IMG/VR virus record: IMGVR_UViG_3300017971_000140 | Strand: one strand, 5' to 3' | Source of the DNA: a virus | DNA length: 39,570 nt | Shown here: positions 1 to 39,570 of the stretch, one piece after another | How positions within the stretch are numbered: position 1 is the first letter of the stretch | Layout of the letters: every line of letters begins with the position of its first letter | Made by a program: the position numbers and the translations under genes | Notes under the pieces: generated by a model | Database searches by the model: none | What the model saw: only the letters and a program-made list of their open reading frames with translations | Told to the model about the DNA's origin: nothing

Positions 1-123
1 GCGTTGGTATTCTCCTACGAAGTCGCCGAATTCGAGTTTGCCGGAAGCGAAGTTAGCTACGGTATCGGAAAGGCCTGTTACTGCTGCGCCGATGGCTCCC
101 GAGGCTTCGTCGGCAAATCCGAA
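1..123. repeat. Terminal overlap of a circular assembly: bases 1-123 are identical to 39448-39570
   Basis: Direct comparison of the two window ends. The overlap lies inside an ORF that stays in frame across the junction. Confidence 0.95.
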
Positions 124-267
124 AGAAACTCCTTGTGCTAAGCCTCTTACCCCTGCTTCGAGTTGACTTGGTGCGGCGGCTGGTCGGGGTTGGGCTGCGG
201 CCTGTCGTTTCTCTAGTTCTCTGCGGATTAGTTCTTTTTCGATTTGTTCTTTTTCGGAAAGTGCCAT
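1..267 (-). CDS. N-terminal 89 codons of a 580-aa Gly/Ala-rich internal virion (ejection/core-type) protein; continues in frame at 39447 once the overlap is removed
   Basis: ATG at 267-265 overlaps the upstream TAA (TAATG). Translation MALSEKEQIEKELIRR...FVGEYQR joins QVEEARAADAAAQEAF with no stop. Confidence 0.7.
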   Translation of the reverse strand, partial: MALSEKEQIEKELIRRELEKRQAAAQPRPAAAPSQLEAGVRGLAQGVSFGFADEASGAIGAAVTGLSDTVANFASGKLEFGDFVGEYQR

Positions 268-1892
268 TATTCGCCCCCCAGCTCGTTAAATCTTTTCTTT
301 AAATCCTCTTCGCTCATTCCTGCGAATGCTCCTCCTGGATCTTCACTATTCACTGCTTCTCTTACTTTCGTGAGTTCGGCTTGCATATCTGCTTCGGTTA
401 CAGCCGACACGTCCATATTTACCCCCAGCTCGTCGGCTAATTCTTGCATCCTCTGCCGAGCGTTCTTTAGTGCGAGCTTGCCAGCCTTGGCCTCCATTGC
501 TCCGGTGGCGATTACTCTTGCGCGAAGTTTTGCATTCTTCTTAGCTGCGCTTTCTCCGGCTAGTGGGAAGTATAGGCTTTCGATCTTATCAAACTCGTGC
601 TCCCCGATGGCTGCGCCTGATTCATCTCGTAACTGAGATAGTCCGAATAATATTACGGAGTGTTCATATAACTGACGTTCAGGAGATTTAAGTTCAGGAG
701 CTATCGAGGTAAATTCTCCTCTCTTTGGTTCGAATCCTTTGGCCTTAAGGTCTGAGAAAATATCCACCGCCTCCTTCATCTTGAGGGCAAACCCTGCTGC
801 TTTGGTTTGGGCTTCTGAGGGAGGCCTACCGTCGCCTTCTGGCTCACCTTCTGCTATCTTCTCTAGTTTTAGGCGTGCTGTGTCTATCGCTATATCTGCC
901 TGTTGGACTCTTTTAAGACCTACCAGGTTTTTTAATTTCTCACCCTTGTCAGTAAGTGCTTGAGTCGCTGCGTCGCGTCCTGCCTTCTGTTGCCTAATGT
1001 CGATATCTGAAATCTTCCCTTTCTGGTCGACAAACTCGCCTACGTTACTTAGTTTACCTTGTGCTAGAGCTAGTTGACGATCTTCGAGTGCTCCACGTTC
1101 ACCTAGCAAACCTTGTTGAGCTTGCTCACGTTGCTGGGAAATAGCTCCTATCGCTTGGCCTGCGGCCTGAAGACCTCTGCCTGTGTTGCCTGTGGCTGCA
1201 CCGATGACAATAGGTAGTAACATGGCGATTCCCATGGCGATCTTCTCTTTCTTGGAGAAACCTTCACCTGTTTTGATCTTCTCAGCAAGGGCGACTTGAC
1301 GTGCGTTGTTTGTGTCGAGTTGTCCAGAGAAGATACCTTGAGTCTCTCGGTAGATGCTTTCTACTTCGTCGTCGATTTCTTTGACGTTGACACCTAGAGC
1401 TTGAGCCATGTCCGGCTTGGTTTCTTTGATTACTTGTGGGTCTTGAAGGACTCTAACTACCTCAGCGTCTTTTGCTTGTTGTACGACTTGGGCCTCTTCT
1501 TGGGCTTCCTGAGCTTCTTCTTGTTGGTGGATCTGCGCAAGTTGATCGGCCTCAGCGCGTTGCTGCTGGGAAAGAGCTTCTGACTCGTCAGCGACTTGTC
1601 GCGCCACTTGGGCGTTTTGAGCGAAGCGGTCGGCTTCGTCTACGGATTGTAAGGCTTGGGCTGATTCTTGTTCGCGCTTGGCGGTGTTAGCCTGTCGGTT
1701 TTGGGCGAATTGTTGGGCTGCTAAAAGTGCAGCGTCTGCCGTAGTCGCAGCTTCTGAGGGAGGAGGGCTAGAAGCTGCTGGGGGTTGACTTGGCAAACGC
1801 TGCGGAGGTGGGGTTGCTTGGCGTTTCGCTCTTTCTTGTTCGATTTGTCTTAATAAGGCCTCGTTTCCAGGACCGATAAGGGGGGATGACAT
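267..1892 (-). CDS. Internal virion / ejection-type protein, Q/A/E-rich coiled coil with one central hydrophobic segment
   Basis: ATG 1892 with GAGGAG 7 nt upstream. Low-complexity Q/A/E repeats and a TM-like IAMGIAMLLPIVIGAATG segment. Position after the tail genes matches T7 gp14-16. Confidence 0.55.
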   Translation of the reverse strand: MSSPLIGPGNEALLRQIEQERAKRQATPPPQRLPSQPPAASSPPPSEAATTADAALLAAQQFAQNRQANTAKREQESAQALQSVDEADRFAQNAQVARQVADESEALSQQQRAEADQLAQIHQQEEAQEAQEEAQVVQQAKDAEVVRVLQDPQVIKETKPDMAQALGVNVKEIDDEVESIYRETQGIFSGQLDTNNARQVALAEKIKTGEGFSKKEKIAMGIAMLLPIVIGAATGNTGRGLQAAGQAIGAISQQREQAQQGLLGERGALEDRQLALAQGKLSNVGEFVDQKGKISDIDIRQQKAGRDAATQALTDKGEKLKNLVGLKRVQQADIAIDTARLKLEKIAEGEPEGDGRPPSEAQTKAAGFALKMKEAVDIFSDLKAKGFEPKRGEFTSIAPELKSPERQLYEHSVILFGLSQLRDESGAAIGEHEFDKIESLYFPLAGESAAKKNAKLRARVIATGAMEAKAGKLALKNARQRMQELADELGVNMDVSAVTEADMQAELTKVREAVNSEDPGGAFAGMSEEDLKKRFNELGGE

Positions 1893-1906
1893 AAACTTGC
1901 TCCTCG

Positions 1907-1943
1907 TTAACTCTTATATGTAGCTGGTGCCTGTATGTGTTGG
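1907..1943 (-). promoter_or_regulatory. Late-promoter-like bipartite motif, copy G (CCAACAC-N14-TACATATAAGAGTTAA)
   Basis: Same geometry as six other copies. Ends 14 nt before the ATG at 1892 and lies in the last codons of the upstream gene. Confidence 0.5.
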
Positions 1944-3106
1944 GGATTAACAAGATTAAATCGAATTAATCCACGGCCTACTAGGTTACACAAAGGCTCT
2001 CCTATCCACGATACTAATCTACCTAAGATTGAACCCTTCTCAGATTTGCCTACTCGGTGAGCCATCTCAGTTGCCCAGGCTTTTCCAATCGGTAATGCTA
2101 GGAGGGTAAGAGCTTTGGATGTAGGCATTCTCTTCACTAGAGGTGAAGCTAGGAACCAGTAACCGATCTTAGTCTCAAGAGGTACCCGTACAGAGTAGAG
2201 GCAGTCGCCTTGATATACTTCATCAGAGAGGTAACCCTGTCGATGAAGTTCAGTACAGATGATCTTACCGGAATCGTGTACTGTTGTCTGCGCAGGTGGT
2301 TTGTTGGCTTCGATGAGGGCGATCTTGTTCGCGATGTTGGCTTGTTCGAGCTGGGCTTGGAGTTGAGCTTGAGAGCTGACTTCTTGTGTGGCGGCAGCCC
2401 TTTCGAGTGTTCCAGCTTGTGCGCGAGACTCGGTGAGTTGTAATCGTCCGAGCCGTTCTTGCAAAGCGCGTTGGGTGTTGGTTTCTGCTCGGGCGGCTTC
2501 CTCTGCGCGAGCCTGGAAGAGTCCTTGTCCTGCTTGTTGCAGCCCCGATGCGCGTTGCTGTGCTATACTACGCTGTAGGCCTTCTTCCGCTGCTTCGGCT
2601 TCACTTACTCTTCCTAAACGTGCTTGTGCGAGTTGAGCTTGGAGTTGAGACTCGGCTAAGTTTGCGCCACCGAGTGTTTGAAGCTGTCGTTGGATGTTGA
2701 CGCCTCCGCGGACTCCTTGTGCTCCTAGGTCGCCACGTAGTTGACGGAGAGAAGTTTGTGTTTGTACGTCTTGGGCGCGTTGGGCTGCTTCTTCGATCTG
2801 TTGGAACGCTGGGTCTCGGCCACCCTCTGCGATTGTCTGCTGTCGACGCGCTGCGGCTGCTTCGAGTCCGGCTGCGCCACTGGTAGCTTGTTGTCCTTGA
2901 AGGGCTAAGATATTAGCGACTTCTGGAGCACGTCCTTGCTCTACTCGGCCCAATGAGCCTTCTCCAAAGACTTGTTGTGCTTGCTGCTGGGCTGCTGCTC
3001 GGTCAAGCTCTTGTTGCTGGCGAATATCCATGAAACGTTTTTGTGCCGAAGCTCTTAATTCCTCTTCCGTAGGGAATTGGATTTCAGGGATTTCAGGGGA
3101 AGTCAT
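1907..3106 (-). CDS. Internal virion protein: Q/A-rich coiled-coil N-terminal two thirds plus a Cys-containing globular C-terminal domain
   Basis: ATG 3106 with AGAGG upstream. Repetitive AQ/QA-rich sequence, then SGKIICTELHRQGYLSDEVYQGDCLY...GYWFLASPLV. Confidence 0.5.
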   Translation of the reverse strand: MTSPEIPEIQFPTEEELRASAQKRFMDIRQQQELDRAAAQQQAQQVFGEGSLGRVEQGRAPEVANILALQGQQATSGAAGLEAAAARRQQTIAEGGRDPAFQQIEEAAQRAQDVQTQTSLRQLRGDLGAQGVRGGVNIQRQLQTLGGANLAESQLQAQLAQARLGRVSEAEAAEEGLQRSIAQQRASGLQQAGQGLFQARAEEAARAETNTQRALQERLGRLQLTESRAQAGTLERAAATQEVSSQAQLQAQLEQANIANKIALIEANKPPAQTTVHDSGKIICTELHRQGYLSDEVYQGDCLYSVRVPLETKIGYWFLASPLVKRMPTSKALTLLALPIGKAWATEMAHRVGKSEKGSILGRLVSWIGEPLCNLVGRGLIRFNLVNPQHIQAPATYKS

Positions 3107-3115
3107 GCTGTACCT

Positions 3116-3451
3116 CTAGGTGAAATAAATAACTTTTACTGTGGCTGCCGAAGCGCCCGCATTTTTTAGGTAGACAAAGTCGCTAGTCCATTCCGTATCA
3201 CCATCCACAATTGATGGGCTACCAGAATGTTTAATAACCAGTCTACCGCTTGGAGGATTTGGTAATTCGTTGCGGATCTCGACCTCTGTACCTGCTTCAA
3301 TAGTGCCTTCATAACTAAATGACTCGAAATTCTCGGTTAGTGTTATCCTATGCAAACCATCTATCAGCTCTCTGAAGTCAGCCCTAAGTGAAGATTGTAA
3401 GTAATCTTCTACTTGGCCACCGGTAAATGGTTTTATTGCTCTGAACTCCAC
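3116..3451 (-). CDS. Small structural-module protein, function unknown
   Basis: 111-codon ORF with a GTG start at 3451, immediately downstream of late motif copy A. Confidence 0.5.
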   Translation of the reverse strand: MEFRAIKPFTGGQVEDYLQSSLRADFRELIDGLHRITLTENFESFSYEGTIEAGTEVEIRNELPNPPSGRLVIKHSGSPSIVDGDTEWTSDFVYLKNAGASAATVKVIYFT

Positions 3452-3465
3452 TTTCGCCCTCTCTG

Positions 3466-3502
3466 GTTACTCTTTTATGTATCTACTGTTTAATTGTGTT
3501 AC
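3466..3502 (-). promoter_or_regulatory. Late-promoter-like bipartite motif, copy A (GTAACAC-N14-TACATAAAAGAGTAAC)
   Basis: Conserved box plus upstream AACAC at exactly 14 nt. Bases 3476-3501 are identical to 12146-12171. Confidence 0.6.
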
Positions 3503-6107
3503 CTTGTGGAGCTGCATATTCTAGCTCGAAGCCAGAAAAAATTACGTTGGTGTCATACTCTGTGTTTTCAAAAAGTAGGCGCAGGGAACGAGCTTGTCCT
3601 TTGCGAAGTTTCGTCTTATAAGTCGGTTGCTGTGCACCACCCCAAGTGAATGTGTCCCAAGGTCTAGAGTCCCAAGTAGAGCCTCTATCTGGGAATGTGA
3701 AAGAGAATATACTGTGTGGTGTGTGTTCTTTGTAGTCAATCTCTGTTGAAGCGTCTACGGTAAAATCGGATAGGGGGATTGGGTTGTCGAGGTCTGTGTA
3801 TGACTGGAGCTTCACACGTAAGAATTTCTTCGCTATCGATGGGTTACCTACTGATTCCCAACCACTGCCGTACTTAAATTCGATTGGGTCTAACTGGTCT
3901 CCGTAGTCGTGGAGTTCACCGTCATTGTGTTGTTTCCACACTCTGTATGTTACTGCTGAATCTGCTGTGCGTAATTCTCGTGAGGCAAACCAGAGTTTTT
4001 TGTTGGAATAGGTCGCTCCAGTGGAGAAGTGAATATTCTTCCACTCTGTCCAGTTATCTTGTGCGTAATCGTAGACCACACAGAGGGAGTATTCATCGGA
4101 GTATAGGTTACCTGAGTCCGTAGACTCTGAGGGAATGTAAAGAATATACTGCTTGTCCTGTTCGTGGTGGACTGCTAGCGCTCGGCTGAATTGTAATTCC
4201 TCTGTGCTTGGTCGTCTAGAGGTTAAGGTTTTGATGATCTGATTAGAGATGAGTTTAGGGAGTGCCGCACCTGCCATGGCGTACACACCGCGGTTACCGA
4301 GGAAGAACAGAACACCGTTGATGTCTGCTATTGATGTGTGTGAAGTACAACCTACTCCGCCAGTGCTAAGGGCGGTGACGTTGATTCTGGAGCGAGAGAA
4401 GTCACCTGTCATCAAGAAGATACTGGATTCTCTGAAGATAACAAGAGTCTCGTTAGATTGAGTCAGGGCAGTAATCGATCCACCGTCGTTGTTCTCTGCT
4501 AAGAAGAAGTTTAGTACTGGGAAGTTAGTAGGTTCGTCAGGCTCGGAGTAGTACACAGCGTTAGGGTCAGTCTTCTTATTACCTAAGACAAGGGAGTTGT
4601 TGAAGTTCGTGACATATTTTGTTTGAGGTGGCTCCGCTGGATCTCTGATTGGATTTAAGAAACGTGCGCCTACGGAAGCGTCTGCCGTGTTATCTGTGTA
4701 CGATTGTGTAGCGTTGAAGGGGTCGTTGTTGAGCGTCTCGATCAGGAAGTAAGTTGAACCACTTGTCTTTGTGCGGAATACGTCAAGAAAGATACCAGTG
4801 GAGATTATTAGGTTGTCTGTTAAGTCGATGTCAACAGAGGATTCAACTACAATTGTGGTGGCTGTGACTGATGATACAACGTACTCAGCGTAAGCGTTTG
4901 TCGCTACGTCACTGTTAAATACTCGAATCTTGTCACCAGCAACTACTGTGTGTGCTCCACCTGCTCCGTCGTCTACAGTTAACGTAACCAAGCCTGATAC
5001 TGGAGAATTGGACTGGATACCGTCTGAATAAGCGCCGCGAGCATCGAAACCGTTGCCATCCTGTATGTTGGTTACTGTGACTACGGCTTTCTCACTGGAA
5101 AGAGTGAGTGATGTGCTTGCTGAACTGATCGCGCCACGATGGACTTGGCCATTGCGATCTCTGAACCATGGCTGAACCTTGTGAAGGTAATCGCCTGTAA
5201 GAACGCCAGAAGCGGCTGAGGTTGTGGTGGGTTGTGTTCCTGCTTCCATGCCGGCTCTGAAAAGAGCTTGCCCGTCGTACTGTTGAAGTGGGTCTAACCC
5301 AGTTGTGAAATATACAGATCTGTTGAATATTGAATGGTCAAGGTGGCTAGCGGCTGAGTCTGTTTGGAAGGCTGCGAAACCGTTGGTAAGTCCTGCACCT
5401 GAGTCTTTTGCAACTTCTTCAGTGTAATAGTACGTCAGCTCTACAGATTCTCCGTCTGCAAGTGTTGTCCCATTTAGTAATTCAAGGAAGGGGGAAGGTG
5501 TGGTTGTTTCTACTGTGGCAGAGGCTGTAAGCGATGGATTAGAGTTTAAGCCTGATACTAGGGCAGCAATTGTAAGACCTTCGTTCTCGATTTCATCACC
5601 AAGGTAGAAAGCTACCGTTTCAGCTGGGTAAAGTTCATTACCGTTGTTGTCTATCAGCTGGGCTACGTCTAAGCCTAAGATGAATCCTCTACCTGCTGGG
5701 TCTCCCCATGGGAAAGCACCCCAAGGAGCTGAACCCCATCCCGATGTCCCGGTACCGGAAGAGGAGTCGCCAGAAACTGAGATGGTTACGTCTTGTCCGT
5801 TGGCATTAGAGTTGGTTATTGTTAGAGTCGCGGTTTTTAGGCGGTGGATTGTATCGGAAAGAACGAGAATTTCATTGGTTGTGGTGCCGTCCTCTGGATC
5901 AATTCTGTCAAACCCTAGTACACCGTAGCCTCCGGCTTCGTCTGCAAAGATCTTGTATCCTCTGCGTTTGGACAGAGCACCGTCATCTAGAATCTTGACG
6001 TTCTCCGCAGCGGTGGCGAATCCGGCATCGCGTGTGATGTCATCAACGATCTCATTAAGACCTTTGAAGGATGAGTAAAATTTGCGTATGCCGTGAGTTA
6101 CTGCCAT
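3483..6107 (-). CDS. Large tail protein (tail tubular B / nozzle-like by size and position)
   Basis: ORF of about 874 aa. I prefer ATG 6107 (TAATG overlap with the upstream stop, GAGGAG 11 nt upstream) to the track GTG at 6119. Beta-rich, with repeated W-G-x-x-P-W-G type motifs. Confidence 0.45.
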   Translation of the reverse strand: MAVTHGIRKFYSSFKGLNEIVDDITRDAGFATAAENVKILDDGALSKRRGYKIFADEAGGYGVLGFDRIDPEDGTTTNEILVLSDTIHRLKTATLTITNSNANGQDVTISVSGDSSSGTGTSGWGSAPWGAFPWGDPAGRGFILGLDVAQLIDNNGNELYPAETVAFYLGDEIENEGLTIAALVSGLNSNPSLTASATVETTTPSPFLELLNGTTLADGESVELTYYYTEEVAKDSGAGLTNGFAAFQTDSAASHLDHSIFNRSVYFTTGLDPLQQYDGQALFRAGMEAGTQPTTTSAASGVLTGDYLHKVQPWFRDRNGQVHRGAISSASTSLTLSSEKAVVTVTNIQDGNGFDARGAYSDGIQSNSPVSGLVTLTVDDGAGGAHTVVAGDKIRVFNSDVATNAYAEYVVSSVTATTIVVESSVDIDLTDNLIISTGIFLDVFRTKTSGSTYFLIETLNNDPFNATQSYTDNTADASVGARFLNPIRDPAEPPQTKYVTNFNNSLVLGNKKTDPNAVYYSEPDEPTNFPVLNFFLAENNDGGSITALTQSNETLVIFRESSIFLMTGDFSRSRINVTALSTGGVGCTSHTSIADINGVLFFLGNRGVYAMAGAALPKLISNQIIKTLTSRRPSTEELQFSRALAVHHEQDKQYILYIPSESTDSGNLYSDEYSLCVVYDYAQDNWTEWKNIHFSTGATYSNKKLWFASRELRTADSAVTYRVWKQHNDGELHDYGDQLDPIEFKYGSGWESVGNPSIAKKFLRVKLQSYTDLDNPIPLSDFTVDASTEIDYKEHTPHSIFSFTFPDRGSTWDSRPWDTFTWGGAQQPTYKTKLRKGQARSLRLLFENTEYDTNVIFSGFELEYAAPQGNTIKQ

Positions 6108-7072
6108 TAGATCATCCACTCCTCGCTAAGTTCTAACTCGATCTGATCTTCGTCTATCTCTCTAAAGGCGTTAATTATCTCTTGAAGCATCAGCCCTAAC
6201 TCGCGCTCTTGGTCTTTAGAATCAACCATCGAATCAGCTTTAAGAACTTTCCATGCTGCATAGGCTATAAGGTATCGCTCACATGTATCTGGTAATTCTG
6301 AATGTGTTGTTGAATTTTCGCCGCCTACGATGTAATCACCTGCTGAAATGGTTTCTAAAGCACCTAGTTCGTGACCGCTTTCGGGTGTAATGTACCCAGT
6401 CGTTGGGTCATAAGTACTAACCGGGATACCTACGGCCTTAGCTACTCCGTTCTTGTCAACCACTGTGAGTTCGTCAAACTGCTCAATGTAATGCTCTGCC
6501 AGTGTAGGGAGTGTGGAATCTTGGGCTTTGGTAGGAGATGCGTTGAGGTCTATACGTGTGAGTTCGCTGCCACTTGTTTGAGTTGCACTGACTTGACCGA
6601 TACGAAAACCTAGGCTCGGTAACTTGTGTTGGTAAGTGATTCTTAGTCCGTCTGTCCAGCTACGGGATGGGATTGGTTGAATTGCTATCTGTTTCGCTAT
6701 ACGTATGTAGGCGTAAGGGATATCGCTTTCTACGTCCGGTAGTCGTGATTTGATGTGCTTCTGTCTAAGGTTTGTATAGTCTGATGCCTTCTCGGAGAAC
6801 TTTGTTTCAATGCTCACGATGCGTCCATCTAGGTATAAGTCTGAAGGAAGATCGTAAAGCTCTTGTTTGGCCACCAAATCGATGGTGGTTGTCTCAATAA
6901 ATACTTTTGGGTGGGTAGCTGAGATTTGTGATTGGATGTTTGCTTGTGCGTCGTTGAGGTATTCGGCAATCTCCTGAGTTGTAATACCTAGAGGGTTGTC
7001 AGGATCGTTGTCGAACTCTTCGTTGTCCGTAAGTCTACGAACCTGAGATATTAACCGCTCTAGTCTTCTCAT
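6107..7072 (-). CDS. Head-tail adaptor / tail tubular A-like protein (positional call)
   Basis: 321 aa. ATG 7072 in a TAATG overlap, GAGGAT upstream. Lies directly before the large tail protein. Confidence 0.35.
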   Translation of the reverse strand: MRRLERLISQVRRLTDNEEFDNDPDNPLGITTQEIAEYLNDAQANIQSQISATHPKVFIETTTIDLVAKQELYDLPSDLYLDGRIVSIETKFSEKASDYTNLRQKHIKSRLPDVESDIPYAYIRIAKQIAIQPIPSRSWTDGLRITYQHKLPSLGFRIGQVSATQTSGSELTRIDLNASPTKAQDSTLPTLAEHYIEQFDELTVVDKNGVAKAVGIPVSTYDPTTGYITPESGHELGALETISAGDYIVGGENSTTHSELPDTCERYLIAYAAWKVLKADSMVDSKDQERELGLMLQEIINAFREIDEDQIELELSEEWMI

Positions 7073-7365
7073 TATCTAATCCTCAAGTTACTCTGGAAAG
7101 TGCCGATGATCCTGTCTAAGGCTTCAACACGTTGTCGGGCTGCTGCTTCTTGGGTTTTTAACTCGACTTCACCAGCGCGTTGACTGCGAGCTGCGGCTTG
7201 TTCTTTTTGGCGTTCTGCGATTTCACGGGCTTGCATCTGCTGGCGAACTTTAGAATCGTCGATATGGGTCTGACCACCGCCACCTCCGAATAAACCGCCT
7301 ACTGCGCTAATTACAGGTGCGGCTGCTGCTAGGGCTTGAAAGAACATGGGGGCTACTTTTTTCAT
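7072..7365 (-). CDS. Small virion-module protein with hydrophobic/Gly-rich N-terminus and charged coiled coil
   Basis: 97-aa ORF with N-terminal APMFFQALAAAAPVISAVGGLFGGGGG. Confidence 0.45.
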   Translation of the reverse strand: MKKVAPMFFQALAAAAPVISAVGGLFGGGGGQTHIDDSKVRQQMQAREIAERQKEQAAARSQRAGEVELKTQEAAARQRVEALDRIIGTFQSNLRIR

Positions 7366-7366
7366 C

Positions 7367-7813
7367 TTACGTGTCCGTTACAATGGTTTTTACTGTTCCA
7401 TCACCGAAAATAACCTTAAGATCACCATCGGCGGTATCTGTATAAATCTTTGCTTTTCCTACGGTTGCGCCTGGGGCTGTGCCATCGTCGTCGATGATGA
7501 GGTGAGGCATAACACCTGCGGTCCCTAGTTCTACTAAGTCAGAAGCGTTGACTTTGATCATATCTATGCGAGCAGTACCAGCGTTATCAAGTGCATCGAG
7601 GAATTCGTTGTTTTGGATGTTCAGTTTAGCAGGACGAATTGTTAAGTCTGCGATTCCTGTATTCTGAATCTGGGTACCTGATCCGTTAGCACTATGGTCG
7701 TGGCTGGAGATCTTAGCCCATAGGACATCGAAGAGGGCTGAGAAATTTGCTCGGCCTTTGGCTGGATATGTGAAGTTGAGTCCTCCACTGGTTGTCTTGG
7801 TGTCACCTGCCAT
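7367..7813 (-). CDS. Short tail-fibre-like protein; N-terminus paralogous to the 8075-9223 product
   Basis: MAGDTKTTSGGLNFTYP...ISSHDH...IKVNASDLVELG aligns with MAGFSTTSGGLNFQYP...ISSHDH...IRANTSDLIELG. GGAGG upstream. Confidence 0.55.
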   Translation of the reverse strand: MAGDTKTTSGGLNFTYPAKGRANFSALFDVLWAKISSHDHSANGSGTQIQNTGIADLTIRPAKLNIQNNEFLDALDNAGTARIDMIKVNASDLVELGTAGVMPHLIIDDDGTAPGATVGKAKIYTDTADGDLKVIFGDGTVKTIVTDT

Positions 7814-8073
7814 TAGTTAGCCTCCGGCTTGGGATTTGCGTCTTTGACTGCTTGTATGTGCTTGAACCAACGGCCGTTTGAGGAAAGAGTGCCTGTTTCT
7901 TTGAGTTCGTCGAAGATCATGCCTAATTGTTCGCCTAGTTGGCCATAGCCTTTGACTCTATTGCCAATTAGGGAGATGTTGATATTTCGTCGCTCCTGCT
8001 CTAGGTGACGAGCAGTTTCTGCCTCTGTGAAGTATTCTTTTACTCCGTTGCGGGTTCTCCAAAGTTTTTCCAT
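7813..8073 (-). CDS. Hypothetical protein between the two fibre genes (possible fibre assembly factor)
   Basis: 86-aa ORF, GAGG upstream, single-base overlaps with its neighbours. Confidence 0.4.
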   Translation of the reverse strand: MEKLWRTRNGVKEYFTEAETARHLEQERRNINISLIGNRVKGYGQLGEQLGMIFDELKETGTLSSNGRWFKHIQAVKDANPKPEAN

Positions 8074-8074
8074 A

Positions 8075-9223
8075 TTAAGACCTCTTCCCTAGTAAATACA
8101 CCGTACCTGTTGAGTTTAAAGTACCTGCTGCGTTTTTAAAGGCTAGCTCGCCGACGATAGATCCTACGAAGCCGAATACTGGCATGTTGTTACCAGCTGT
8201 GTTTAAGAACCATCCTTCCATAATTGGCGCTACTGTATTATTTGGCATTGCGTTGTACCTCAAAGAGACTAGGCAATGTTTCGCGGTCCCTGTTCCTGCG
8301 GTACTTGATCCATGAATAGCGTTTCCAGACGCCATGACAAACCCGCCCACGTCGAACTTTCCCCATATACTAGTAATTGCTCCGCTTGCTGGCGTCCTAG
8401 GCTCTACCGTAGGGTAACTTGATACAGAGCCACCTACTCCTGTCATATAGATTACCCACGATGTGAATTCGGCGGAATATGTAGATAAGTCGAAGAGTAT
8501 TTCCGCTTGGCCTGCTGCTGCTGTAGAGTCTACCACTTCCCATCCAAGAGTTTTAAAATCGGCTGAATCAACACCGTTTGTCATTAAGAACTGGCCTAGG
8601 GCACCAACTCCGTTTTCTACTCGTGGGCCTGTGTCACCTAATCGCACCCGGCCTGTGCCGTCTGGGACTAGTTCTACATCTCCGTTTGTAGTGGTGGTTT
8701 TTATTACGTTTGTTTTGATGTCTAGATCCGCGCCGAGTTCTGCATCGTCGCTAGTGTTGACTTTTAGTAGGTTGATGTACGCCGAGTCCGCCGCGTTCTT
8801 ACCTTGAAACCAGGTGTCATTGGCGGAGATCTGTACTAGGTCTCCGAAAGTCGCTGCACTTGTGACTGATAGGGTACTGGAAAGTGTGGTGGCTCCGGTT
8901 ACGCCTAGGGTACTGGAAAGGGTAACTGCTCCTGTGACTCCAAGAGTTGCTACGTTTGCGCCTAATTCGATTAAGTCTGAGGTGTTTGCGCGAATGAGGT
9001 TAACTGTGCCTGTTCCGGCGAAATCTGTGGCTTGGAACCATCCAGTATTTGTTGCTAGGATAGAGCGGTCATTCAAGACTTTTCCGCGACCTGCTGTGTC
9101 ACGATCGTGGTCGTGGGAAGAGATGGTAGTGAACGAGTTAGCCATGACAGCATCCCAGTTCTCGGTGTCTCGGTTTGGGTACTGGAAGTTAAGGCCACCC
9201 GAGGTGGTTGAGAATCCTGCCAT
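8075..9223 (-). CDS. Tail fibre / receptor-binding protein
   Basis: 382 aa, AAGGAG upstream. Shares an N-terminal domain with 7367-7813. Contains a 12-aa tandem repeat GVTGA(V/T)TLSSTL and a beta-rich, Gly/Thr/Ser-rich C-terminus. Confidence 0.6.
   Translation of the reverse strand: MAGFSTTSGGLNFQYPNRDTENWDAVMANSFTTISSHDHDRDTAGRGKVLNDRSILATNTGWFQATDFAGTGTVNLIRANTSDLIELGANVATLGVTGAVTLSSTLGVTGATTLSSTLSVTSAATFGDLVQISANDTWFQGKNAADSAYINLLKVNTSDDAELGADLDIKTNVIKTTTTNGDVELVPDGTGRVRLGDTGPRVENGVGALGQFLMTNGVDSADFKTLGWEVVDSTAAAGQAEILFDLSTYSAEFTSWVIYMTGVGGSVSSYPTVEPRTPASGAITSIWGKFDVGGFVMASGNAIHGSSTAGTGTAKHCLVSLRYNAMPNNTVAPIMEGWFLNTAGNNMPVFGFVGSIVGELAFKNAAGTLNSTGTVYLLGKRS
8871..8942. repeat. 36-bp tandem repeat (2 copies) inside the fibre gene
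   Basis: agggtactggaaag... recurs at 8871 and 8907, encoding the GVTGAxTLSSTL repeat. Confidence 0.7.
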
Positions 9224-9243
9224 TGTGTGCGCTCCTTAAGTGG

Positions 9244-9280
9244 CTTACTCTTCTATGTAGTCGGGTTGGTAAGGTGTTAT
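9244..9280 (-). promoter_or_regulatory. Late-promoter-like bipartite motif, copy C (ATAACAC-N14-TACATAGAAGAGTAAG)
   Basis: 16/16 match to the consensus box. Ends 20 nt before ATG 9223. Confidence 0.65.
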
Positions 9281-9310
9281 AAAAAACGCCGTTTTTGTGG
9301 TTCTACGGCG
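9281..9310 (-). terminator. Rho-independent terminator after the capsid operon
   Basis: Minus strand CGCCGT-12 nt loop-ACGGCG followed by TTTTTT, 17 nt after the stop at 9327. Confidence 0.6.
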
Positions 9311-9326
9311 AAACCTATTCATTCGG

Positions 9327-9674
9327 TTACACCGATGGTTCGTCAGATCCTACGAGTCGAACGATGAAGTCATCACCAGCGGCACTTGTTACAACTGTGA
9401 AGGTTGAAGCCGTGGGAGCTACTTTAACGTAAGGTGCAGCAGCTTGAGACCCAATAGCGGTTACCTGGACGTTGGGAGCCTCGACAAAATTCTTCACAAA
9501 TGAGAAGATTATTTCAGCGCCTGATCGTCTGGCTAAGAGGTTAGGGGTGTTACTGGAAAGTCCTGTTGCTACAGGTGTGGCTGCGCTAACTACTGCTAAG
9601 GCGTCAACGATTGCCATTTCTTCGCGCATTCTGCGCCGTTCTACTCTGATGTGTCTACTTCTTCCAAATGCCAT
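9327..9674 (-). CDS. Small protein following the major capsid gene (possible decoration or minor head protein), Arg-rich N-terminus
   Basis: 115 aa, AAGGAG 8 nt upstream of ATG 9674. Confidence 0.4.
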   Translation of the reverse strand: MAFGRSRHIRVERRRMREEMAIVDALAVVSAATPVATGLSSNTPNLLARRSGAEIIFSFVKNFVEAPNVQVTAIGSQAAAPYVKVAPTASTFTVVTSAAGDDFIVRLVGSDEPSV

Positions 9675-9747
9675 AACTTAAACTCCTTATGTTTAAGGCG
9701 GGGGACTTACGTGTACTAATAACTGCCCCTGCTGGTTAATTTGTGTC

Positions 9748-10953
9748 TTAACTAGTTGCTAGGTTGTGGATTTGTCCCTGGAACGCTGGCTTAATAACGT
9801 TCTGAAGGTATCCGCCGTAACGAGCTTCGTATCCGTCGCTGTCAGCCTGACGAAGAAGGACTGTTCCATCATCGTCAAACCAGCCGAAACCTGGTCGGTG
9901 CATCATTTCTATGAAGTTGTCGTTCAACAACCAAACGTCATCATCAGCACAGAATCGGCTAATTACCATTGGTATACGTGCAGGTCCAGCCTGTAGATCA
10001 ACAGCTTTGAAACCGATGCGGCCAACAAGCTCTTTATCCCTAGGAGTGACTTCCATGTACTTTACGTCTTCCAAGAGGTTAGCGATCTTAACATACTGTG
10101 TGTAAGAAGTGATACATAGGTTAGGGTATTTACCACACTTCTTATGGATCTGAAGGACAGTGTCGTTTAGGATATCCTGTGAAATTGCGGCTCCACCAGC
10201 GTCTTTACGGTAAGATCTCCAGCGTCTTTCAGCTGCTAGGTCGATGCCGTACTTAGTTCCTGTGGCTGTACCAACTGTTCCTTCAAGACCTTCAGGATCA
10301 TTGTCCTTAGAACCTTGCATGTAAATAACGCTGGTCTCTCCGGCTGAGATTGTCTGAGAACCGCTGATGAGAACGAGGTTAATAACCTTAGTAGAAGGCT
10401 CAACACTTGTGATCTCGAAGAGGTCAGTTCCAGAACCGACGTTTACATAGTCGTCTTCTTCTAGGTTAGCTTCCTTCCAAGTAGCGTCACTGATAGTAAC
10501 AACATAAGGAGAGCCAACAGTACCAGAACCAGAAGCTCCGCTAGTCATTGTACCAAGAGCGGCTGTACCATCACTGAAAAGGATACGTTCCATGTTACGT
10601 GCGTAAGATTCAACCGTGTTCTTGATTGATTCCTGAAGCAAGCGAACGAATGCACCTTTGTCGTCTTTAGAAGCCATCATGGACTCACGGTCGATGTTTA
10701 GTCGAGCGTAGACTTTCTTAGGTGTTACAGTCATCTGGAGGTAAGACTTGGTGTTAGCAGTTGGTAAAGAACCTGAACCTACAGAACCACCGAAACCTTT
10801 AGGCATCGTTGTCTTTAGGTCAGAACCTGTGAAGTTGAAATTCTTCTTTACTCGTGAGAGAAGAACGTTCTCTGAGTTATAGATTTTTTCCGAGAGTTTG
10901 CCGTAAACTGTTTTAAATAGTTCACTGACACTGGTTAGATCGTAATCGGCCAT
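9748..10953 (-). CDS. Major capsid protein
   Basis: 401 aa, AGGAGA upstream. Lies directly after the acidic scaffold gene and before a terminator. Sequence style fits HK97-fold coat proteins. Confidence 0.7.
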   Translation of the reverse strand: MADYDLTSVSELFKTVYGKLSEKIYNSENVLLSRVKKNFNFTGSDLKTTMPKGFGGSVGSGSLPTANTKSYLQMTVTPKKVYARLNIDRESMMASKDDKGAFVRLLQESIKNTVESYARNMERILFSDGTAALGTMTSGASGSGTVGSPYVVTISDATWKEANLEEDDYVNVGSGTDLFEITSVEPSTKVINLVLISGSQTISAGETSVIYMQGSKDNDPEGLEGTVGTATGTKYGIDLAAERRWRSYRKDAGGAAISQDILNDTVLQIHKKCGKYPNLCITSYTQYVKIANLLEDVKYMEVTPRDKELVGRIGFKAVDLQAGPARIPMVISRFCADDDVWLLNDNFIEMMHRPGFGWFDDDGTVLLRQADSDGYEARYGGYLQNVIKPAFQGQIHNLATS

Positions 10954-10973
10954 GACTTAATTTCTCCTTATGG

Positions 10974-12119
10974 TTAGTTGAGCAAGTCAAATGGGTTAAT
11001 GTTTTCGAGGTCTTCGAAAGTTAAAATCTCCTTGGCTGGCTTCTTGGTAGCCTTGGATGAGCCTTTTTTCTTGGGCTTCGTCGCTTTGGAATCACTTTTC
11101 ACGCGCTCGGCTAGTGCGTCCACGAATGCCTTTTCTGCACGCGCTTTTAGTTCTTCCTGTTTTATCCCAGGATTGTTTTGTTGCAACGATATCAGATAAT
11201 CCATAGCGGACTTATCCTTTACTAAGTCTGGGTTGATATCCTTAAGTACTTCAACAGCTGCGTCTTGATGTGTGATCATCACATGGTACTGACCAACTGT
11301 TTCAGGCGTAAGGTTTTCAACACCAAACTCAATTAACTCCTTCTGAAGCTCTTCGAACCTATCAGCACCAATTTGATGCGTTTCTAGGACAGACTGCACT
11401 TGATTTTTCAGCTCGGTTTGTTGAGCGAAAAGTGTCTGCTGTTCCTGTCGACGCTCCTCACGGGTTTTGTAGTGTTCGACTTGCTGTTTCAAAGCGCGTT
11501 GCTCACGCTCTTCTGGAGAAAGTTCCAAATGTTCGGCAATCTGCGGAGCCAGTTGCGAAACGTAGTTCTCGACAAATTGGTTCCTATCAAGGCCTGCCAA
11601 TTCACACACGAGGTCTAACGCTTCCTGAGCTTTTCCCGTAGTTGCTAATTCTTGGAACTGTTTAGCATTGTTATTAAATGTGTCTTGTTGAGCTTGGAAC
11701 TGTTCGCGCTCAGTGTTTAATTCGGTGAACTTTTTGTCCCAGGCTTCTTTTCCTGCAAAATTGTCTTTTAGGTCTTGCAGGGATACTTCAACTTCTTCCC
11801 CGTCAACTGTTATCTTATGAAGATCTTCATCATTAGCATCGCTAGGCTCGTTGTCAACATCGGTCTCACTAGACTCAACCTCATCGGTCTCCTCAGATTC
11901 TTCGTTGTCTTCACCCTCTTCTTTGTTAACTTCTTCGACGGCTTCGTCGCTAGCCTCGTCATTTCCTTTTTCATCTTCAGTTGGCTCATCTGAATCTTTA
12001 ACATCGTCTCCAATCTCTTCAACTGGCTCATCTGGTTGTTCTCCTTGCGTAGCTAACCCTTGCGTCGGATCGACTTCGTGCATCATTGATAATGCTAGGT
12101 CTTGTAAGTCATCGCTCAT
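10974..12119 (-). CDS. Scaffolding protein
   Basis: 381 aa with a highly acidic D/E-rich N-terminal half, then coiled coil and a basic tail. Lies between portal and capsid. AAGGAGG upstream. Confidence 0.7.
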   Translation of the reverse strand: MSDDLQDLALSMMHEVDPTQGLATQGEQPDEPVEEIGDDVKDSDEPTEDEKGNDEASDEAVEEVNKEEGEDNEESEETDEVESSETDVDNEPSDANDEDLHKITVDGEEVEVSLQDLKDNFAGKEAWDKKFTELNTEREQFQAQQDTFNNNAKQFQELATTGKAQEALDLVCELAGLDRNQFVENYVSQLAPQIAEHLELSPEEREQRALKQQVEHYKTREERRQEQQTLFAQQTELKNQVQSVLETHQIGADRFEELQKELIEFGVENLTPETVGQYHVMITHQDAAVEVLKDINPDLVKDKSAMDYLISLQQNNPGIKQEELKARAEKAFVDALAERVKSDSKATKPKKKGSSKATKKPAKEILTFEDLENINPFDLLN

Positions 12120-12135
12120 GCCATTTCCTCCTTGG

Positions 12136-12172
12136 CTTACTCTTCTATGTATCTACTGTTTAATTGTGTTAT
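12136..12172 (-). promoter_or_regulatory. Late-promoter-like bipartite motif, copy B (ATAACAC-N14-TACATAGAAGAGTAAG)
   Basis: 16/16 box, ending 16 nt before ATG 12119. Confidence 0.65.
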
Positions 12173-12174
12173 AA

Positions 12175-14331
12175 TTAACCTACAAAATCATTCGGATTTG
12201 GTACTTGTGTTTGTGGGAGGACGATTTCTTGATCAACTCCGGTATCGGGTGGTATCGGTTGCATCGGTGCTTGGTGACTCATGATGACTTCTGAAATGGT
12301 CATCGGTAGCTGGAAGAACACAGGGTAATTCTCGAAATCCGCTAAGCGTTGAGCGAATTTAGGATTAATTAATGCTTTTTGGAACATTAAACCTTCAGTC
12401 GTATTTAGGTGCTTAGCTAACAAAAGAGCGGGTGAGTTGGTTACAACCTCTGCCTCTCCGGAAAGAATCTCTTGTATTGCTGCGTTGGCTAACGCAGGCT
12501 CGGGTGGTAGAGTTGCTTTGACTGTTGGGTTATTGAATTGTTTAACGTGTGCTTCCCAATGCTGAATATGATCTTCAAAGTTCTGTGGTTCGGCAACATC
12601 GCTGCCGGACATCATGTCCGCATTCTCGGCTTCTGCTGCGTTGATTGCTGCGGTTGTGAGGTCAAAGAAAGCGTCAGGGCTTGAGAAGTCTAGCATGTCA
12701 GCTACTTTTTCTTGTGTGAACATGTTGGGGAAAGCCTGGTTTAGCTGAATAACCGTAGAGATTCTACCCGCTTTTGATTCTGGTAAGGCTGATGTGTTCT
12801 GAACACGGATGTCATACGAATGGTTTAAGTCTTCTACGTTGAAGTATTTGAGCAGATACTGGTTGTGCTTACCTACCATCTTAATCATACGTTCGTCAGA
12901 CTGAGTGTAAAAGTCTGCGGCTGTAAGGGTGATGAAATGAAATACCTCTTGAAGGAAGTCGCGGTGTTTGGCTATGCTGGTTGATTCTCTGCGGGTGGCT
13001 TGCTCCTCGAAGAAACCGAAAGCTTTGAAGGCTTCTACGTTAGGGATTCCATCGCCACGACGGGTGCCGGATGAGTTGCTGAGTTTTTCGAAGGTATTTT
13101 CGAGTTTGTCGATCATCGCCATGATGTCGCCGCTAACCATGTTAGGGACTGACCATGTTGGAGGGACTCCACCTTTGTATTGTACTACACCGGGTTCATT
13201 TGATTTGGATTGGTTAGGATCGATAGAACCGGCTGGAACGAACAACTTAGGGGCTGCAAGGGAGCGGTCACGCAACATGATGGTATACAATGCGTTGATC
13301 GCGCTTTGAAGGGCTTTTAGGTCCATGAAAGGTGACATTCCTCTCATTTGACCCGGTACGTCTATTGAGCTTAAACGAATGAGCGGAACTTTGCCGTGAG
13401 AATAAGGGAGATCGTCGTTTTGAAGGATGGTATGCTCTGTGAATTTGATGATGCGGCCTTCTGGGAGTTCTTGGGTGGCTGCATGGTAAAGAGTGAGAAC
13501 TGTTACCTTGTCGCACTTCTCTTCTTTGACGCCGTAGCGGTAAAGGTCTTCGTCTTGTCGACAATTGTCGGTAGGTTTGATCTTGCCTTTAGAGTCTGGG
13601 AAATCAATCTCAAGTTGCTCTAAATAAGCGGTTTCTTCAGTGATTACCCAACTGGTTTCTTCGTATCTTCTAGAGGGATGGGGTTCTGGAAAGACTCGGA
13701 ATGGTAGGAAGGGAGTTAGGCCGACGTCTCCGGTCTTCTTGACTTTGGTAACCTCTACTGTACCGTCTTCAGTTTCAATCTTGACCGTCTTCTGGAGTTT
13801 GCGAGCTGATGGGTGAATGTCACCACTCTCGGGATCCCAGTCTACTAATAAGAAAGCCTCTCCACATATGATAGCGTCGCGCTGTAGCTTGCGGCGTACG
13901 TCGTCAATGTTGTTCTCGTAGGAGTAGGATTTTAACCAGGATTCAGTTACTTTTGCTTTAGCTTTGTCTTGGAACTCTACCCCGTGGTTGGGTAGGACTG
14001 TAACACCTGGTCGGAAAGTGGCTAATCTGGAGACGGCAGCATCTGTGACGTCGCGCATGTGGTTGACTATAAGGTGTCGGAACTTCCTTGTTTTTGCGTA
14101 ACCCTCTGAATCTCTGTATAATCGGCCTTGACGGTCGATCTCTCTACCTATGGATAAGCCTTGGTAAAGAGCGATGTGTTGTAAACAGAGGTCACGGAAA
14201 CCTTTATCGTATTCTTTTAAGTCTGTGTGAGCCTGGTTCAAAGCTTCTAGTAATGACTTCTCGTTTGGGTTATCAAGCTTGTGTGTCCACCAAGGTCTAA
14301 TAGAAGGGGGTTTCTTTGTCTCTTTTTCCAT
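12175..14331 (-). CDS. Portal protein
   Basis: 718 aa, located between terL and the scaffold gene. AAGGA upstream. Confidence 0.7.
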   Translation of the reverse strand: MEKETKKPPSIRPWWTHKLDNPNEKSLLEALNQAHTDLKEYDKGFRDLCLQHIALYQGLSIGREIDRQGRLYRDSEGYAKTRKFRHLIVNHMRDVTDAAVSRLATFRPGVTVLPNHGVEFQDKAKAKVTESWLKSYSYENNIDDVRRKLQRDAIICGEAFLLVDWDPESGDIHPSARKLQKTVKIETEDGTVEVTKVKKTGDVGLTPFLPFRVFPEPHPSRRYEETSWVITEETAYLEQLEIDFPDSKGKIKPTDNCRQDEDLYRYGVKEEKCDKVTVLTLYHAATQELPEGRIIKFTEHTILQNDDLPYSHGKVPLIRLSSIDVPGQMRGMSPFMDLKALQSAINALYTIMLRDRSLAAPKLFVPAGSIDPNQSKSNEPGVVQYKGGVPPTWSVPNMVSGDIMAMIDKLENTFEKLSNSSGTRRGDGIPNVEAFKAFGFFEEQATRRESTSIAKHRDFLQEVFHFITLTAADFYTQSDERMIKMVGKHNQYLLKYFNVEDLNHSYDIRVQNTSALPESKAGRISTVIQLNQAFPNMFTQEKVADMLDFSSPDAFFDLTTAAINAAEAENADMMSGSDVAEPQNFEDHIQHWEAHVKQFNNPTVKATLPPEPALANAAIQEILSGEAEVVTNSPALLLAKHLNTTEGLMFQKALINPKFAQRLADFENYPVFFQLPMTISEVIMSHQAPMQPIPPDTGVDQEIVLPQTQVPNPNDFVG

Positions 14332-14567
14332 TATTCAAATCCTTTTAAGATGGTTTCTTCTATCTTATCATTAGGGACTTCAAACCCTTCGTCGTGCTCT
14401 GGAGCTGCTTCACCGAAAAACTGTGAAATGTCTTGCTGCTGAGCTGGTTGGTATTGAACGGTGTGGGTGGAAAGTGCGTTTGCTCTGGCCTGTATGAAAC
14501 CAAGAAGACCTAGCACGAATCCTGAGATGGCGAATAATAGCGCTGTTAGTGATAAAGCTATGATCAT
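14331..14567 (-). CDS. Small membrane protein (one N-terminal TM helix)
   Basis: 78 aa with MIIALSLTALLFAISGFVLGLLGFI. TAATG overlap with the portal start. Confidence 0.5.
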   Translation of the reverse strand: MIIALSLTALLFAISGFVLGLLGFIQARANALSTHTVQYQPAQQQDISQFFGEAAPEHDEGFEVPNDKIEETILKGFE

Positions 14568-14648
14568 TAATTACCCTTGTTAAAACCCCCCTTAGGGGTG
14601 GAGGCTTTGCTATGTAAGCTGGGTGCCTCCCTTCGGCTTAGCCTGACC

Positions 14649-14685
14649 CTTACTCTTCTATGTAGAACGTACTTATTGGTGTTAC
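14649..14685 (-). promoter_or_regulatory. Late-promoter-like bipartite motif, copy D (GTAACAC-N14-TACATAGAAGAGTAAG)
   Basis: 16/16 box. The terL TAA stop is embedded in GTAACAC. An 81-nt leader follows. Confidence 0.65.
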
Positions 14686-16244
14686 ATAAATTCTGAAAGA
14701 AAATCGTCGTTGCTTCCATTATCTAAGAGATTGTTGTCGTCCATTGCTCTTAAATCGTCATCTAAAGACACCCATTTTGTCATACCTTCGGAATCAATAC
14801 CTGAAGATTTCTCCATGGCGTGGTAGCGAATGTGATAGTGAGATACTTGGATCAAGTAGCGGAACGCATCAATTAAGTGATCATCCTTCTTTGGTATCTT
14901 ACCGTGTTCGTCTTTTACGTAGTTGGTCATCTCCCACATGAGGTTTTCACAGCGTGAAGACCAGGTTACTTTGTTGGCTAGGAGCGCATCTTTAATTGTA
15001 GAAAGGCCTTCGTCCTTAGACTTCTGTTTCTTATTCGTAGGGTTGAAAGCGTAACCACGTTCGACCATTTCATTTTTGAACCAAGTGGCGGCTTCATCAT
15101 AGTAGAATTGCCAGTCGTGTTTTGCTAAGTGAGGAGCTAATTCGGCTAGTTTTTCTCGGATCATGGGTTCGATTACACCTACAGTTTTTTCTCCTTCCTT
15201 GGTTAGGTAGAGCTCATCCATGAGGACAAGTCGTTTCGTGTAAGGGTTGACACTTGCAAAGAGTACTGCAAACGCTGAGCCTTTGGAAGCTGAGCCAGGG
15301 TCTGCGATGCAATAAAAGTCTTGGGCTTTGCTGGCCATCTGCATGGCGCTTGCATGGCGTACTCGTTCGTCACCTTTGAGCATGGGGAAGATGGATCTTG
15401 AGCCACCGACTACGAACTCGGCGCAATACTCTCTGAACCAAACGTCCAATTCGCCCTTCTGTCGATAAGATTCGCGGATGCTGGCTAATTCGTCTAAGTC
15501 TTGGTGAGGGTTCATCCAAGTAGGAGCTTGGAAGAAGACGGCGTCTGTGTTCTCTGGATTCTTAGCGTAGTCCATCAACTCAGTGTAGAAACCTTTCGCA
15601 GGTGGAGGAGTGGATATGATAACGATTGTAGCTTTTTTGGTAGTCGTTGAGGCTTTGAACGCATCATAAGCGCCTGGTCTGAATTCACGGTATTCATCAA
15701 AGATTACGAGGTCAGGAGTGATACCACGGTATTCATCGTAGTTGTCTGAACCGTCGATCTTGATAAAGGAATCGTTTACCCAACTCAAACGCATTTCTGC
15801 ATTGTTAGGCTTGCCTTTGATGTACTTCTTCCCGTAGTTGACAAAGTCATCGACCTTTTCTAAGTCCAGAGCGGTGGCGGCGTTCATTGTTTGGATGCGG
15901 TTCTTAGACCAAACGACTTCCTTGGCCTGCTTCTGCTTAGGACAAAAGTAATACATACCCGAACGTGGGGATAGTAAACCTTTGTACCACGCTACGCCGT
16001 TAACTAACTCTGTCTTACCTGTTTGTCGTCCCAGCTGTACGAACACAAGGCGAAACTGACCGGAAAGAATGGCTTTTCCAATGGTTTTCTGTCCTTCTGC
16101 TGGGTAGAACTCAGTTGTTTTGAGGTCTTGCATGAAAGGATGGCTTGGGGGTAGCTTGCGGCCTTCGTAAGGAGTCCAGACTTTTTGTAAGTCGTGGAGT
16201 ACCTGCGCTGTAGCGTTAATCTGGGCTTTGTGTTTGTCGTCCAA
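14682..16244 (-). CDS. terL: Terminase large subunit
   Basis: Walker A LGRQTGKT and Walker B DLVIFDEY. Nuclease motifs CIADPG and DDHLIDAFRY. TTG start with GGAG 9 nt upstream. Confidence 0.9.
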   Translation of the reverse strand: MDDKHKAQINATAQVLHDLQKVWTPYEGRKLPPSHPFMQDLKTTEFYPAEGQKTIGKAILSGQFRLVFVQLGRQTGKTELVNGVAWYKGLLSPRSGMYYFCPKQKQAKEVVWSKNRIQTMNAATALDLEKVDDFVNYGKKYIKGKPNNAEMRLSWVNDSFIKIDGSDNYDEYRGITPDLVIFDEYREFRPGAYDAFKASTTTKKATIVIISTPPPAKGFYTELMDYAKNPENTDAVFFQAPTWMNPHQDLDELASIRESYRQKGELDVWFREYCAEFVVGGSRSIFPMLKGDERVRHASAMQMASKAQDFYCIADPGSASKGSAFAVLFASVNPYTKRLVLMDELYLTKEGEKTVGVIEPMIREKLAELAPHLAKHDWQFYYDEAATWFKNEMVERGYAFNPTNKKQKSKDEGLSTIKDALLANKVTWSSRCENLMWEMTNYVKDEHGKIPKKDDHLIDAFRYLIQVSHYHIRYHAMEKSSGIDSEGMTKWVSLDDDLRAMDDNNLLDNGSNDDFLSEFM

Positions 16245-16382
16245 CTCGCAGTACTCCGTTTTTGTCTAGTTTATAGTTGTGCTTGGCTCCATAAGAGAAC
16301 ACTTGCAAGTAAACCTCTCGCTCTGCCATTGCTGTAGAGAAGCGTCCTGCGTTGTCTTTGTAGCATCGTATGCCCTAGAGAC

Positions 16383-16607
16383 CTAGGTGTCTCTTAATCC
16401 TTTAAAGCGCAAGAAGTAGTTGCTGTTATCTTCTTCTAGGCTAAAATCGCTGAGGGTAGAGCGGTCAAGCCTGTTTTCGTCTGCCGTCTGATAAATCTTG
16501 TCTAGCATTCCCTGCATGTAGCGGTCTGCGTCGTTCTTGTGCGCTAGGTACTCCTTAGAGTTTTGGATCTGCTGCGCTACGATATATTCTGTTTCTCTAG
16601 GTGTCAT
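16383..16607 (-). CDS. Hypothetical protein between terS and terL
   Basis: 74 aa, AAGGAG upstream of ATG 16607. Confidence 0.5.
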   Translation of the reverse strand: MTPRETEYIVAQQIQNSKEYLAHKNDADRYMQGMLDKIYQTADENRLDRSTLSDFSLEEDNSNYFLRFKGLRDT

Positions 16608-16633
16608 GTCTGGCTCCTTTGATTGACCTTTCC

Positions 16634-17155
16634 TTAGTTTTCCTCTGGAGTAATGTCAAAAATACCGAAGTCGTCTACGTCGCCGAGGATCTCCTTAACC
16701 TCTTTGGCTGTGTTGATTGGGTTCACACGGGCGATCGCGATATTATCAGTTGCCATGCCGTCATCTAGTTTCAGGATCTTGTCCATGTTGCCTACAATGT
16801 CGGATAGTTTCTTGATTTCGTCAATCGTGAGTTCAACGCCGGATTTTTTAACCGCTTCGAGTGAGTTTTTTATGGTGTGTAGGGAGTTATCCATAATGGA
16901 TTTCATGAGTGGCATTTTGTGTTTGGTGAGTTCTTGGATTTGATCCTTCTCAACCTCATTGCGGATCTCTGCAAAGGGGCGCATCCCGTTACGGGGTTTG
17001 TATACCCAGTCACGGACTGTTGGGAATGGCTTGTTTACCATCTCGGAGATGGCTGCTACAGTGTTATATCTTAGGTACAACTCTAGAGCCTGCTTCTGCT
17101 CGGCGCAAACGTTGATACCTGGGGTTCCGTCTGTCCATATTGATAATTCGTCCAT
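16634..17155 (-). CDS. Terminase small subunit (candidate)
   Basis: 173 aa from ATG 17155 (AGGAGG upstream). HTH-like QKQALELYLRYNTVAAISEMV. Lies just before terL. The longer track start at 17203 would overlap motif copy E. Confidence 0.5.
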   Translation of the reverse strand: MDELSIWTDGTPGINVCAEQKQALELYLRYNTVAAISEMVNKPFPTVRDWVYKPRNGMRPFAEIRNEVEKDQIQELTKHKMPLMKSIMDNSLHTIKNSLEAVKKSGVELTIDEIKKLSDIVGNMDKILKLDDGMATDNIAIARVNPINTAKEVKEILGDVDDFGIFDITPEEN

Positions 17156-17177
17156 AAAAAAGGCCCTCCTACTAGGT

Positions 17178-17214
17178 CTTACTCTTCTATGTAGGAAGGC
17201 CATATATGTGTTAC
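17178..17214 (-). promoter_or_regulatory. Late-promoter-like bipartite motif, copy E (GTAACAC-N14-TACATAGAAGAGTAAG)
   Basis: 16/16 box, ending 22 nt before ATG 17155. The upstream gene's TAA is embedded in GTAACAC. Confidence 0.65.
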
Positions 17215-17777
17215 ATACAACTAGAGCAATCTATAGAACCGGACGATGGAGCCGTGGACGATGCTTTATGCCAGACAAACCCTTTAGCCGAGGTGTCGCC
17301 GCGCTCTATGGCGTTTAGGTTATGATTCCTTCCTGGAGGAAACCACTCTTCTAAAGACAGTAAAGACGTGTGGATTGTTGTACCGTTAAAAGAAATGTCT
17401 ATGGGCTGATTAGTCCCGTTGTGAATATGGGCGTATGCGGCACCTGCAACAGCGTTTTGTTGTATCGGTGTTACAATCTCGAAAGTGTCGGCTGCGGTCG
17501 GTGCTCCACTAAGGGCAACTGAAAGAGTGATGGTGTCGGTGGTGACACTGGCTACCTCTCTGCCTTCTCCGTCGTAAGTACCGCTAGACATTATGATCTG
17601 ATCACCAGCAGAAGCAACATGTCCTGTGGCGTTGATTACCGTGGCGGTAGAGGCTGCTTCCACAGCGTCTTGAACAACCCATGTACCCATCTTGGTGAAG
17701 TTGTCGGCGACCGCGACCGCAGGGCTACTTCTATTAGCGTTCCAAATCGGATCTCTTGCATTAAATTCATTAGCCAT
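17211..17777 (-). CDS. Beta-rich Ala/Thr/Ser-rich protein, function unknown (possible virion surface protein)
   Basis: 188 aa, AGGAGA upstream. Confidence 0.4.
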   Translation of the reverse strand: MANEFNARDPIWNANRSSPAVAVADNFTKMGTWVVQDAVEAASTATVINATGHVASAGDQIIMSSGTYDGEGREVASVTTDTITLSVALSGAPTAADTFEIVTPIQQNAVAGAAYAHIHNGTNQPIDISFNGTTIHTSLLSLEEWFPPGRNHNLNAIERGDTSAKGFVWHKASSTAPSSGSIDCSSCM

Positions 17778-17797
17778 TTTTTATTCTCCTTTTTTGT

Positions 17798-18580
17798 TTA
17801 GAAATGATCTTCTAAGGTAAGATCGGTAGTATTAATGCTGTCTGATGTACCTAGATATCCAGTGTACACAACCGACGCTTCTCCTGCTGCACCAGATAGC
17901 TTAGTAACCTCTAGTACAAGGTCTGTAGCTGGGGGGAACTGTAGGAAAGGTCGTGGGTTCAGGCTTACCCCTGGTGATGGAGATATGAAAACTGTCTCTG
18001 TTCTCCATAAGCCGCCGTTTAAGAAGGGGTTAGATATCTTTATCCTTGCGCGTATGTCCCTACCAGTCTCAGCCATAAAGACGGGTTCGGAGACGAATAA
18101 CCAATAGTTGCCTGGTACTGTGTAGTTACCGTTCTGAGAGGAATTGTCTCCTATTGGCATACATGCTTGTACATCGCCGGACATTGAAAGATCTATCTGT
18201 CCAACGTTTGCGCCGTTTGATCCGGCTGTTAAAACTTCAATGCGTGTTACTCTCCAAAACGTTTTCAAGCCAAGCGCTGGGGTTGTACCTGTGAGGGTTA
18301 CAGTCTCGGTTTGTCTTAGGTAGTTAGTGTCCAAACCGTAAACTTGGATGGTGTGCGCTCCGATGCCAGCGACTGCGTCTGCCGCAGAGGTACTTACTAC
18401 TGATACAACAGAGGGTACAGAAGGGAATACTTGTATACCGCCGGGTGTCCATACGTGGGTTGGGTCTGTGCCTACTACTGGGTTGTAGCCTGAGCGAAAG
18501 AATGGTATAGCTTCTTGCGACTGAAGCTCGTGGATTTCATTGATATATCCTATATCGTGATAAAAACTGTGGGAAGACAT
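17798..18580 (-). CDS. Beta-rich protein, function unknown (possible virion surface protein)
   Basis: 260 aa, first gene after late motif copy F. Confidence 0.4.
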   Translation of the reverse strand: MSSHSFYHDIGYINEIHELQSQEAIPFFRSGYNPVVGTDPTHVWTPGGIQVFPSVPSVVSVVSTSAADAVAGIGAHTIQVYGLDTNYLRQTETVTLTGTTPALGLKTFWRVTRIEVLTAGSNGANVGQIDLSMSGDVQACMPIGDNSSQNGNYTVPGNYWLFVSEPVFMAETGRDIRARIKISNPFLNGGLWRTETVFISPSPGVSLNPRPFLQFPPATDLVLEVTKLSGAAGEASVVYTGYLGTSDSINTTDLTLEDHF

Positions 18581-18612
18581 TATCTGTGCGTCCTTACATT
18601 AGGTGTTACCTC

Positions 18613-18649
18613 CCGTACACTCTATGTAGGAGTCGTAGTAATGTGTCAC
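18613..18649 (-). promoter_or_regulatory. Late-promoter-like bipartite motif, copy F (GTGACAC-N14-TACATAGAGTGTACGG)
   Basis: Divergent box but the same 14-nt spacing. Ends 32 nt before ATG 18580. Confidence 0.5.
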
Positions 18650-19888
18650 TCAAAAAACAAGAAGTCCTTCGATAAATGCTTTAAGATACTCTATTCGCAG
18701 GATTATAGAGTCAGTGGGGAATTCTCCAGTGTAAAGGGTGCGTGATAGGTAGACGTTGTAGTAAACTTCTAGGAATGGGGTATAGAGTGGGGATTTTCTT
18801 AGGTCTCCGTAATCGATCTCGCACAAGTCTTTGTGCATCTGCGCCAAGCGTTTTATAAAGGCGTCGGATTCGTCGAGCTTTGCTGGGTTGAGCTTCCGGA
18901 TAGTGCCGCTTGGCTCTAAGTTGGCCGTATCTGGACACCACTTGGCCGTATTCGGGATATTTCGGCCATTTTTGGCTAGATTTTTGACCGAAAACGACGA
19001 TTCTTTAGCTAAAAATCCAAGTGACTCGGCTTCATTAGCCCAGATGGCTTGTCGTGGATTGTCAATCGCTGATTCGAAGCCTAGGGATTGCGGATAAACA
19101 CCGCCGTCTGCTGTTGGGTTGAGATCCACACCTAGGAGGAGGAATTCTTTTACCTTAAGCCGTTGAGCTAAGCGGAAAGAGAAGGTGGAGACACCGATAT
19201 TCCCTTCGTGTAAGGTTTCGGAACCGGGTTCTAGGTAATCAGCAAAGGGGAAAGTAGATAGGCCAGTTGTTAAAGCTACCGGGCCACGCCAGTTCGCTAA
19301 GAGTTTGGGGTTTACGCCTGAGCCTGCTAGTAGGATTGTGGACTTTGCAAAGGATTCTGGGACATCACCGCGAGAGGCTACGCTTGGGTTGGGGTCGCAG
19401 ACAAGACAAAGATCGGGCGACAGGCCGCGATCGGCAAAAGCTTTAATGGCAGAGCCACCAGCGACGACACGAGCATACCCAGTGTTGAGGCAGAATTCCA
19501 CGAAGTCCCAAGACTCATAGAGCGAGGGGCCTGCGCCGCAGAATAACAACCGTTGTGTTGAGCCAGCAAGTTGATCGAGGAGGGAGCGGAAAGAGCGCCC
19601 GTCTGTGGGGGAGAAAGTCTTGTTGGTGAGGTAGTTGGCAAGGAAGGGGGAGACGTTGGCGCTGAGGTGAGAGACGCAGAGTTGAGAGCGGAGGATTGTT
19701 TCGAACTTCTTTTTGAGGCGATTGGGTGCATCCAGGGTGAAAGGGCGGGGACTGTACGCAAGTCCTTGAGTGAGAAAGTTGAACTGTTCGGGGTTAAGAG
19801 TGAGTGAAGCCAAAGGGGTTTCTACAGAGATTTTGTTGTTCTTTAGTTGGCGTAATTTAATCGGGACTGGTTTAAATTTGATGTGCAT
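18650..19888 (-). CDS. Maf-like / DUF115 (MptE-like fold) putative nonulosonic-acid transferase
   Basis: LLFCGAGPSL...ARVVAGGSAIKAFADRGLSPDLCLVCDPNP...LLLGVDL matches the core pattern of motility-accessory-factor DUF115 proteins. GGGAGG upstream. Confidence 0.55.
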   Translation of the reverse strand: MHIKFKPVPIKLRQLKNNKISVETPLASLTLNPEQFNFLTQGLAYSPRPFTLDAPNRLKKKFETILRSQLCVSHLSANVSPFLANYLTNKTFSPTDGRSFRSLLDQLAGSTQRLLFCGAGPSLYESWDFVEFCLNTGYARVVAGGSAIKAFADRGLSPDLCLVCDPNPSVASRGDVPESFAKSTILLAGSGVNPKLLANWRGPVALTTGLSTFPFADYLEPGSETLHEGNIGVSTFSFRLAQRLKVKEFLLLGVDLNPTADGGVYPQSLGFESAIDNPRQAIWANEAESLGFLAKESSFSVKNLAKNGRNIPNTAKWCPDTANLEPSGTIRKLNPAKLDESDAFIKRLAQMHKDLCEIDYGDLRKSPLYTPFLEVYYNVYLSRTLYTGEFPTDSIILRIEYLKAFIEGLLVF

Positions 19889-19916
19889 GGAAAGAGTCCT
19901 CCCTCTTTGATATGCG

Positions 19917-20297
19917 TTACTTCTTCTTTTTTCTGAGTTTGCGGACTTCTGCTTTGAGGTCTGCGAGTTCTTCTTGCTTGTGGAGCATGTCCCAGTTGTC
20001 GCCGAGTGAAGCTTCCATGCGGTTGACGTAGGTTTGGATTTCCTCGGTGAGGCTCATGAGATGAAGTTGGTCTCGGGGTGAAACGTCACACTTCTGGAAT
20101 ACGATATCGTGGAAGGTGCGCAATTCTTCGAGGGCTGAACAAACATAACGGTTGGGCATATTAAACCTATGAATAAGGGTTGATTCCTCCACTCTTTTTA
20201 TGTACCGGGGGTGATATTTTGTCGCGTCGAGTAGGCAAAAAAGGTCACATATTTGTAGGTAACGGTGTATGTCGATGAGTTTCGGGGAAAGAGTCAA
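19917..20297 (-). CDS. Hypothetical protein with a C-terminal coiled coil and Lys tail; start uncertain
   Basis: 126-codon ORF from TTG 20297 with no SD. The first ATG is at 20159, also without an SD. Confidence 0.35.
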   Translation of the reverse strand: MTLSPKLIDIHRYLQICDLFCLLDATKYHPRYIKRVEESTLIHRFNMPNRYVCSALEELRTFHDIVFQKCDVSPRDQLHLMSLTEEIQTYVNRMEASLGDNWDMLHKQEELADLKAEVRKLRKKKK

Positions 20298-21097
20298 AAC
20301 GTGTATGGAGTGTAACCTGGAAATAAAGGCGCAAAAATAACTTCTAGGTGCATTTCTAGGTGCGCCTGTGGAATTAGCGGAAAGTGCTCTCCCCTAAGGG
20401 GTTGCTCGTTGAAAACCAAAAAATTTAGCTCAGCAACGTATAGATTTACACCACCCCCCTTCAGGGGTTTTTCTAAAATCGCCTTTTTCTAGAGCGCATA
20501 CTGAGGCTTAGCGACTTGGGATTGTATGGTTGATTCGAAGGCAACATAACATGTGTTATCGGACCATGTATGTTGTTTATTTCTTTTGGGTGTATACCCC
20601 TATCAAGGAATGACCCCTAGTAGCGTCGGGGGTGTTCGCATTACAGCGGGGGAGGAATGGTACACGTTGGCTAGAGGCGTTATGCTCGTGGTGGCGCTTA
20701 GAACAAGCCGTGGGAGTTAGGTACTACAATGTAGTACTTCAAGGCTGGGGAAGTAGACGATGAGGTTGGAGTCGTGGGAGTAGTTGGACAGAGTATTGAT
20801 TCCTTCTTGGTGTATCATGTACACAAAAGCGTTGTTTTCTATGCACGACGGTGGGATGAGTCCACAAAATGATGATTATTGTGCCTTTTACCCTGTAATT
20901 AGTGACAACTTCATGGTCGTTGACTTGATCGCCGACCAAGTGGGGGCACTTCTCTCACTACGTGCGAGTGGGCACTGTCCTTGGGAAGCTAGGAAAGAGC
21001 CTCTAATTGACCCTGACGTAAGCTAACGCCCCAGGTTGTTAACCTGAGGCGATGTGGGGCGATTACTCCTTGTGGTATAGTTTCTTGTGCGCGTCCT
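20298..21097. other. 800-bp ORF-poor gap with local hairpins and short direct repeats
   Basis: Contains only two mutually overlapping 66-80 aa ORFs, neither with an SD. The rest of the genome is tightly packed. Confidence 0.7.
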
Positions 21098-21826
21098 CTA
21101 ACTTCTTACTTCCTCCATTGCGTAGGTTAGTTCGCGCCAGGTGTAACCGATTGGGTCTGTCATCCGGCGAAGGGCACGTCGCAGTTGCACGTAGTCCTCT
21201 GGTGTGTCAAGTGTACACCTGAGGTTAGAGTAGTCACCGCCGCAGGGTGTCACGTATGAGACGTTGTGTGAATTCTTAACTAAGTCCCGAGGATAGCCTT
21301 GATAGGTGCGGATCATCGGAGTGACGTGCTCCCTTGCTGCGCAAGGTTCATCGATGATGTGGTCATCGGCTTCTACCAACGCGCTAAATGGAAAGAGCTC
21401 GAAATCAAAGCCTTTGGGGAATGTTCGCGCCGAGGTGTTGGACAAGTACCTTGAGTTTGTGCGGTGAAACGTAAGGATTGCATCGTCTATCAGCTGAGGG
21501 TCAGTGAAAGGACAATCCGCTGTAATGCGAATGATGCAAGATTCTTCGTGAGCACCGAAACGCTTGGCTGCTTGAACGTAGCGTGTTAGTACGTCTTCTT
21601 CGGGGCCTCGATGGGAGCAGGTGGCCCAACGAAGGCAGAGGTCAGCGATGGGGTCATCGAGTGGTGAGTCAGTGGTGGCGACAACGACACGGTCAACGTG
21701 CTTGCACTGGGCTACTCGTTGGAGTAGGTGCTCCAACACTGTAGTGCCATCAGTTGCTAGTGGATAGAGCACCTTGCCTGGGAGTCGGGTCGACCCCATG
21801 CGGGCTTGGATTATTAGTAGGTTCAT
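21098..21826 (-). CDS. SpsF-type cytidylyltransferase (CTP_transf_3 family; nonulosonate/acylneuraminate-type sugar activation)
   Basis: N-terminal LLIIQARMGSTRLPGKVL, then VVVATTD, RGPEEDVLTRY, IIRITADCPFTDP, REHVTP and CTLDTPEDY. AGGAGG upstream, ATGA overlap with the preceding gene. Confidence 0.8.
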   Translation of the reverse strand: MNLLIIQARMGSTRLPGKVLYPLATDGTTVLEHLLQRVAQCKHVDRVVVATTDSPLDDPIADLCLRWATCSHRGPEEDVLTRYVQAAKRFGAHEESCIIRITADCPFTDPQLIDDAILTFHRTNSRYLSNTSARTFPKGFDFELFPFSALVEADDHIIDEPCAAREHVTPMIRTYQGYPRDLVKNSHNVSYVTPCGGDYSNLRCTLDTPEDYVQLRRALRRMTDPIGYTWRELTYAMEEVRS

Positions 21827-22137
21827 GCTTCACCTCCTGCTTCGCAGCTTAGTTGTTGAGTCTTAGGGTTTAGGTAGAAAGAGCGGTCCTTCTCTGCTAG
21901 GTTATACACCTTGAGGTAAAGCTCCTTCGTGGCTTGAGCGCAGTAGAAGCGGCGGCCAAGTGATTCAGCTGCATGCGGAGTGAGCACGTTGAGTTCGCTG
22001 CGTTCCGCGGAGAGAGCTGGCAGTGTTTCCGGGTCGGCTATGGAAAGCCAGGTTATTGCTTGCGCATAGCAGTGACCAAAATCTTCGGCCATTGCTATGA
22101 TGCGGCGGTGCTTGGTGTCAACTATTGCTTTGGTCAT
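21823..22137 (-). CDS. Hypothetical protein
   Basis: 104 aa, AAGGAG upstream, TAATG overlap. Confidence 0.5.
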   Translation of the reverse strand: MTKAIVDTKHRRIIAMAEDFGHCYAQAITWLSIADPETLPALSAERSELNVLTPHAAESLGRRFYCAQATKELYLKVYNLAEKDRSFYLNPKTQQLSCEAGGEA

Positions 22138-22586
22138 TAGTCTTCTCCTTGGTTGTATTCACTTGGTTTTACTACCCCACCGCACTGGGCTTCTGTGATT
22201 CGATTGAGGCCGGCTTCCAGAGCGTCGACGTTACGTTGGTATTCGTCGGCCCTTCGAGTAGCTTTGACTTTGGCTATCTCCTCTGGTGTGAGGGGAAAGA
22301 GCGTCTCCCCGTTGGCGGTGGCTGGGTCTACTGCTGTGAAGTCGAGAGGTAAAGCCTTTAAACCTTTTGTTAGCTGACATATAGCGTCGAGTGCATCGTC
22401 GTCCTGGAGTTCATCTTGCAACACCATATCGTGTTGTGCTCCTTGGGTTTTGGGTTCTAGGTTGTCAGGTGTTACGTACTTGAAGTTAAGACTTGCGTTG
22501 AGTAGCCCAGCTTTGATCTTTTCGTCAGTGACTTTTCTTGATACGTGCTTCCAAATCGGATGGATGAATAGGGTGTAGTCTTTCAT
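22137..22586 (-). CDS. Hypothetical protein
   Basis: 149 aa from ATG 22586 (AAGGAGG upstream). The track's longer start would lie upstream of the promoter. Confidence 0.5.
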   Translation of the reverse strand: MKDYTLFIHPIWKHVSRKVTDEKIKAGLLNASLNFKYVTPDNLEPKTQGAQHDMVLQDELQDDDALDAICQLTKGLKALPLDFTAVDPATANGETLFPLTPEEIAKVKATRRADEYQRNVDALEAGLNRITEAQCGGVVKPSEYNQGED

Positions 22587-22620
22587 GGTGTGGCCTCCTT
22601 TGTTTGCCTTTGTACCTTTC

Positions 22621-22649
22621 ATTGTATCAGTTGTCGGAATTATTGTCAA
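22621..22649 (-). promoter_or_regulatory. Sigma70-type promoter TTGACA-17-TACAAT with a CCGACAA spacer box
   Basis: Minus strand reads gtccTTGACAataattCCGACAActgaTACAATg. Confidence 0.65.
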
Positions 22650-23028
22650 GGACTTTAATATTAATTTTTACATAGCGTTTTCTGATTCCTCTGATAGAGA
22701 TCCGCTTAGTGGGTAGACCGAGCGACCGCAGGGCTTTACAGAAAGTTGCAAGTGTGTAGGAATTATCCTTTGTTTCTGCTTGGTATTGCCTGAAAAGTGC
22801 GCTTGCCTCTGTGTAATGGTCGCCGTGGGTTATGTTGTGCCCCTCGATCCAAGCGCCGATGGGGTTTCTTTTGGTTGCTTTGATAGTGACCTTCTCTACC
22901 TTGGTAAGTAAGGCGCACAGTTCGTCGACCTGGGATTGGGTGAACCTGTCCAGTAAAATATCAAGTTCTTCTGTGAGGTCTGGCAGGAATTCTATGTGTT
23001 TTTCTAGTCTCTTGGTGTTAGTGCTCAT
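22627..23028 (-). CDS. Hypothetical early protein, possibly DNA-binding
   Basis: 133 aa, AAGGAGG upstream. The C-terminal part loosely resembles winged-helix tails of P4/D5-type primases. Confidence 0.4.
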   Translation of the reverse strand: MSTNTKRLEKHIEFLPDLTEELDILLDRFTQSQVDELCALLTKVEKVTIKATKRNPIGAWIEGHNITHGDHYTEASALFRQYQAETKDNSYTLATFCKALRSLGLPTKRISIRGIRKRYVKINIKVLDNNSDN

Positions 23029-23057
23029 TGATTGCTCCTCCTTAGTGGGTTACCTTC

Positions 23058-23086
23058 GTTATAGCAGTTATCGGAGTTTCTGTCAA
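23058..23086 (-). promoter_or_regulatory. Sigma70-type promoter TTGACA-17-TATAAC with a CCGATAA spacer box
   Basis: Minus strand reads cccTTGACAgaaactCCGATAActgcTATAACg, about 30 nt before ATG 23028. Confidence 0.65.
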
Positions 23087-23287
23087 GGGCTTTAGTAAAA
23101 AACTTTGCTTGGATTATCGGATTTATCCTTAATGCTTGAGGCTAGGTGAGTTAGCTTCGGAAATTTCTGCGCGGATTCCTAGTGGTTAGTCAGGACAAAA
23201 CTAAGCTTTTTCGACTAGGTACCCCCCTTTCCTGCCCGGTGTTTAACGAAAACCCAGGTGTTTTTGTTTGCACTCAAGTTTTTACTT

Positions 23288-23302
23288 TATACTATGAGTA
23301 TT
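23288..23302. repeat. 15-bp box TATACTATGAGTATT, copy 1 (contains ATACT-N3-AGTAT dyad)
   Basis: Exact repeat of 23350-23364. Each copy is preceded by TTTAC. Confidence 0.6.
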
Positions 23303-23349
23303 TTACATCACGTAGACAATAACCACCTGTACACCAGCTCTTTACCGAA

Positions 23350-23364
23350 TATACTATGAGTATT
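23350..23364. repeat. 15-bp box TATACTATGAGTATT, copy 2
   Basis: Exact repeat, 62 bp from copy 1. Confidence 0.6.
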
Positions 23365-23413
23365 GAGTAAGATTTGAGCCTCAAACTGAGATTTTACTGG
23401 GCAGAGAGGGCAG

Positions 23414-23583
23414 ACCGGGCAGCACCTCGTAACCTAGTCACCTTTAGTAGTTTATCCTGCCCAGTGCGTCATTTCTACTGGGCAGCAACCGGACAGCAAC
23501 CGGGCAGCACCTCGTAACCTAGTCACCTTTAGTAGTTTATCCTGCCCAGTGCGTCATTTCTACTGGGTAGCAACCGGACAGAG
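23414..23583. repeat. 85-bp tandem direct repeat, 2 copies (about 82/85 identical), each containing the inverted pair CTGCCCAG-N14-CTGGGCAG
   Basis: 23414-23498 versus 23499-23583. There is an extra CTGGGCAG at 23397-23404. Confidence 0.85.
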
Positions 23584-23605
23584 CAAGAAGTTTTTGCTAA
23601 TGTGT

Positions 23606-23634
23606 TTGACAAAAAAGACGATATTTATTATACT
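23606..23634 (+). promoter_or_regulatory. Sigma70-type early promoter TTGACA-17-TATACT
   Basis: Consensus -35, 17-nt spacer and a near-consensus -10, 27 nt before ATG 23661 with AAGGAGG in between. Confidence 0.75.
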
Positions 23635-23660
23635 GAAGGAAACCAACAAGGAGGGACACC

Positions 23661-23834
23661 ATGGAACTTACTACAGAACAGATTGAGCAGATCTATAAAG
23701 AGGTGGACGAGTGGCGAGCGTACTTAATAGTTACTTACGGCAACAAGGCGTTTAGGAGGGGACAGTATCCCTACTCTATGGATGATACCATTGTTGATTG
23801 GGCCACACGAAAAGTACTAAAGGATCAATCATGA
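23661..23834 (+). CDS. Hypothetical early protein (57 aa, below the ORF-track cutoff)
   Basis: AAGGAGG 7 nt upstream. ATGA overlap with the next gene. Confidence 0.6.
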   Translation: MELTTEQIEQIYKEVDEWRAYLIVTYGNKAFRRGQYPYSMDDTIVDWATRKVLKDQS

Positions 23835-24151
23835 CACAAGAGCACGTATGGGCCTTATATAAGGGGGTGAAACCCTTCAAAACCGAGGGGTGGTGTGCAT
23901 ACACTCAGATTGACGGTGTACAAGCCTTGTTATATACAGGTGATACGGCCGAGGAATGCGCCAGTGCTTACGATGAATATATCACACTTCTGAAGCCTAA
24001 GAAATGGCAGTCAAATCTTAATAAAGTTACTGGCAAACACTGCCCTCTAAAACTTTGGAGCGGGTTGGCGAGACTAGCCTCCCCGAAAGTTATGAGGGTA
24101 GCGAGTATATTAGAGGAGCACTTTTTTAACCAACAAGGAGGTAACCAATGA
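23831..24151 (+). CDS. Early protein with an AP2-like DNA-binding domain (candidate regulator)
   Basis: KGVKPFKTEGWCAYTQIDGVQALLYTGDTAEECASAYDEYI fits the AP2 pattern GV..(K)W.A.I...G....G.F.T.EEAA.AYD. Confidence 0.45.
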   Translation: MTQEHVWALYKGVKPFKTEGWCAYTQIDGVQALLYTGDTAEECASAYDEYITLLKPKKWQSNLNKVTGKHCPLKLWSGLARLASPKVMRVASILEEHFFNQQGGNQ

Positions 24152-24687
24152 GACTTTTTACCCTATTAACCATAGCCCTTACCCTATTAATAGGTGAAGT
24201 TGAGGCTAACAAGAAGTTTTTCCGCATCTATGATCTGATGGAAGTTAAGTATAGTGAGCATACATCCCTTAAACCTTTAGATGGGATTGGAAATATAGCG
24301 GCTGTATACAATAGTTGGCACGATGATATTAAGATTCTGAAGCAGGGGTTGTTCCAGTCTGACCGCGACTATCTACAAACAATACTGCACGAGTTAGCAC
24401 ACTGGGCAGGTGGAAGGGAATATCGAGCGCACCGCCACATTGACGATACTTATATTGAGGAAGTGATCGCAGAAAACGTGGCTCTGAAGCTATCCACAAA
24501 GCTATTTGGTGGACGTTATGCGGACTCTGTCGAAAATGTACTTCATTATTTGACGAGTCATCCTACTTACCGACCTCTGAACGATCCTGAGTTGGCGCTT
24601 ATAGACGCTTGCGTAAGAAACACTTATATGTTTTTGATAAAAGATTTAAAAAGGGTTGACGTAAATAACGAGCTTGGGTTAAGATAA
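24148..24687 (+). CDS. Zincin-like metallopeptidase domain protein (ArdC / PolyVal-type HExxH) with an N-terminal signal peptide or TM
   Basis: MRLFTLLTIALTLLIGEVEA, then ILHELAHWAGGREYR...YIEEVIAENVALKL. AAGGAGG upstream. Confidence 0.6.
   Translation: MRLFTLLTIALTLLIGEVEANKKFFRIYDLMEVKYSEHTSLKPLDGIGNIAAVYNSWHDDIKILKQGLFQSDRDYLQTILHELAHWAGGREYRAHRHIDDTYIEEVIAENVALKLSTKLFGGRYADSVENVLHYLTSHPTYRPLNDPELALIDACVRNTYMFLIKDLKRVDVNNELGLR
24656..24685 (+). promoter_or_regulatory. Possible sigma70-type promoter TTGACG-18-TAAGAT
   Basis: Lies in the last codons of the preceding gene, 32 nt before ATG 24718. Confidence 0.35.
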
Positions 24688-24717
24688 AGGTATAAGAAAA
24701 AGCCAGAGGAGGCGACC

Positions 24718-25167
24718 ATGGACTACGATTTATTGGACAGAGTGGCTAAGAGGATGAGCGTTAGAATAGAATTCGCTGATACAGGGATAGAGCACTGCCA
24801 CGGTATTTGTGAGTACTGGGATAGCAAGGTTATCATAGACAGCTCTTTACCAGAAGAGCATAGGGCGCATGTGTTGTTGCATGAATTGGCACACGTCACA
24901 GGATCCAAGGAGAGATTGGACAGGGAGACATTGACCTCTTATGGTTCAAACACTCTTTACGCTCTCGTTGAGGAGATGATAGCAGAATCAACCGCTGTGG
25001 CCATACTAAAGAGTTTCGGACTCAACCCACGTATGCGGCTAATGGATCGCTTAGGCGCTGAGTGTGATGCTCAGGGGATAGAGTGGGAGCACGACATAGA
25101 ACCAGAGGTAGAGAGAATAATTGATTACTTAAGTAAACATTTCAAGGAGGTATACGAATGCCAGTAA
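24718..25167 (+). CDS. Zincin-like metallopeptidase domain protein (ArdC / PolyVal-type), cytoplasmic paralogue
   Basis: LLHELAHVTGSKERLDR...YALVEEMIAESTAVAIL. GAGGAGG upstream. Confidence 0.6.
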   Translation: MDYDLLDRVAKRMSVRIEFADTGIEHCHGICEYWDSKVIIDSSLPEEHRAHVLLHELAHVTGSKERLDRETLTSYGSNTLYALVEEMIAESTAVAILKSFGLNPRMRLMDRLGAECDAQGIEWEHDIEPEVERIIDYLSKHFKEVYECQ

Positions 25168-25328
25168 AACAATATTGGGTTCATTTAGACGGGTTCAAGG
25201 TTTGTTACCCTACAATGGAGCAGGCTGAGGAGTGTGCCGCATCAATAGCTCAGTCTAGATCAGAGGGTCAGGGGAAAGAGCGGTGGTGCGAGGAGTACGA
25301 CAACATAGAAATTGAGGTGGAAGAATGA
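25158..25328 (+). CDS. Hypothetical protein (56 aa)
   Basis: AAGGAGG 7 nt upstream of ATG 25158. ATGA overlap downstream. Confidence 0.5.
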   Translation: MPVKQYWVHLDGFKVCYPTMEQAEECAASIAQSRSEGQGKERWCEEYDNIEIEVEE

Positions 25329-25501
25329 CGCAGATAGAATTTATCCATGATTGGGGTAGCCATAACTTGACACTCCCCGAACCGAAGGGAGATGATCCTT
25401 TGTTTACTGTAGTAGAAGCTGATTATGTAGAGGAGTTTTGTGAAGAAACTGGAGAGGTATACCTCAGGCCCCAAGTCACGTTAGAGAGGATTAAAGAATG
25501 A
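25325..25501 (+). CDS. Hypothetical protein (58 aa)
   Basis: Part of a chain of ATGA-coupled ORFs. Confidence 0.45.
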   Translation: MTQIEFIHDWGSHNLTLPEPKGDDPLFTVVEADYVEEFCEETGEVYLRPQVTLERIKE

Positions 25502-25683
25502 AAATACTAAAGTTCGTAGCAGACCCGGCCGATATTATAGAGGCAAGGCAAGTAACGCGGATCACTGAAGAGGATCCACCAGAGGTGACACTGTTAGAGC
25601 CGATGGATGAAACAAACTGGGATAGGTATTACTTCCAATCAAGTCAAGAGATTATTAACTTTTATCGTGGAGAAACACAATGA
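25498..25683 (+). CDS. Hypothetical protein
   Basis: 61 aa, ATGA-coupled on both sides. Confidence 0.5.
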   Translation: MKILKFVADPADIIEARQVTRITEEDPPEVTLLEPMDETNWDRYYFQSSQEIINFYRGETQ

Positions 25684-26117
25684 GCTACATATTCACAAAG
25701 AATCTAGACGACTTACAGGACGCACTAGAGAGATGTCAAGAGACGGCAAGGGCTTTTCCAGAGAGTGGGACTAGTCATGAAGACATAGCCCGCTTCGATA
25801 CCAAGGAAGAGGCTGAGGCACTTTGTGTCATGGTAGATAAGGTATATGCCGGAGAAGAAAACATCGTTATAGCTTATAGGTGCATCGCTGACTTGTATTT
25901 CGTAGAGATCAGGTACACTCTTTCCCCGGATGAACTTGAGGAGGCTTTTAGTGCCCTTGAAGATTATTACAAAGACGTTCGGCCTGAAGATATACCACCA
26001 ATGGACCCGAATAACCCCGCTGATAGAGAATTGATGGACATTGCTCAGGACATGATGAAAGAACTAAGACGCTTAGAGGCTGAAGACGAAGAGGAGGAAG
26101 AAAAAGATGTTGACTAG
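25680..26117 (+). CDS. Strongly acidic early protein
   Basis: 145 aa, D/E-rich, ending EAEDEEEEEKDVD. GGAG upstream. Confidence 0.55.
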   Translation: MSYIFTKNLDDLQDALERCQETARAFPESGTSHEDIARFDTKEEAEALCVMVDKVYAGEENIVIAYRCIADLYFVEIRYTLSPDELEEAFSALEDYYKDVRPEDIPPMDPNNPADRELMDIAQDMMKELRRLEAEDEEEEEKDVD

Positions 26118-26358
26118 CATTATGGCTAGCCTGGGTGCTGCAATCGGTGGCCAGGTGATTAAATACATGAAGGAGCATAGGAAAGAGCAGCAACTTGAGA
26201 TTATGCAGGGAGAAATCCTAGAGGGCTGGGTCTACAAGATTCAGATCGCAGTAAGGGACGAGCACCGGAAAGGTGGGGTACCCTTGGAGACACACAAAAA
26301 GGTGATGGATAAAATCGCGGAGGTGGTTCGTGAAGAATTTGACACGACGAAAATCTAA
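26107..26358 (+). CDS. Hypothetical protein
   Basis: 83 aa, GAGGAGGAAG upstream. Confidence 0.5.
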   Translation: MLTSIMASLGAAIGGQVIKYMKEHRKEQQLEIMQGEILEGWVYKIQIAVRDEHRKGGVPLETHKKVMDKIAEVVREEFDTTKI

Positions 26359-26473
26359 TCTTGAACAAGCTTGTGACAACATGGAAACTATTCTTAACTT
26401 TGCTGATGCTGTAAAGGAGGCTAATAAGAAGCCCTACAACCCACGAAAAGAGGCGATGGAGGAATATCACAAG

Positions 26474-26620
26474 ATGTCAGGTAGGATACCACTTGTCTGC
26501 CTAGGTATGACGATTTTAATACTACTTCTTTCTAGTTGTGCCGTGAGGCCAGCTTACATTGAGGTTGAGTGGGTTGAGGACGAAGTGTTATACGAGGTGC
26601 CGCCTTATGGAGATAATTAA
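26474..26620 (+). CDS. Small lipoprotein (48-aa precursor); start uncertain (in-frame alternatives at 26381 and 26330)
   Basis: MSGRIPLVCLGMTILILLLSSC has a basic n-region, a hydrophobic core and an L-S-S-C lipobox. GGAGG 11 nt upstream. Confidence 0.45.
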   Translation: MSGRIPLVCLGMTILILLLSSCAVRPAYIEVEWVEDEVLYEVPPYGDN

Positions 26621-26825
26621 TGGAGACTTAGTACTACGTATGCGCAAGGAAGATGTGTATTACCTTGTTACTAAGCTGAGATCAGAGACGGAGTTTAATA
26701 ATCTACCTGTAAAAAATATGAGTCCGAGGGAATTGCTACAGAGGAGTTTAGGTAGAGAAATAATCGAAGACGAAAACGATTATTTTTTTATTGGTAAAGT
26801 CCTTGACGATAATTCCGATACCTAG
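26607..26825 (+). CDS. Hypothetical protein (72 aa)
   Basis: ATG 26607, overlapping the end of the preceding ORF. Confidence 0.45.
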   Translation: MEIINGDLVLRMRKEDVYYLVTKLRSETEFNNLPVKNMSPRELLQRSLGREIIEDENDYFFIGKVLDDNSDT

Positions 26826-26831
26826 TATAAT
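26803..26831 (+). promoter_or_regulatory. Sigma70-type promoter TTGACG-17-TATAAT with a CCGATAC spacer box
   Basis: Reads gtccTTGACGataattCCGATACctagTATAATc. Confidence 0.7.
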
Positions 26832-26902
26832 CAAGTCAGGAAGGAAGACAAGGCTCGACTTGTTCGGGCCAAGGAAAGAGGCCAACTAGAGGAGGTCGTA
26901 CG

Positions 26903-27103
26903 ATGACAACGGTTTTATGTTTCTTAGGTGTAATCGTTATGTACTTTATCGGGAAGTGGGTAGACGACAATGAAGATGTTGCGATGCCCTTCATCAGGAG
27001 TATGATTACTGTACCTTTCGTGGTAACCTTGTGGTTGCTCTCCATGGGAACATCCGCAGCAGCCTTATACGGGTTTTATCTTATAATAGTGAGGATCTTC
27101 TAA
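26903..27103 (+). CDS. Two-TM membrane protein (holin-like or exclusion-type)
   Basis: 66 aa with two hydrophobic helices. GAGGAGG upstream. Confidence 0.5.
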   Translation: MTTVLCFLGVIVMYFIGKWVDDNEDVAMPFIRSMITVPFVVTLWLLSMGTSAAALYGFYLIIVRIF

Positions 27104-27210
27104 TGAGTATCAAGAGGCTTCAAGAACTAGCCGTTGCCACGTGGTTCATAGGCTCTGTCCTGGCACTAGCAGGATATGCGATGTATCAATCAATACAGGG
27201 GGTTTTGTGA
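27103..27210 (+). CDS. 35-aa single-TM peptide
   Basis: TAATG overlap. Contains ATWFIGSVLALAGYAMY. Confidence 0.35.
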   Translation: MSIKRLQELAVATWFIGSVLALAGYAMYQSIQGVL

Positions 27211-27278
27211 TGAATAAACCAGACGCAATAAGTTTAAGGTTGGCTGATATGCAGAATTTCAGAGATTAAAGGAGAAAT

Positions 27279-27479
27279 ATGATGTGTAGAGATTATTATC
27301 CAGAATATTATGATGAAGCTAACGAGATGTATCTACGTTGGTATGAGGATGATAGATACCACGACATTATGAAAAAGGTAGACGAAGCAAAATTTTTACT
27401 AAAGGACTTGACAGGTTTGGTCGATAATGTTAGTATAAGAGAAATAACAGAGACCTTAGAGGAGGCCGAGAATGTCTAA
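27279..27479 (+). CDS. Hypothetical acidic Tyr-rich protein
   Basis: 66 aa, AAGGAG upstream. Confidence 0.5.
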   Translation: MMCRDYYPEYYDEANEMYLRWYEDDRYHDIMKKVDEAKFLLKDLTGLVDNVSIREITETLEEAENV

Positions 27480-27675
27480 CTACCGCAAGCTACTACTAGA
27501 GGCACAGAGAAGAGCTGACAACAGAAAAGAGGTTCGAGAGTCAAAACCTCTCTACTGCTACAAGAAAGAAGAATTGAGTCCCGCTACTGACATGGTGGAA
27601 TGTATCCTATGGGGGTTGGCGATGGTAGCCGCCCCCGTACTTTTCGCAGTCGCAACGCTAACATTCGGGGCGTAG
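27472..27675 (+). CDS. Tail-anchored membrane protein
   Basis: 67 aa with a C-terminal TM ILWGLAMVAAPVLFAVATLTFGA. AGGAGG upstream. Confidence 0.5.
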   Translation: MSNYRKLLLEAQRRADNRKEVRESKPLYCYKKEELSPATDMVECILWGLAMVAAPVLFAVATLTFGA

Positions 27676-27792
27676 TCATGAGGATCACACCAGTTATACC
27701 CGTCTATACCCACTTATACAAGACTAAGAAACAGAAGACGAAAACAAGTGGTAAGGACATAAAGAAGAAAGACGGATTTAAGGAGGTACTTA

Positions 27793-29103
27793 GTGGCATA
27801 CGACGACTTGACAGACGAGCTTAAAGAGAAACTACTCAGTGAGTTAGACGTTTCCTCTCAAGGCGGCGACGAAAAGCTCTTGATTATCGAAGAGCAAAAC
27901 GCCTTTGTAGAGAAGTTCGTAAGACAGAAAAAAATTAATGTAAGGTTCGATGGCTCGATTGATTGGAAGGAGAACCCTAGTATTAGCCGTGACGTGTTCA
28001 TCACCAAGATCCAACAAGAGTACAGGGTCTTTGCGGCTAAGTTCAAGATAGCCAGTCCTAACCGTCTTAGTCGGGCAGATTTGCAGAACCAATTGAAGGA
28101 GTTGCTTTATGATAACAAGGCCGAAAAACTACACCGACTTGAGAACATGGTACGTTATCGGCCAGAGGCTTGTAAAAAGGAGATGGACAGGTTCATTGAG
28201 GCGCTCTTTCCACAAGCGACTAAGGATAAACGTAGGTTTGCTAAGAAGGTATTCGAGTGTTTCTTGTGGCAAGTCAAGAGGAAGATTGCGGGGTTGCCAG
28301 TTGAACACCACATAATGCCCGTTCTTTACAGTAAAACACACGGTACTGGAAAGAGTGTGTCCGTGGAGAACCTCGTTGCACCTTTAAAAGAATTTGTTTT
28401 GCACCTACAACTAGACGTATTCAGAGACACTTTCTTTCGCAAGGCTTTCAGTGAACACTTTGTGGTTATCTTCGATGAGTTACAAGGTGCAGGACGTACC
28501 GATATTGAGAGTATGAAGAACGTCATTACAGCTAATACTCTAAGTGCTAGGGGCATGAGGACACAAGACATTGACACGATCCCCCAAAACTGTACTTTCA
28601 TTGGTACGACTAACCGACCACTAGCGGATCTTATTTTTGATAACACGGGAATGAGACGTTTCGTTGAGCTGGAGCTTGAAGCAAAAGCAGACTTAGAAGT
28701 GATCACAGGTGAGAAGTGGTTAGCTGGTAAGAGGATTAAGGTAAAGAATCCGATCGACTTCTTAAAGGTTTGGCAAAGTGTCGAAGAGTTGCAGTTGAAT
28801 CCGATCTTAGAGATTCAAGAAGAGTTGAGCGAGCACCAAGAATCGTTGCGTACTGCAACCACACTTGAACAGTGGGTCGATGAATTTGAGGTAGAGCCGG
28901 GGGATATACCTAATGAGCTGAATGTGATGTTCGCCCATTACAGGGAATGGATGGAGTTACAGCGCAAACAACCTGGTATGAGTGCCAAGTTTGCTAAGGA
29001 TCTCAAGGGGTTGGGATTCGGTGATGCGGTGAGAAAGACCATCGGCGGTAAACGTGCAAGATGGATAAATTTAGACCGTGATATTGCAGGATTAAAAACT
29101 TAA
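27793..29103 (+). CDS. VirE-family SF3 (D5/P4-like) replicative helicase
   Basis: Walker A HGTGKS, Walker B VVIFDEL, and IGTTNRPLADLIFDNTGMRRF (the VirE TGxRRF motif). GTG start with AGGAGG upstream. Confidence 0.75.
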   Translation: MAYDDLTDELKEKLLSELDVSSQGGDEKLLIIEEQNAFVEKFVRQKKINVRFDGSIDWKENPSISRDVFITKIQQEYRVFAAKFKIASPNRLSRADLQNQLKELLYDNKAEKLHRLENMVRYRPEACKKEMDRFIEALFPQATKDKRRFAKKVFECFLWQVKRKIAGLPVEHHIMPVLYSKTHGTGKSVSVENLVAPLKEFVLHLQLDVFRDTFFRKAFSEHFVVIFDELQGAGRTDIESMKNVITANTLSARGMRTQDIDTIPQNCTFIGTTNRPLADLIFDNTGMRRFVELELEAKADLEVITGEKWLAGKRIKVKNPIDFLKVWQSVEELQLNPILEIQEELSEHQESLRTATTLEQWVDEFEVEPGDIPNELNVMFAHYREWMELQRKQPGMSAKFAKDLKGLGFGDAVRKTIGGKRARWINLDRDIAGLKT

Positions 29104-29113
29104 GGGGTAAGAC

Positions 29114-29962
29114 ATGGAGGAGTATCTTGAAGCGTTGTTCGACGCTGAAGAATTCGTTTGCTCAGCGGACAATCCGTTTGAGACCAAAGTAACTAAACTA
29201 GAAGGAGTTAGTAGGGATGATGCCTACATTACACTTAATCCTCTACGGGGGGAGTCATCTAGAGCCGATAAGAACACCGATAAGTTTCGGAATTTTCTTG
29301 TTGAGTTCGATGATCTTATTCTTGATAAGCAGTTATTACACGTCGAAGAAATAGGGATGCCTTTCACTACCTGCGTCTTTTCCGGAAATAAATCGTTTCA
29401 TTTTGTGATTTCGTTGCAGGATCCATTGCAGGATAGGAAAGAGTATGATCGCCTGGTACGTTGGCTCTATGCTGCTGTGCCGGATGCTGACCCTTCTTGT
29501 AAGAATCCGTCACGGTTTACTAGACTCGGTGGTGGAACACACAAGAATGGCACCAAGCAGGACATTGAGCAGCTTAGGGGTAGGGTCAGCCAAGAAGAAC
29601 TCGTTGCGTGGCTGAGCAGCCGCTGTGAGCAGCCTGCGTGCGTTTCTCGGAGCGCTAAGCAGTTGGCGGATGATGAGTTCTTTGCTATTCAGAAGACAGG
29701 ATATCGAGCTAAGCTACACAAGGCCACAATTGGTTTTTGTAAGACCGGAGGACGGAAAGGATTTCGTCATAAGAATGTTTTCATCGCTGCGTGTAACATG
29801 AGGGATTGTTATTACACGATAGACGAAGCTAAGTTTTTGTTACTCAATAAGCTGGCGAAGATATATGCCGAGCAGGGTAGGAGTGATGAAGACTTGGAGT
29901 TGAAGGAAAGAGCGATTGAAGATGCGTATCAACAGGTCCCCAGGGTCCAGACGAGGAGTTGA
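29114..29962 (+). CDS. Archaeo-eukaryotic-type primase (AEP / prim-pol-like)
   Basis: FLVEFDD (acidic motif I), SGNKSFHFVISL (motif II) and NPSRFTRLGGG (motif III). Confidence 0.6.
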   Translation: MEEYLEALFDAEEFVCSADNPFETKVTKLEGVSRDDAYITLNPLRGESSRADKNTDKFRNFLVEFDDLILDKQLLHVEEIGMPFTTCVFSGNKSFHFVISLQDPLQDRKEYDRLVRWLYAAVPDADPSCKNPSRFTRLGGGTHKNGTKQDIEQLRGRVSQEELVAWLSSRCEQPACVSRSAKQLADDEFFAIQKTGYRAKLHKATIGFCKTGGRKGFRHKNVFIAACNMRDCYYTIDEAKFLLLNKLAKIYAEQGRSDEDLELKERAIEDAYQQVPRVQTRS

Positions 29963-29965
29963 AGA

Positions 29966-30301
29966 ATGAAGATTAGGGTTATTATCACAGGGAAATCAGC
30001 ACCAGAGGCTGAAGCGGTCATCGAACACGCACTTTCCGAGTTAGGGGACGTGGATGTTAAGTTCATGACTGATAGCGGTATGCGAGTAATTATTGCATAC
30101 GAAGAAAAAAAAGCTGCTAAAGTGTTGACAAAAAAGGCCGATAATTGTAACATTGGGGAAAGAGCCAAGGAGGCCAGCTATGACAGTAAAGACACTCCCC
30201 ATAACAAGAGAAGAAGCAAGGGTATTAGCAAGAATAAGGACAGTGCCAAGCCTACAGGAAGAAAGGGCAATGGCGGGAGCGGTAAGGCAGTTGGTGCCTA
30301 G
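29966..30301 (+). CDS. Hypothetical protein; low-complexity basic tail overlaps the next gene
   Basis: 111 aa, AGGAG upstream. Confidence 0.45.
   Translation: MKIRVIITGKSAPEAEAVIEHALSELGDVDVKFMTDSGMRVIIAYEEKKAAKVLTKKADNCNIGERAKEASYDSKDTPHNKRRSKGISKNKDSAKPTGRKGNGGSGKAVGA
30125..30153 (+). promoter_or_regulatory. Sigma70-type promoter TTGACA-17-TAACAT with a CCGATAA spacer box, internal to ORF 29966-30301
   Basis: Reads gtgTTGACAaaaaaggCCGATAAttgTAACATt. Confidence 0.55.
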
Positions 30302-30362
30302 GTTGTCGTCACACGAAGTTGAGGAAGTAGTTGAATATTATCTAACCAAACAGGAGGTTTAA
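30180..30362 (+). CDS. Hypothetical protein (60 aa)
   Basis: ATG 30180 with AAGGAGG 6 nt upstream and a promoter 27 nt upstream. Confidence 0.55.
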   Translation: MTVKTLPITREEARVLARIRTVPSLQEERAMAGAVRQLVPRLSSHEVEEVVEYYLTKQEV

Positions 30363-30363
30363 G

Positions 30364-30597
30364 ATGGAAAACCAAGAAGAACAAGAGGTGCAGCCAGTGT
30401 TAATGGATGTGGTGAGCGACGCAAGAATGCAGCTAGACAAGATAGCCCAGGTGTTAATTAAGATCGCGGAGGGTATGACAGCTGAGGAGAAGATGGAAGT
30501 ACAGGAAGAATTTGAGAGTATTGCTTATTCGGCTATGCTGATCTCGATGGATGCGAAGCTCGAAATGGATTTAAATCTTGAAGAAGAGGAGGAGTAA
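30364..30597 (+). CDS. Small acidic protein
   Basis: 77 aa, ending NLEEEEE. GGAGG upstream. Confidence 0.5.
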   Translation: MENQEEQEVQPVLMDVVSDARMQLDKIAQVLIKIAEGMTAEEKMEVQEEFESIAYSAMLISMDAKLEMDLNLEEEEE

Positions 30598-31679
30598 TGC
30601 ACGAACTCTTTAAGAAGTACGGCTTGAAACATCTTTCGATTAGTCAGGTCAAGACTATAAAGAGATCACCATTTGCATGGATTTGTGAGAAAGTCCTTGA
30701 TCGTCGTAGCCCTCCTAGTGAGGCTACGACTTTCGGAAGCTTTGTACACGAGAACTTCGAATGGTGGTTAGCCGATAAGATCGAGAAACCAGAGGTGATA
30801 TACATCTCAGAAGAGGCAAAAGAGTTCTGGGTTGTTGCTTGGAATGCTAAGTTGTTGAAATTCTGGGGGGAGTATCGAAGGCTGTATCCTTTTTGGCCGT
30901 GTGAAGACGGTATCGAAAAGAAGTTCTCTCTTTCCTTGGATGACCAGTTGCCGCCCTTCATCGGGATGATTGACGTTGTGAGTCAGAACGAGACTCATGT
31001 GTTGATTCAAGACCATAAGACGGTAGGGAATAAATCCTATGCACCTAAGACAAGTGCGGATTTGGCTGCGGATCCTCAATTGAACCTGTATGCCTGGGCT
31101 ATGAGAGGTGAACAAGAGTTACTCCCTGTGGTGCAACACAACCAACTCTTTAAAAAGATTAAACGTAAGCCTGTGAACATACTCACAGCTGAGTTGACTT
31201 GGGAGAGTGTGGAGAGTGTGGTTGAGCAGGTGCGACAAGATGCCTTGCAAGCTATCACGATCCTTGAGGAGTATGATAGGATGGGCATAGAGAAATTCGC
31301 TCATTTTTATTCCGAAGGGTACGAGCAAACTCGTTGGGACTTTGGGGGTTGCCCTCACTGGAACTTTTTTAAGGAATGCCAAAAGAAATATCTTGACAAT
31401 AAAAGGAAAGTGTCCTACAATAAGGGCAACAAAGGAGAAGACACGATGCCGGAAGATTTGCACGCCTTGGTTGGCAAAGCAAGAGAGCACTTTACAGCTG
31501 AAGGGTTGATCAAGTTTGACCTGGCTGATGCTGTAGTCGACGCAGTAATGCAAAACCTAGTGAGTAAGAAAGTCAAGGCGATCTTTGTTAGAGATGGCGA
31601 AGGTGGTGACCTTATTTACAACCAGCTACTTAATCGGATAGCTGAGAACGGGATTCATATTTTTAAGAAGGTGATATGA
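30597..31679 (+). CDS. PD-(D/E)xK nuclease of the Cas4/RecB exonuclease type
   Basis: IGMIDVV...LIQDHKT and QLNLYAWA motifs. Cys at WICEK plus GGCPHWNFFKEC. Confidence 0.65.
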   Translation: MHELFKKYGLKHLSISQVKTIKRSPFAWICEKVLDRRSPPSEATTFGSFVHENFEWWLADKIEKPEVIYISEEAKEFWVVAWNAKLLKFWGEYRRLYPFWPCEDGIEKKFSLSLDDQLPPFIGMIDVVSQNETHVLIQDHKTVGNKSYAPKTSADLAADPQLNLYAWAMRGEQELLPVVQHNQLFKKIKRKPVNILTAELTWESVESVVEQVRQDALQAITILEEYDRMGIEKFAHFYSEGYEQTRWDFGGCPHWNFFKECQKKYLDNKRKVSYNKGNKGEDTMPEDLHALVGKAREHFTAEGLIKFDLADAVVDAVMQNLVSKKVKAIFVRDGEGGDLIYNQLLNRIAENGIHIFKKVI

Positions 31680-31903
31680 TGGAGTATACAAGATTATACG
31701 TTACAGGTAACCAACACATGGCTAGGTTAAAACAAGAGGAGATCGGACTTCGTTATTCTCAACACGTTGACTTTCTAGGTATTGATCGGTTACAATCCGC
31801 ATTAGATCTAAGAAAAACTTACGACAGTGTAATTATAGAGGGTGTTGGTATTGAACAACTTGACGAACTATCTCTAGAAATTATCAGGAGTTTGCTAAAG
31901 TAG
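31676..31903 (+). CDS. Hypothetical protein
   Basis: 75 aa, ATGA overlap. Confidence 0.5.
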   Translation: MMEYTRLYVTGNQHMARLKQEEIGLRYSQHVDFLGIDRLQSALDLRKTYDSVIIEGVGIEQLDELSLEIIRSLLK

Positions 31904-31932
31904 TTGACAAGAATAACCGATAACATTAACAT
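31904..31932 (+). promoter_or_regulatory. Sigma70-type promoter TTGACA-17-TAACAT with a CCGATAA spacer box
   Basis: Reads tagTTGACAagaataaCCGATAAcatTAACATa, 24 nt before ATG 31957. Confidence 0.6.
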
Positions 31933-31956
31933 AAGGCTAACCAAGGGAGGAAAGCC

Positions 31957-32463
31957 ATGACAGAACAAAAGAGAAAATTCGTAAATTATTCACCAGTAGG
32001 AACCTTGAAGTACCCACGGTTGAACAAGCCGGATGAATTCAGGGGAAAGAGCTCGTTTAAGACCATCCTAGTGTTGGACCCTAAAGACGAAGCCGTGATT
32101 GAGTTCATGGAGAAACTAGACACACACGTCTTTGACCGCTTGAACGAAGGTGATTACCGCCCAGTCAAGGAAGTTGATGGGATGTTAGAGTTAACGGTGA
32201 AGCGTAACTCTGATTTCGGTCCACCTCTGTTCTTTGAGCCAACAGGTCCTAAGAGTAGTGAGAAGTTAGACCGCGCACCTGGTTTGATCTGGGGCGGCAC
32301 TGAGGCAAGTGTTTCTTTCACATGCTATCACTATGAAGGCGGCGTAAGTTTTGCCCTCGCTGGTGTTACCATTCACAAGCTGGTAGAGCCTGAGAACAAG
32401 CATGGCGACAAAAAGCCGGCGGCTGCTGGTAAGAAGAGTGCGAAGGATATTTTCGAAAACTAA
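31957..32463 (+). CDS. T7 gp2.5-like single-stranded DNA-binding protein
   Basis: GTLKYPRLNKPDEFRGKSSFKTILVLDPKD parallels T7 gp2.5 GTAEPYAYIAKPDYG...YKVDLTIPNKD. The later WGGTEASVSF...VTIHKLVE parallels IGGGSKLKVKY...VMLVEL. Confidence 0.6.
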   Translation: MTEQKRKFVNYSPVGTLKYPRLNKPDEFRGKSSFKTILVLDPKDEAVIEFMEKLDTHVFDRLNEGDYRPVKEVDGMLELTVKRNSDFGPPLFFEPTGPKSSEKLDRAPGLIWGGTEASVSFTCYHYEGGVSFALAGVTIHKLVEPENKHGDKKPAAAGKKSAKDIFEN

Positions 32464-32469
32464 TCAACG

Positions 32470-32499
32470 GAACCCCTCATAGTCTGGGGGGTTCTTTTT
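32470..32499 (+). terminator. Rho-independent terminator
   Basis: GAACCCC-loop-GGGGTTC followed by TTTTT, 7 nt after the SSB stop. Confidence 0.75.
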
Positions 32500-32506
32500 A
32501 GGAGGA

Positions 32507-32749
32507 ATGATGTTTAAATCAATTGATGCTTTACGAGATCTGACACAGGATTTTTGCCATCTAGTTCGACAAAGAGCAGGCGGTGTATCTAATGAGGAGT
32601 GGGATATATACCTAAAAATCAGTGCAGAATTATGTTTGTTAGAGCGGAAGATAATGAACCTGGATTTTTCTCAAGATCAAGAACAAATAAAAACGATGAT
32701 CGTGGCGTTTAATCGGTTCCAGGAAACAACAGCAGGAGGCACCAAGTGA
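32507..32749 (+). CDS. Hypothetical protein
   Basis: 80 aa, AGGAGGA upstream. Confidence 0.5.
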   Translation: MMFKSIDALRDLTQDFCHLVRQRAGGVSNEEWDIYLKISAELCLLERKIMNLDFSQDQEQIKTMIVAFNRFQETTAGGTK

Positions 32750-32928
32750 AGGATACTAATAAACAACAGTTAATAGATATGCTGCTGGCGACACACCAGT
32801 TTCTAGAAGGTGAGAACGTTGAGGCGGCCTTGAAGTCACCTAATGAATTAGCTACGGCTAAGGGTGTTATAGCCAGATTAGTTTTGATTGTTTCAAATGC
32901 ACAAGAAACCACAGAGGAGCAAAAATGA
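32746..32928 (+). CDS. Hypothetical protein
   Basis: 60 aa, GTG start with GGAGG upstream. Confidence 0.45.
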   Translation: MKDTNKQQLIDMLLATHQFLEGENVEAALKSPNELATAKGVIARLVLIVSNAQETTEEQK

Positions 32929-33158
32929 ATATTGTACCAATAAGACAGACCGAGAATTTACGAGGTATCACAGAATTTTCGAAGGGGATGGTTGTTTACT
33001 GCGGACCACGTGCTACTTACTTAGTCATATCTAAAGAGGTATACGATCTCAATGGAACTAAAGTCGTTGATGTCTGGGACTTGGACGACAATAAAATCCT
33101 GCCGAGAAATATAAAACTAATGGGTCACATGGTCACACAATTTTACGGAGAGGTATAA
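32925..33158 (+). CDS. Hypothetical protein
   Basis: 77 aa, GAGGAG upstream. Confidence 0.5.
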   Translation: MNIVPIRQTENLRGITEFSKGMVVYCGPRATYLVISKEVYDLNGTKVVDVWDLDDNKILPRNIKLMGHMVTQFYGEV

Positions 33159-33964
33159 TGAGAATTTTTACGCTAGAAATGGAAGACATATTCGAAGCTG
33201 CTAACCTAACTGATTGCGACGTGTTGCGTACTGTGGTTCTGCCGGACAAGCACTTTCCACATCACTGTAAGAAGACCCATGAGGCTACGGTACAATTCCT
33301 TGAGGATTACCAACCTCACGCTTTGATCTCCTTGGGGGACTGGTGGGAAATGGGACCTGTGAGTCATTGGCAGGGAAATATTAACTTCGAGTTGCTACGG
33401 ACAGAGCTTGAGGGCGGTGTTGATCTCCTTGATGAGATGGTGGAGGCCTGTGGTGATAGCTTGGCTTATAAGTCTGTGTTGCTGGGTAACCATGAGCTGT
33501 GGTACAAAAAGTTGATCTCAAAGCAGGCTCCAGGGCTGCGGAAGTTCTTGAAGGAATCTGGAATGGATATGCACTTCTCTAACGTGTCCGGCCTAGGGGA
33601 TAAGGGGTACGAAGTCTTTGGCTACAACGAAGCTTTGGAGATCGGTGAGAACCTACACACACATGGAGTGTATATCAATGATGCTCATGCTAAGAAGCAT
33701 GTGTCGGTCATGGGACAGAATGTGCTCTACGGTCACACCGAAACCCAACAGCTTTATAGCATGGTTAATGCACGGGGTGTTACCCAGGGGATAAGCCTTG
33801 GTACACAGCGTGACGAGAAGCAGTGCGAGTTCTTGATTAACCGCCCTACTAATTGGGTTACTGGGTTTGGTATCGTGGAATATCGTATCGACGGTGTGAG
33901 TACAATTTACGCACCCAAGATTACAGATGGAGTATTTAGCTTTGGGGGTAAACTTTATGGATAA
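33158..33964 (+). CDS. Calcineurin-like metallophosphoesterase
   Basis: Contains LPDKHFPHH, LGDWWE, LGNHE, HTHG and YGHTE. Confidence 0.7.
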   Translation: MRIFTLEMEDIFEAANLTDCDVLRTVVLPDKHFPHHCKKTHEATVQFLEDYQPHALISLGDWWEMGPVSHWQGNINFELLRTELEGGVDLLDEMVEACGDSLAYKSVLLGNHELWYKKLISKQAPGLRKFLKESGMDMHFSNVSGLGDKGYEVFGYNEALEIGENLHTHGVYINDAHAKKHVSVMGQNVLYGHTETQQLYSMVNARGVTQGISLGTQRDEKQCEFLINRPTNWVTGFGIVEYRIDGVSTIYAPKITDGVFSFGGKLYG

Positions 33965-34115
33965 AGACCACGCTAGGAAGGTTCTTGCCGAGATTTACCA
34001 GCAATTTGCCAGGTTGGAGAAAATGTCGCGGGAGATGGATGAAGTGTCTTACTACGTGAGACGCACTATCCTTGATCTTGAGGTGGCCTTAACGGAGGTG
34101 AAGGAAGATGACTAA
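33957..34115 (+). CDS. Hypothetical protein (52 aa)
   Basis: ATG 33957 overlaps the preceding stop. Confidence 0.4.
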   Translation: MDKDHARKVLAEIYQQFARLEKMSREMDEVSYYVRRTILDLEVALTEVKEDD

Positions 34116-36030
34116 TACTTACGTGTTGGACTTAGAAACCAGGTTGATAGACAAGACGACGTTCGCGCCTAAGCCGATCGTTCTTTCCGTCTACTGCCCC
34201 GACACAGGGGGACACTTCCTCACCAAGGAGATTGCTGAGACAATCGAGATGATGCTCAGAGAAGGGCATACGATGGTGTGGCACAATGCTAAATTTGATA
34301 TGACTGTATTATACAAACACTTTGCTGGCTTGCGTCCGCTGATTTTTGAGGCATACAAGAGAGGAAGCATCAGGTGTACCAAGATTCGAGAAGCCTTGTT
34401 ACATCTCTCGGTGGTGGGTCATTTGAACAACCCTAAATCGTTAGCTGCTTGTGTAATGCGTTATTTCCAAGAAGATATCAGTGACGCTAAGACCGATCCT
34501 AACGCTTGGCGATTGCGTTACTCTGAGTTAGAGGACGTCGAGATTGTAGATTGGCCGCAAGCTGCTATCGATTACGCCCTGGACGACACTAAGTGGGGAT
34601 GGAAAGTGTACGCTCGACAAGCGGAGCTAGCCAACCCAGAAGGTGAGTGTTCCATGGGCACCGAGAACCTACAGACATTCTTTGATTTCGTCGGTGGATT
34701 GATGACTGAGAAAGGATTCTTGATAGACACACAGTTGGTGTTAGACACACAGGCTGAGCTTGAGGAGAAGGGGAAAGAGCCTCTCGCTGCGCTAGTCGAC
34801 GCTGGGTTTGCTACTGTGGCAGCGAAGGGGAAGAAGGCAGGGAAGGTTTCTATCGGGGAGAAGAAGCTTAGGGCTTATATCCTTGAGTTATATCCTGAGT
34901 CTGTGCAGTATTCAGAACCTAGTAAATCCTTCCCTAATGGACAGGTTAGCCTAGCTGCTGATGCTATTGCGGATTACCCTAAAGACCCGGTTATTGATGC
35001 TCTTAAGGAATACCAGGGGTATAGGAAGATGCTCAGTACTTACCTGCCGAATCTGCTCAGGGATAAGACTATTCATCCTCAGTTCAATGTACTGGTAACC
35101 TCTGGTCGCACCAGTAGTCACGGGGTGAAACCTAAAGACAGGGGTGAGAGGTTACCTAGTGAAAACGTGCAGAACCTGCCTAGAGGTGGTAATATCAGAG
35201 AAGCTCATATTGCTAGGCCTGGGAAAGTGTTGGTCGGTATCGACTATGGGCACTTGGAGTTAGATTGCTTGGCACAAGTAACGTTCGAGATGTTTGGATT
35301 CTCTAGGATGATGGACGCTATCAATGCGGGTAAAGATCCTCATTGTGTTATGGGTGCCCAGCTGATGAGTCTGAAGAAACACGAGGATATCAGCTACGAT
35401 GAGTTCATGGCAGCTATGAAGGGTGGAGACAAAGATGCTAAATTCTTTCGTCAAATGGCCAAGGCTGCTAACTTCGGGTTTCCTGGAGGACTTGGGCCGG
35501 CTAGAATGACCGATTATGCTAAGAAGACTTATGGCATTGAGGATATGACGGAAGACGCTGCACGAGAATTGAGGAAAGTCTTCCTGGATACATACCCTGA
35601 AGTTGCTAAACTCTTTCGGTGGTATGCGTATCAGGAAGGTGTAGACGGTTGGGGTTACTCCTCAAGTGGTAGATGGCGTGCTCGGTGTGGTTATTGCGAT
35701 GGACTGAATGGACTCGGCTTGCAATCACGTTCAGCAGATGGTGCAAAAGGTGCTGGTTTATTATTGGCTGAAGCGTGTGAAGTAGGTGAACTAAGCGACT
35801 GTGACTTACTAGCTTTCATTCACGATGAATATATTATAGAAATGCCGAATGATGATAAACTACACGAACGAATTGACCTAGCATGTACATTAATGTTAAA
35901 GGGTATGCAAGAAGTACTACCGGATGTAAGGATCACGGTTGAAGCTGATGCCATGGAAAGATGGGTGAAGGCTGGACCTTTTGTGTATTCTACTAGTAAG
36001 TCAATCGAACCTAAGGGGGTGACAGCGTGA
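34108..36030 (+). CDS. Family-A DNA polymerase with a 3'-5' exonuclease domain
   Basis: Exo I VLDLET, Exo II HNAKFD, Exo III YALDDT. Pol motif A GIDYGHLELDCLA, motif B RQMAKAANFGFPGG, motif C FIHDEYIIE. Confidence 0.9.
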   Translation: MTNTYVLDLETRLIDKTTFAPKPIVLSVYCPDTGGHFLTKEIAETIEMMLREGHTMVWHNAKFDMTVLYKHFAGLRPLIFEAYKRGSIRCTKIREALLHLSVVGHLNNPKSLAACVMRYFQEDISDAKTDPNAWRLRYSELEDVEIVDWPQAAIDYALDDTKWGWKVYARQAELANPEGECSMGTENLQTFFDFVGGLMTEKGFLIDTQLVLDTQAELEEKGKEPLAALVDAGFATVAAKGKKAGKVSIGEKKLRAYILELYPESVQYSEPSKSFPNGQVSLAADAIADYPKDPVIDALKEYQGYRKMLSTYLPNLLRDKTIHPQFNVLVTSGRTSSHGVKPKDRGERLPSENVQNLPRGGNIREAHIARPGKVLVGIDYGHLELDCLAQVTFEMFGFSRMMDAINAGKDPHCVMGAQLMSLKKHEDISYDEFMAAMKGGDKDAKFFRQMAKAANFGFPGGLGPARMTDYAKKTYGIEDMTEDAARELRKVFLDTYPEVAKLFRWYAYQEGVDGWGYSSSGRWRARCGYCDGLNGLGLQSRSADGAKGAGLLLAEACEVGELSDCDLLAFIHDEYIIEMPNDDKLHERIDLACTLMLKGMQEVLPDVRITVEADAMERWVKAGPFVYSTSKSIEPKGVTA

Positions 36031-36554
36031 TAATCACCGCATTTGATCCAGGTTATGTCAAGGCCGGGATAGCACAAATCGAAGTTTTTGAGGATGGAAT
36101 CTTTGTAGAACACGCTGGTTTCATCTTGCCCGCTTGGCAGGCTCCAGGAAAGAGCTTGCAAAAGGTGGATGCAATGATCGCCGGGTTAGAAAAATACAAA
36201 AAAGACTTTCCTCAATTCTTTGTTTGTGATATGCTAGTCGTAGAGGCACAAGAGAGCTACCCTAGGCGTGCTGGTAGATCCGGCGCTAACGCTAACGTAC
36301 TCATAAGGATGGGTAAAGTAGCCGGGGCGTTCTACACCATGGTAGATGCAAAGGAAAAGTGCTTCGTGCTTCCTAAGACGTGGAACGAGTCCCGTAGTAA
36401 GGAGCAGAACCACCCTAGAATTTTTGCTGGGATCGAAAACAAAGATCCTGCCACCTGGCCGTGGGTGCACAAAGTAACGGCGAGTAACTACGAGCATGCC
36501 ATCGATGCAGTTGGTATGGCTCTTTGGATGTACAACCAAAAGAAGGAAAAATAA
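36027..36554 (+). CDS. RuvC-like Holliday junction resolvase
   Basis: ITAFDPGYVKAGIA, VVEAQE and HAIDAVGMALW. GTG start overlaps the polymerase stop. Confidence 0.6.
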   Translation: MIITAFDPGYVKAGIAQIEVFEDGIFVEHAGFILPAWQAPGKSLQKVDAMIAGLEKYKKDFPQFFVCDMLVVEAQESYPRRAGRSGANANVLIRMGKVAGAFYTMVDAKEKCFVLPKTWNESRSKEQNHPRIFAGIENKDPATWPWVHKVTASNYEHAIDAVGMALWMYNQKKEK

Positions 36555-36555
36555 G

Positions 36556-36759
36556 ATGGAAGAAGTATTGAATCTCTTAGCTGAGAACATGTTGTTGTTA
36601 GTTGGTTTCGCGATGGGTGCCTTGTTGGTATTTGTCAGGAAGCAGGCTGCTAAATCTGAAAACAAGATTGATGATCAAGTCGTTGAGTTTGCAGAGAAGA
36701 ACAAGGAATCGATCAACCAAAAGATCGCAGCTGTACTAAAGAAGCTAATCAAACGTTAA
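36556..36759 (+). CDS. Single-TM membrane protein with a charged C-terminal helix
   Basis: 67 aa from ATG 36556. Contains LLLVGFAMGALLVFV. Confidence 0.45.
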   Translation: MEEVLNLLAENMLLLVGFAMGALLVFVRKQAAKSENKIDDQVVEFAEKNKESINQKIAAVLKKLIKR

Positions 36760-36766
36760 CAATAGT

Positions 36767-36790
36767 CCCCCCTCTTCGGAGGGGGTTTCT
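36767..36790 (+). terminator. Strong GC hairpin with a TTCG tetraloop plus a short U-tract
   Basis: CCCCCTC-TTCG-GAGGGGG followed by TTTCT. Confidence 0.7.
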
Positions 36791-36801
36791 CGGGGGATGG
36801 T

Positions 36802-37857
36802 ATGAAGAATATTCTAATGTTATCTGGAAAGGCGGGGTCTGGTAAAGACACCTTTGCAGGTATGCTACAAGGTGATTGGCAAAGAGTGGCCTTTGGTGAT
36901 TTTATAAAGGAAGAAGCCAGTAAATTCGTTGGACTGCCTTTGCGGTATTTCCATGATGTTGAGTTAAAGGACTCTGTCATATGGATTGGGTGGAAGTATC
37001 AAACACCTAGAGACGTATTGCTTTTCATGCATGATTTTTATAGTAAGATGGATCCCAAACGCTGGGTCCGTAAAGTTGTTGAGACTATACAAGCTTCACA
37101 AGGAGAGTATTTTGTAATAACAGACTGGAGATTCCCAAATGAAATGGAAGCTATCAAGGAGGCTTTTTCGAACGATTGTGACGAAGGGGCGAAAGTTACT
37201 ACGGTGCGTGTTGTGGGGAACAGTACTCTGCGGTCATCCCACGAATCCGAGTGTGCGCTTGATAGCCATAATTTTGACCACCTTATTATTAACAGAGGAA
37301 CTCTACAGTTTCTTTCAAACAAAGCGGAAGCGATGAGTGTAATGCTTGGACAGAGTGTTGCAATTGGTTCTTTGTATACTAAGTTACTGCCTAGGATCAA
37401 AGGCGTGTGTAGTAGGAAATGGTTCTACCAGGTTGATATCGATGACCAGGCACAGGAGTTGTTCTACTACGCCCTCAAACAAATGAGACGTAAATATGAT
37501 TTTAGTTGTACGCCTTGGACGTTCATGTACTCAGTCATCGGATTTGAGATTCAGAATCGTGTTAGGAAGGCTCAGACGTATAGCAAACATGTGGTATTAG
37601 GTTCTGGGTTGGAAGATCTGAAAGCTTTGGAGGATGTGGAAAGTGCTCCTCTCCTGCGAAAAAGACTCCTCGACGCTGTGGCTACGCTGTCGGAATTTGA
37701 TCAGAAGTTGTTTACTCTACGGCATGATGGATGGAAGCATAAGGAATTAGCCGCCGAGCTAGACATCAACGAAAATTACTCTCGACAACGCTTGTATTTT
37801 ATCCACAGGAAACTTAGGGTGTTACTCCATGATCTATACTCAGATATCGTCAAGTAA
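36802..37857 (+). CDS. Fusion ORF: dNMP-kinase-like P-loop domain (about aa 1-185) plus an ECF-type sigma factor (about aa 195-351)
   Basis: Kinase part: GKAGSGKDT, ITDWRFPNE, SSHESE. Sigma region 2-like: DDQAQELFYYALKQMRRKYD...IGFEIQNRVRK. Region 4 HTH: LSEFDQKLFTLRHDGWKHKELAAELDINENYSRQRLYFIHRKLR. Confidence 0.65.
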   Translation: MKNILMLSGKAGSGKDTFAGMLQGDWQRVAFGDFIKEEASKFVGLPLRYFHDVELKDSVIWIGWKYQTPRDVLLFMHDFYSKMDPKRWVRKVVETIQASQGEYFVITDWRFPNEMEAIKEAFSNDCDEGAKVTTVRVVGNSTLRSSHESECALDSHNFDHLIINRGTLQFLSNKAEAMSVMLGQSVAIGSLYTKLLPRIKGVCSRKWFYQVDIDDQAQELFYYALKQMRRKYDFSCTPWTFMYSVIGFEIQNRVRKAQTYSKHVVLGSGLEDLKALEDVESAPLLRKRLLDAVATLSEFDQKLFTLRHDGWKHKELAAELDINENYSRQRLYFIHRKLRVLLHDLYSDIVK

Positions 37858-37880
37858 ATTAAACAAGGCCGAAAGAACGT

Positions 37881-37914
37881 CATGGGTAGACTTCGACTTA
37901 GAGGCTACCCATTT
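37881..37914 (+). terminator. Terminator hairpin between the convergent arms
   Basis: ATGGGTAG-15 nt-CTACCCAT followed by TTT. Confidence 0.55.
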
Positions 37915-37971
37915 TAGTACGAAGAATATTGCGGCTTTTCTAAAGATCTTCTCTAGTTTCTGTTTCATCGG

Positions 37972-39570
37972 TTATAGCCCTTGAAGTATTTCGGCTTCCA
38001 TTGCTTTACGCTGAGCTTCCAAGTCCCTGAGAACTTGTCGCTTGTCTCTCTGAGGAATCGACTCGGGGTTAATTTTTCCTGTTGTCTGAAGCTGGTTTAT
38101 CTCCCTAAACTTTTGAGCATGGGAGAGAGTGTTGTTGTTCATTACTCGGCCTGCATGAGCTTTGCGATCGGCTTCATCGTTGATGATGTTGTCTTCGTCG
38201 AGAGATTGGTACAGCTGACGTGCTATGACCGCTCCTTGTTGTTCGGCCTTGCGTAAGGCTCCTCCAAGGGCTGCACCACCTCTTACTACTCCTTCGCTTA
38301 CTCCTCCTACTACTCGGCCAGCACCACCCGTAATGGCAGAGACTACACCTTCTTGTCGTGTGAGGTTTGCGATTTGCTCGGATAGTGGGCTTGCTAGGGC
38401 TGCACCTTCCTCGAATTCGGCAATCGCTGCTGCGTCTGCTAAAGTGTCTCTTACTACTACTGTGTCTCCGAAAGCGTCGTTGAGTTCTGCAAAGTCTTTG
38501 GTGCCGTGTTTGTCTAAGGTAGCGCGTAACTCTGGAGACTTAAGAGCAGCATCATCGATCTTGTCTTCTAGAGCTTCCTTGATTTGTGTGCGAACACCCA
38601 TGAGCTGCTTCATCTGTGATTTCTTTACAGCCTTGAGGGTTGAACCCGTCTTAATGAGTCCGTCTAGTTCTTGTTTGAGTCCAAAAAGGTCTGAGGCTTT
38701 AAACTGCTGATTCTGTAGGAGATCTTCGACGTTGCCTACCGCTGTGATGAATTCGTCGTTGGTTGAGCCTTTCTTCACTGCTTTAGTGACTTCGCGAAGC
38801 TTAGCGATGCCTAGTTGATTGGAACCAAAATCAACGCCTGCTTCATCGGCGGCTTTGGTGATGTTTTCTATTGATTCTCCTAAGAGGTTAGATTCTTTCC
38901 TGACAGCCTTGAACATCTCGCGTTTGTCCATGGACTGGAATGCTGCTCGCTCTGTAGGTAAGACCCCTCTGTTTTGTAGACCTTCTACGCCTTTTACTAG
39001 GTTCTTATTCGTACGTTGGTCAAAGGCTTTCTTGGTACTAGCTTTGGCGGCATTACGTAGATCAGCGGCTATAGCCTTGGGTTTGATTACGTTGGCTGCA
39101 ATGTCTTGGGCTTTCTGAGGAAGGACCCTTCTACCCACTGCACCGAGACTCTTGGAAAGTGCTTCTCCTCCTAGTCCTGTGACTGCTCCGATCGCGGTGC
39201 CAATGCCCACGTCTCCGGCGAACTCTTTTATTTCTCCTCGTGTTAGGTCTGCTTCTGATTTACCCGCTGCTGCTAGTCCACCTAGGCCTGCACCTACTTT
39301 GAGGACTCCGCCTAAACCTTTGGTGGCTAGGCCAGCTCCTCCGGTTGCTACTCCAGATGCTAAAGCGCCTCCGATTTCTCCGGCTGTAAAAGTCTTAGGG
39401 AATGCCTCTTGTGCGGCGGCATCTGCTGCGCGAGCCTCTTCTACTTGGCGTTGGTATTCTCCTACGAAGTCGCCGAATTCGAGTTTGCCGGAAGCGAAGT
39501 TAGCTACGGTATCGGAAAGGCCTGTTACTGCTGCGCCGATGGCTCCCGAGGCTTCGTCGGCAAATCCGAA
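37972..39570 (-). CDS. C-terminal part of the 580-aa Gly/Ala-rich internal virion protein; the ORF is open to the window end and continues at 123..267
   Basis: No stop between 39210 and 39570 in frame. The track start at 39210 is an internal GTG. Contains glycine-zipper-like segments GIGTAIGAVTGLGG. Confidence 0.7.
   Translation of the reverse strand, partial: FGFADEASGAIGAAVTGLSDTVANFASGKLEFGDFVGEYQRQVEEARAADAAAQEAFPKTFTAGEIGGALASGVATGGAGLATKGLGGVLKVGAGLGGLAAAGKSEADLTRGEIKEFAGDVGIGTAIGAVTGLGGEALSKSLGAVGRRVLPQKAQDIAANVIKPKAIAADLRNAAKASTKKAFDQRTNKNLVKGVEGLQNRGVLPTERAAFQSMDKREMFKAVRKESNLLGESIENITKAADEAGVDFGSNQLGIAKLREVTKAVKKGSTNDEFITAVGNVEDLLQNQQFKASDLFGLKQELDGLIKTGSTLKAVKKSQMKQLMGVRTQIKEALEDKIDDAALKSPELRATLDKHGTKDFAELNDAFGDTVVVRDTLADAAAIAEFEEGAALASPLSEQIANLTRQEGVVSAITGGAGRVVGGVSEGVVRGGAALGGALRKAEQQGAVIARQLYQSLDEDNIINDEADRKAHAGRVMNNNTLSHAQKFREINQLQTTGKINPESIPQRDKRQVLRDLEAQRKAMEAEILQGL
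39448..39570. repeat. Second copy of the 123-bp terminal overlap (equals 1-123)
   Basis: Identical sequence gcgttggtattctcc...ggcaaatccgaa at both ends. Confidence 0.95.

Follow-up and report, generated by a model that had tools for sequence, protein, structure and literature searches.

A bipartite motif that occurs seven times on the minus strand of this phage genome, in front of its virion-gene operons, probably represents a set of late promoters that would be read by the host core RNA polymerase together with the phage's own ECF-type sigma factor. Promoter status, the reading sigma, the transcription start and the timing are each assigned here as most likely, from the motif, its placement, its conservation and the identity of the sigma.

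Detection of the motif

We searched both strands of the window (the whole 39,570-nt stretch that was analysed) with the regular expression ACAC-N14-TACATA and obtained exactly seven matches, all on the minus strand, where about 0.08 would be expected by chance for 10 specified bases in 2 x 39.6 kb. These were the seven copies, at the same coordinates, that a sequence-only reading of the genome had listed, and its remark that the plus strand holds no copy was reproduced by both this search and a position weight matrix scan. The 16-mer TACATAGAAGAGTAAG matched six positions in the whole window with up to three mismatches (1907, 3466, 9244, 12136, 14649 and 17178), again all on the minus strand, and four of these matches were exact, as the earlier description of a 16-nt box identical in four copies, together with its quoted variants, had it; dinucleotide shuffles gave 0.45 matches on average and never more than two. 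With a position weight matrix built from the seven sites, the sites scored 28.5–52.8 bits, whereas no other position on the two strands exceeded 6.0 bits and the best shuffled sequence reached 6.6 bits; since the matrix takes in the spacer columns and is overfitted, these values serve only to display the gap between the seven sites and the rest.

The distances from the end of the box to the start codon were 14, 14, 20, 16, 81, 22 and 32 nt, with a Shine-Dalgarno sequence in between, which agrees with the 14–81 nt given earlier. Four of the seven sites carried a box identical at 16 of 16 positions despite spacers that were not alike, indicating that the identity was selected and is not a by-product of recent duplication. 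An origin as a simple recent repeat was ruled out by the differing spacers and by the conservation of the sites in relatives. No secondary structure that was stable or common to the sites was found (z-scores of -0.7 to +1.1), in keeping with the earlier view of a box that lacks dyad symmetry and is unlikely to be a terminator or an RNase site, and an Rfam search gave no match. No second repeated motif that the phage sigma could read was left in the genome.

Counting a candidate eighth site (see below), AAC was present at the -35 position in six of eight window sites and GAC in two. The proposal of an ECF-style promoter fits this geometry, given that AAC at -35, a -10 element specific to the group, a spacer of 14–17 bp and close adherence to the consensus are typical of ECF promoters (PMC5758882), and that the motif combines AAC at -35 with a rigid spacer within this range and close consensus adherence. 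Its -10 core is ACAT or ACAC, as opposed to the CGT-type core of the best-studied ECF sigmas, a point against reading by an ECF sigma; the -10 element being group-specific according to the literature, a non-CGT core is still compatible with an ECF-type promoter class. The 16-nt conservation of the box exceeds what sigma2 normally reads and counts against reading by an ECF sigma. At several sites the -35 element falls on coding sequence or on a stop (ATG TAA C in the terminase gene and GGT AAC ACA in the 878-aa gene), so that part of its conservation there could stem from coding.

Individual sites

All of the following sites lie on the minus strand. The copy at 18613–18649 (GTGACAC-N14-TACATAGAGTGTACGG), located 5' of a 260-aa and a 188-aa gene, was the weakest of the seven with 28.5 bits and a leave-one-out score of -10; it has GAC instead of AAC at -35 and its box departs from the consensus after TACATAGAG. 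The copy at 17178–17214 (GTAACAC-N14-TACATAGAAGAGTAAG) precedes a 173-aa gene, a 74-aa gene and the large terminase gene. The true start of the gene that follows it is the ATG at 17155, the ATG at 17203 falling within the motif, and an orthologous site was found in relative G23 at position 7413. Directly 3' of the terminase stop lies the copy at 14649–14685, followed by an 81-nt leader and the 78-aa and portal genes, with orthologous sites in relatives G23, G24, G30 and L016.

The copy at 12136–12172 is located 3' of the portal stop and 5' of the scaffold, major capsid and 115-aa genes. It shares 26 identical nucleotides, including the spacer, with the copy at 3466–3502 (3476–3501 = 12146–12171), exactly as claimed earlier. 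At 9244–9280, another copy follows right after a terminator and precedes the tail/internal-virion operon, which runs from a 382-aa to an 878-aa gene. The 3466–3502 copy itself (GTAACAC-N14-TACATAAAAGAGTAAC) lies 5' of a 111-aa and a 399-aa gene with its -35 element written in the final codons (GGT AAC ACA) of the 878-aa gene, and orthologous sites were found in relatives G07, G23, G24 and G30. The last copy, at 1907–1943 (CCAACAC-N14-TACATATAAGAGTTAA), is placed within the 3' end of the 399-aa gene and 5' of a 541-aa and a 580-aa gene; in relatives the -10 box of this site is kept with AGC at the -35 position.

A weaker, candidate eighth copy was detected in the intergenic region at 20189–20225 (GCGACAA-N14-TACATAAAAAGAGTGG), 5' of a 126-aa ORF and an MptE-like gene. 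As its box contains a 1-nt insertion, its matrix score was at background (-2.0 bits), and a clear counterpart is present at the equivalent place in G23 (3443).

Conservation in related phage genomes

The proposal of a phage-specific late promoter class gains support from comparison with relatives. Far from being absent from relatives that carry the same genes, the motif was found in six related metagenomic phage genomes (portal identity of 52–76%) as AAC-N16-nACA(T/C) at the same, orthologous gene boundaries, always on the virion-gene strand and never on the other. The spacing was invariant at all sites of the seven genomes (14 nt from GTAACAC to TACATA, or 16 nt from AAC to nACA); the site lists of the relatives were partly gathered with a regular expression requiring AAC and ACA, so that the invariance of these two elements in the pooled set holds by construction. 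When only the -10 box was searched for, it was found on the virion-gene strand alone in the window, G23 and G30, and in such box-only searches AAC stood at the exact offset in six of seven box matches in G32 and four of five in G23, where chance would give about 1/64 per site. In alignments of orthologous intergenic regions, including that at 14649, the GTAAC and ACAT islands were the only conserved parts. Some orthologous sites have AGC in place of AAC at -35, which, like the GAC of two window sites, counts against reading by an ECF sigma.

The genomes fell into an nACAT clade, with four genomes encoding a kinase-fused sigma plus G23 (sigma gene not recovered), and a (T/A)ACACTAAT clade, with G26 (stand-alone 186-aa sigma) and G32 (sigma gene not recovered). 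The sequence downstream of ACA was lineage-specific, and the -10 box varied between clades and genomes in step with phage divergence, a co-variation of sigma and promoter that is drawn from two clades only. In each relative whose corresponding region was recovered, an ECF-type sigma of the phage's own is encoded at this one genomic position.

Outside this group, the motif was absent from portal relatives at about 30% identity (IMG/VR, JGI). In the 19.7-kb locus of phage L033, whose family-A DNA polymerase (PolA) is 38% identical, no sigma Pfam match was obtained among the called genes; L033 is a different kind of phage without an evident sigma gene, which places the family boundary above 38% PolA identity. 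A megablast search of 20 kb against the phage collection and a search of IMG/VR with back-translated sigma patterns gave no match, and neither the full 35-nt pattern nor a portal profile matched any of 185,579 bacterial and archaeal genomes, yielding no host or prophage lead. The exact 16-mer had six single matches in IMG/VR, none of which carried the bipartite motif, and these were set aside as chance matches.

The kinase-sigma fusion gene

The last gene of the early/replication arm (36802–37857, plus strand) had been described as encoding a sigma-like domain. This description held in that the gene encodes a full ECF-type sigma, and it overlooked the fusion of this sigma to a dNMP kinase. Residues 1–180 correspond to a T4-gp1-like dNMP kinase with an intact P-loop, and residues ~185–351 to an ECF-type sigma consisting of sigma2 (191–258), a linker and sigma4 (287–332). 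The gap between sigma2 and sigma4 is about 28 residues, with residues 262–278 predicted to be disordered, and the protein has no sigma1.1 or sigma3 domain; its N-terminal extension has a dNMP kinase fold (1dek) and not that of sigma1. The dNMP-kinase domain sits where sigma regions 1.1/1.2 would be.

The curated NCBIfam model of the sigma-70/ECF superfamily, TIGR02937, matched the fusion protein with 54.3 bits (cutoff of 42.9) over profile positions 3–164 of 165, and the sigmas of the relatives with 55–63 bits. The Pfam profiles gave 24.3 for Sigma70_r2 (threshold of 24) and 25.3 for r4_2 (just below the threshold of 25.7). The top Foldseek matches of an AlphaFold model were sigmaE (1or7), SigL (6dv9), SigH (6kon), AlgU (6in7) and SigW (5wuq), each with a probability of 1.0, and the TM-scores were low because the model consists of several flexibly linked domains. 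Judged by profiles and predicted fold, the 36802–37857 product contains a complete ECF-type sigma.

The fusion is kept in relatives and rare overall, being found in only six clusters of a set of 1.84 billion representative proteins. It seems doubtful, although conceivable, that the kinase domain is no passenger and either makes late transcription depend on the nucleotide or replication status of the infected cell or contacts the non-template strand on the downstream side of the -10 element; such a contact would explain the long 16-nt box in the fusion-bearing clade. If true, this would be a new coupling of late gene expression to DNA metabolism in one polypeptide. No anti-sigma domain was recognisable in the ORFs adjoining the sigma gene, where most small ORFs had no match of any kind.

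Transcriptional layout of the genome

The window is a circular assembly with a terminal overlap of 123 nt. The genome, of about 39.4 kb, belongs to an uncultured tailed phage of a podophage lineage with no cultured relative. Sigma70-type consensus promoters were confined to ~22.6–33.2 kb and were at chance level in the structural arm. The strongest (TTGACA-N17-TATACT; 23606–23634, plus strand) stands at the head of the plus arm, which holds about ten matches of 10/12 or better, this one included. Another, TTGACA-N17-TACAAT with an upstream TG (22621–22649, minus strand), lies among the small early genes with which the minus arm begins, and its counterparts in G23 and G24 are consensus promoters 5' of small genes.

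On the minus strand, a hairpin with a U-run (CGCCGU...ACGGCG UUUUUU; 9281–9310) ends the scaffold-capsid operon and abuts the -35 element of the 9244 copy, with a folding energy of -10.5 kcal/mol for a 55-nt stretch. By position, this junction of a terminator followed by a promoter after the capsid operon is kept in G23, G24 and G30. On the plus strand, a GC-rich hairpin with a T-run (36767–36790) lies directly 5' of the ribosome-binding site of the sigma gene, and a hairpin occurs at the same place in five relatives from both clades with stem sequences that are not alike; it is possibly a leaky terminator that gates sigma synthesis.

The earlier statement that the phage has no T7-type RNA polymerase proved sound: no single-subunit polymerase was found among the window ORFs or in the gene tables of the relatives, and the sole window ORF longer than 720 aa (878 aa) encodes an internal-virion/amidase protein. 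No DNA-binding regulator or other transcription factor was recognisable among the window ORFs.

Proposed late transcription and alternative explanations

We propose that near-consensus TTGACA-N17-TAnAAT promoters would be used by the host sigma70-type holoenzyme to transcribe the plus arm together with the first few small genes of the minus strand. As the sigma gene is the last of its arm and lies behind a conserved hairpin and T-run, the phage sigma would accumulate late. Its sigma4 domain would bind the -35 element (G)TAAC and its sigma2 domain would read the -10 core ACAT, exactly 17 nt after AAC. The transcription start would fall ~6–8 nt beyond this core, in the 3' half of the 16-nt box, with the conserved G of GAGT as its probable position, which would leave the Shine-Dalgarno sequence in the leader. 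Seven or eight such promoters may drive the packaging, head, tail and ejection operons, with that at 9244 restarting transcription right after the terminator that closes the capsid operon.

The same sites could be late promoters read by an alternative (ECF) sigma of the host, the phage sigma having another target or role, given that AAC at -35 and a rigid spacer are generic ECF features (PMC5758882). We consider this quite unlikely in view of the ECF-type sigma that accompanies the motif at one genomic position in every relative with the region recovered, the shift of the -10 box between clades and genomes in step with phage divergence, and the lack of any other repeated motif in the genome for the phage sigma. 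Late activators are common among phages and TACATA loosely resembles a TAnnnT -10 hexamer, so the element might be bound by a late activator of the phage, or by another DNA-binding protein, through which the host sigma70 holoenzyme is brought to a poor -10. Such a role is improbable: the ORFs include no recognisable DNA-binding regulator, the phage encodes a dedicated sigma, and an asymmetric element with an unconserved 14-nt spacer fits contacts by sigma4 and sigma2 but not a dimeric activator.

The 3' part of the box is conserved past a normal -10 element and would be transcribed, and the box always lies 5' of a ribosome-binding site, as would suit a processing site, stabiliser or translational element in read-through transcripts. 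Nevertheless, the sites have neither a shared or stable structure nor an Rfam match, they lie anywhere between 14 and 81 nt from the start codon, an upstream AAC half at a fixed distance across a free spacer has no rationale at the RNA level, and one copy directly follows a terminator; we regard a function in RNA as very improbable. High identity into the transcribed region is also T7-like, and CATAGAAGAG resembles the initiation region of the SP6 promoter. A single-subunit (T7/SP6-like) or other phage RNA polymerase is nonetheless an extremely improbable reader of the motif, as no homologue is present in the window or the gene tables of the relatives and the motif has two parts separated by a free spacer instead of forming a contiguous 23-mer.

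Reading by the phage's own ECF-type sigma has several implications. A sigma and promoter pair has been assigned, purely by comparison, in an uncultured podophage lineage, and with this candidate pair its late-transcription programme becomes readable from the sequence by itself, with some eight operons, the places where they start, and a junction of terminator and restart. The comparison suggests that fully bipartite promoters in the ECF style can serve ECF-like sigmas carried by phages, so that the single -10-like element of phiEco32 would not be the sole solution. With their apparent divergence in -10 specificity, the two clades would be natural candidates for orthogonal sigma/promoter parts. 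The fusion protein offers a concrete example in which a metabolic enzyme and a transcription initiation factor share one polypeptide.

Comparison with known systems

Bacterial ECF promoters (those of B. subtilis sigmaW/X/M/V and E. coli sigmaE) have AAC at -35, a short -10 element and a rigid distance in common with the motif. The sigmaW promoter, TGAAAC-N16-CGTA, has the same spacing as AAC-N16-TACA here, and the -35 element of sigmaX is similar to the (T)GTAAC of the motif. Bacterial ECF sigmas, like the sigma half of the phage protein, comprise sigma2 and sigma4 only. In contrast to these systems, the -10 core of the phage motif is ACAT/ACAC and not CGT, with conservation over 10–16 nt, the sigma is phage-encoded, fused to a dNMP kinase and without a recognisable anti-sigma partner, no autoregulatory copy of the motif is present, and the regulon is the virion-gene arm rather than a stress response.

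Like the present phage as proposed here, members of the phiEco32/7-11/SU10 group (Kuravirus-like) are podophages whose own divergent sigma-70-family factor redirects the host core, and structural genes of our relatives match Pfam SU10_adaptor and SU10_MCP. The promoters of phiEco32 gp36 have a single AATGTA element centred at -11.5 (tAATGTAtA) and no -35 element (PMC12276001, PMC4331800). The motif described here is bipartite and differs in sequence from this AATGTA/TAATGTATA element, which places it outside the gp36 class, and the genomes of that group are ~77 kb compared with ~39.4 kb here. No match to the sigma half, and with it no detectable homology to gp36, was obtained by tblastn against 50,697 phage records at E values of up to 1. 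No gp79-like partner was identified, and the kinase fusion is a feature of this phage and not of the phiEco32 group.

The cascades of SPO1 (gp28, gp33/34) and T4 (gp55) follow the same principle of a temporal switch, in which a phage sigma replaces that of the host and reads phage-specific promoters, but these are sigmas of large myoviruses that belong to other lineages and have other promoter sequences. In T4, gp55 depends on the sliding clamp and recognises no more than a -10-like TATAAATA. T7/SP6-type late promoters, like the motif, occur in many near-identical copies at operon starts with identity up to and past the start site, but they are contiguous 23-bp sequences, not bipartite, and need a single-subunit polymerase that is absent here. 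In sum, the promoter class is of a known type of strategy, that of phiEco32 and SPO1, and what is new is an ECF-style promoter of two parts, along with the rarely seen fusion of a sigma to a kinase.

Genome organization

The two ends of the window overlap exactly over 123 nt (1–123 and 39448–39570), and the window is therefore a circular assembly of a genome of ~39.45 kb. A 580-aa gene crosses the circular junction and appears within the window only as a truncated 412-aa ORF (37972–39210). The plus-strand arm (~23.6–37.9 kb) holds the replication genes (a VapE-type primase/helicase, a PD-(D/E)XK exonuclease and a family A DNA polymerase), and the minus-strand arm begins with small genes and an MptE-like gene and continues with the genes for the large terminase, portal, scaffold and major capsid protein, after which come the adaptor-like, tail and internal-virion genes.

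Several other features of this layout were recorded. Two neighboring early ORFs (24148–25167, plus strand) both match the zincin-like metallopeptidase family MPTase-PolyVal, which also occurs in the related genomes G23, G24 and G30. Between minus-strand genes, the ~800 nt at 20300–21100 contain one 66-aa TTG ORF as the sole ORF of at least 60 aa, and no Rfam match or tRNA was found in this stretch. The divergent intergenic region carries two tandem 83–85-nt repeats that are 99% identical (23414–23581, plus strand) and two copies of the 15-nt repeat TATACTATGAGTATT 62 nt apart (23288 and 23350, plus strand); these repeats are candidates for an origin, operators or extra early promoters.

A bipartite motif at the heads of the virion gene blocks

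Copies of a bipartite motif stand at the heads of seven, or possibly eight, blocks of co-oriented genes, which together span the minus arm from 18.6 (perhaps 20.2) kb on. The pattern ACAC-N14-TACATA matched exactly seven times, against a chance expectation of ~0.08, and all matches were on the minus strand (1907–1943, 3466–3502, 9244–9280, 12136–12172, 14649–14685, 17178–17214 and 18613–18649), in full agreement with the sequence-only reading, which had also seen no copy on the plus-strand arm; the plus strand as a whole is free of copies. That reading had counted four exact copies of the 16-nt box TACATAGAAGAGTAAG; we recovered these four among six matches with at most three mismatches, all on the minus strand; dinucleotide shuffles gave 0.45 ± 0.66 matches. 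The seven sites were also turned into a position weight matrix, under which they themselves score 28.5–52.8 bits; the next best site on either strand reached 6.0 bits and shuffled sequence up to 6.6 bits. The box variants and the distances of 14–81 nt to the start codon held as first described. The weakest copy is that at 18613, in which GAC replaces AAC and the box departs from the consensus past TACATAGAG, and a further candidate copy at 20189–20225 has a box with a 1-nt insertion. Across these eight sites, the −35 element reads AAC in six and GAC in two.

Four of the boxes are identical over 16 nt although their spacers differ, suggesting that selection acts on the box in its entirety, from a putative −10 element through the discriminator to the start and the first transcribed bases. 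The copies at 3466 and 12136 do share the 26 identical nucleotides first described. These take in the spacer, which at 3466 is coding sequence, and this points to occasional copying of a promoter from one site to another.

Conservation of the motif in related phages

No cultured relative and no bacterial genome match was found. Through portal and DNA polymerase homologs we reached related metagenomic sequences, six genomes or large genome fragments in all, with portal identities of 76% (G23), 71% (G30), 69% (G24), 53% (G26) and 52% (G32); the portal is not covered in G07, whose sigma is 48% identical. Gene order is common to all six. The sequence-only reading had proposed a phage-specific late promoter class, and the same architecture was found upstream of orthologous genes in the relatives: GTAAC(A/G)N-N14-(A/C)ACAT(C/T)AATAAG(C/T)GAA in G23, GTAAC(G/A)N-N14-(G/C/T)ACAT(T/A)AA in G24, GTAACAC-N14-(A/G)ACATA in G30 and GAAC-N16-(T/A)ACACTAAT in G26 and G32, which form clade B with the promoter form GAAC-N16-TACACTAAT. 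These genome-specific patterns matched three to eight times per genome, always on the virion-gene strand and never on the opposite one.

Pooling 36 sites gave the consensus gtAAC-N17-ACA(T/C)-nA, in which the invariance of AAC and ACA is by construction, since most sites were collected with a regular expression. Box-only searches and intergenic alignments provide evidence free of any pattern requiring both halves. When the box was searched alone, all matches in the window, G23 and G30 fell on the virion-gene strand and those in G32 split seven to one, and AAC stood at the exact offset in six of the seven box matches in G32 and four of five in G23; some sites in the relatives retain the box with AGC at the −35 position. 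When two orthologous intergenic regions were aligned, only GTAAC, ACAT and a terminator tail were conserved and the spacers were free. The −35 element runs into coding sequence or a stop codon twice, where the terminase gene ends (ATG TAA C) and where an 878-aa gene ends (GGT AAC ACA), so its conservation there may be partly coding.

An ECF-type sigma fused to a dNMP kinase

The final gene of the plus arm (36802–37857) encodes a protein of two halves. The sigma-like domain that had been noted here is borne out by residues ~185–351, which match the whole profile of TIGR02937, the NCBIfam sigma-70/ECF superfamily model, at 54.3 bits (curated cutoff 42.9); Pfam places Sigma70_r2 and r4_2 in this half, and its best solved relative by sequence is sigma4 of Mycobacterium tuberculosis SigL. 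Residues 1–180 (36802–37341) match dNMP kinase families (PHROG 139 at 3e-32 and Pfam DNMK) and are T4-gp1-like, with an intact P-loop and the other invariant residues kept. An AlphaFold model (pLDDT 79.6) matched the ECF sigmas sigmaE, SigL, SigH, AlgU, SigW, CnrH and BldN in the PDB as well as T4 dNMP kinase (1dek).

An ECF-type sigma is the last replication-arm gene in every relative where the region was recovered. It is kinase-fused in G24, G30, G07 and the locus L009 and stand-alone in G26 (186 aa), where it aligns to the full length of the SigW and SigX models with scores below their cutoffs; the clade-B stand-alone gene lies at L029:13131–13691. Two clades underlie the apparent joint variation of sigma and −10 box. 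The fusion is kept in relatives measuring 346–358 aa and is rare overall: when 1.84 billion representative proteins were searched exhaustively with HMMER, only six clusters covered both halves, and all remaining matches were free-standing kinases. A tRNA-like sequence with a GTTCGAATC T-loop was also seen in the clade-B relative, in the portal–scaffold gap just downstream of a promoter copy (L026 ~6040–6125).

Putative early promoters, hairpins and a proposed two-step cascade

Immediately 5' of the ribosome-binding site of the sigma gene is a GC-rich hairpin with a trailing T-run (36767–36790, plus strand). It recurs in loci of the relatives (L007 ~9960–9990, L009 ~4555–4580, L028 ~13275–13300, L030 ~11806–11832 and L029 ~13086–13106), so that six genomes from the two clades have it in this place with differing stem sequences, and looks like a conserved, perhaps leaky, terminator that would gate sigma synthesis. 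Another hairpin with a U-run (9281–9310) closes the scaffold–capsid block and adjoins the 9244 copy at its −35 element. Between the convergent sigma and 580-aa genes, the hairpin ATGGGTAG...CTACCCAT with a T-run (37882–37915), kept in L007 and L028, is probably a bidirectional terminator. A small CCCC-TAA-GGGG hairpin with a T-run (~14575–14600, minus strand) in the 81-nt leader between the 14649 promoter and the 78-aa and portal genes is a possible attenuator, and similar hairpins occupy the equivalent leader position in G23, G24 and G30.

The best reading of these arrangements is a two-step cascade, in which the host holoenzyme would transcribe the early arm and the sigma would be made late, its gene being last on that arm behind a hairpin and T-run. 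Core polymerase carrying the phage sigma would then initiate at the seven or eight boxes, with a predicted start 6–8 nt past ACAT, which falls within the 3' half of the box and close to the G of GAGT. A start inside the box would leave every downstream Shine-Dalgarno in the leader, including those of the two sites 14 nt from the start codon.

Matches to the sigma70-type pattern TTGACA-N17-TAnAAT (at least 10/12) number 11 at 22.6–33.2 kb, 10 of them on the plus strand; at 1–20 kb two reach this score, and the total number of matches there, which lie in coding sequence, is at chance level (16 versus 17.9 expected).

Three other explanations for the boxes appear less likely. A host sigma might read them. 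The box might instead be an activator site; among the window ORFs, no transcription factor other than the sigma was recognizable, and neither a single-subunit nor any other RNA polymerase was present, extending the earlier statement that a T7-type enzyme is absent. An RNA element would suit a box that may include transcribed bases, and no common or stable fold was found at the motif sites. We retain the phage sigma as the probable reader of the boxes.

Comparison with known systems

The AAC-N16-TACA arrangement has the spacing of the sigmaW promoter, TGAAAC-N16-CGTA. Redirection of the host polymerase by a phage sigma is a well-known strategy (SPO1, T4 and phiEco32). A typical ECF promoter has AAC at −35, a −10 element that is specific to its group and a spacer of 14–17 bp, and stays close to consensus (PMC5758882). 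Structural genes of the relatives match Pfam SU10_adaptor and SU10_MCP, suggesting distant kinship with the phiEco32/SU10 group. The gp36 sigma of that group, however, recognizes promoters with one element, AATGTA at −11.5, and none at −35 (PMC12276001, PMC4331800), whereas the promoter here is bipartite. Read on the other strand, AATGTA becomes TACATT, which resembles the −10 box of this phage (TACATA) and that of G24 (GACATT); the likeness is probably coincidental, since recognition of a −10 element depends on the strand. Among 50,697 phage records, none gave a detectable match to the sigma half. The present case is thus a variant of the known phage-sigma strategy, in which a putative ECF-style bipartite late promoter with an ACAT or ACAC −10 core is combined with a sigma that carries a dNMP kinase at its N-terminus.

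Follow-up and report, generated by a model that had tools for sequence, protein, structure and literature searches.

Why a phage should carry a gene for activating an acidic sugar and, close by, a gene of the kind that transfers such sugars is the question raised by this locus. The original prediction saw in the two genes an activate-and-transfer pair for a sialic-acid-like (nonulosonic) sugar. The window, by which we mean the whole 39,570-nt stretch analysed, is a complete circular assembly with the same 123 nt at both ends, and both open reading frames (ORFs) were found exactly where the prediction had placed them, on the minus strand (Table 1). Pfam, PHROG and NCBIfam scans of the genome, which covered ORFs of at least 87 aa, detected no further sugar-metabolism genes among the 38 other ORFs. 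Because the assembly is complete and circular, this absence is valid for all larger ORFs of the genome, and the earlier statement that no synthase, aminotransferase or dehydratase gene accompanies the pair is borne out. We put at about one half the probability that the two genes form a two-step phage module in which an SpsF-type enzyme activates an acidic ulosonic sugar and a short Maf-like enzyme attaches it. Three parts of this reading have direct support: the proteins belong to the stated families, the catalytic positions are conserved, and genes of the two kinds occur together repeatedly.

Table 1. Predicted features of the locus, in order of position within the window
Feature	Position	Strand	Remarks
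p188, Ser/Thr-rich protein	17211..17777	-	188 aa; ~60-aa module
p260, virion-protein family phrog_8198	17798..18580	-	260 aa; phrog_8198 E 3e-14
Short Maf-like (DUF115/PF01973) glycosyltransferase, predicted	18650..19888	-	412 aa; profile, fold, catalytic residues
orf126, small conserved protein	19917..20297	-	C-terminal 70 aa conserved
Conserved non-coding element	20322..20533	.	inside 800-nt ORF-free gap
SpsF-type CMP-sugar synthetase (cytidylyltransferase), predicted	21098..21826	-	242 aa; last gene of three-gene cassette
orf104, no assigned function	21823..22137	-	stop overlaps SpsF-like start (ATGA)
First cassette gene, no assigned function	22137..22586	-	149 aa; Shine-Dalgarno and ATG at 22586
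Sigma70-type promoter-like site	22621..22649	-	TTGACA, 17 nt including TG, TACAAT

The 412-aa protein, whose gene has a strong Shine-Dalgarno sequence, scored 69.8 bits (E 3e-19; cut-off 34.6) against PF01973 (MptE-like / DUF115 / Maf_flag10), its residues 95-257 covering positions 12-167 of the 171 in the profile. Together with the motif strings quoted earlier, which are present as FCGAGPSL (116-123), PDLCLVCD (158-165) and GVDL (253-256), this upholds the assignment to DUF115/Maf. A small N-terminal beta domain, a central Maf_flag10-type domain (~95-305) and a C-terminal helical domain are distinguishable in a high-confidence AF2 model (pLDDT 86.5), for which Foldseek returned the Maf structure 5MU5 as the top PDB match (E 3.7e-9, TM 0.50), followed by the MptE kinase 8SD5 and then the GT42 sialyltransferase CstII (E 7e-3). 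Identity to 5MU5 is ~14%, and a profile of the short-Maf family matched it with E 5e-9 over 230 aligned residues (100-330). Mutagenesis has shown that E324 and D415 are essential in the M. magneticum Maf and that a conserved Ser is essential in those of C. botulinum and G. kaustophilus (bioRxiv 10.1101/2020.06.03.131540). In the HMM alignment, E324, D415 and T394 of the M. magneticum protein correspond to D165, D255 and S234 of the 412-aa protein, and the conserved Ser equivalent to S234 is S334 in the C. botulinum enzyme. Among 47 members of the short-Maf family, the D165 position is Asp in all, the D255 position Asp or Glu in all and the S234 position Ser or Thr in 44. As judged by this alignment, none of the three catalytic positions of Maf (D165, S234 and D255) has been lost, and the protein stands closer to Maf than to MptE.

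The likeness to the Maf flagellin O-glycosyltransferases (M. magneticum 5MU5, C. botulinum, G. kaustophilus) thus lies in the common PF01973 / Maf_flag10 domain, in the best structural and profile match and in the conserved acidic and Ser positions. In contrast, classical Mafs have ~600-1000 aa, and the Maf_flag10_N domain (PF20157) is absent from the 412-aa protein, in which PF01973 is the sole Pfam match. Classical Mafs matched the short-Maf profile within positions ~55-355, and near-full-length matches were confined to the short phage family; the regions beyond the central domain, with the N-terminal beta domain and the C-terminal helices, are therefore specific to this family.

For the 242-aa protein, the PF02348 score (92.1 bits, E 6e-26; cut-off 22.6) and a grouping with the SpsF proteins of pseudaminic/legionaminic acid (Pse/Leg) clusters, which reflects homologue searches and model scores rather than a formal tree, agree with the SpsF-type assignment made earlier. 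Its gene also has a strong Shine-Dalgarno sequence, and its N-terminus, MNLLIIQARMGSTRLPGKVL, contains the SpsF-type motif I-Q-A-R-x-G-S-T-R-L-P-G-K, accompanied by a D-C-P motif; these are the motifs of 6OEW and of the SpsF-like proteins of L011 and L012, and not the IPAR motif of KdsB-type enzymes. The N-terminal IIQARMGSTRLPGK and the DCP motif are common to the SpsF/PseF-equivalent synthetases (B. subtilis SpsF; 6OEW). The best PDB match was 6OEW (1e-29, compared with 1e-6 for KdsB structures), and ~8000 cellular homologues named SpsF share 40-48% identity with the 242-aa protein (E 1e-42). The cut-off of no NCBIfam equivalog, PseF and KdsB included, was reached by the protein, which scored 33-61 bits on KdsB models (cut-offs 155-281) and 15.5 bits on PseF TIGR03584 (cut-off 205.7). 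An identity as KdsB or IspD was rejected by homologue, structure and model scores. All three of the nearest cellular homologues with available context lie inside PseB-PseC-[SpsF]-PseG/H-PseI clusters, where SpsF homologues fill the cytidylyltransferase slot, and one of these clusters adjoins flagellin and a 595-aa classical Maf. In B. subtilis, SpsF is genetically needed for legionaminic-acid transfer but not for legionaminic-acid synthesis (PMC7439481). Unlike its cellular counterparts, the phage gene is accompanied by no synthase, aminotransferase or dehydratase, its cassette-mates being the two ORFs without assigned function.

Are the two genes functionally coupled? The short-Maf family comprises ~50 representatives at 50% identity, all metagenomic, with none in 50,697 GenBank phage records. 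A PF02348 gene lies near the short-Maf gene in 6 of the 13 lineages examined, and none was found in the DNA covered for the remaining 7. This gene is of SpsF type in the window phage and of KdsB type in the other five lineages, two of which also have KdsA. The cytidylyltransferase gene is directly downstream of the Maf-like gene in L016 and L038 and 1 kb downstream in L018, and in L010 and L039 it lies with KdsA ~3 kb away. Among the same 50,697 GenBank phages, the SpsF-like protein had no tblastn match and the KdsB-like protein had matches in 6 records. As PF02348 genes recur near short-Maf genes and are rare in GenBank phages, functional coupling of the SpsF-like and Maf-like genes is likely. 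The original idea of a pair therefore stands as a functional link but not as a conserved unit, because in the three closest lineages (L001, L002/L009 and L007/L008), where the Maf-like gene is likewise the first upstream of the packaging genes, no cytidylyltransferase gene was found within up to 10 kb on each side. A similar division applies to the sugar. The Pse clusters around the homologues of the 242-aa protein favour a nonulosonic acid, which may be the donor sugar in the window phage, whereas the partner in the wider family is KdsB-type, sometimes with KdsA, so that the usual donor of the family is probably CMP-Kdo, with its eight-carbon sugar.

The main competing view is that the two genes are independent: the Maf-like enzyme, a core component, would use host CMP-Kdo, and the SpsF-like gene would be a separate moron or auxiliary metabolic gene that boosts or diverts host CMP-nonulosonate, for example to change a surface glycan or flagellin and so block superinfection. 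The absence of a cytidylyltransferase from the syntenic region of the closest relatives is in keeping with this, as is the organization of the locus. The SpsF-like gene ends its own cassette of translationally coupled ORFs, of which orf104 has no Pfam match and no counterpart in related phages, and the 149-aa ORF was not found in related phages either. The program-made ORF list extends the latter ORF to 22649, whereas the ENA gene call has 149 aa. The promoter-like site lies ~35 nt upstream of the first start codon of the cassette; it is a near-consensus site recognized by consensus match alone, and such sites are no more numerous in the region than in shuffled sequence. The cassette is GC-richer than the rest of the genome, with the highest GC and GC3 in the SpsF-like gene, and looks like a recent independent acquisition. 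It is separated from the Maf-like gene by 1.2 kb that include a non-coding region, and the two genes seem to lie in separate transcription units. Elsewhere in the family the partner belongs to another subfamily, KdsB, so that in the window phage the Maf-like enzyme might draw on host CMP-Kdo without the SpsF-like product. Phage kdsA/kdsB have been interpreted as modifiers of the host cell wall (PMC12801897). Nevertheless, coincidence is an unlikely explanation for a phage-rare PF02348 gene that lies 1.2 kb from the Maf-like gene, with a similar arrangement in 5 of 12 other lineages, and in bacteria an SpsF-type gene and Maf share one glycosylation island. We therefore consider independence of the two genes rather unlikely. 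Unrelated accessory genes tend to gather at the boundaries of gene modules, and the Maf-like gene itself stands at such a boundary, which we counted against the two-step module.

Between the two genes lie two further conserved features. In tblastn searches, orf126 showed 62-63% identity to positions 11312-11524 of L001 and 6203-6409 of L007; its homologue is directly downstream of the Maf-like gene in these relatives but upstream in the window. The non-coding element is 77-83% identical (blastn) to L001, L007 and L008, where it precedes the Maf-like gene by 150-230 nt. It has no Rfam match and contains a hairpin, without covariation support, and we regard it as a candidate late regulatory region.

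How the two-step module would work can be outlined as follows, with the donor, the timing of expression and the acceptor being what we infer. The SpsF-type enzyme would be expressed from its separate cassette, probably by host RNA polymerase, and would convert a host-made nonulosonic acid and CTP into the CMP-sugar; that this acid would be of the pseudaminic/legionaminic type is suggested by the genes that surround the nearest homologues. The short Maf-like gene heads the packaging/structural block, and its product would be a soluble cytoplasmic glycosyltransferase that uses its putative D165/S234/D255 active site to transfer the sugar from the CMP-ulosonic acid to protein, by O-glycosylation. 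Known Mafs are likewise soluble and cytoplasmic, with CMP-ulosonate donors, and take CMP-Kdo and CMP-Neu5Ac besides their native donors (PMC11339370). As the close relatives have no cytidylyltransferase of their own, the enzyme there would use the host CMP-sugar pool; in the distant relatives with KdsB, and sometimes KdsA, the donor would most likely be CMP-Kdo.

The preferred acceptors would be co-produced virion proteins, which are our leading guess. The original prediction had pointed to two beta-rich proteins; their place directly downstream and on the same strand is confirmed, while their beta-rich character comes from a low-confidence model alone. In a tblastn search p260 matched SSCSM1_31, which is annotated as 'virion protein' in cyanophage S-SCSM1 and encoded beside tail-fibre genes; in phage DSL-LC05 a further homologue is encoded between portal and tailspike. 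The ~60-aa module of p188, which is present in 4 of 4 lineages of the close clade, is multiplied in one relative. Ser and Thr make up 19% of p260 and 20.7% of p188, and both proteins are candidate acceptors in the close clade. Neither was found in short-Maf phages outside this clade, and they therefore cannot be the family-wide acceptor. It is with considerable doubt that we extend the proposal to the short-Maf family as a whole, in which virion proteins would be coated mostly with Kdo, and here with Pse/Leg-type sugars, while interchangeable phage CMP-sugar synthetases supply or boost the donor.

Alternatively, the sugar could be attached during infection to a protein of the host: flagellin or, for instance, a defence or takeover target. 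All characterized Mafs act on flagellin (PMC11339370; bioRxiv 10.1101/2020.06.03.131540), and the Maf-like protein evolves fast, as would fit an arms-race target: it shares, like p260 and p188, 40-51% identity with its counterparts in relatives, compared with ~80% for TerL. The divergence of all three proteins was also counted as a hint in favour of the two-step module. The family contexts also vary, with the gene found in replication modules in L040 and L017. However, the gene is at the head of the structural/packaging block in most lineages, with terminase and head genes following closely in the window clade, L005, L037, L038 and L039. The scans of ORFs of at least 87 aa (Pfam, PHROG and NCBIfam) found no flagellar or flagellin-related gene in the complete phage genome. 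On the PseD model for flagellin modification, with its cut-off of 670, the 412-aa protein itself, without PF20157 and with family-specific terminal regions, scored 13 bits. A flagellin acceptor is thus not to be assumed from the kinship with Maf, and a host acceptor in general appears improbable.

A still less probable acceptor is DNA, on which the Maf-like enzyme would place an ulosonic acid at a hydroxymethylated base, comparable to the transfer of Kdo to 5hmC by a GT-B enzyme. A phage glycosyltransferase that forms Kdo-cytosine has been reported (bioRxiv 10.1101/2023.12.21.572611). The genome encodes a dNMP-kinase domain, and the genes of some family members have DNA-metabolism genes as neighbours. 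Against this, the DNA glycosyltransferases known so far adopt a GT-A or GT-B fold, profile scans found no thymidylate-synthase-like hydroxymethylase, TET/5mYOX or C5-methyltransferase in the complete genome, the closest fold relatives act on proteins or glycans, and short Mafs, with a median pI of 6.05, are not consistently basic. That the 412-aa protein is instead an MptE-like pyrophosphokinase or another nucleotide-dependent enzyme of the DUF115 fold is hardly credible, for although MptE, an archaeal kinase, gave its Pfam family its name and supplied, as 8SD5, the second-best structural match, just 76 N-terminal residues (85-160) align with 8SD5 by sequence, Asp, Ser and Asp are conserved at the catalytic positions of Maf, and the recurrent partner is a CMP-sugar synthetase rather than a pterin or folate gene, none of which was found in the genome; the automatic label "6-hydroxymethylpterin diphosphokinase MptE-like" on these phage genes is probably misleading.

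Our literature search found no paper on a phage activate-and-transfer system of this kind, in agreement with the earlier remark that no characterized phage system for nonulosonic-acid transfer was known to its author. Virion glycosylation in mycobacteriophages offers a precedent for the proposed acceptor class. There, as Freeman et al. are said to have described in Cell Host Microbe in 2023, cytoplasmic phage glycosyltransferases decorate virion proteins; reportedly, that system involves other enzyme families, sugars and hosts, with neither ulosonic acids nor a phage CMP-sugar synthetase. Phage enzymes that make or use CMP-Kdo are likewise represented by kdsA/kdsB of Synechococcus phage S-SCSM2R, which no short-Maf gene adjoins, and by the Kdo-installing phage DNA glycosyltransferases; the latter have a GT-B fold and are accompanied by genes for hydroxymethyl-base synthesis, which are absent from the window genome.

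In summary, the gene pair and the recurrent pairing in related phages point to a phage system, not described before, for the attachment of acidic sugars. If the proposal is true, it would provide the first example of ulosonic-acid glycosylation by a bacterial virus, and the first Maf-type enzyme with an acceptor other than flagellin. As Maf-type enzymes are known just as flagellin glycosyltransferases, a compact phage version acting on another acceptor would widen their substrate range. Mafs have already been explored for the neo-sialylation of recombinant proteins, and a compact phage Maf could for this reason serve glyco-engineering. In addition, phage kdsA/kdsB may be there for glycosylation by the phage itself and not for host LPS. 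Virions bearing Kdo or sialic-acid-like sugars would represent a new type of phage surface chemistry, which might affect the host range, the stability of the virions, their adsorption to mucus or particles and their recognition by the immune system.

Both members of the predicted phage pair for a nonulosonic sugar, an SpsF-type cytidylyltransferase and a Maf/DUF115-like transferase, were found on the minus strand as ORFs of 242 and 412 aa with the predicted motifs, each preceded by a strong ribosome-binding site. The DUF115 assignment of the 412-aa protein was borne out by HMM search (PF01973, MptE-like/DUF115; 69.8 bits, E 3e-19, cut-off 34.6). The solved structure closest to its AlphaFold2 model, built from 13 homologues (pLDDT 86.5, pTM 0.85), is the Magnetospirillum magneticum Maf glycosyltransferase 5MU5 (E 3.7e-9, TM 0.50), followed by the archaeal MptE pterin pyrophosphokinase 8SD5 (E 1.6e-4), SteA and the GT42 sialyltransferase CstII (E 7e-3). 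The sequence profile of the short-Maf family likewise matches 5MU5 over residues 100-330 (E 5e-9). Mutagenesis has identified E324 and D415 of M. magneticum Maf, and a conserved Ser in the Mafs of C. botulinum and G. kaustophilus, as essential (bioRxiv 10.1101/2020.06.03.131540). Counted along the profile alignment, these residues align to D165, D255 and S234 of the phage protein, and over 47 family members the three positions hold D (47/47), D or E (47/47) and S or T (44/47), respectively. Identification of the 412-aa protein as a shortened Maf is well supported. It belongs to the same Pfam family as the classical enzymes (~600-1000 aa) and probably works alike, but lacks the Maf_flag10_N domain (PF20157) and carries a small N-terminal beta domain and a C-terminal helical domain of its own. 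Because the N-terminal domain and the flagellar context, both of which define classical Maf proteins, are missing, we regard it as an architectural and contextual variant rather than a Maf orthologue.

The 242-aa protein scores 92.1 bits against PF02348 (CTP_transf_3; E 6e-26, cut-off 22.6), the CMP-sugar synthetase family originally proposed for it, and does not group with KdsB or IspD. Its closest solved relative is the cytidylyltransferase 6OEW (E 1e-29), whereas KdsB structures reach 1e-6 at best and match the N-terminal half only. The protein stays below every NCBIfam equivalog threshold (KdsB models, 33-61 bits where 155-281 is required; PseF TIGR03584, 15.5 bits where 205.7 is required). 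About 8000 cellular homologues share 40-48% identity with it, many of them named SpsF, and the nearest homologues with usable context (3/3) occupy the cytidylyltransferase slot of a nonulosonate cluster, following genes for a PseB-like dehydratase and a PseC-like aminotransferase and preceding PseG/PseH-like and NeuB-type synthase genes. In Sinobaca sp. H24, this cluster stands between flagellin with a 595-aa classical Maf and flaG-fliD-fliS-fliT. The SpsF of B. subtilis is needed for legionaminic acid transfer to the spore surface and is dispensable for its synthesis (PMC7439481). The phage enzyme is an ordinary SpsF-type member that has been displaced into a phage. Its gene and two others, ORF149 and orf104, form a cassette with overlapping stops and starts, whose first start codon is preceded ~35 nt upstream by a sigma70-like promoter close to the consensus (TTGACA, 17 nt with TG, TACAAT). 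The GC content of the cassette is 0.534 against a genome mean of 0.472, and its GC and GC3 are the highest in the genome. The cassette looks like a recently acquired accessory unit that closes a leftward early unit. Beyond an 800-nt non-coding region, the Maf-like gene heads the late block.

A survey of relatives showed that the two genes are not kept as a unit, as a conserved pair would be, in the phages closest to this one. Three close lineages (L001; L002/L003/L009/L015; L007/L008), with about 80% TerL and 70% TerS identity to the window phage, have kept a Maf-like gene whose product is about 50% identical and which stands immediately upstream of the p260/p188-TerS-TerL-portal-capsid genes. 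In the flanking DNA of up to 10 kb on either side, no PF02348 gene occurs in any of them, and counterparts of ORF149, orf104 and the SpsF-like gene were not found in these relatives. What does stand is the association itself, as 6 of 13 distinct short-Maf lineages carry a PF02348 gene nearby. The cytidylyltransferase gene immediately follows the Maf-like gene and overlaps its end in L016 and L038, lies 1 kb downstream in L018, and in L010 and L039 sits beside a gene for a KdsA-like Kdo-8-phosphate synthase about 3 kb away (L010 KdsA, 228 bits against a cut-off of 242). These five partner enzymes all have an IPAR/IPCR-type N-terminal motif and are at most distant kin of the SpsF-type enzyme; three are KdsB-type by NCBIfam models. 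As a base rate, 50,697 GenBank phages yielded no match to the SpsF-like protein and six records matched by the KdsB-like protein. No other evidence speaks as strongly for a CMP-activated ulosonic acid as the donor of the transferase as this repeated, non-orthologous pairing does, and a functional link between the two enzymes is well supported. That the two genes have independent functions, as their separation in the close relatives would allow, is unlikely in view of this recurrence, although it deserves some weight.

In the mechanism that we consider most likely, the SpsF-type enzyme would charge a pseudaminic- or legionaminic-type nonulosonic acid produced by the host. Late in infection, the short Maf would then move this sugar, in the cytoplasm, onto a Ser or Thr residue of a protein. 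We assign a probability of roughly 0.45 to a nonulosonic donor in this phage. Such a nine-carbon donor, as originally proposed, is plausible here, since the homologues of the cytidylyltransferase reside in Pse clusters, but is probably not the norm of the family, in which the presence of KdsA and KdsB argues for CMP-Kdo as the usual donor. Any Gram-negative host can provide Kdo, which is almost as likely as a nonulosonic acid to be the donor in this phage as well. CMP-Kdo is accepted by classical Mafs (PMC11339370).

The candidate acceptor is a virion protein, a reading supported by gene position, annotation, composition and joint divergence. The Maf-like gene adjoins packaging or head genes in the window clade, L005, L037, L038 and L039, and follows the prohead protease gene in L010. 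In cyanophage S-SCSM1, the member of the p260 family (phrog_8198) carries a virion protein annotation and lies beside tail fibres, and in phage DSL-LC05 the homologue lies between portal and tailspike. Further candidate acceptors would be the major capsid protein (9748-10953), a 382-aa protein (8075-9223) and the tail proteins. Both p260 and p188, the preferred candidates, contain 19-21% Ser/Thr, and together with the Maf-like protein they have diverged to 40-51% identity with the relatives' versions, against about 80% for TerL. Virion glycosylation has a precedent in mycobacteriophages, reportedly described by Freeman and colleagues in 2023. Several findings count against these acceptors: the p260 and p188 profiles are absent from every other short-Maf phage beyond the close clade, the L002 lineage lacks p260, and in L040 and L017 the short-Maf gene lies amid replication genes. 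The argument from position is also weakened because gene-module boundaries often take up unrelated accessory genes. A host protein such as flagellin, the acceptor that the flagellar setting of classical Maf would suggest, is improbable for an enzyme found so often beside head genes. Profile searches of the PDB with p260 and p188 gave nothing significant, and a single-sequence model of p260 was unusable (pLDDT 33). The spread of phrog_8198 is wide, taking in T4-like cyanophages (S-SCSM1, S-SKS1), the freshwater podophage DSL-LC05 and a Nitrosopumilaceae spindle-shaped archaeal virus (ORF33). The p188 protein contains a ~60-aa module (T-x-T...ATAH...GD-x-I...SG...E-x-R-E-V...ITL...ALSGAP...TFE), of which a 420-aa protein of L002 holds three to four copies; this protein stands in place of the 260-aa gene as well.

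The identical 123-nt termini of the window show that the assembly is complete and circular, with a genome of 39,447 bp, and minus-strand structural genes run across the junction. Transfer of an ulosonic acid to DNA as a hypermodification would have a parallel in the phage GT-B enzymes reported to place Kdo on 5hmC (bioRxiv 10.1101/2023.12.21.572611), but this complete genome offers no route to a hydroxymethyl base: scans restricted to ORFs of at least 87 aa found no thymidylate-synthase-like, TET-like or cytosine-methyltransferase gene among the 38 other ORFs. Nor is the short-Maf family consistently basic (median pI 6.05). We rank this explanation low because the precursor genes are absent, and consider it highly improbable. 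That the 412-aa protein is an MptE-like kinase is hardly credible, despite the structural match to 8SD5, as the family profile aligns with MptE over residues 85-160 only. Domain and family scans of the same 38 ORFs found no further sugar-related gene.

Coordinates of features in the window and in related short-Maf loci
Source	Position	Strand	Feature
Window	1-123, 39448-39570		Identical termini
Window	267-1892 to 37972-39210	-	Structural genes across circular junction
Window	17211-17777	-	p188
Window	17798-18580	-	p260
Window	18650-19888	-	Maf-like protein, 412 aa
Window	19917-20297	-	orf126
Window	20298-21097		ORF-free gap, 800 nt
Window	20322-20533		Conserved non-coding core
Window	20342-20363		Tandem repeat
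Window	20453-20478	+	Hairpin, reads as intrinsic terminator
Window	21098-21826	-	SpsF-like protein, 242 aa
Window	21823-22137	-	orf104
Window	22137-22586	-	ORF149
Window	24148-24687	+	MPTase-PolyVal protein
Window	24718-25167	+	MPTase-PolyVal protein
Window	36802-37857	+	Kinase-sigma factor fusion, 351 aa
L001	11312-11524		orf126 counterpart
L002	11306-12568		420-aa protein with p188 modules
L007	3557-4969		Gene-free stretch, 1.4 kb
L007	6203-6409		orf126 counterpart
L010	4959-6732		KdsA-like and KdsB-like genes
L039	3294-4768		KdsA-like and KdsB-like genes

The genome carries genes for an SU10-type major capsid protein and adaptor, portal, large terminase, scaffolding protein and internal virion protein, together with a VapE-type primase, family A DNA polymerase, PD-(D/E)XK nuclease and Gp2.5-like single-strand-binding protein. 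Its locus has no nucleotide match in GenBank phages, and the best matches of its TerL there (Pseudomonas phages) reach only 23% identity; judged by sequence, the phage is remote from all sequenced isolates. One ORF fuses an N-terminal dNMP-kinase/phosphomevalonate-kinase-like domain to sigma-70 regions 2 and 4, an unusual pairing of nucleotide kinase and phage sigma factor. Two neighbouring genes each encode a zincin-like MPTase-PolyVal metallopeptidase domain, and in relatives the rightward early region begins with one or two such genes.

The gap upstream of the Maf-like gene contains a core that shares 77-83% identity with sequences lying 150-230 nt ahead of the relatives' Maf-like genes and is better conserved than the adjoining proteins. 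It comprises a tandem GCACCTAGAA repeat and an invariant AGAAAAACCCC...GGGG hairpin that on the plus strand looks like an intrinsic terminator. The core may serve as a late promoter or operator recognised by the sigma factor that the phage encodes, or may specify a small plus-strand RNA ending at this terminator. The gap holds no tRNA, Rfam family or ORF of >80 aa, RNAalifold returned a single hairpin without covariation, and the conserved motifs have no second copy elsewhere in the genome. The length of the non-coding region varies widely around the core, from about 450 nt in L001 and L002 to the stretch in L007. The orf126 gene, upstream of the Maf-like gene here and immediately downstream in relatives, points to a local rearrangement at the same site as the SpsF cassette and the long gap.

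When 1.84 billion representatives were searched exhaustively with HMMER, about 50 full-length short-Maf relatives (380-520 aa, E 1e-34 to 1e-83) were recovered, along with thousands of classical Maf-like proteins that match the central part only. All members that could be placed lie on metagenomic contigs of 2-40 kb, and tblastn with three short-Maf proteins (the window's and two distant ones) found no match in 50,697 GenBank phage records. Scans gave only two loci in IMG/VR and four in JGI metagenomes, and the family patterns brought up no confirmed relative, prophage or host clue in GTDB genomes; the broad 47-sequence alignment was too divergent to be used in such scans. Other uncharacterised "MptE-like" proteins occur in uncultured phages and giant viruses in a predicted viral structure library. 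In the literature we found no account of Maf/DUF115 enzymes encoded by phages and, in line with the original prediction, no characterised phage transfer of nonulosonic acids; the "DUF115" of a BREX paper is actually DUF1156 and irrelevant.

The first report of kdsA and kdsB in a cyanophage dates only from late 2025 and interpreted them as host cell wall modification genes (PMC12801897); the two hypothetical genes next to kdsB in cyanophage S-SCSM2R do not encode DUF115 proteins. The KdsA proteins of the unrelated phages L010 and L039 share 50% identity, and each is about 30% identical to the S-SCSM2R protein. The adjacent KdsA-like and KdsB-like genes of L010 and L039 indicate that a phage-borne Kdo mini-pathway circulates among uncultured phages, and the repeated non-orthologous pairing of cytidylyltransferases with short Mafs indicates that phages benefit from providing the activation step themselves.

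Follow-up and report, generated by a model that had tools for sequence, protein, structure and literature searches.

In phages such as T7 and lambda, terminators separate the temporal classes of genes, and clusters of intrinsic terminators, consisting of short GC-rich hairpins followed by U-tracts, appear at the operon borders between early and late units. Moreover, lambda OOP, P22 sar and P1 c4 are small antisense or regulatory phage RNAs, for which a weak promoter, hairpins and a terminator are found together in a regulatory intergenic region and opposed to the neighbouring genes. Further points of comparison are the terminal-repeat or concatemer-junction regions of T7-like phages and the cos/pac sites, with pac sites usually located in or adjoining terS and a length of ~255 bp being typical of podovirus terminal repeats, as well as the large RNAs GOLLD, ROOL and HEARO and the group I/II introns. 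The gene-free stretch considered here shares with the terminator clusters of T7 and lambda the short GC-rich hairpins and U-tracts between early and late units. In contrast to them, its clearest U-tract is antisense to all neighbouring genes, the U-tracts of the sense hairpins are poor, and its function is read from the sequence. It is also similar to the loci of the small phage RNAs in having a weak promoter, hairpins and a terminator in a regulatory intergenic region and opposed to its neighbours, but no sequence or Rfam similarity to them was found, no promoter is convincing and the fold differs between phages, any such RNA being a candidate. As for the terminal repeats and the cos/pac sites, the stretch is one of the two longest gene-free stretches of a circular assembly, is non-coding and conserved, contains repeats and hairpins, and has a core of terminal-repeat size. 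However, the early promoters are ~2 kb away instead of adjacent, and terS is several genes off. On the other hand, only its length and the missing ORF are shared with GOLLD, ROOL, HEARO and the group I/II introns, as there was no covariance-model match at E<=10 and no excess folding energy.

The window analysed, meaning the whole stretch of 39,570 nt, belongs to an uncultured tailed phage (IMGVR_UViG_3300017971_000140), whose complete genome it represents as a circular assembly. The first and last 123 bases of the contig are identical (an exact terminal overlap) and a minus-strand gene crosses the ends, so the contig ends do not represent a gap. Minus-strand genes extend over 267-23028 and continue across the ends to 37972, this arm containing TerL, portal and virion genes, while plus-strand genes occupy ~23660-37857 and comprise a T7-like replication set (helicase, primase, exonuclease and family A polymerase). 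The best match of TerL among GenBank phages was 23% identical, and the phage is therefore taken to be without a cultured relative. The genome had been described as tightly packed, and this is the case: on a crude gene map, the spacing between genes ranges from -29 to 165 nt outside the two large gaps, the only other one being the divergent early control region at 23029-23660. Furthermore, the cumulative GC skew rises steadily through the gap under study, with no inflection.

The gap is real, yet larger than originally delimited, as it starts at 20160 and not at 20298, and thus measures 938 bp (20160-21097) instead of 800 bp. It is flanked on the high side by a CTP_transf_3 cytidylyltransferase gene (21098-21826) and on the low side by a minus-strand gene for a small conserved protein of 80 aa (19917-20159), beyond which lies the gene of an MptE/Maf-like protein (18650-19888). 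The low-side gene had the appearance of a 126-aa ORF with a TTG start. However, all 18 of its 18 homologues begin at the internal Met, which establishes 19917-20159 as the gene and 938 bp as the ORF-free length, and the codon score per codon is 0.32 for 19917-20159 vs. -0.03 for 20160-20297. The 46 upstream codons of the 126-aa ORF are non-coding.

Within the gap, the longest ORFs are of 66 and 80 aa. These are the two mutually overlapping ORFs of the original prediction, at 20739-20939 on the minus strand and at 20784-21026 on the plus strand, and, as noted there, neither has a usable ribosome-binding site. Only the second shows a mildly positive codon score among the gap ORFs, and it is the sole plus-strand ORF of the minus-strand arm. 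Its codon score of 0.20 per codon lies within the range of the small genes of this phage and in the top 2-3% of spurious ORFs (2 of 89 reach 0.16), it ends exactly at the hairpin t1 described below, and it was called by a public gene caller (P0020). These observations would fit a genuine orphan protein encoded by part of the gap, its gene converging on that of the cytidylyltransferase. In contrast, its TTG start directly follows a stop codon, the only ribosome-binding motif is a GGGAG placed just 2 nt upstream, which is not usable, although nearly every gene of the phage has a usable site, and there is no promoter ahead of it. Moreover, the t1 hairpin has a C.A mismatch and no U-tract when read on the plus strand. 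A phmmer search of 1.84 billion representative proteins returned only the ORF itself and three repetitive proteins; the latter were rejected as homologues because their E-values were inflated by summed repeats. The ORF matched no Pfam or PHROG family and has no counterpart in the relative described below, and it would account for 243 of the 938 bp and for nothing of the conserved core. The ORF is probably not a gene, and an orphan protein is considered an improbable explanation of the gap.

Other traces of coding were looked for throughout the gap. The longest stop-to-stop frames gave nothing below E 0.06 against Pfam and PHROGs, tblastn of the ORFs from nine related loci found no match in the gap, and no amino-acid-level conservation with the relative was detected, since the tblastx matches contain stops in both phages and shift frame. 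The decayed gene that had been offered as one explanation thus finds no family match in any frame, no homologue and no amino-acid conservation with the relative, and no conserved protein-coding gene was revealed by homology. The other explanation by a single large element, a large structured ncRNA, fares no better. Rfam 15, whose library includes GOLLD, ROOL, HEARO, group I/II introns, riboswitches, sRNAs and CRISPR repeats, gave zero matches at the gathering score in the whole genome and, within 20100-21300, none up to E<=10; for the relative, scores peaked at 14-19 bits vs. gathering scores of 34-50. ARAGORN found no tRNA or tmRNA gene in the whole genome. The folding energy of the whole gap was close to that of shuffled sequences (z of -1.6 on the minus strand and -0.3 on the plus strand), 120-nt windows were unremarkable except 20380-20499 on the plus strand (z of -3.3), and the core gave z values from -0.7 to -1.8 over both strands and both phages. 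The consensus fold had -31 and -36 kcal/mol vs. single-sequence means of ~-72 and ~-85, thus recovering only ~0.42 of the energy. A few two-sided changes were found, in a two-genome comparison whose power to detect covariation is almost nil. The fold energies therefore disfavour a large structured RNA. A large RNA or the remnant of a dead gene would fit the length of the gap and its lack of ORFs, and the sugar-modification pathway represented by the adjoining genes commonly includes others. However, besides the missing Rfam and family matches and the z values of -0.3 to -1.8, what is shared with the relative is DNA sequence, interrupted by indels that break the frame, and this explanation is regarded as extremely improbable.

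The local structures and short repeats listed in the original prediction are all present at the positions given there, but most of the hairpins and short repeats are no more than expected by chance, as judged by the fold z values. They comprise a perfect 7-bp palindrome (20721-20737), a 7-bp stem (20327-20333 paired with 20361-20367) enclosing two 10-mers at 20342 and 20354 with a 12-bp period, the nested stems at 20936-20984 and 21027-21061, a direct repeat with copies at 20706 and 20770, and a CCGATAA box on the minus strand (20556-20562). The latter motif is enriched in the whole genome, with 11 copies vs. 3.5 expected, and the word TAGTAC, contained in the palindrome, showed no enrichment genome-wide. 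Moreover, the hairpin around the two 10-mers (20327-20367) and a second one at 20391-20401 (CCCC-TAA-GGGG) are specific to this genome and absent from the relative.

A TerL search of IMG/VR provided one usable syntenic genome, UViG_3300035698_012105 (38,163 bp, hereafter G001), which is collinear with the genome studied from end to end, with protein identities of 40-77%. The Maf-like gene is present in G001, and the 80-aa and cytidylyltransferase genes are missing; the small ORFs that make up its leftward early operon are unrelated, and the adjacent early genes do not align. Upstream of its Maf-like gene there is also an ORF-poor stretch of 580-770 bp, and within it positions 36326-36578 align with 20398-20655 of the genome, defining a conserved non-coding core of ~255 bp (alignment read on the minus strand of the genome). 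The local alignment scored 48, whereas 200 dinucleotide shuffles gave 12.5 +/- 1.4 with a maximum of 20 and the reverse complement gave 11, and blastn with 1/-1 scoring gave 63% identity (E of 1.2e-9). The core was the sole blastn match between the two genomes lying wholly in non-coding sequence, and the indels of its alignment are of 1-2 nt and not multiples of three. The original prediction had counted a lack of conservation against itself; instead, 255 bp are conserved in G001. Weaker conservation widens the element to ~20745 on one side and to ~20270 on the other. The wider element includes the perfect 7-bp palindrome. Equally far upstream of the core, G001 carries a 9-bp unit three times in tandem, with the word TAGTAC in common.

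The main early control region was not conserved between the two phages (score of 16 vs. 12.5 +/- 1.5 for shuffles), and the late-promoter motif of G001 has a different downstream half. Judged by this comparison, in which the core was retained while the early control region and the late-promoter motif changed, purifying selection on the core is stronger than that on the own promoters of these phages. Further copies of the core were sought by several routes. The gap had no blastn match among 50,697 GenBank phages, the search for relatives in IMG/VR through the flanking genes returned only a 31%-identical cytidylyltransferase, and no core was found in the other related loci. Two degenerate patterns of the core recovered only G001 in IMG/VR, and degenerate patterns in 185,579 GTDB bacterial and archaeal genomes gave six chance matches, none of which was confirmed by nhmmer. 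Finally, a metagenome scan with the Maf-like protein led to the same phage, G001, again.

The core is built of three GC-clamp hairpins, a palindrome and a short repeated word. Hairpin H1 (20613-20632) is formed by CCCC, a 10-nt loop and GGGG with an A-T closing pair, and in G001 its stem is identical and its loop half changed. Hairpin H2 (20588-20600) has a 4-bp stem here and a 5-bp stem in G001, with loops that differ in length and sequence. Hairpin H3 (stem-loop at 20453-20468) is followed on the plus strand by five T, so that 20453-20475 resembles a terminator antisense to all neighbouring genes; it is a predicted terminator by the intrinsic criterion of a GC-rich hairpin followed by a U-tract, it was detected as terminator-like by the scan in both phages (L016 16530-16510, minus, in G001), and an 11-mer comprising the A-run and the 5' arm of its stem is identical in G001. 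The tail of H1 is likewise more U-rich on the plus strand, clearly so in G001, although a canonical U-tract is absent. The fact that the stems of H1, H2 and H3 are conserved and their loops variable points to selection on the hairpins. Hairpins with the same GC-clamp design and a run of T behind them on the coding strand also occur right after other genes of the phage, at 14586 (minus), 32473 (plus) and 36767 (plus).

Between H2 and H3, a 21-nt imperfect palindrome (20549-20569) carrying a C(C/T)GATAAC box (20555-20562, minus strand) is among the best-conserved blocks of the core; it shows one compensatory change and its wobble pairs are valid on plus-strand RNA only. The word CCATACA appears on the minus strand inside the core (20523-20529) and again 221 nt downstream (20302-20308), these being its only two copies in the whole genome, and in the matching element of G001 the two copies, at 36449 and 36672, are separated by 223 nt. 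When the plus strand is read, the first copy yields TTGTAT and, 17 nt further downstream (16 nt in G001), the left edge of the palindrome yields CATAAC/CATAAT. This pair is a candidate plus-strand promoter that agrees with the consensus at 7-8 of 12 positions, vs. 11-12 of 12 in the real early promoters of the phage.

Terminator and promoter signals were also found, or sought, on both sides of the core. On the early side, hairpin t1 (21027-21051, minus strand) has an 11-bp stem, a 3-nt loop and a weak U-tract, lies 46 nt after the stop codon of the cytidylyltransferase gene, and contains one G.U pair that is valid on minus-strand RNA only. It is probably the terminator of the leftward early operon, and its analogue in G001 (L016 16056-16078), a hairpin of 10 bp whose tail is rich in T, comes behind the final early-left gene. 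The early-class promoters of the phage are of the sigma-70 type, with near-consensus -35 and -10 hexamers spaced by 17 nt and a CCGATAA box in the spacer. A consensus scan found none of them in 19800-21400, the early-promoter weight matrix reached at best 5.1 in the gap vs. roughly 15-27 for the top-scoring sites of the genome, and no hexamers are suitably placed around the box at 20556-20562. Two other promoter designs at this position were tried and rejected: one of the sigma-28 type at the orphan box, whose spacing by the sigma-28 consensus fits G001 and is 3 nt off here, and a sense-strand promoter with the palindrome as spacer, for which there is no -35 hexamer.

On the late side, a weight matrix was built from six late promoters of this phage, whose motif is bipartite and of the phage ECF-sigma class. 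A degenerate copy of this motif, followed by GGAGGA, lies at 20184-20227 on the minus strand, 25 nt upstream of the ATG of the 80-aa gene. It was the second-best match in the gap, with a score of 0.1 vs. 44-58 for real sites, and could be a weak late promoter serving the operon that comprises the 80-aa and Maf-like genes. The same matrix found nothing in G001, where a copy of the late motif proper to that phage lies downstream of the core, 40-70 nt ahead of the ATG of the Maf-like gene; the genome studied has a decayed version of that site in addition to its degenerate motif. Both phages thus present the same order of elements (early-left operon, hairpin, spacer, core, late promoter and first late gene), and the position of the late-promoter motif just downstream of the core places the latter at the early/late border.

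The reading put forward for the gap, tentatively and with somewhat less than even confidence, is a non-coding junction where the leftward early operon gives way to the first late operon, serving as a boundary and control module for transcription and perhaps making a small plus-strand RNA. Transcripts of the early operon, which ends with the cytidylyltransferase gene, would be stopped at the strong hairpin t1 (21051-21027) and perhaps also at H1. The next ~370 nt would be a lineage-specific spacer, holding the orphan plus-strand ORF. This would be followed by the 255-bp core (20655-20398), with its three GC-clamp hairpins, the operator-like palindrome with the C(C/T)GATAAC box, to which a regulator might bind, and CCATACA repeated ~222 bp downstream. 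Transcription would then be restarted by the weak late-type promoter into the late genes, beginning with the 80-aa and Maf-like genes. The element would act through transcription, and neither as a protein nor as a large folded RNA. Moreover, the core is probably also read in the antisense direction, either producing a short plus-strand RNA or at least forming a block on antisense transcription, because the U-tract of H3 is conserved on the plus strand, a second hairpin has a weaker, U-rich tail there and the palindrome has plus-only wobble pairs.

Several observations do not favour a transcription boundary. No near-consensus promoter was found on either strand of the gap, the start of a plus-strand transcript being a candidate only, and the late arm has no plus-strand promoter that would require an antisense terminator. 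The candidate plus-strand RNA folds well in G001 (z of -3.6) but not here (z of +0.2), and t1 and H1 are devoid of canonical U-tracts. Furthermore, 63% identity over 255 bp is somewhat surprising for a purely regulatory region, given the fast evolution of the promoters of these two phages, and would suit a site recognized by conserved machinery such as the terminase or the replisome.

The main rival to that boundary is the terminus or packaging idea of the original prediction, with the core as a putative DNA site for genome maturation, be it a collapsed terminal repeat, a concatemer junction or a cos/pac site for the terminase. As the assembly is circular, with the 123-bp overlap, the termini would appear as a gene-free stretch, and the core has sharp edges, and a length of ~255 bp that fits podovirus terminal repeats; going upstream from terS, no sizeable non-coding DNA is met before it. 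TerL is the best-conserved protein between both phages (77% identity, with 67% for the small subunit), and a DNA site matched to the terminase should be retained even as promoters diverge; the two CCATACA copies ~222 bp apart could be paired protein-binding sites, and if the map were linearized here, one end would lie 2-3 kb from the early control region. However, the core lies 3.2 kb and four genes away from terS, its conserved stems and variable loops suggest a function of the hairpins instead of sequence-specific binding of the duplex, and the GC skew has no inflection at the gap. The metagenome contig of G001 also passes straight through the region, although a collapsed repeat would look alike. 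A maturation site is deemed rather unlikely, if still credible. Another reading takes the core as a replication origin of the T7-like machinery. The replication proteins are well conserved (55-71% identity with G001), hairpins shield the core on both sides, and the core contains a patch rich in A/T as well as GGTC words resembling those that the T7 primase uses; but the replication module is distant, iterons and DnaA-type boxes are absent from the core, the cumulative skew does not bend there, and T7-type origins need strong promoters, none of which was found in the gap. An origin therefore appears very improbable.

The remaining alternative, which overlaps with the boundary module, considers that the core encodes a small regulatory RNA, or two of them, on the plus strand and antisense to the flanks, one ending at H3 (~20475) and the other extending from ~20555 to ~20642 through H2 and H1, with read-through transcripts or host mRNAs as possible targets. 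This would explain the conserved plus-strand hairpin with its U-tract, the TTGTAT and CATAAY hexamers conserved on the same strand with a spacing of 16-17 nt, and the wobble pairs favouring it; the version in G001 forms three neat hairpins (z of -3.6), and the lowest z in the gap (-3.3) corresponds to 20380-20499 on the plus strand. Nevertheless, the promoter is weak by the standards of this phage, no Rfam sRNA family was matched, and the fold is not conserved in this comparison of two sequences, the second RNA having a z of +0.2 here and the first one a z of +2.3 in G001. RNA genes of this kind are thus a minority possibility, and it is similarly on the unlikely side that the core encodes undescribed, lineage-specific plus-strand small RNAs gating the Maf-like sugar-transferase and the late operon or targeting host messages.

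With regard to the transcription boundary and control module, an element of this kind is expected at such a phage junction, so that its value is local and not general, while the instance is new. The core marks the early/late border of a phage lineage without a cultured relative, and is the one non-coding element kept by purifying selection between two genomes with diverged early control and late motifs. Attempts to map the transcription programme, the genome ends or a regulatory RNA of this lineage would thus most obviously begin with the core.

The analysis also corrected the annotation of the neighbouring gene, from the 126-aa ORF to the 80-aa gene. A family search with the latter identified seven distant phages, in which the gene is tightly packed after the primase gene, without a gap, and which were uninformative here. 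Among the homologous 80-aa proteins, P0002-P0005 are 60-64% identical, with contigs of 40.3, 23.7 and 12.6 kb in Logan/ENA. Closer relatives were seen in the protein database, namely P0003 (on a 40,255-bp contig), P0004 and P0005.

The leftward early operon was found to be completely swapped between the window phage and its syntenic relative G001 (IMG/VR UViG_3300035698_012105, 38,163 bp), which were otherwise collinear. In the window, this operon (21098-23028) comprised four genes, a cytidylyltransferase among them, while that of G001 (locus L016, 13279-16172) presented about 10 small ORFs unrelated to the window genes. Conservation between both phages returned abruptly at the core, the conserved non-coding segment at 20398-20655.

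Among the early promoters of the window with a CCGATAA box in the spacer between sigma-70-type hexamers, three (30125-30153 and 31904-31932 on the plus strand, 23087-23059 on the minus strand) also match the consensus of flagellar sigma-28 (FliA), in which TAAA is followed, after 15-16 nt, by a GCCGATAA-like octamer. Moreover, two genes of the window phage, a Maf-like one and the one for the cytidylyltransferase, are of types characteristic of flagellin glycosylation. Considering the sigma-28 fit of the three promoters together with these two genes, the phage may thus be tied to the flagellar regulon of its host. The CCGATAA box was not visible in the near-consensus sigma-70-type promoters of G001. 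Regarding the late promoters, found at 17216, 14687, 12174, 9282, 3504 and 1945 (minus strand) in the window and at 3386, 5851, 8732, 14719 and 36687 in G001, the upstream TAAC half of the bipartite motif was common to both phages and the downstream halves differed, consistent with their sigma-kinase fusion proteins being just 41% identical.

At the low side of the ORF-free gap, the 126-aa TTG ORF (19917-20297) was an over-call, the true product being a protein of 80 aa whose central motif is invariant. Phage contigs of ~40 kb contained no fewer than 19 clusters of its family. The 80-aa gene was absent from G001; in loci L002 and L003, from more distant relatives, it lay immediately 3′ of, and in the same orientation as, the primase gene, and its placement in the window therefore reflects a rearrangement. 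Furthermore, the 188-aa protein of the window (17211-17777) matched four successive segments 5′ of terS in G001 (locus L017, 75-1265), which indicates that its domain is repeated in tandem there.

The first and last 123 bases of the window contig were identical, so the real genome size is ~39,447 bp. In the terminal segments (1-266 and 37972-39570), a minus-strand gene called as 412 aa extends further upstream over the window ends. The apparent 620-bp gap at this position is really coding sequence, kept in G001 with substitutions at third positions. Finally, plus-strand GC skew was positive over almost the entire genome, in the minus-strand and plus-strand arms alike, and was thus independent of transcription direction.

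Follow-up and report, generated by a model that had tools for sequence, protein, structure and literature searches.

A predicted dNMP kinase joined to an ECF-like sigma factor in one open reading frame of a podovirus-like genome

A 351-codon open reading frame (ORF) in the viral record IMGVR_UViG_3300017971_000140 raises the question of whether a single phage polypeptide can join a nucleotide kinase to a sigma factor, and, if so, which promoters the sigma factor would serve and what its attached enzyme would do. The window analyzed here is the whole 39,570-nucleotide stretch. Because its ends are identical over 123 bp, it represents a complete genome, 39,447 bp long and podovirus-like, with a T7-like replication module. 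No near DNA match to the window was found among phages, and its lineage is far from cultured phages (PolA at most 27% identical, major capsid protein about 21%).

Domain architecture of the ORF

The following features of the ORF are used throughout.

36802..37857, plus strand: complete fusion ORF, dNMP kinase plus ECF-like sigma factor, 351 codons and a stop
36802..37344, plus strand: predicted N-terminal P-loop dNMP-kinase domain, residues 1–181, alpha/beta fold (Pfam, PHROGs, AF2, Foldseek)
36826..36852, plus strand: Walker A motif (P-loop) GKAGSGKDT, residues 9–17 (motif, alignment)
37117..37143, plus strand: ITDWRFPNE, residues 106–114, with invariant D108, R110, and E114 (motif, alignment)
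37345..37353, plus strand: domain junction, residues 182–184 (AF2 secondary structure, alignment with the stand-alone sigma P0150)
37354..37584, plus strand: predicted sigma region 2, residues 185–261, three long helices (PF04542, TIGR02937, AF2)
37585..37644, plus strand: disordered 20-residue sigma2–sigma4 linker, residues 262–281 (pLDDT <50, near-neutral evolution)
37645..37827, plus strand: predicted sigma region 4 helix-turn-helix, residues 282–342 (PF08281, SigL sigma4 PDB matches, AF2)

Reading of the plus strand confirmed one frame from ATG to TAA, in agreement with the uninterrupted ORF described in the initial annotation, and located GKAGSGKDT, ITDWRFPNE, and SSHESE (residues 145–150) exactly where that annotation had placed them. 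The same annotation proposed that a kinase and a minimal ECF-type sigma factor share one chain. Sequence profiles, curated family cut-offs, and the predicted fold bear this out. Each half was also matched separately, the N-terminal half by DNMK and phrog_139 and the C-terminal half by Sigma70_r2 and Sigma70_r4_2; Pfam was run on the full protein and on the C-terminal half alone, with PHROGs and NCBIfam serving as independent profile libraries.

In the N-terminal half, Pfam DNMK (PF21448) scored 33.3 bits on the full protein (GA 27.1), over profile positions 145–231 only, and phrog_139 matched residues 1–180 with an E value of 3e-32. An alignment of 20 kinases, comprising 6 fusions and 14 stand-alone sequences, revealed the invariant residues G9, G14, K15, D16, K36, K56, R70, D108, R110, E114, and N164, all of which are kept in 6/6 aligned fusion sequences. 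Foldseek searches with this half retrieved the T4 dNMP kinase from the PDB (1dek, E 1.4e-3, TMt 0.55) and stand-alone viral dNMP kinases from BFVD (TMt 0.75–0.82, rmsd 2.6–3.2 Å). Judged by profiles and modeled fold, residues 1–181 are thus an intact P-loop dNMP kinase of the T4 gp1/PF21448/phrog_139 family. The kinase profile matched PDB entries 3ch4 at 1.6e-15 and 1dek at 2.8e-12, and an animal-type phosphomevalonate kinase scored equal to or slightly above T4 gp1; because of that equally good match, the dNMP substrate of this half is a prediction. Its activity is likewise predicted.

The C-terminal half scored at the Pfam gathering thresholds when the full protein was searched, and above them when searched alone: Sigma70_r2 (PF04542) reached 24.3 bits on the full protein (GA 24) and 26.1 on the C-terminal half, while Sigma70_r4_2 (PF08281) reached 25.3 bits, below its GA of 25.7, and 26.8 on the C-terminal half. 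The NCBIfam sigma70-ECF model TIGR02937 scored 51.6 bits, above its cut-off of 42.9, aligning model positions 3–164 of 165 with residues 188–341, and phrog_1740 matched with an E value of 3e-13. In sigma2, residues F234, T240, F241, Y243, N252, and R255 do not vary among the fusions and P0150, a stand-alone sigma; the sigma4 invariants are G310, H313, and K314. Region 4 matched SigL sigma4 among PDB sequences, and the best PDB fold matches of the sigma half were ECF sigmas (1or7, 6jbq, 8z6g, 6dv9, and 5wuq), the nearest folds being sigmaE, AlgU, SigL, SigH, and SigW. Pfam detected no Sigma70_r1 or Sigma70_r3 match in the fusion protein, hence no sigma1.1 and no sigma3. Taken as profile and model evidence, residues 185–342 form a complete group-4 (ECF-like) sigma factor consisting of sigma2, a disordered linker, and sigma4, which is predicted to bind core RNAP and to direct promoter-specific initiation. 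None of the subfamily or equivalog NCBIfam models assigned it to an ECF subgroup (at most 23 bits against cut-offs of 124–202), tblastn of the sigma half against cultured-phage sigmas gave no meaningful match at E values up to 10, and no anti-sigma domain was found among the neighboring genes.

The predicted structure (AF2; mean pLDDT 81.6) places the kinase at residues 1–181, followed by a 3-residue break, the sigma2 helices at 185–261, disorder at ~261–281, and the sigma4 helices at 282–342. The last kinase helix (168–181) and the first sigma2 helix (185–206) thereby meet in a helix-break-helix arrangement in which kinase and sigma2 are joined by no flexible linker, and the N-terminus of the stand-alone sigma P0150 aligns to the end of the kinase helix. 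Because synonymous sites are saturated for dN/dS, selection on the fusion genes could be judged only from the contrast between pN and pS, by which all three folded modules evolve under purifying selection (pN 0.13–0.5) and the sigma2–sigma4 linker is near-neutral.

Distribution of the fusion and origin of the single chain

An exhaustive scan of 1.84 billion cluster representatives found the fusion in six protein clusters only. It was absent from 50,697 phage records and from 185,579 species genomes (GTDB), where the scan gave kinase-only matches and no clue to the host. None of the 195 cultured-phage matches spans more than about 54% of the fusion protein, and none of the BFVD Foldseek matches covers both the kinase and the sigma domains. 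The cultured-phage matches, GTDB, and the 1.84-billion scan all agree with the earlier statement that the two proteins are otherwise separate.

Full-length fusions were also identified in P0002, P0003, P0004, P0007 (=L010), P0008 (=L024), P0009, P0010, and L009, drawn from Logan (SRR12690099, SRR8382453), JGI (3300038701), ENA, and IMG/VR (3300035698, 3300010430). The window comes from a metagenomic assembly, where merged genes need ruling out, and two neighboring genes could in principle have been joined by a frameshift arising in sequencing or assembly or by loss of a stop codon; no result points that way. The uninterrupted fusion occurs in at least eight diverged sequences from several metagenomes and independent datasets, with conserved synteny, 41–48% amino-acid identity, and saturated synonymous divergence, and the comparison of fused with split genes that the initial annotation had proposed revealed a split kinase-plus-sigma arrangement in no relative. 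An artefactual origin of the ORF is effectively refuted, its probability being negligible.

The syntenic position of the fusion is taken in a sister clade by a stand-alone sigma (P0150, P0155) that follows a non-kinase gene. As the sister clade carries the sigma alone at that position, the ancestral state of this locus is the sigma, and the kinase is a later addition, captured at the N-terminus of the sigma in one clade and retained ever since. The idea that the sister clade preserves a split kinase-plus-sigma ancestor was rejected, since the gene upstream of its stand-alone sigma encodes no kinase but a protein resembling S78 proteases, with a hydrophobic N-terminus. Other long proteins with an N-terminal kinase were likewise rejected as candidates for a concealed sigma, since they end in an NT5C/HAD or phrog_420 half. 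The partners of this kinase family elsewhere include NT5C/HAD nucleotidase, phrog_420, thymidylate synthase, and deoxyribosyltransferase; a transcription-factor partner was seen in the fusion clade only.

Could one ORF yield two proteins? Codons 178 and 181 (37333 and 37342) are indeed in-frame ATGs, as the initial annotation noted when it suggested that the sigma part may be translated separately from them. An N-terminus at codons 178–181 would equal that of the stand-alone sigma P0150, and in L003 the start codons at the junction are preceded by moderately good Shine-Dalgarno (SD) pairing, at -7.5 to -7.8 kcal/mol. Release by proteolysis would have a precedent in ECF121 BldN, whose N-terminal extension is removed proteolytically at maturation (PMC7826278). 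Against both routes stands the structured helix-break-helix junction, which exposes no linker. The junction Met residues are not conserved, SD pairing at the internal ATGs of the window is -3.5 kcal/mol whereas the majority of genuine starts reach -8 to -13, ATG, GTG, and TTG are all absent from the 45-codon junction of L001, and L009 and L024 offer poor start candidates only. On these grounds we reject initiation at codons 178/181 as a conserved mechanism, and we consider it very improbable that the sigma is freed from the ORF by either route.

Candidate late promoters and a proposed role for the fusion

The context of the fusion gene is summarized by the following elements.

23606..23634, plus strand: sigma70-type promoter close to consensus, TTGACA-17-TATACT, heading the early operon that runs rightward (promoter scan)
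36768..36790, plus strand: GC-rich hairpin (-15 kcal/mol) and T-rich tract directly 5' of the fusion RBS (individual folds)
37882..37912, no strand assigned: conserved hairpin at the point where the early (plus) and late (minus) modules converge (z -3.9 to -5.7)
1907..1942, minus strand: late promoter-like element cAACAC-N13-CTACATATAAGAGTTAA, 14 nt 5' of the ATG of a 541-aa gene
3466..3501, minus strand: late promoter-like element TAACAC-N13-ATACATAAAAGAGTAAC, 5' of a 111-aa gene
9244..9279, minus strand: late promoter-like element TAACAC-N13-CTACATAGAAGAGTAAG, 5' of a 382-aa gene
12136..12171, minus strand: late promoter-like element 5' of the scaffold gene
14649..14684, minus strand: late promoter-like element flanked by the genes for terminase and portal
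17178..17213, minus strand: late promoter-like element 22 nt before an SD and the ATG at 17155, heading the packaging/structural block
18613..18648, minus strand: seventh, weaker late promoter-like element TGACAC-N13-CTACATAGAGTGTACG

The fusion gene is the final gene of the rightward early operon, and the early region 20200–28000 contains more sigma70-type promoters than expected (23 sites versus 10.3 +/- 3.3). The hairpin directly upstream of the fusion keeps its position, with differing stem sequences, in L001, L003, L009, L010, and L024, and in L004 and L006, members of the stand-alone clade, a like hairpin precedes the sigma unit. It was judged by individual folds; the automatic alignment of RNAalifold was poor (indels). 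In the window its T-tract, TTTCT, is a weak one, and the hairpin failed the plus-strand terminator scan. The hairpin is predicted to act as a terminator or attenuator; the one between the convergent modules is probably a bidirectional terminator.

Six copies of the late element were found where 0.1 were expected, all on the minus strand and all intergenic, in addition to the weaker copy; the seven precede late genes (packaging and virion) only. The element (T)AACAC-N13-CTACATAGAAGAGTAAG can be read as AAC-N17-ACATA, a spacing that corresponds to an ECF-like geometry. The core of the element, ACATnAAnAG, recurs at the orthologous junctions of L001, L009, L010, L024, and L004, the same five in which the site orthologous to 3466..3501 is conserved. 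The exact element was absent from L001–L024 and from IMG/VR, the relatives sharing the short core only, and at one compared site the upstream TAACAC block lies within a coding region. The genome contains no recognizable phage RNA polymerase, second sigma, or other transcription factor, and no tRNA genes. Circumstantially, these data point to the sigma half of the fusion as the factor that recognizes the seven late elements. As the fusion gene itself has no late element upstream, there is no sign of autoregulation.

Our analysis suggests that the ORF probably encodes one bifunctional polypeptide, a kinase together with a late-gene sigma factor that redirects host RNAP. The host sigma70-holoenzyme would transcribe the rightward early/replication operon from its consensus-like promoters, and the fusion, as the last early cistron behind a conserved terminator-like hairpin, would probably be expressed in a limited or delayed manner. 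Its sigma half would then bind host core RNAP and direct it to the seven bipartite minus-strand promoters of the packaging and virion genes, while the kinase half would phosphorylate dNMPs for phage DNA synthesis.

Alternatively, the kinase could be a regulatory or sensor extension that gates the sigma, or could dock RNAP onto the replication/dNTP machinery, a reading we consider rather unlikely. In its sensor form, binding of ATP or dNMP and closure of the lid and NMP site might be relayed through the rigid 3-residue junction to alter the access of sigma2 to RNAP or DNA, a route we also regard as doubtful, and late transcription would then follow the status of the nucleotide pool or of DNA breakdown (of host DNA, for example), a consequence to which we give similarly little weight. 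The initial annotation had raised two speculative consequences of this kind, a tie between late transcription and nucleotide pools or a kinase tethered to RNAP. The tight helix-to-helix junction favors such coupling, as does the retention of the fusion over long divergence although the sister-clade sigma works alone. The fusion also diverges faster than its neighbor genes (41–48% versus 62–85% identity), fused extensions are known to control ECF sigmas (PMC7826278), and the same two PHROG families adjoin in the phiEco32 operon (gp36, gp35, gp34). That neighborhood, however, may be a mere shared middle-gene module, and Bas92 has a truncated kinase beside an intact sigma. Moreover, all catalytic-type invariant residues are retained, so that a plain enzyme fits equally well, and the family readily fuses elsewhere (NT5C/HAD, phrog_420, thymidylate synthase); the fusion may therefore mean co-expression only.

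Comparison with known systems

Sigma factors encoded by phages are familiar, as are phage dNMP kinases; a literature search returned no description of a single polypeptide joining a metabolic enzyme to a sigma factor. Should the kinase modulate the sigma, the fusion would represent a new mode of sigma-factor regulation that ties the switch from early to late genes directly, at the molecular level, to the supply of nucleotides, and, should gating be true, the first sigma factor under the control of a fused metabolic enzyme. Even with independent activities, the fusion would give a Rosetta-stone hint of a functional tie for the sigma and kinase neighbors in Kuravirus phages and would indicate that the N-terminus of sigma2 tolerates a directly attached 20-kDa globular domain. 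It would also offer a compact, orthogonal candidate sigma/promoter pair (TAACAC-N13-CTACATAGAAGAGTAAG) testable with E. coli core RNAP.

A close parallel is phiEco32 (Kuravirus), whose gp36 is a proven ECF-like sigma for middle and late genes (PMC12276001). The C-terminal half of the fusion and gp36 both match phrog_1740 (E 3e-13 for the window, 2e-45 for gp36), and the N-terminal half and the dNMP kinase gp34 both match phrog_139. In hhalign comparisons, the kinase profile of the fusion matched gp34 with 98.6% probability, and the sigma-half profile matched gp36 marginally and in sigma4 only (probability 3%, E 0.014). As in phiEco32, a two-domain sigma encoded with replication and nucleotide genes would redirect host RNAP to late promoters (PMC12276001), and the virion adaptor of one relative matches the adaptor family of SU10, another Kuravirus. 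The two systems differ in gene order and form, phiEco32 having one gene each for the sigma, gp35, and the kinase, in that order, whereas the window has one polypeptide with the kinase before the sigma. They also differ in genome size (39 kb in the window versus 77 kb) and in promoter sequence, since gp36 uses AATGTA at -11.5 (PMC12276001), unlike the element of the window. No gp79-like partner was recognized in the window, most of whose small ORFs are without matches.

Among bacterial ECF sigmas, extensions are present at the C-terminus in ECF41/42 and at the N-terminus in ECF121 BldN, ECF36 SigC, and ECF12 SigR. The fusion resembles them in having a sigma2-linker-sigma4 core with a fused domain and no separate anti-sigma factor. 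The N-terminal extensions described so far are rare, short, and non-enzymatic (PMC7826278), whereas that of the fusion is a whole 181-residue nucleotide-kinase domain. With T4 gp1 and the other PF21448/phrog_139 kinases, the fusion shares the P-loop, the D-x-R and E..LD motifs, and the overall fold. The dNMP-kinase family often forms the N-terminal part of two-domain proteins, as it does here, but its known partners are nucleotide-metabolism domains and that of the fusion is a transcription factor.

In T4 late transcription, which involves the sigma gp55, gp33, and the gp45 clamp, the activity of a phage sigma is physically tied to the DNA-replication apparatus through protein-protein contacts with the sliding clamp, not through a covalent kinase fusion. 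The gp45-gp33-gp55 coupling is analogous in logic to docking of RNAP by the kinase, with no sequence relationship to the fusion; if gating proved true, the fusion would be a covalent, one-protein counterpart of this replication-coupled late transcription.

Domains and fold of the fused protein

The kinase-sigma gene occupies 36802-37857 on the plus strand as a single frame of 351 codons, with an ATG start and a TAA stop. The initial annotation had described this uninterrupted ORF from the sequence alone, and each motif quoted there was located exactly at the residue given. Profile searches of the two halves, which that annotation proposed, disclosed DNMK in the N-terminal half (Pfam PF21448; 33.3 bits, GA 27.1) and Sigma70_r2 and Sigma70_r4_2 in the C-terminal half; the latter two scored 24.3 (GA 24) and 25.3 (GA 25.7) in the full protein, and 26.1 and 26.8 bits when the half was searched alone. 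In PHROGs, residues 1-180 matched phrog_139 (dNMP kinase; E 3e-32) and residues 185-342 matched phrog_1740 (RNA polymerase sigma factor; E 3e-13). The curated NCBIfam model TIGR02937 (sigma70-ECF) was matched over almost its full length at 51.6 bits, the cut-off being 42.9, while none of the ECF subfamily models in NCBIfam came close to its own cut-off for the fusion protein.

An AlphaFold2 model with nine homologues as input (mean pLDDT 81.6, pTM 0.64) comprised an alpha/beta domain (residues 1-181), a three-residue break, three long helices (185-261), a disordered stretch (261-281), and four helices (282-342). Foldseek comparison with the PDB returned ECF sigma factors as top matches (sigmaE 1or7 and 6jbq, AlgU, SigL, SigH, and SigW), and the N-terminal domain matched T4 dNMP kinase (1dek). 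This domain also superposed on stand-alone viral dNMP kinases in BFVD (TMt 0.75-0.82, rmsd 2.6-3.2 Å), where no viral model spanned both the kinase and sigma domains. In agreement with Pfam, PHROGs, and NCBIfam, the structural predictions confirmed that a kinase and an ECF-type sigma factor share one polypeptide.

A profile of the fusion kinase halves and 14 stand-alone relatives matched animal-type phosphomevalonate kinase (3ch4, 1.6e-15) as well as T4 gp1 (1dek, 2.8e-12). Because both were matched, this profile comparison makes the fold family secure, with dNMP as the presumed substrate. The kinase domain of two related proteins carries an insertion:

Between window-protein residues ~125 and 131, in the fusion homologues' alignment: ~35-40-residue insertion in P0003 and P0009 (e.g. 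GYRAARKAYNEDRFNLDAGQLELDFRVAPTMPE), ahead of the lid region

Distribution, product and origin of the fusion

Full-length relatives at 43-48% identity (P0002, 358 aa; P0003; P0004) were retrieved from 5.8 billion proteins by a word-indexed search. An exhaustive HMMER scan with a profile of the fusions against 1.84 billion 50%-identity representatives revealed only six full-length fusion clusters (E 1e-198 to 4e-85), below which scores fell sharply to stand-alone kinases (~E 1e-30) and one stand-alone sigma factor, P0150. Further fusions came from the IMG/VR contigs L009, L010 (protein P0007), and L024 (P0008). The fusion was absent from 185,579 GTDB species representatives and from 50,697 GenBank phage records, where all 195 matches were to the kinase half and none to the sigma half; no report of a sigma-kinase fusion was found in the literature searched. 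The architecture is new, its component kinds (phage ECF-like sigma factor, phage dNMP kinase) being already known. It is rare, has been stably maintained, and is restricted to one podovirus-like lineage, uncultured and only distantly related to the phages in culture (PolA at most 27%, MCP ~21% identity).

An assembly or frameshift artefact is excluded, since diverged relatives share the architecture and all fusion-bearing contigs have an identical gene order (metallophosphoesterase, PolA, 175-aa protein, small membrane-like protein, fusion, convergent virion genes). Synonymous sites are saturated among the members (pS 0.57-0.96), the kinase, sigma2, and sigma4 modules show constrained pN (0.13-0.5), and every family-invariant kinase residue is kept; the sigma2-sigma4 linker is unconstrained (pN 0.5-0.66). 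These substitution patterns indicate that both halves are under selection.

The gene is also among the fastest-evolving in the shared block. Its product is 41-48% identical among the window and contigs L001, L009, L010, and L024, far less than its neighbours in the same relatives: PolA 62-75%, the 175-aa YqgF/RuvC-like protein 74-85%, and the 878-aa virion protein 60-77%.

Codons 178 and 181 are in-frame ATGs, from which the initial annotation suggested that the sigma factor may be translated separately. Among the relatives, junction start candidates are moderately good in L003 only, and L009 and L024 have only poor ones. Separate translation is disfavoured, as Met178 and Met181 are unconserved, SD pairing there is -3.5 kcal/mol, compared with -8 to -13 at the majority of gene starts on the plus strand of this genome, and the 45-codon junction of L001 is without any ATG, GTG, or TTG. 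With the junction modelled by AlphaFold2 as helix, three residues, helix, and no exposed linker, we conclude that the fusion polypeptide is the conserved product, which may undergo proteolytic maturation. The N-terminus of P0150, which belongs to a sister clade, aligns with the C-terminal end of the final helix of the kinase domain.

In that more distant clade (loci L004/L005 and L006-L008; PolA 38% identical), a stand-alone 194-aa sigma factor occupies the same syntenic position, where its gene ends the rightward module and converges on the virion genes. A kinase as its upstream neighbour was rejected; the gene directly upstream is S78-prohead-protease-like with a hydrophobic N-terminus, and overlaps the sigma gene by 8 nt in L004:

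L004 4926-5453; L006 440-946: S78 prohead-protease-like gene (PF04586 above GA)

A stand-alone sigma factor at the same locus with a non-kinase neighbour indicates that the sigma factor is ancestral there, the kinase domain having been acquired in a single sub-clade. Members of the kinase family are readily fused, also to NT5C/HAD nucleotidases, phrog_420, thymidylate synthase, and deoxyribosyltransferase; among the kinase-family fusions examined, pairing with a sigma factor never occurred outside the fusion clade. The S78-like gene belongs to the early module and is separated from the head genes, so its product may be a partner or regulator of the sigma factor.

Genome layout and candidate late promoters

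Bases 1-123 are identical to 39448-39570, and the window is therefore a complete genome of 39,447 bp, whose identical ends reflect either circular assembly or direct terminal repeats. A minus-strand ORF (37972..39210) runs on across the genome join; its relatives are 583-607 aa. The plus strand at 23798-37857 encodes anti-restriction-like proteins, primase/helicase, exonuclease, gp2.5-like SSB, metallophosphoesterase, PolA, and, last, the fusion; genes for terminase, portal, scaffold, major capsid, internal virion, and tail proteins lie on the minus strand. No single-subunit RNAP, multisubunit RNAP, or second sigma factor was recognised in the window, which has zero tRNA genes.

Additional features of the window
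24148-24687 and 24718-25167, plus strand: adjacent early genes, phrog_7245 anti-restriction paralogues (PHROGs); the second also matches metalloprotease-like families
21098-21826, minus strand: cytidylyltransferase, CMP-sugar synthetase type (PF02348, E 6e-26)
18650-19888, minus strand: MptE/Maf-like protein (PF01973, E 3e-19)
23414-23581: ~85-bp unit twice in tandem, 99% identical, intergenic, where the leftward and rightward modules diverge
23606, early region: near-consensus sigma70 promoter, TTGACA-17-TATACT
1568, 22293, 25272, 30156, 32043, 34771: example sites of the 10-mer GGGAAAGAGC

The cytidylyltransferase and MptE/Maf-like protein may form a sugar or nonulosonic-acid modification pair, unusual in a 39-kb podovirus-like phage. 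The tandem repeats, which adjoin the near-consensus promoter, may be an origin or regulatory region. Allowing one mismatch, GGGAAAGAGC has 22 copies in the whole genome (2.8 +/- 1.9 expected), mostly inside coding regions and 18 of them on the plus strand irrespective of gene direction; the pattern suggests a DNA signal specific to one genome strand, possibly of the Chi or nick-site type.

The early region holds 23 sigma70-type promoters (10.3 +/- 3.3 expected). A bipartite element, (T)AACAC-N13-CTACATAGAAGAGTAAG, occurs in six copies (0.1 expected), all intergenic and without exception on the minus strand, with a weaker seventh at 18613-18648. Five of the six sit 14-22 nt ahead of the next start codon, the copy at 14649 lying ~80 nt ahead of the next ORF, and the elements are found only ahead of packaging and virion genes.

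1907-1942, 3466-3501, 9244-9279, 12136-12171, 14649-14684, 17178-17213, 18613-18648, minus strand: bipartite promoter-like element

Written as AAC-N17-ACATA, the element has what we take to be the geometry expected for ECF-type promoters. Its core, ACATnAAnAG...TAA, is kept at two orthologous junctions in L001, L009, L010, and L024, and appears as TACATAAATAGGGTA at orthologous junctions in L004 of the stand-alone-sigma clade; the non-coding sequence around it has diverged among relatives.

Directly upstream of the fusion RBS, a GC-rich hairpin is followed by a T-rich tract. The position of this hairpin is conserved in all fusion-clade loci with differing stem sequences (-10.5 to -16.9 kcal/mol), and in L004 and L006 a similar hairpin precedes the transcription unit of the sigma gene. 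The hairpin probably acts as a terminator or attenuator that sets sigma dosage or timing. Another conserved hairpin lies between the convergent modules.

Hairpin upstream of the sigma unit
Fusion clade: window 36768-36790; L001 ~9962-9985; L003 ~4555-4580; L009 ~2348-2380; L010 ~9958-9984; L024 ~9435-9465
Stand-alone-sigma clade: L004 ~4883-4912; L006 ~393-420

The most economical model is one in which host RNAP is directed to the late promoters by the fusion's sigma factor. The early operon would be transcribed by host sigma70-RNAP, and the fusion would be delivered by attenuated read-through. Its sigma moiety would then reprogramme the host's core RNAP for transcription from the seven late promoters, while its kinase moiety would feed dNMPs into phage DNA synthesis; all steps from RNAP binding onward we infer.

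Comparison with known sigma factors and phiEco32

Among bacterial ECF sigma factors, C-terminal fused regulatory extensions are well known, and the rare N-terminal examples are short and lack enzymatic function; the ECF classification did not capture phage ECF-like sigma factors (PMC7826278). The closest characterised analogue is phiEco32 (Kuravirus; L028), whose gp36 is a divergent two-domain sigma factor serving middle and late promoters, with AATGTA at -11.5 and the co-factor gp79 (PMC12276001). gp36 belongs to phrog_1740 (E 2e-45), the PHROG it shares with the window's sigma half, although direct hhalign comparison of the two was marginal (E 0.014). The operon of gp36 also carries, two genes further downstream, the phrog_139 dNMP kinase gp34, which our kinase profile matched at 98.6% probability (hhalign).

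phiEco32 32887-34810: gp36 sigma factor, gp35, and gp34 dNMP kinase, consecutive in one operon
Phage Bas92 (L029) 2501-3411: sigma factor and kinase remnant

The sigma and kinase families are thus operon neighbours in Kuravirus, whereas in the window they are fused in the opposite order. This comparison hints at a functional link without making a compelling case for one, since both belong to the middle-class nucleotide/replication-module genes. Bas92 has an intact sigma factor and lacks gp35, and its truncated kinase, an 89-aa remnant, directly adjoins the sigma gene.
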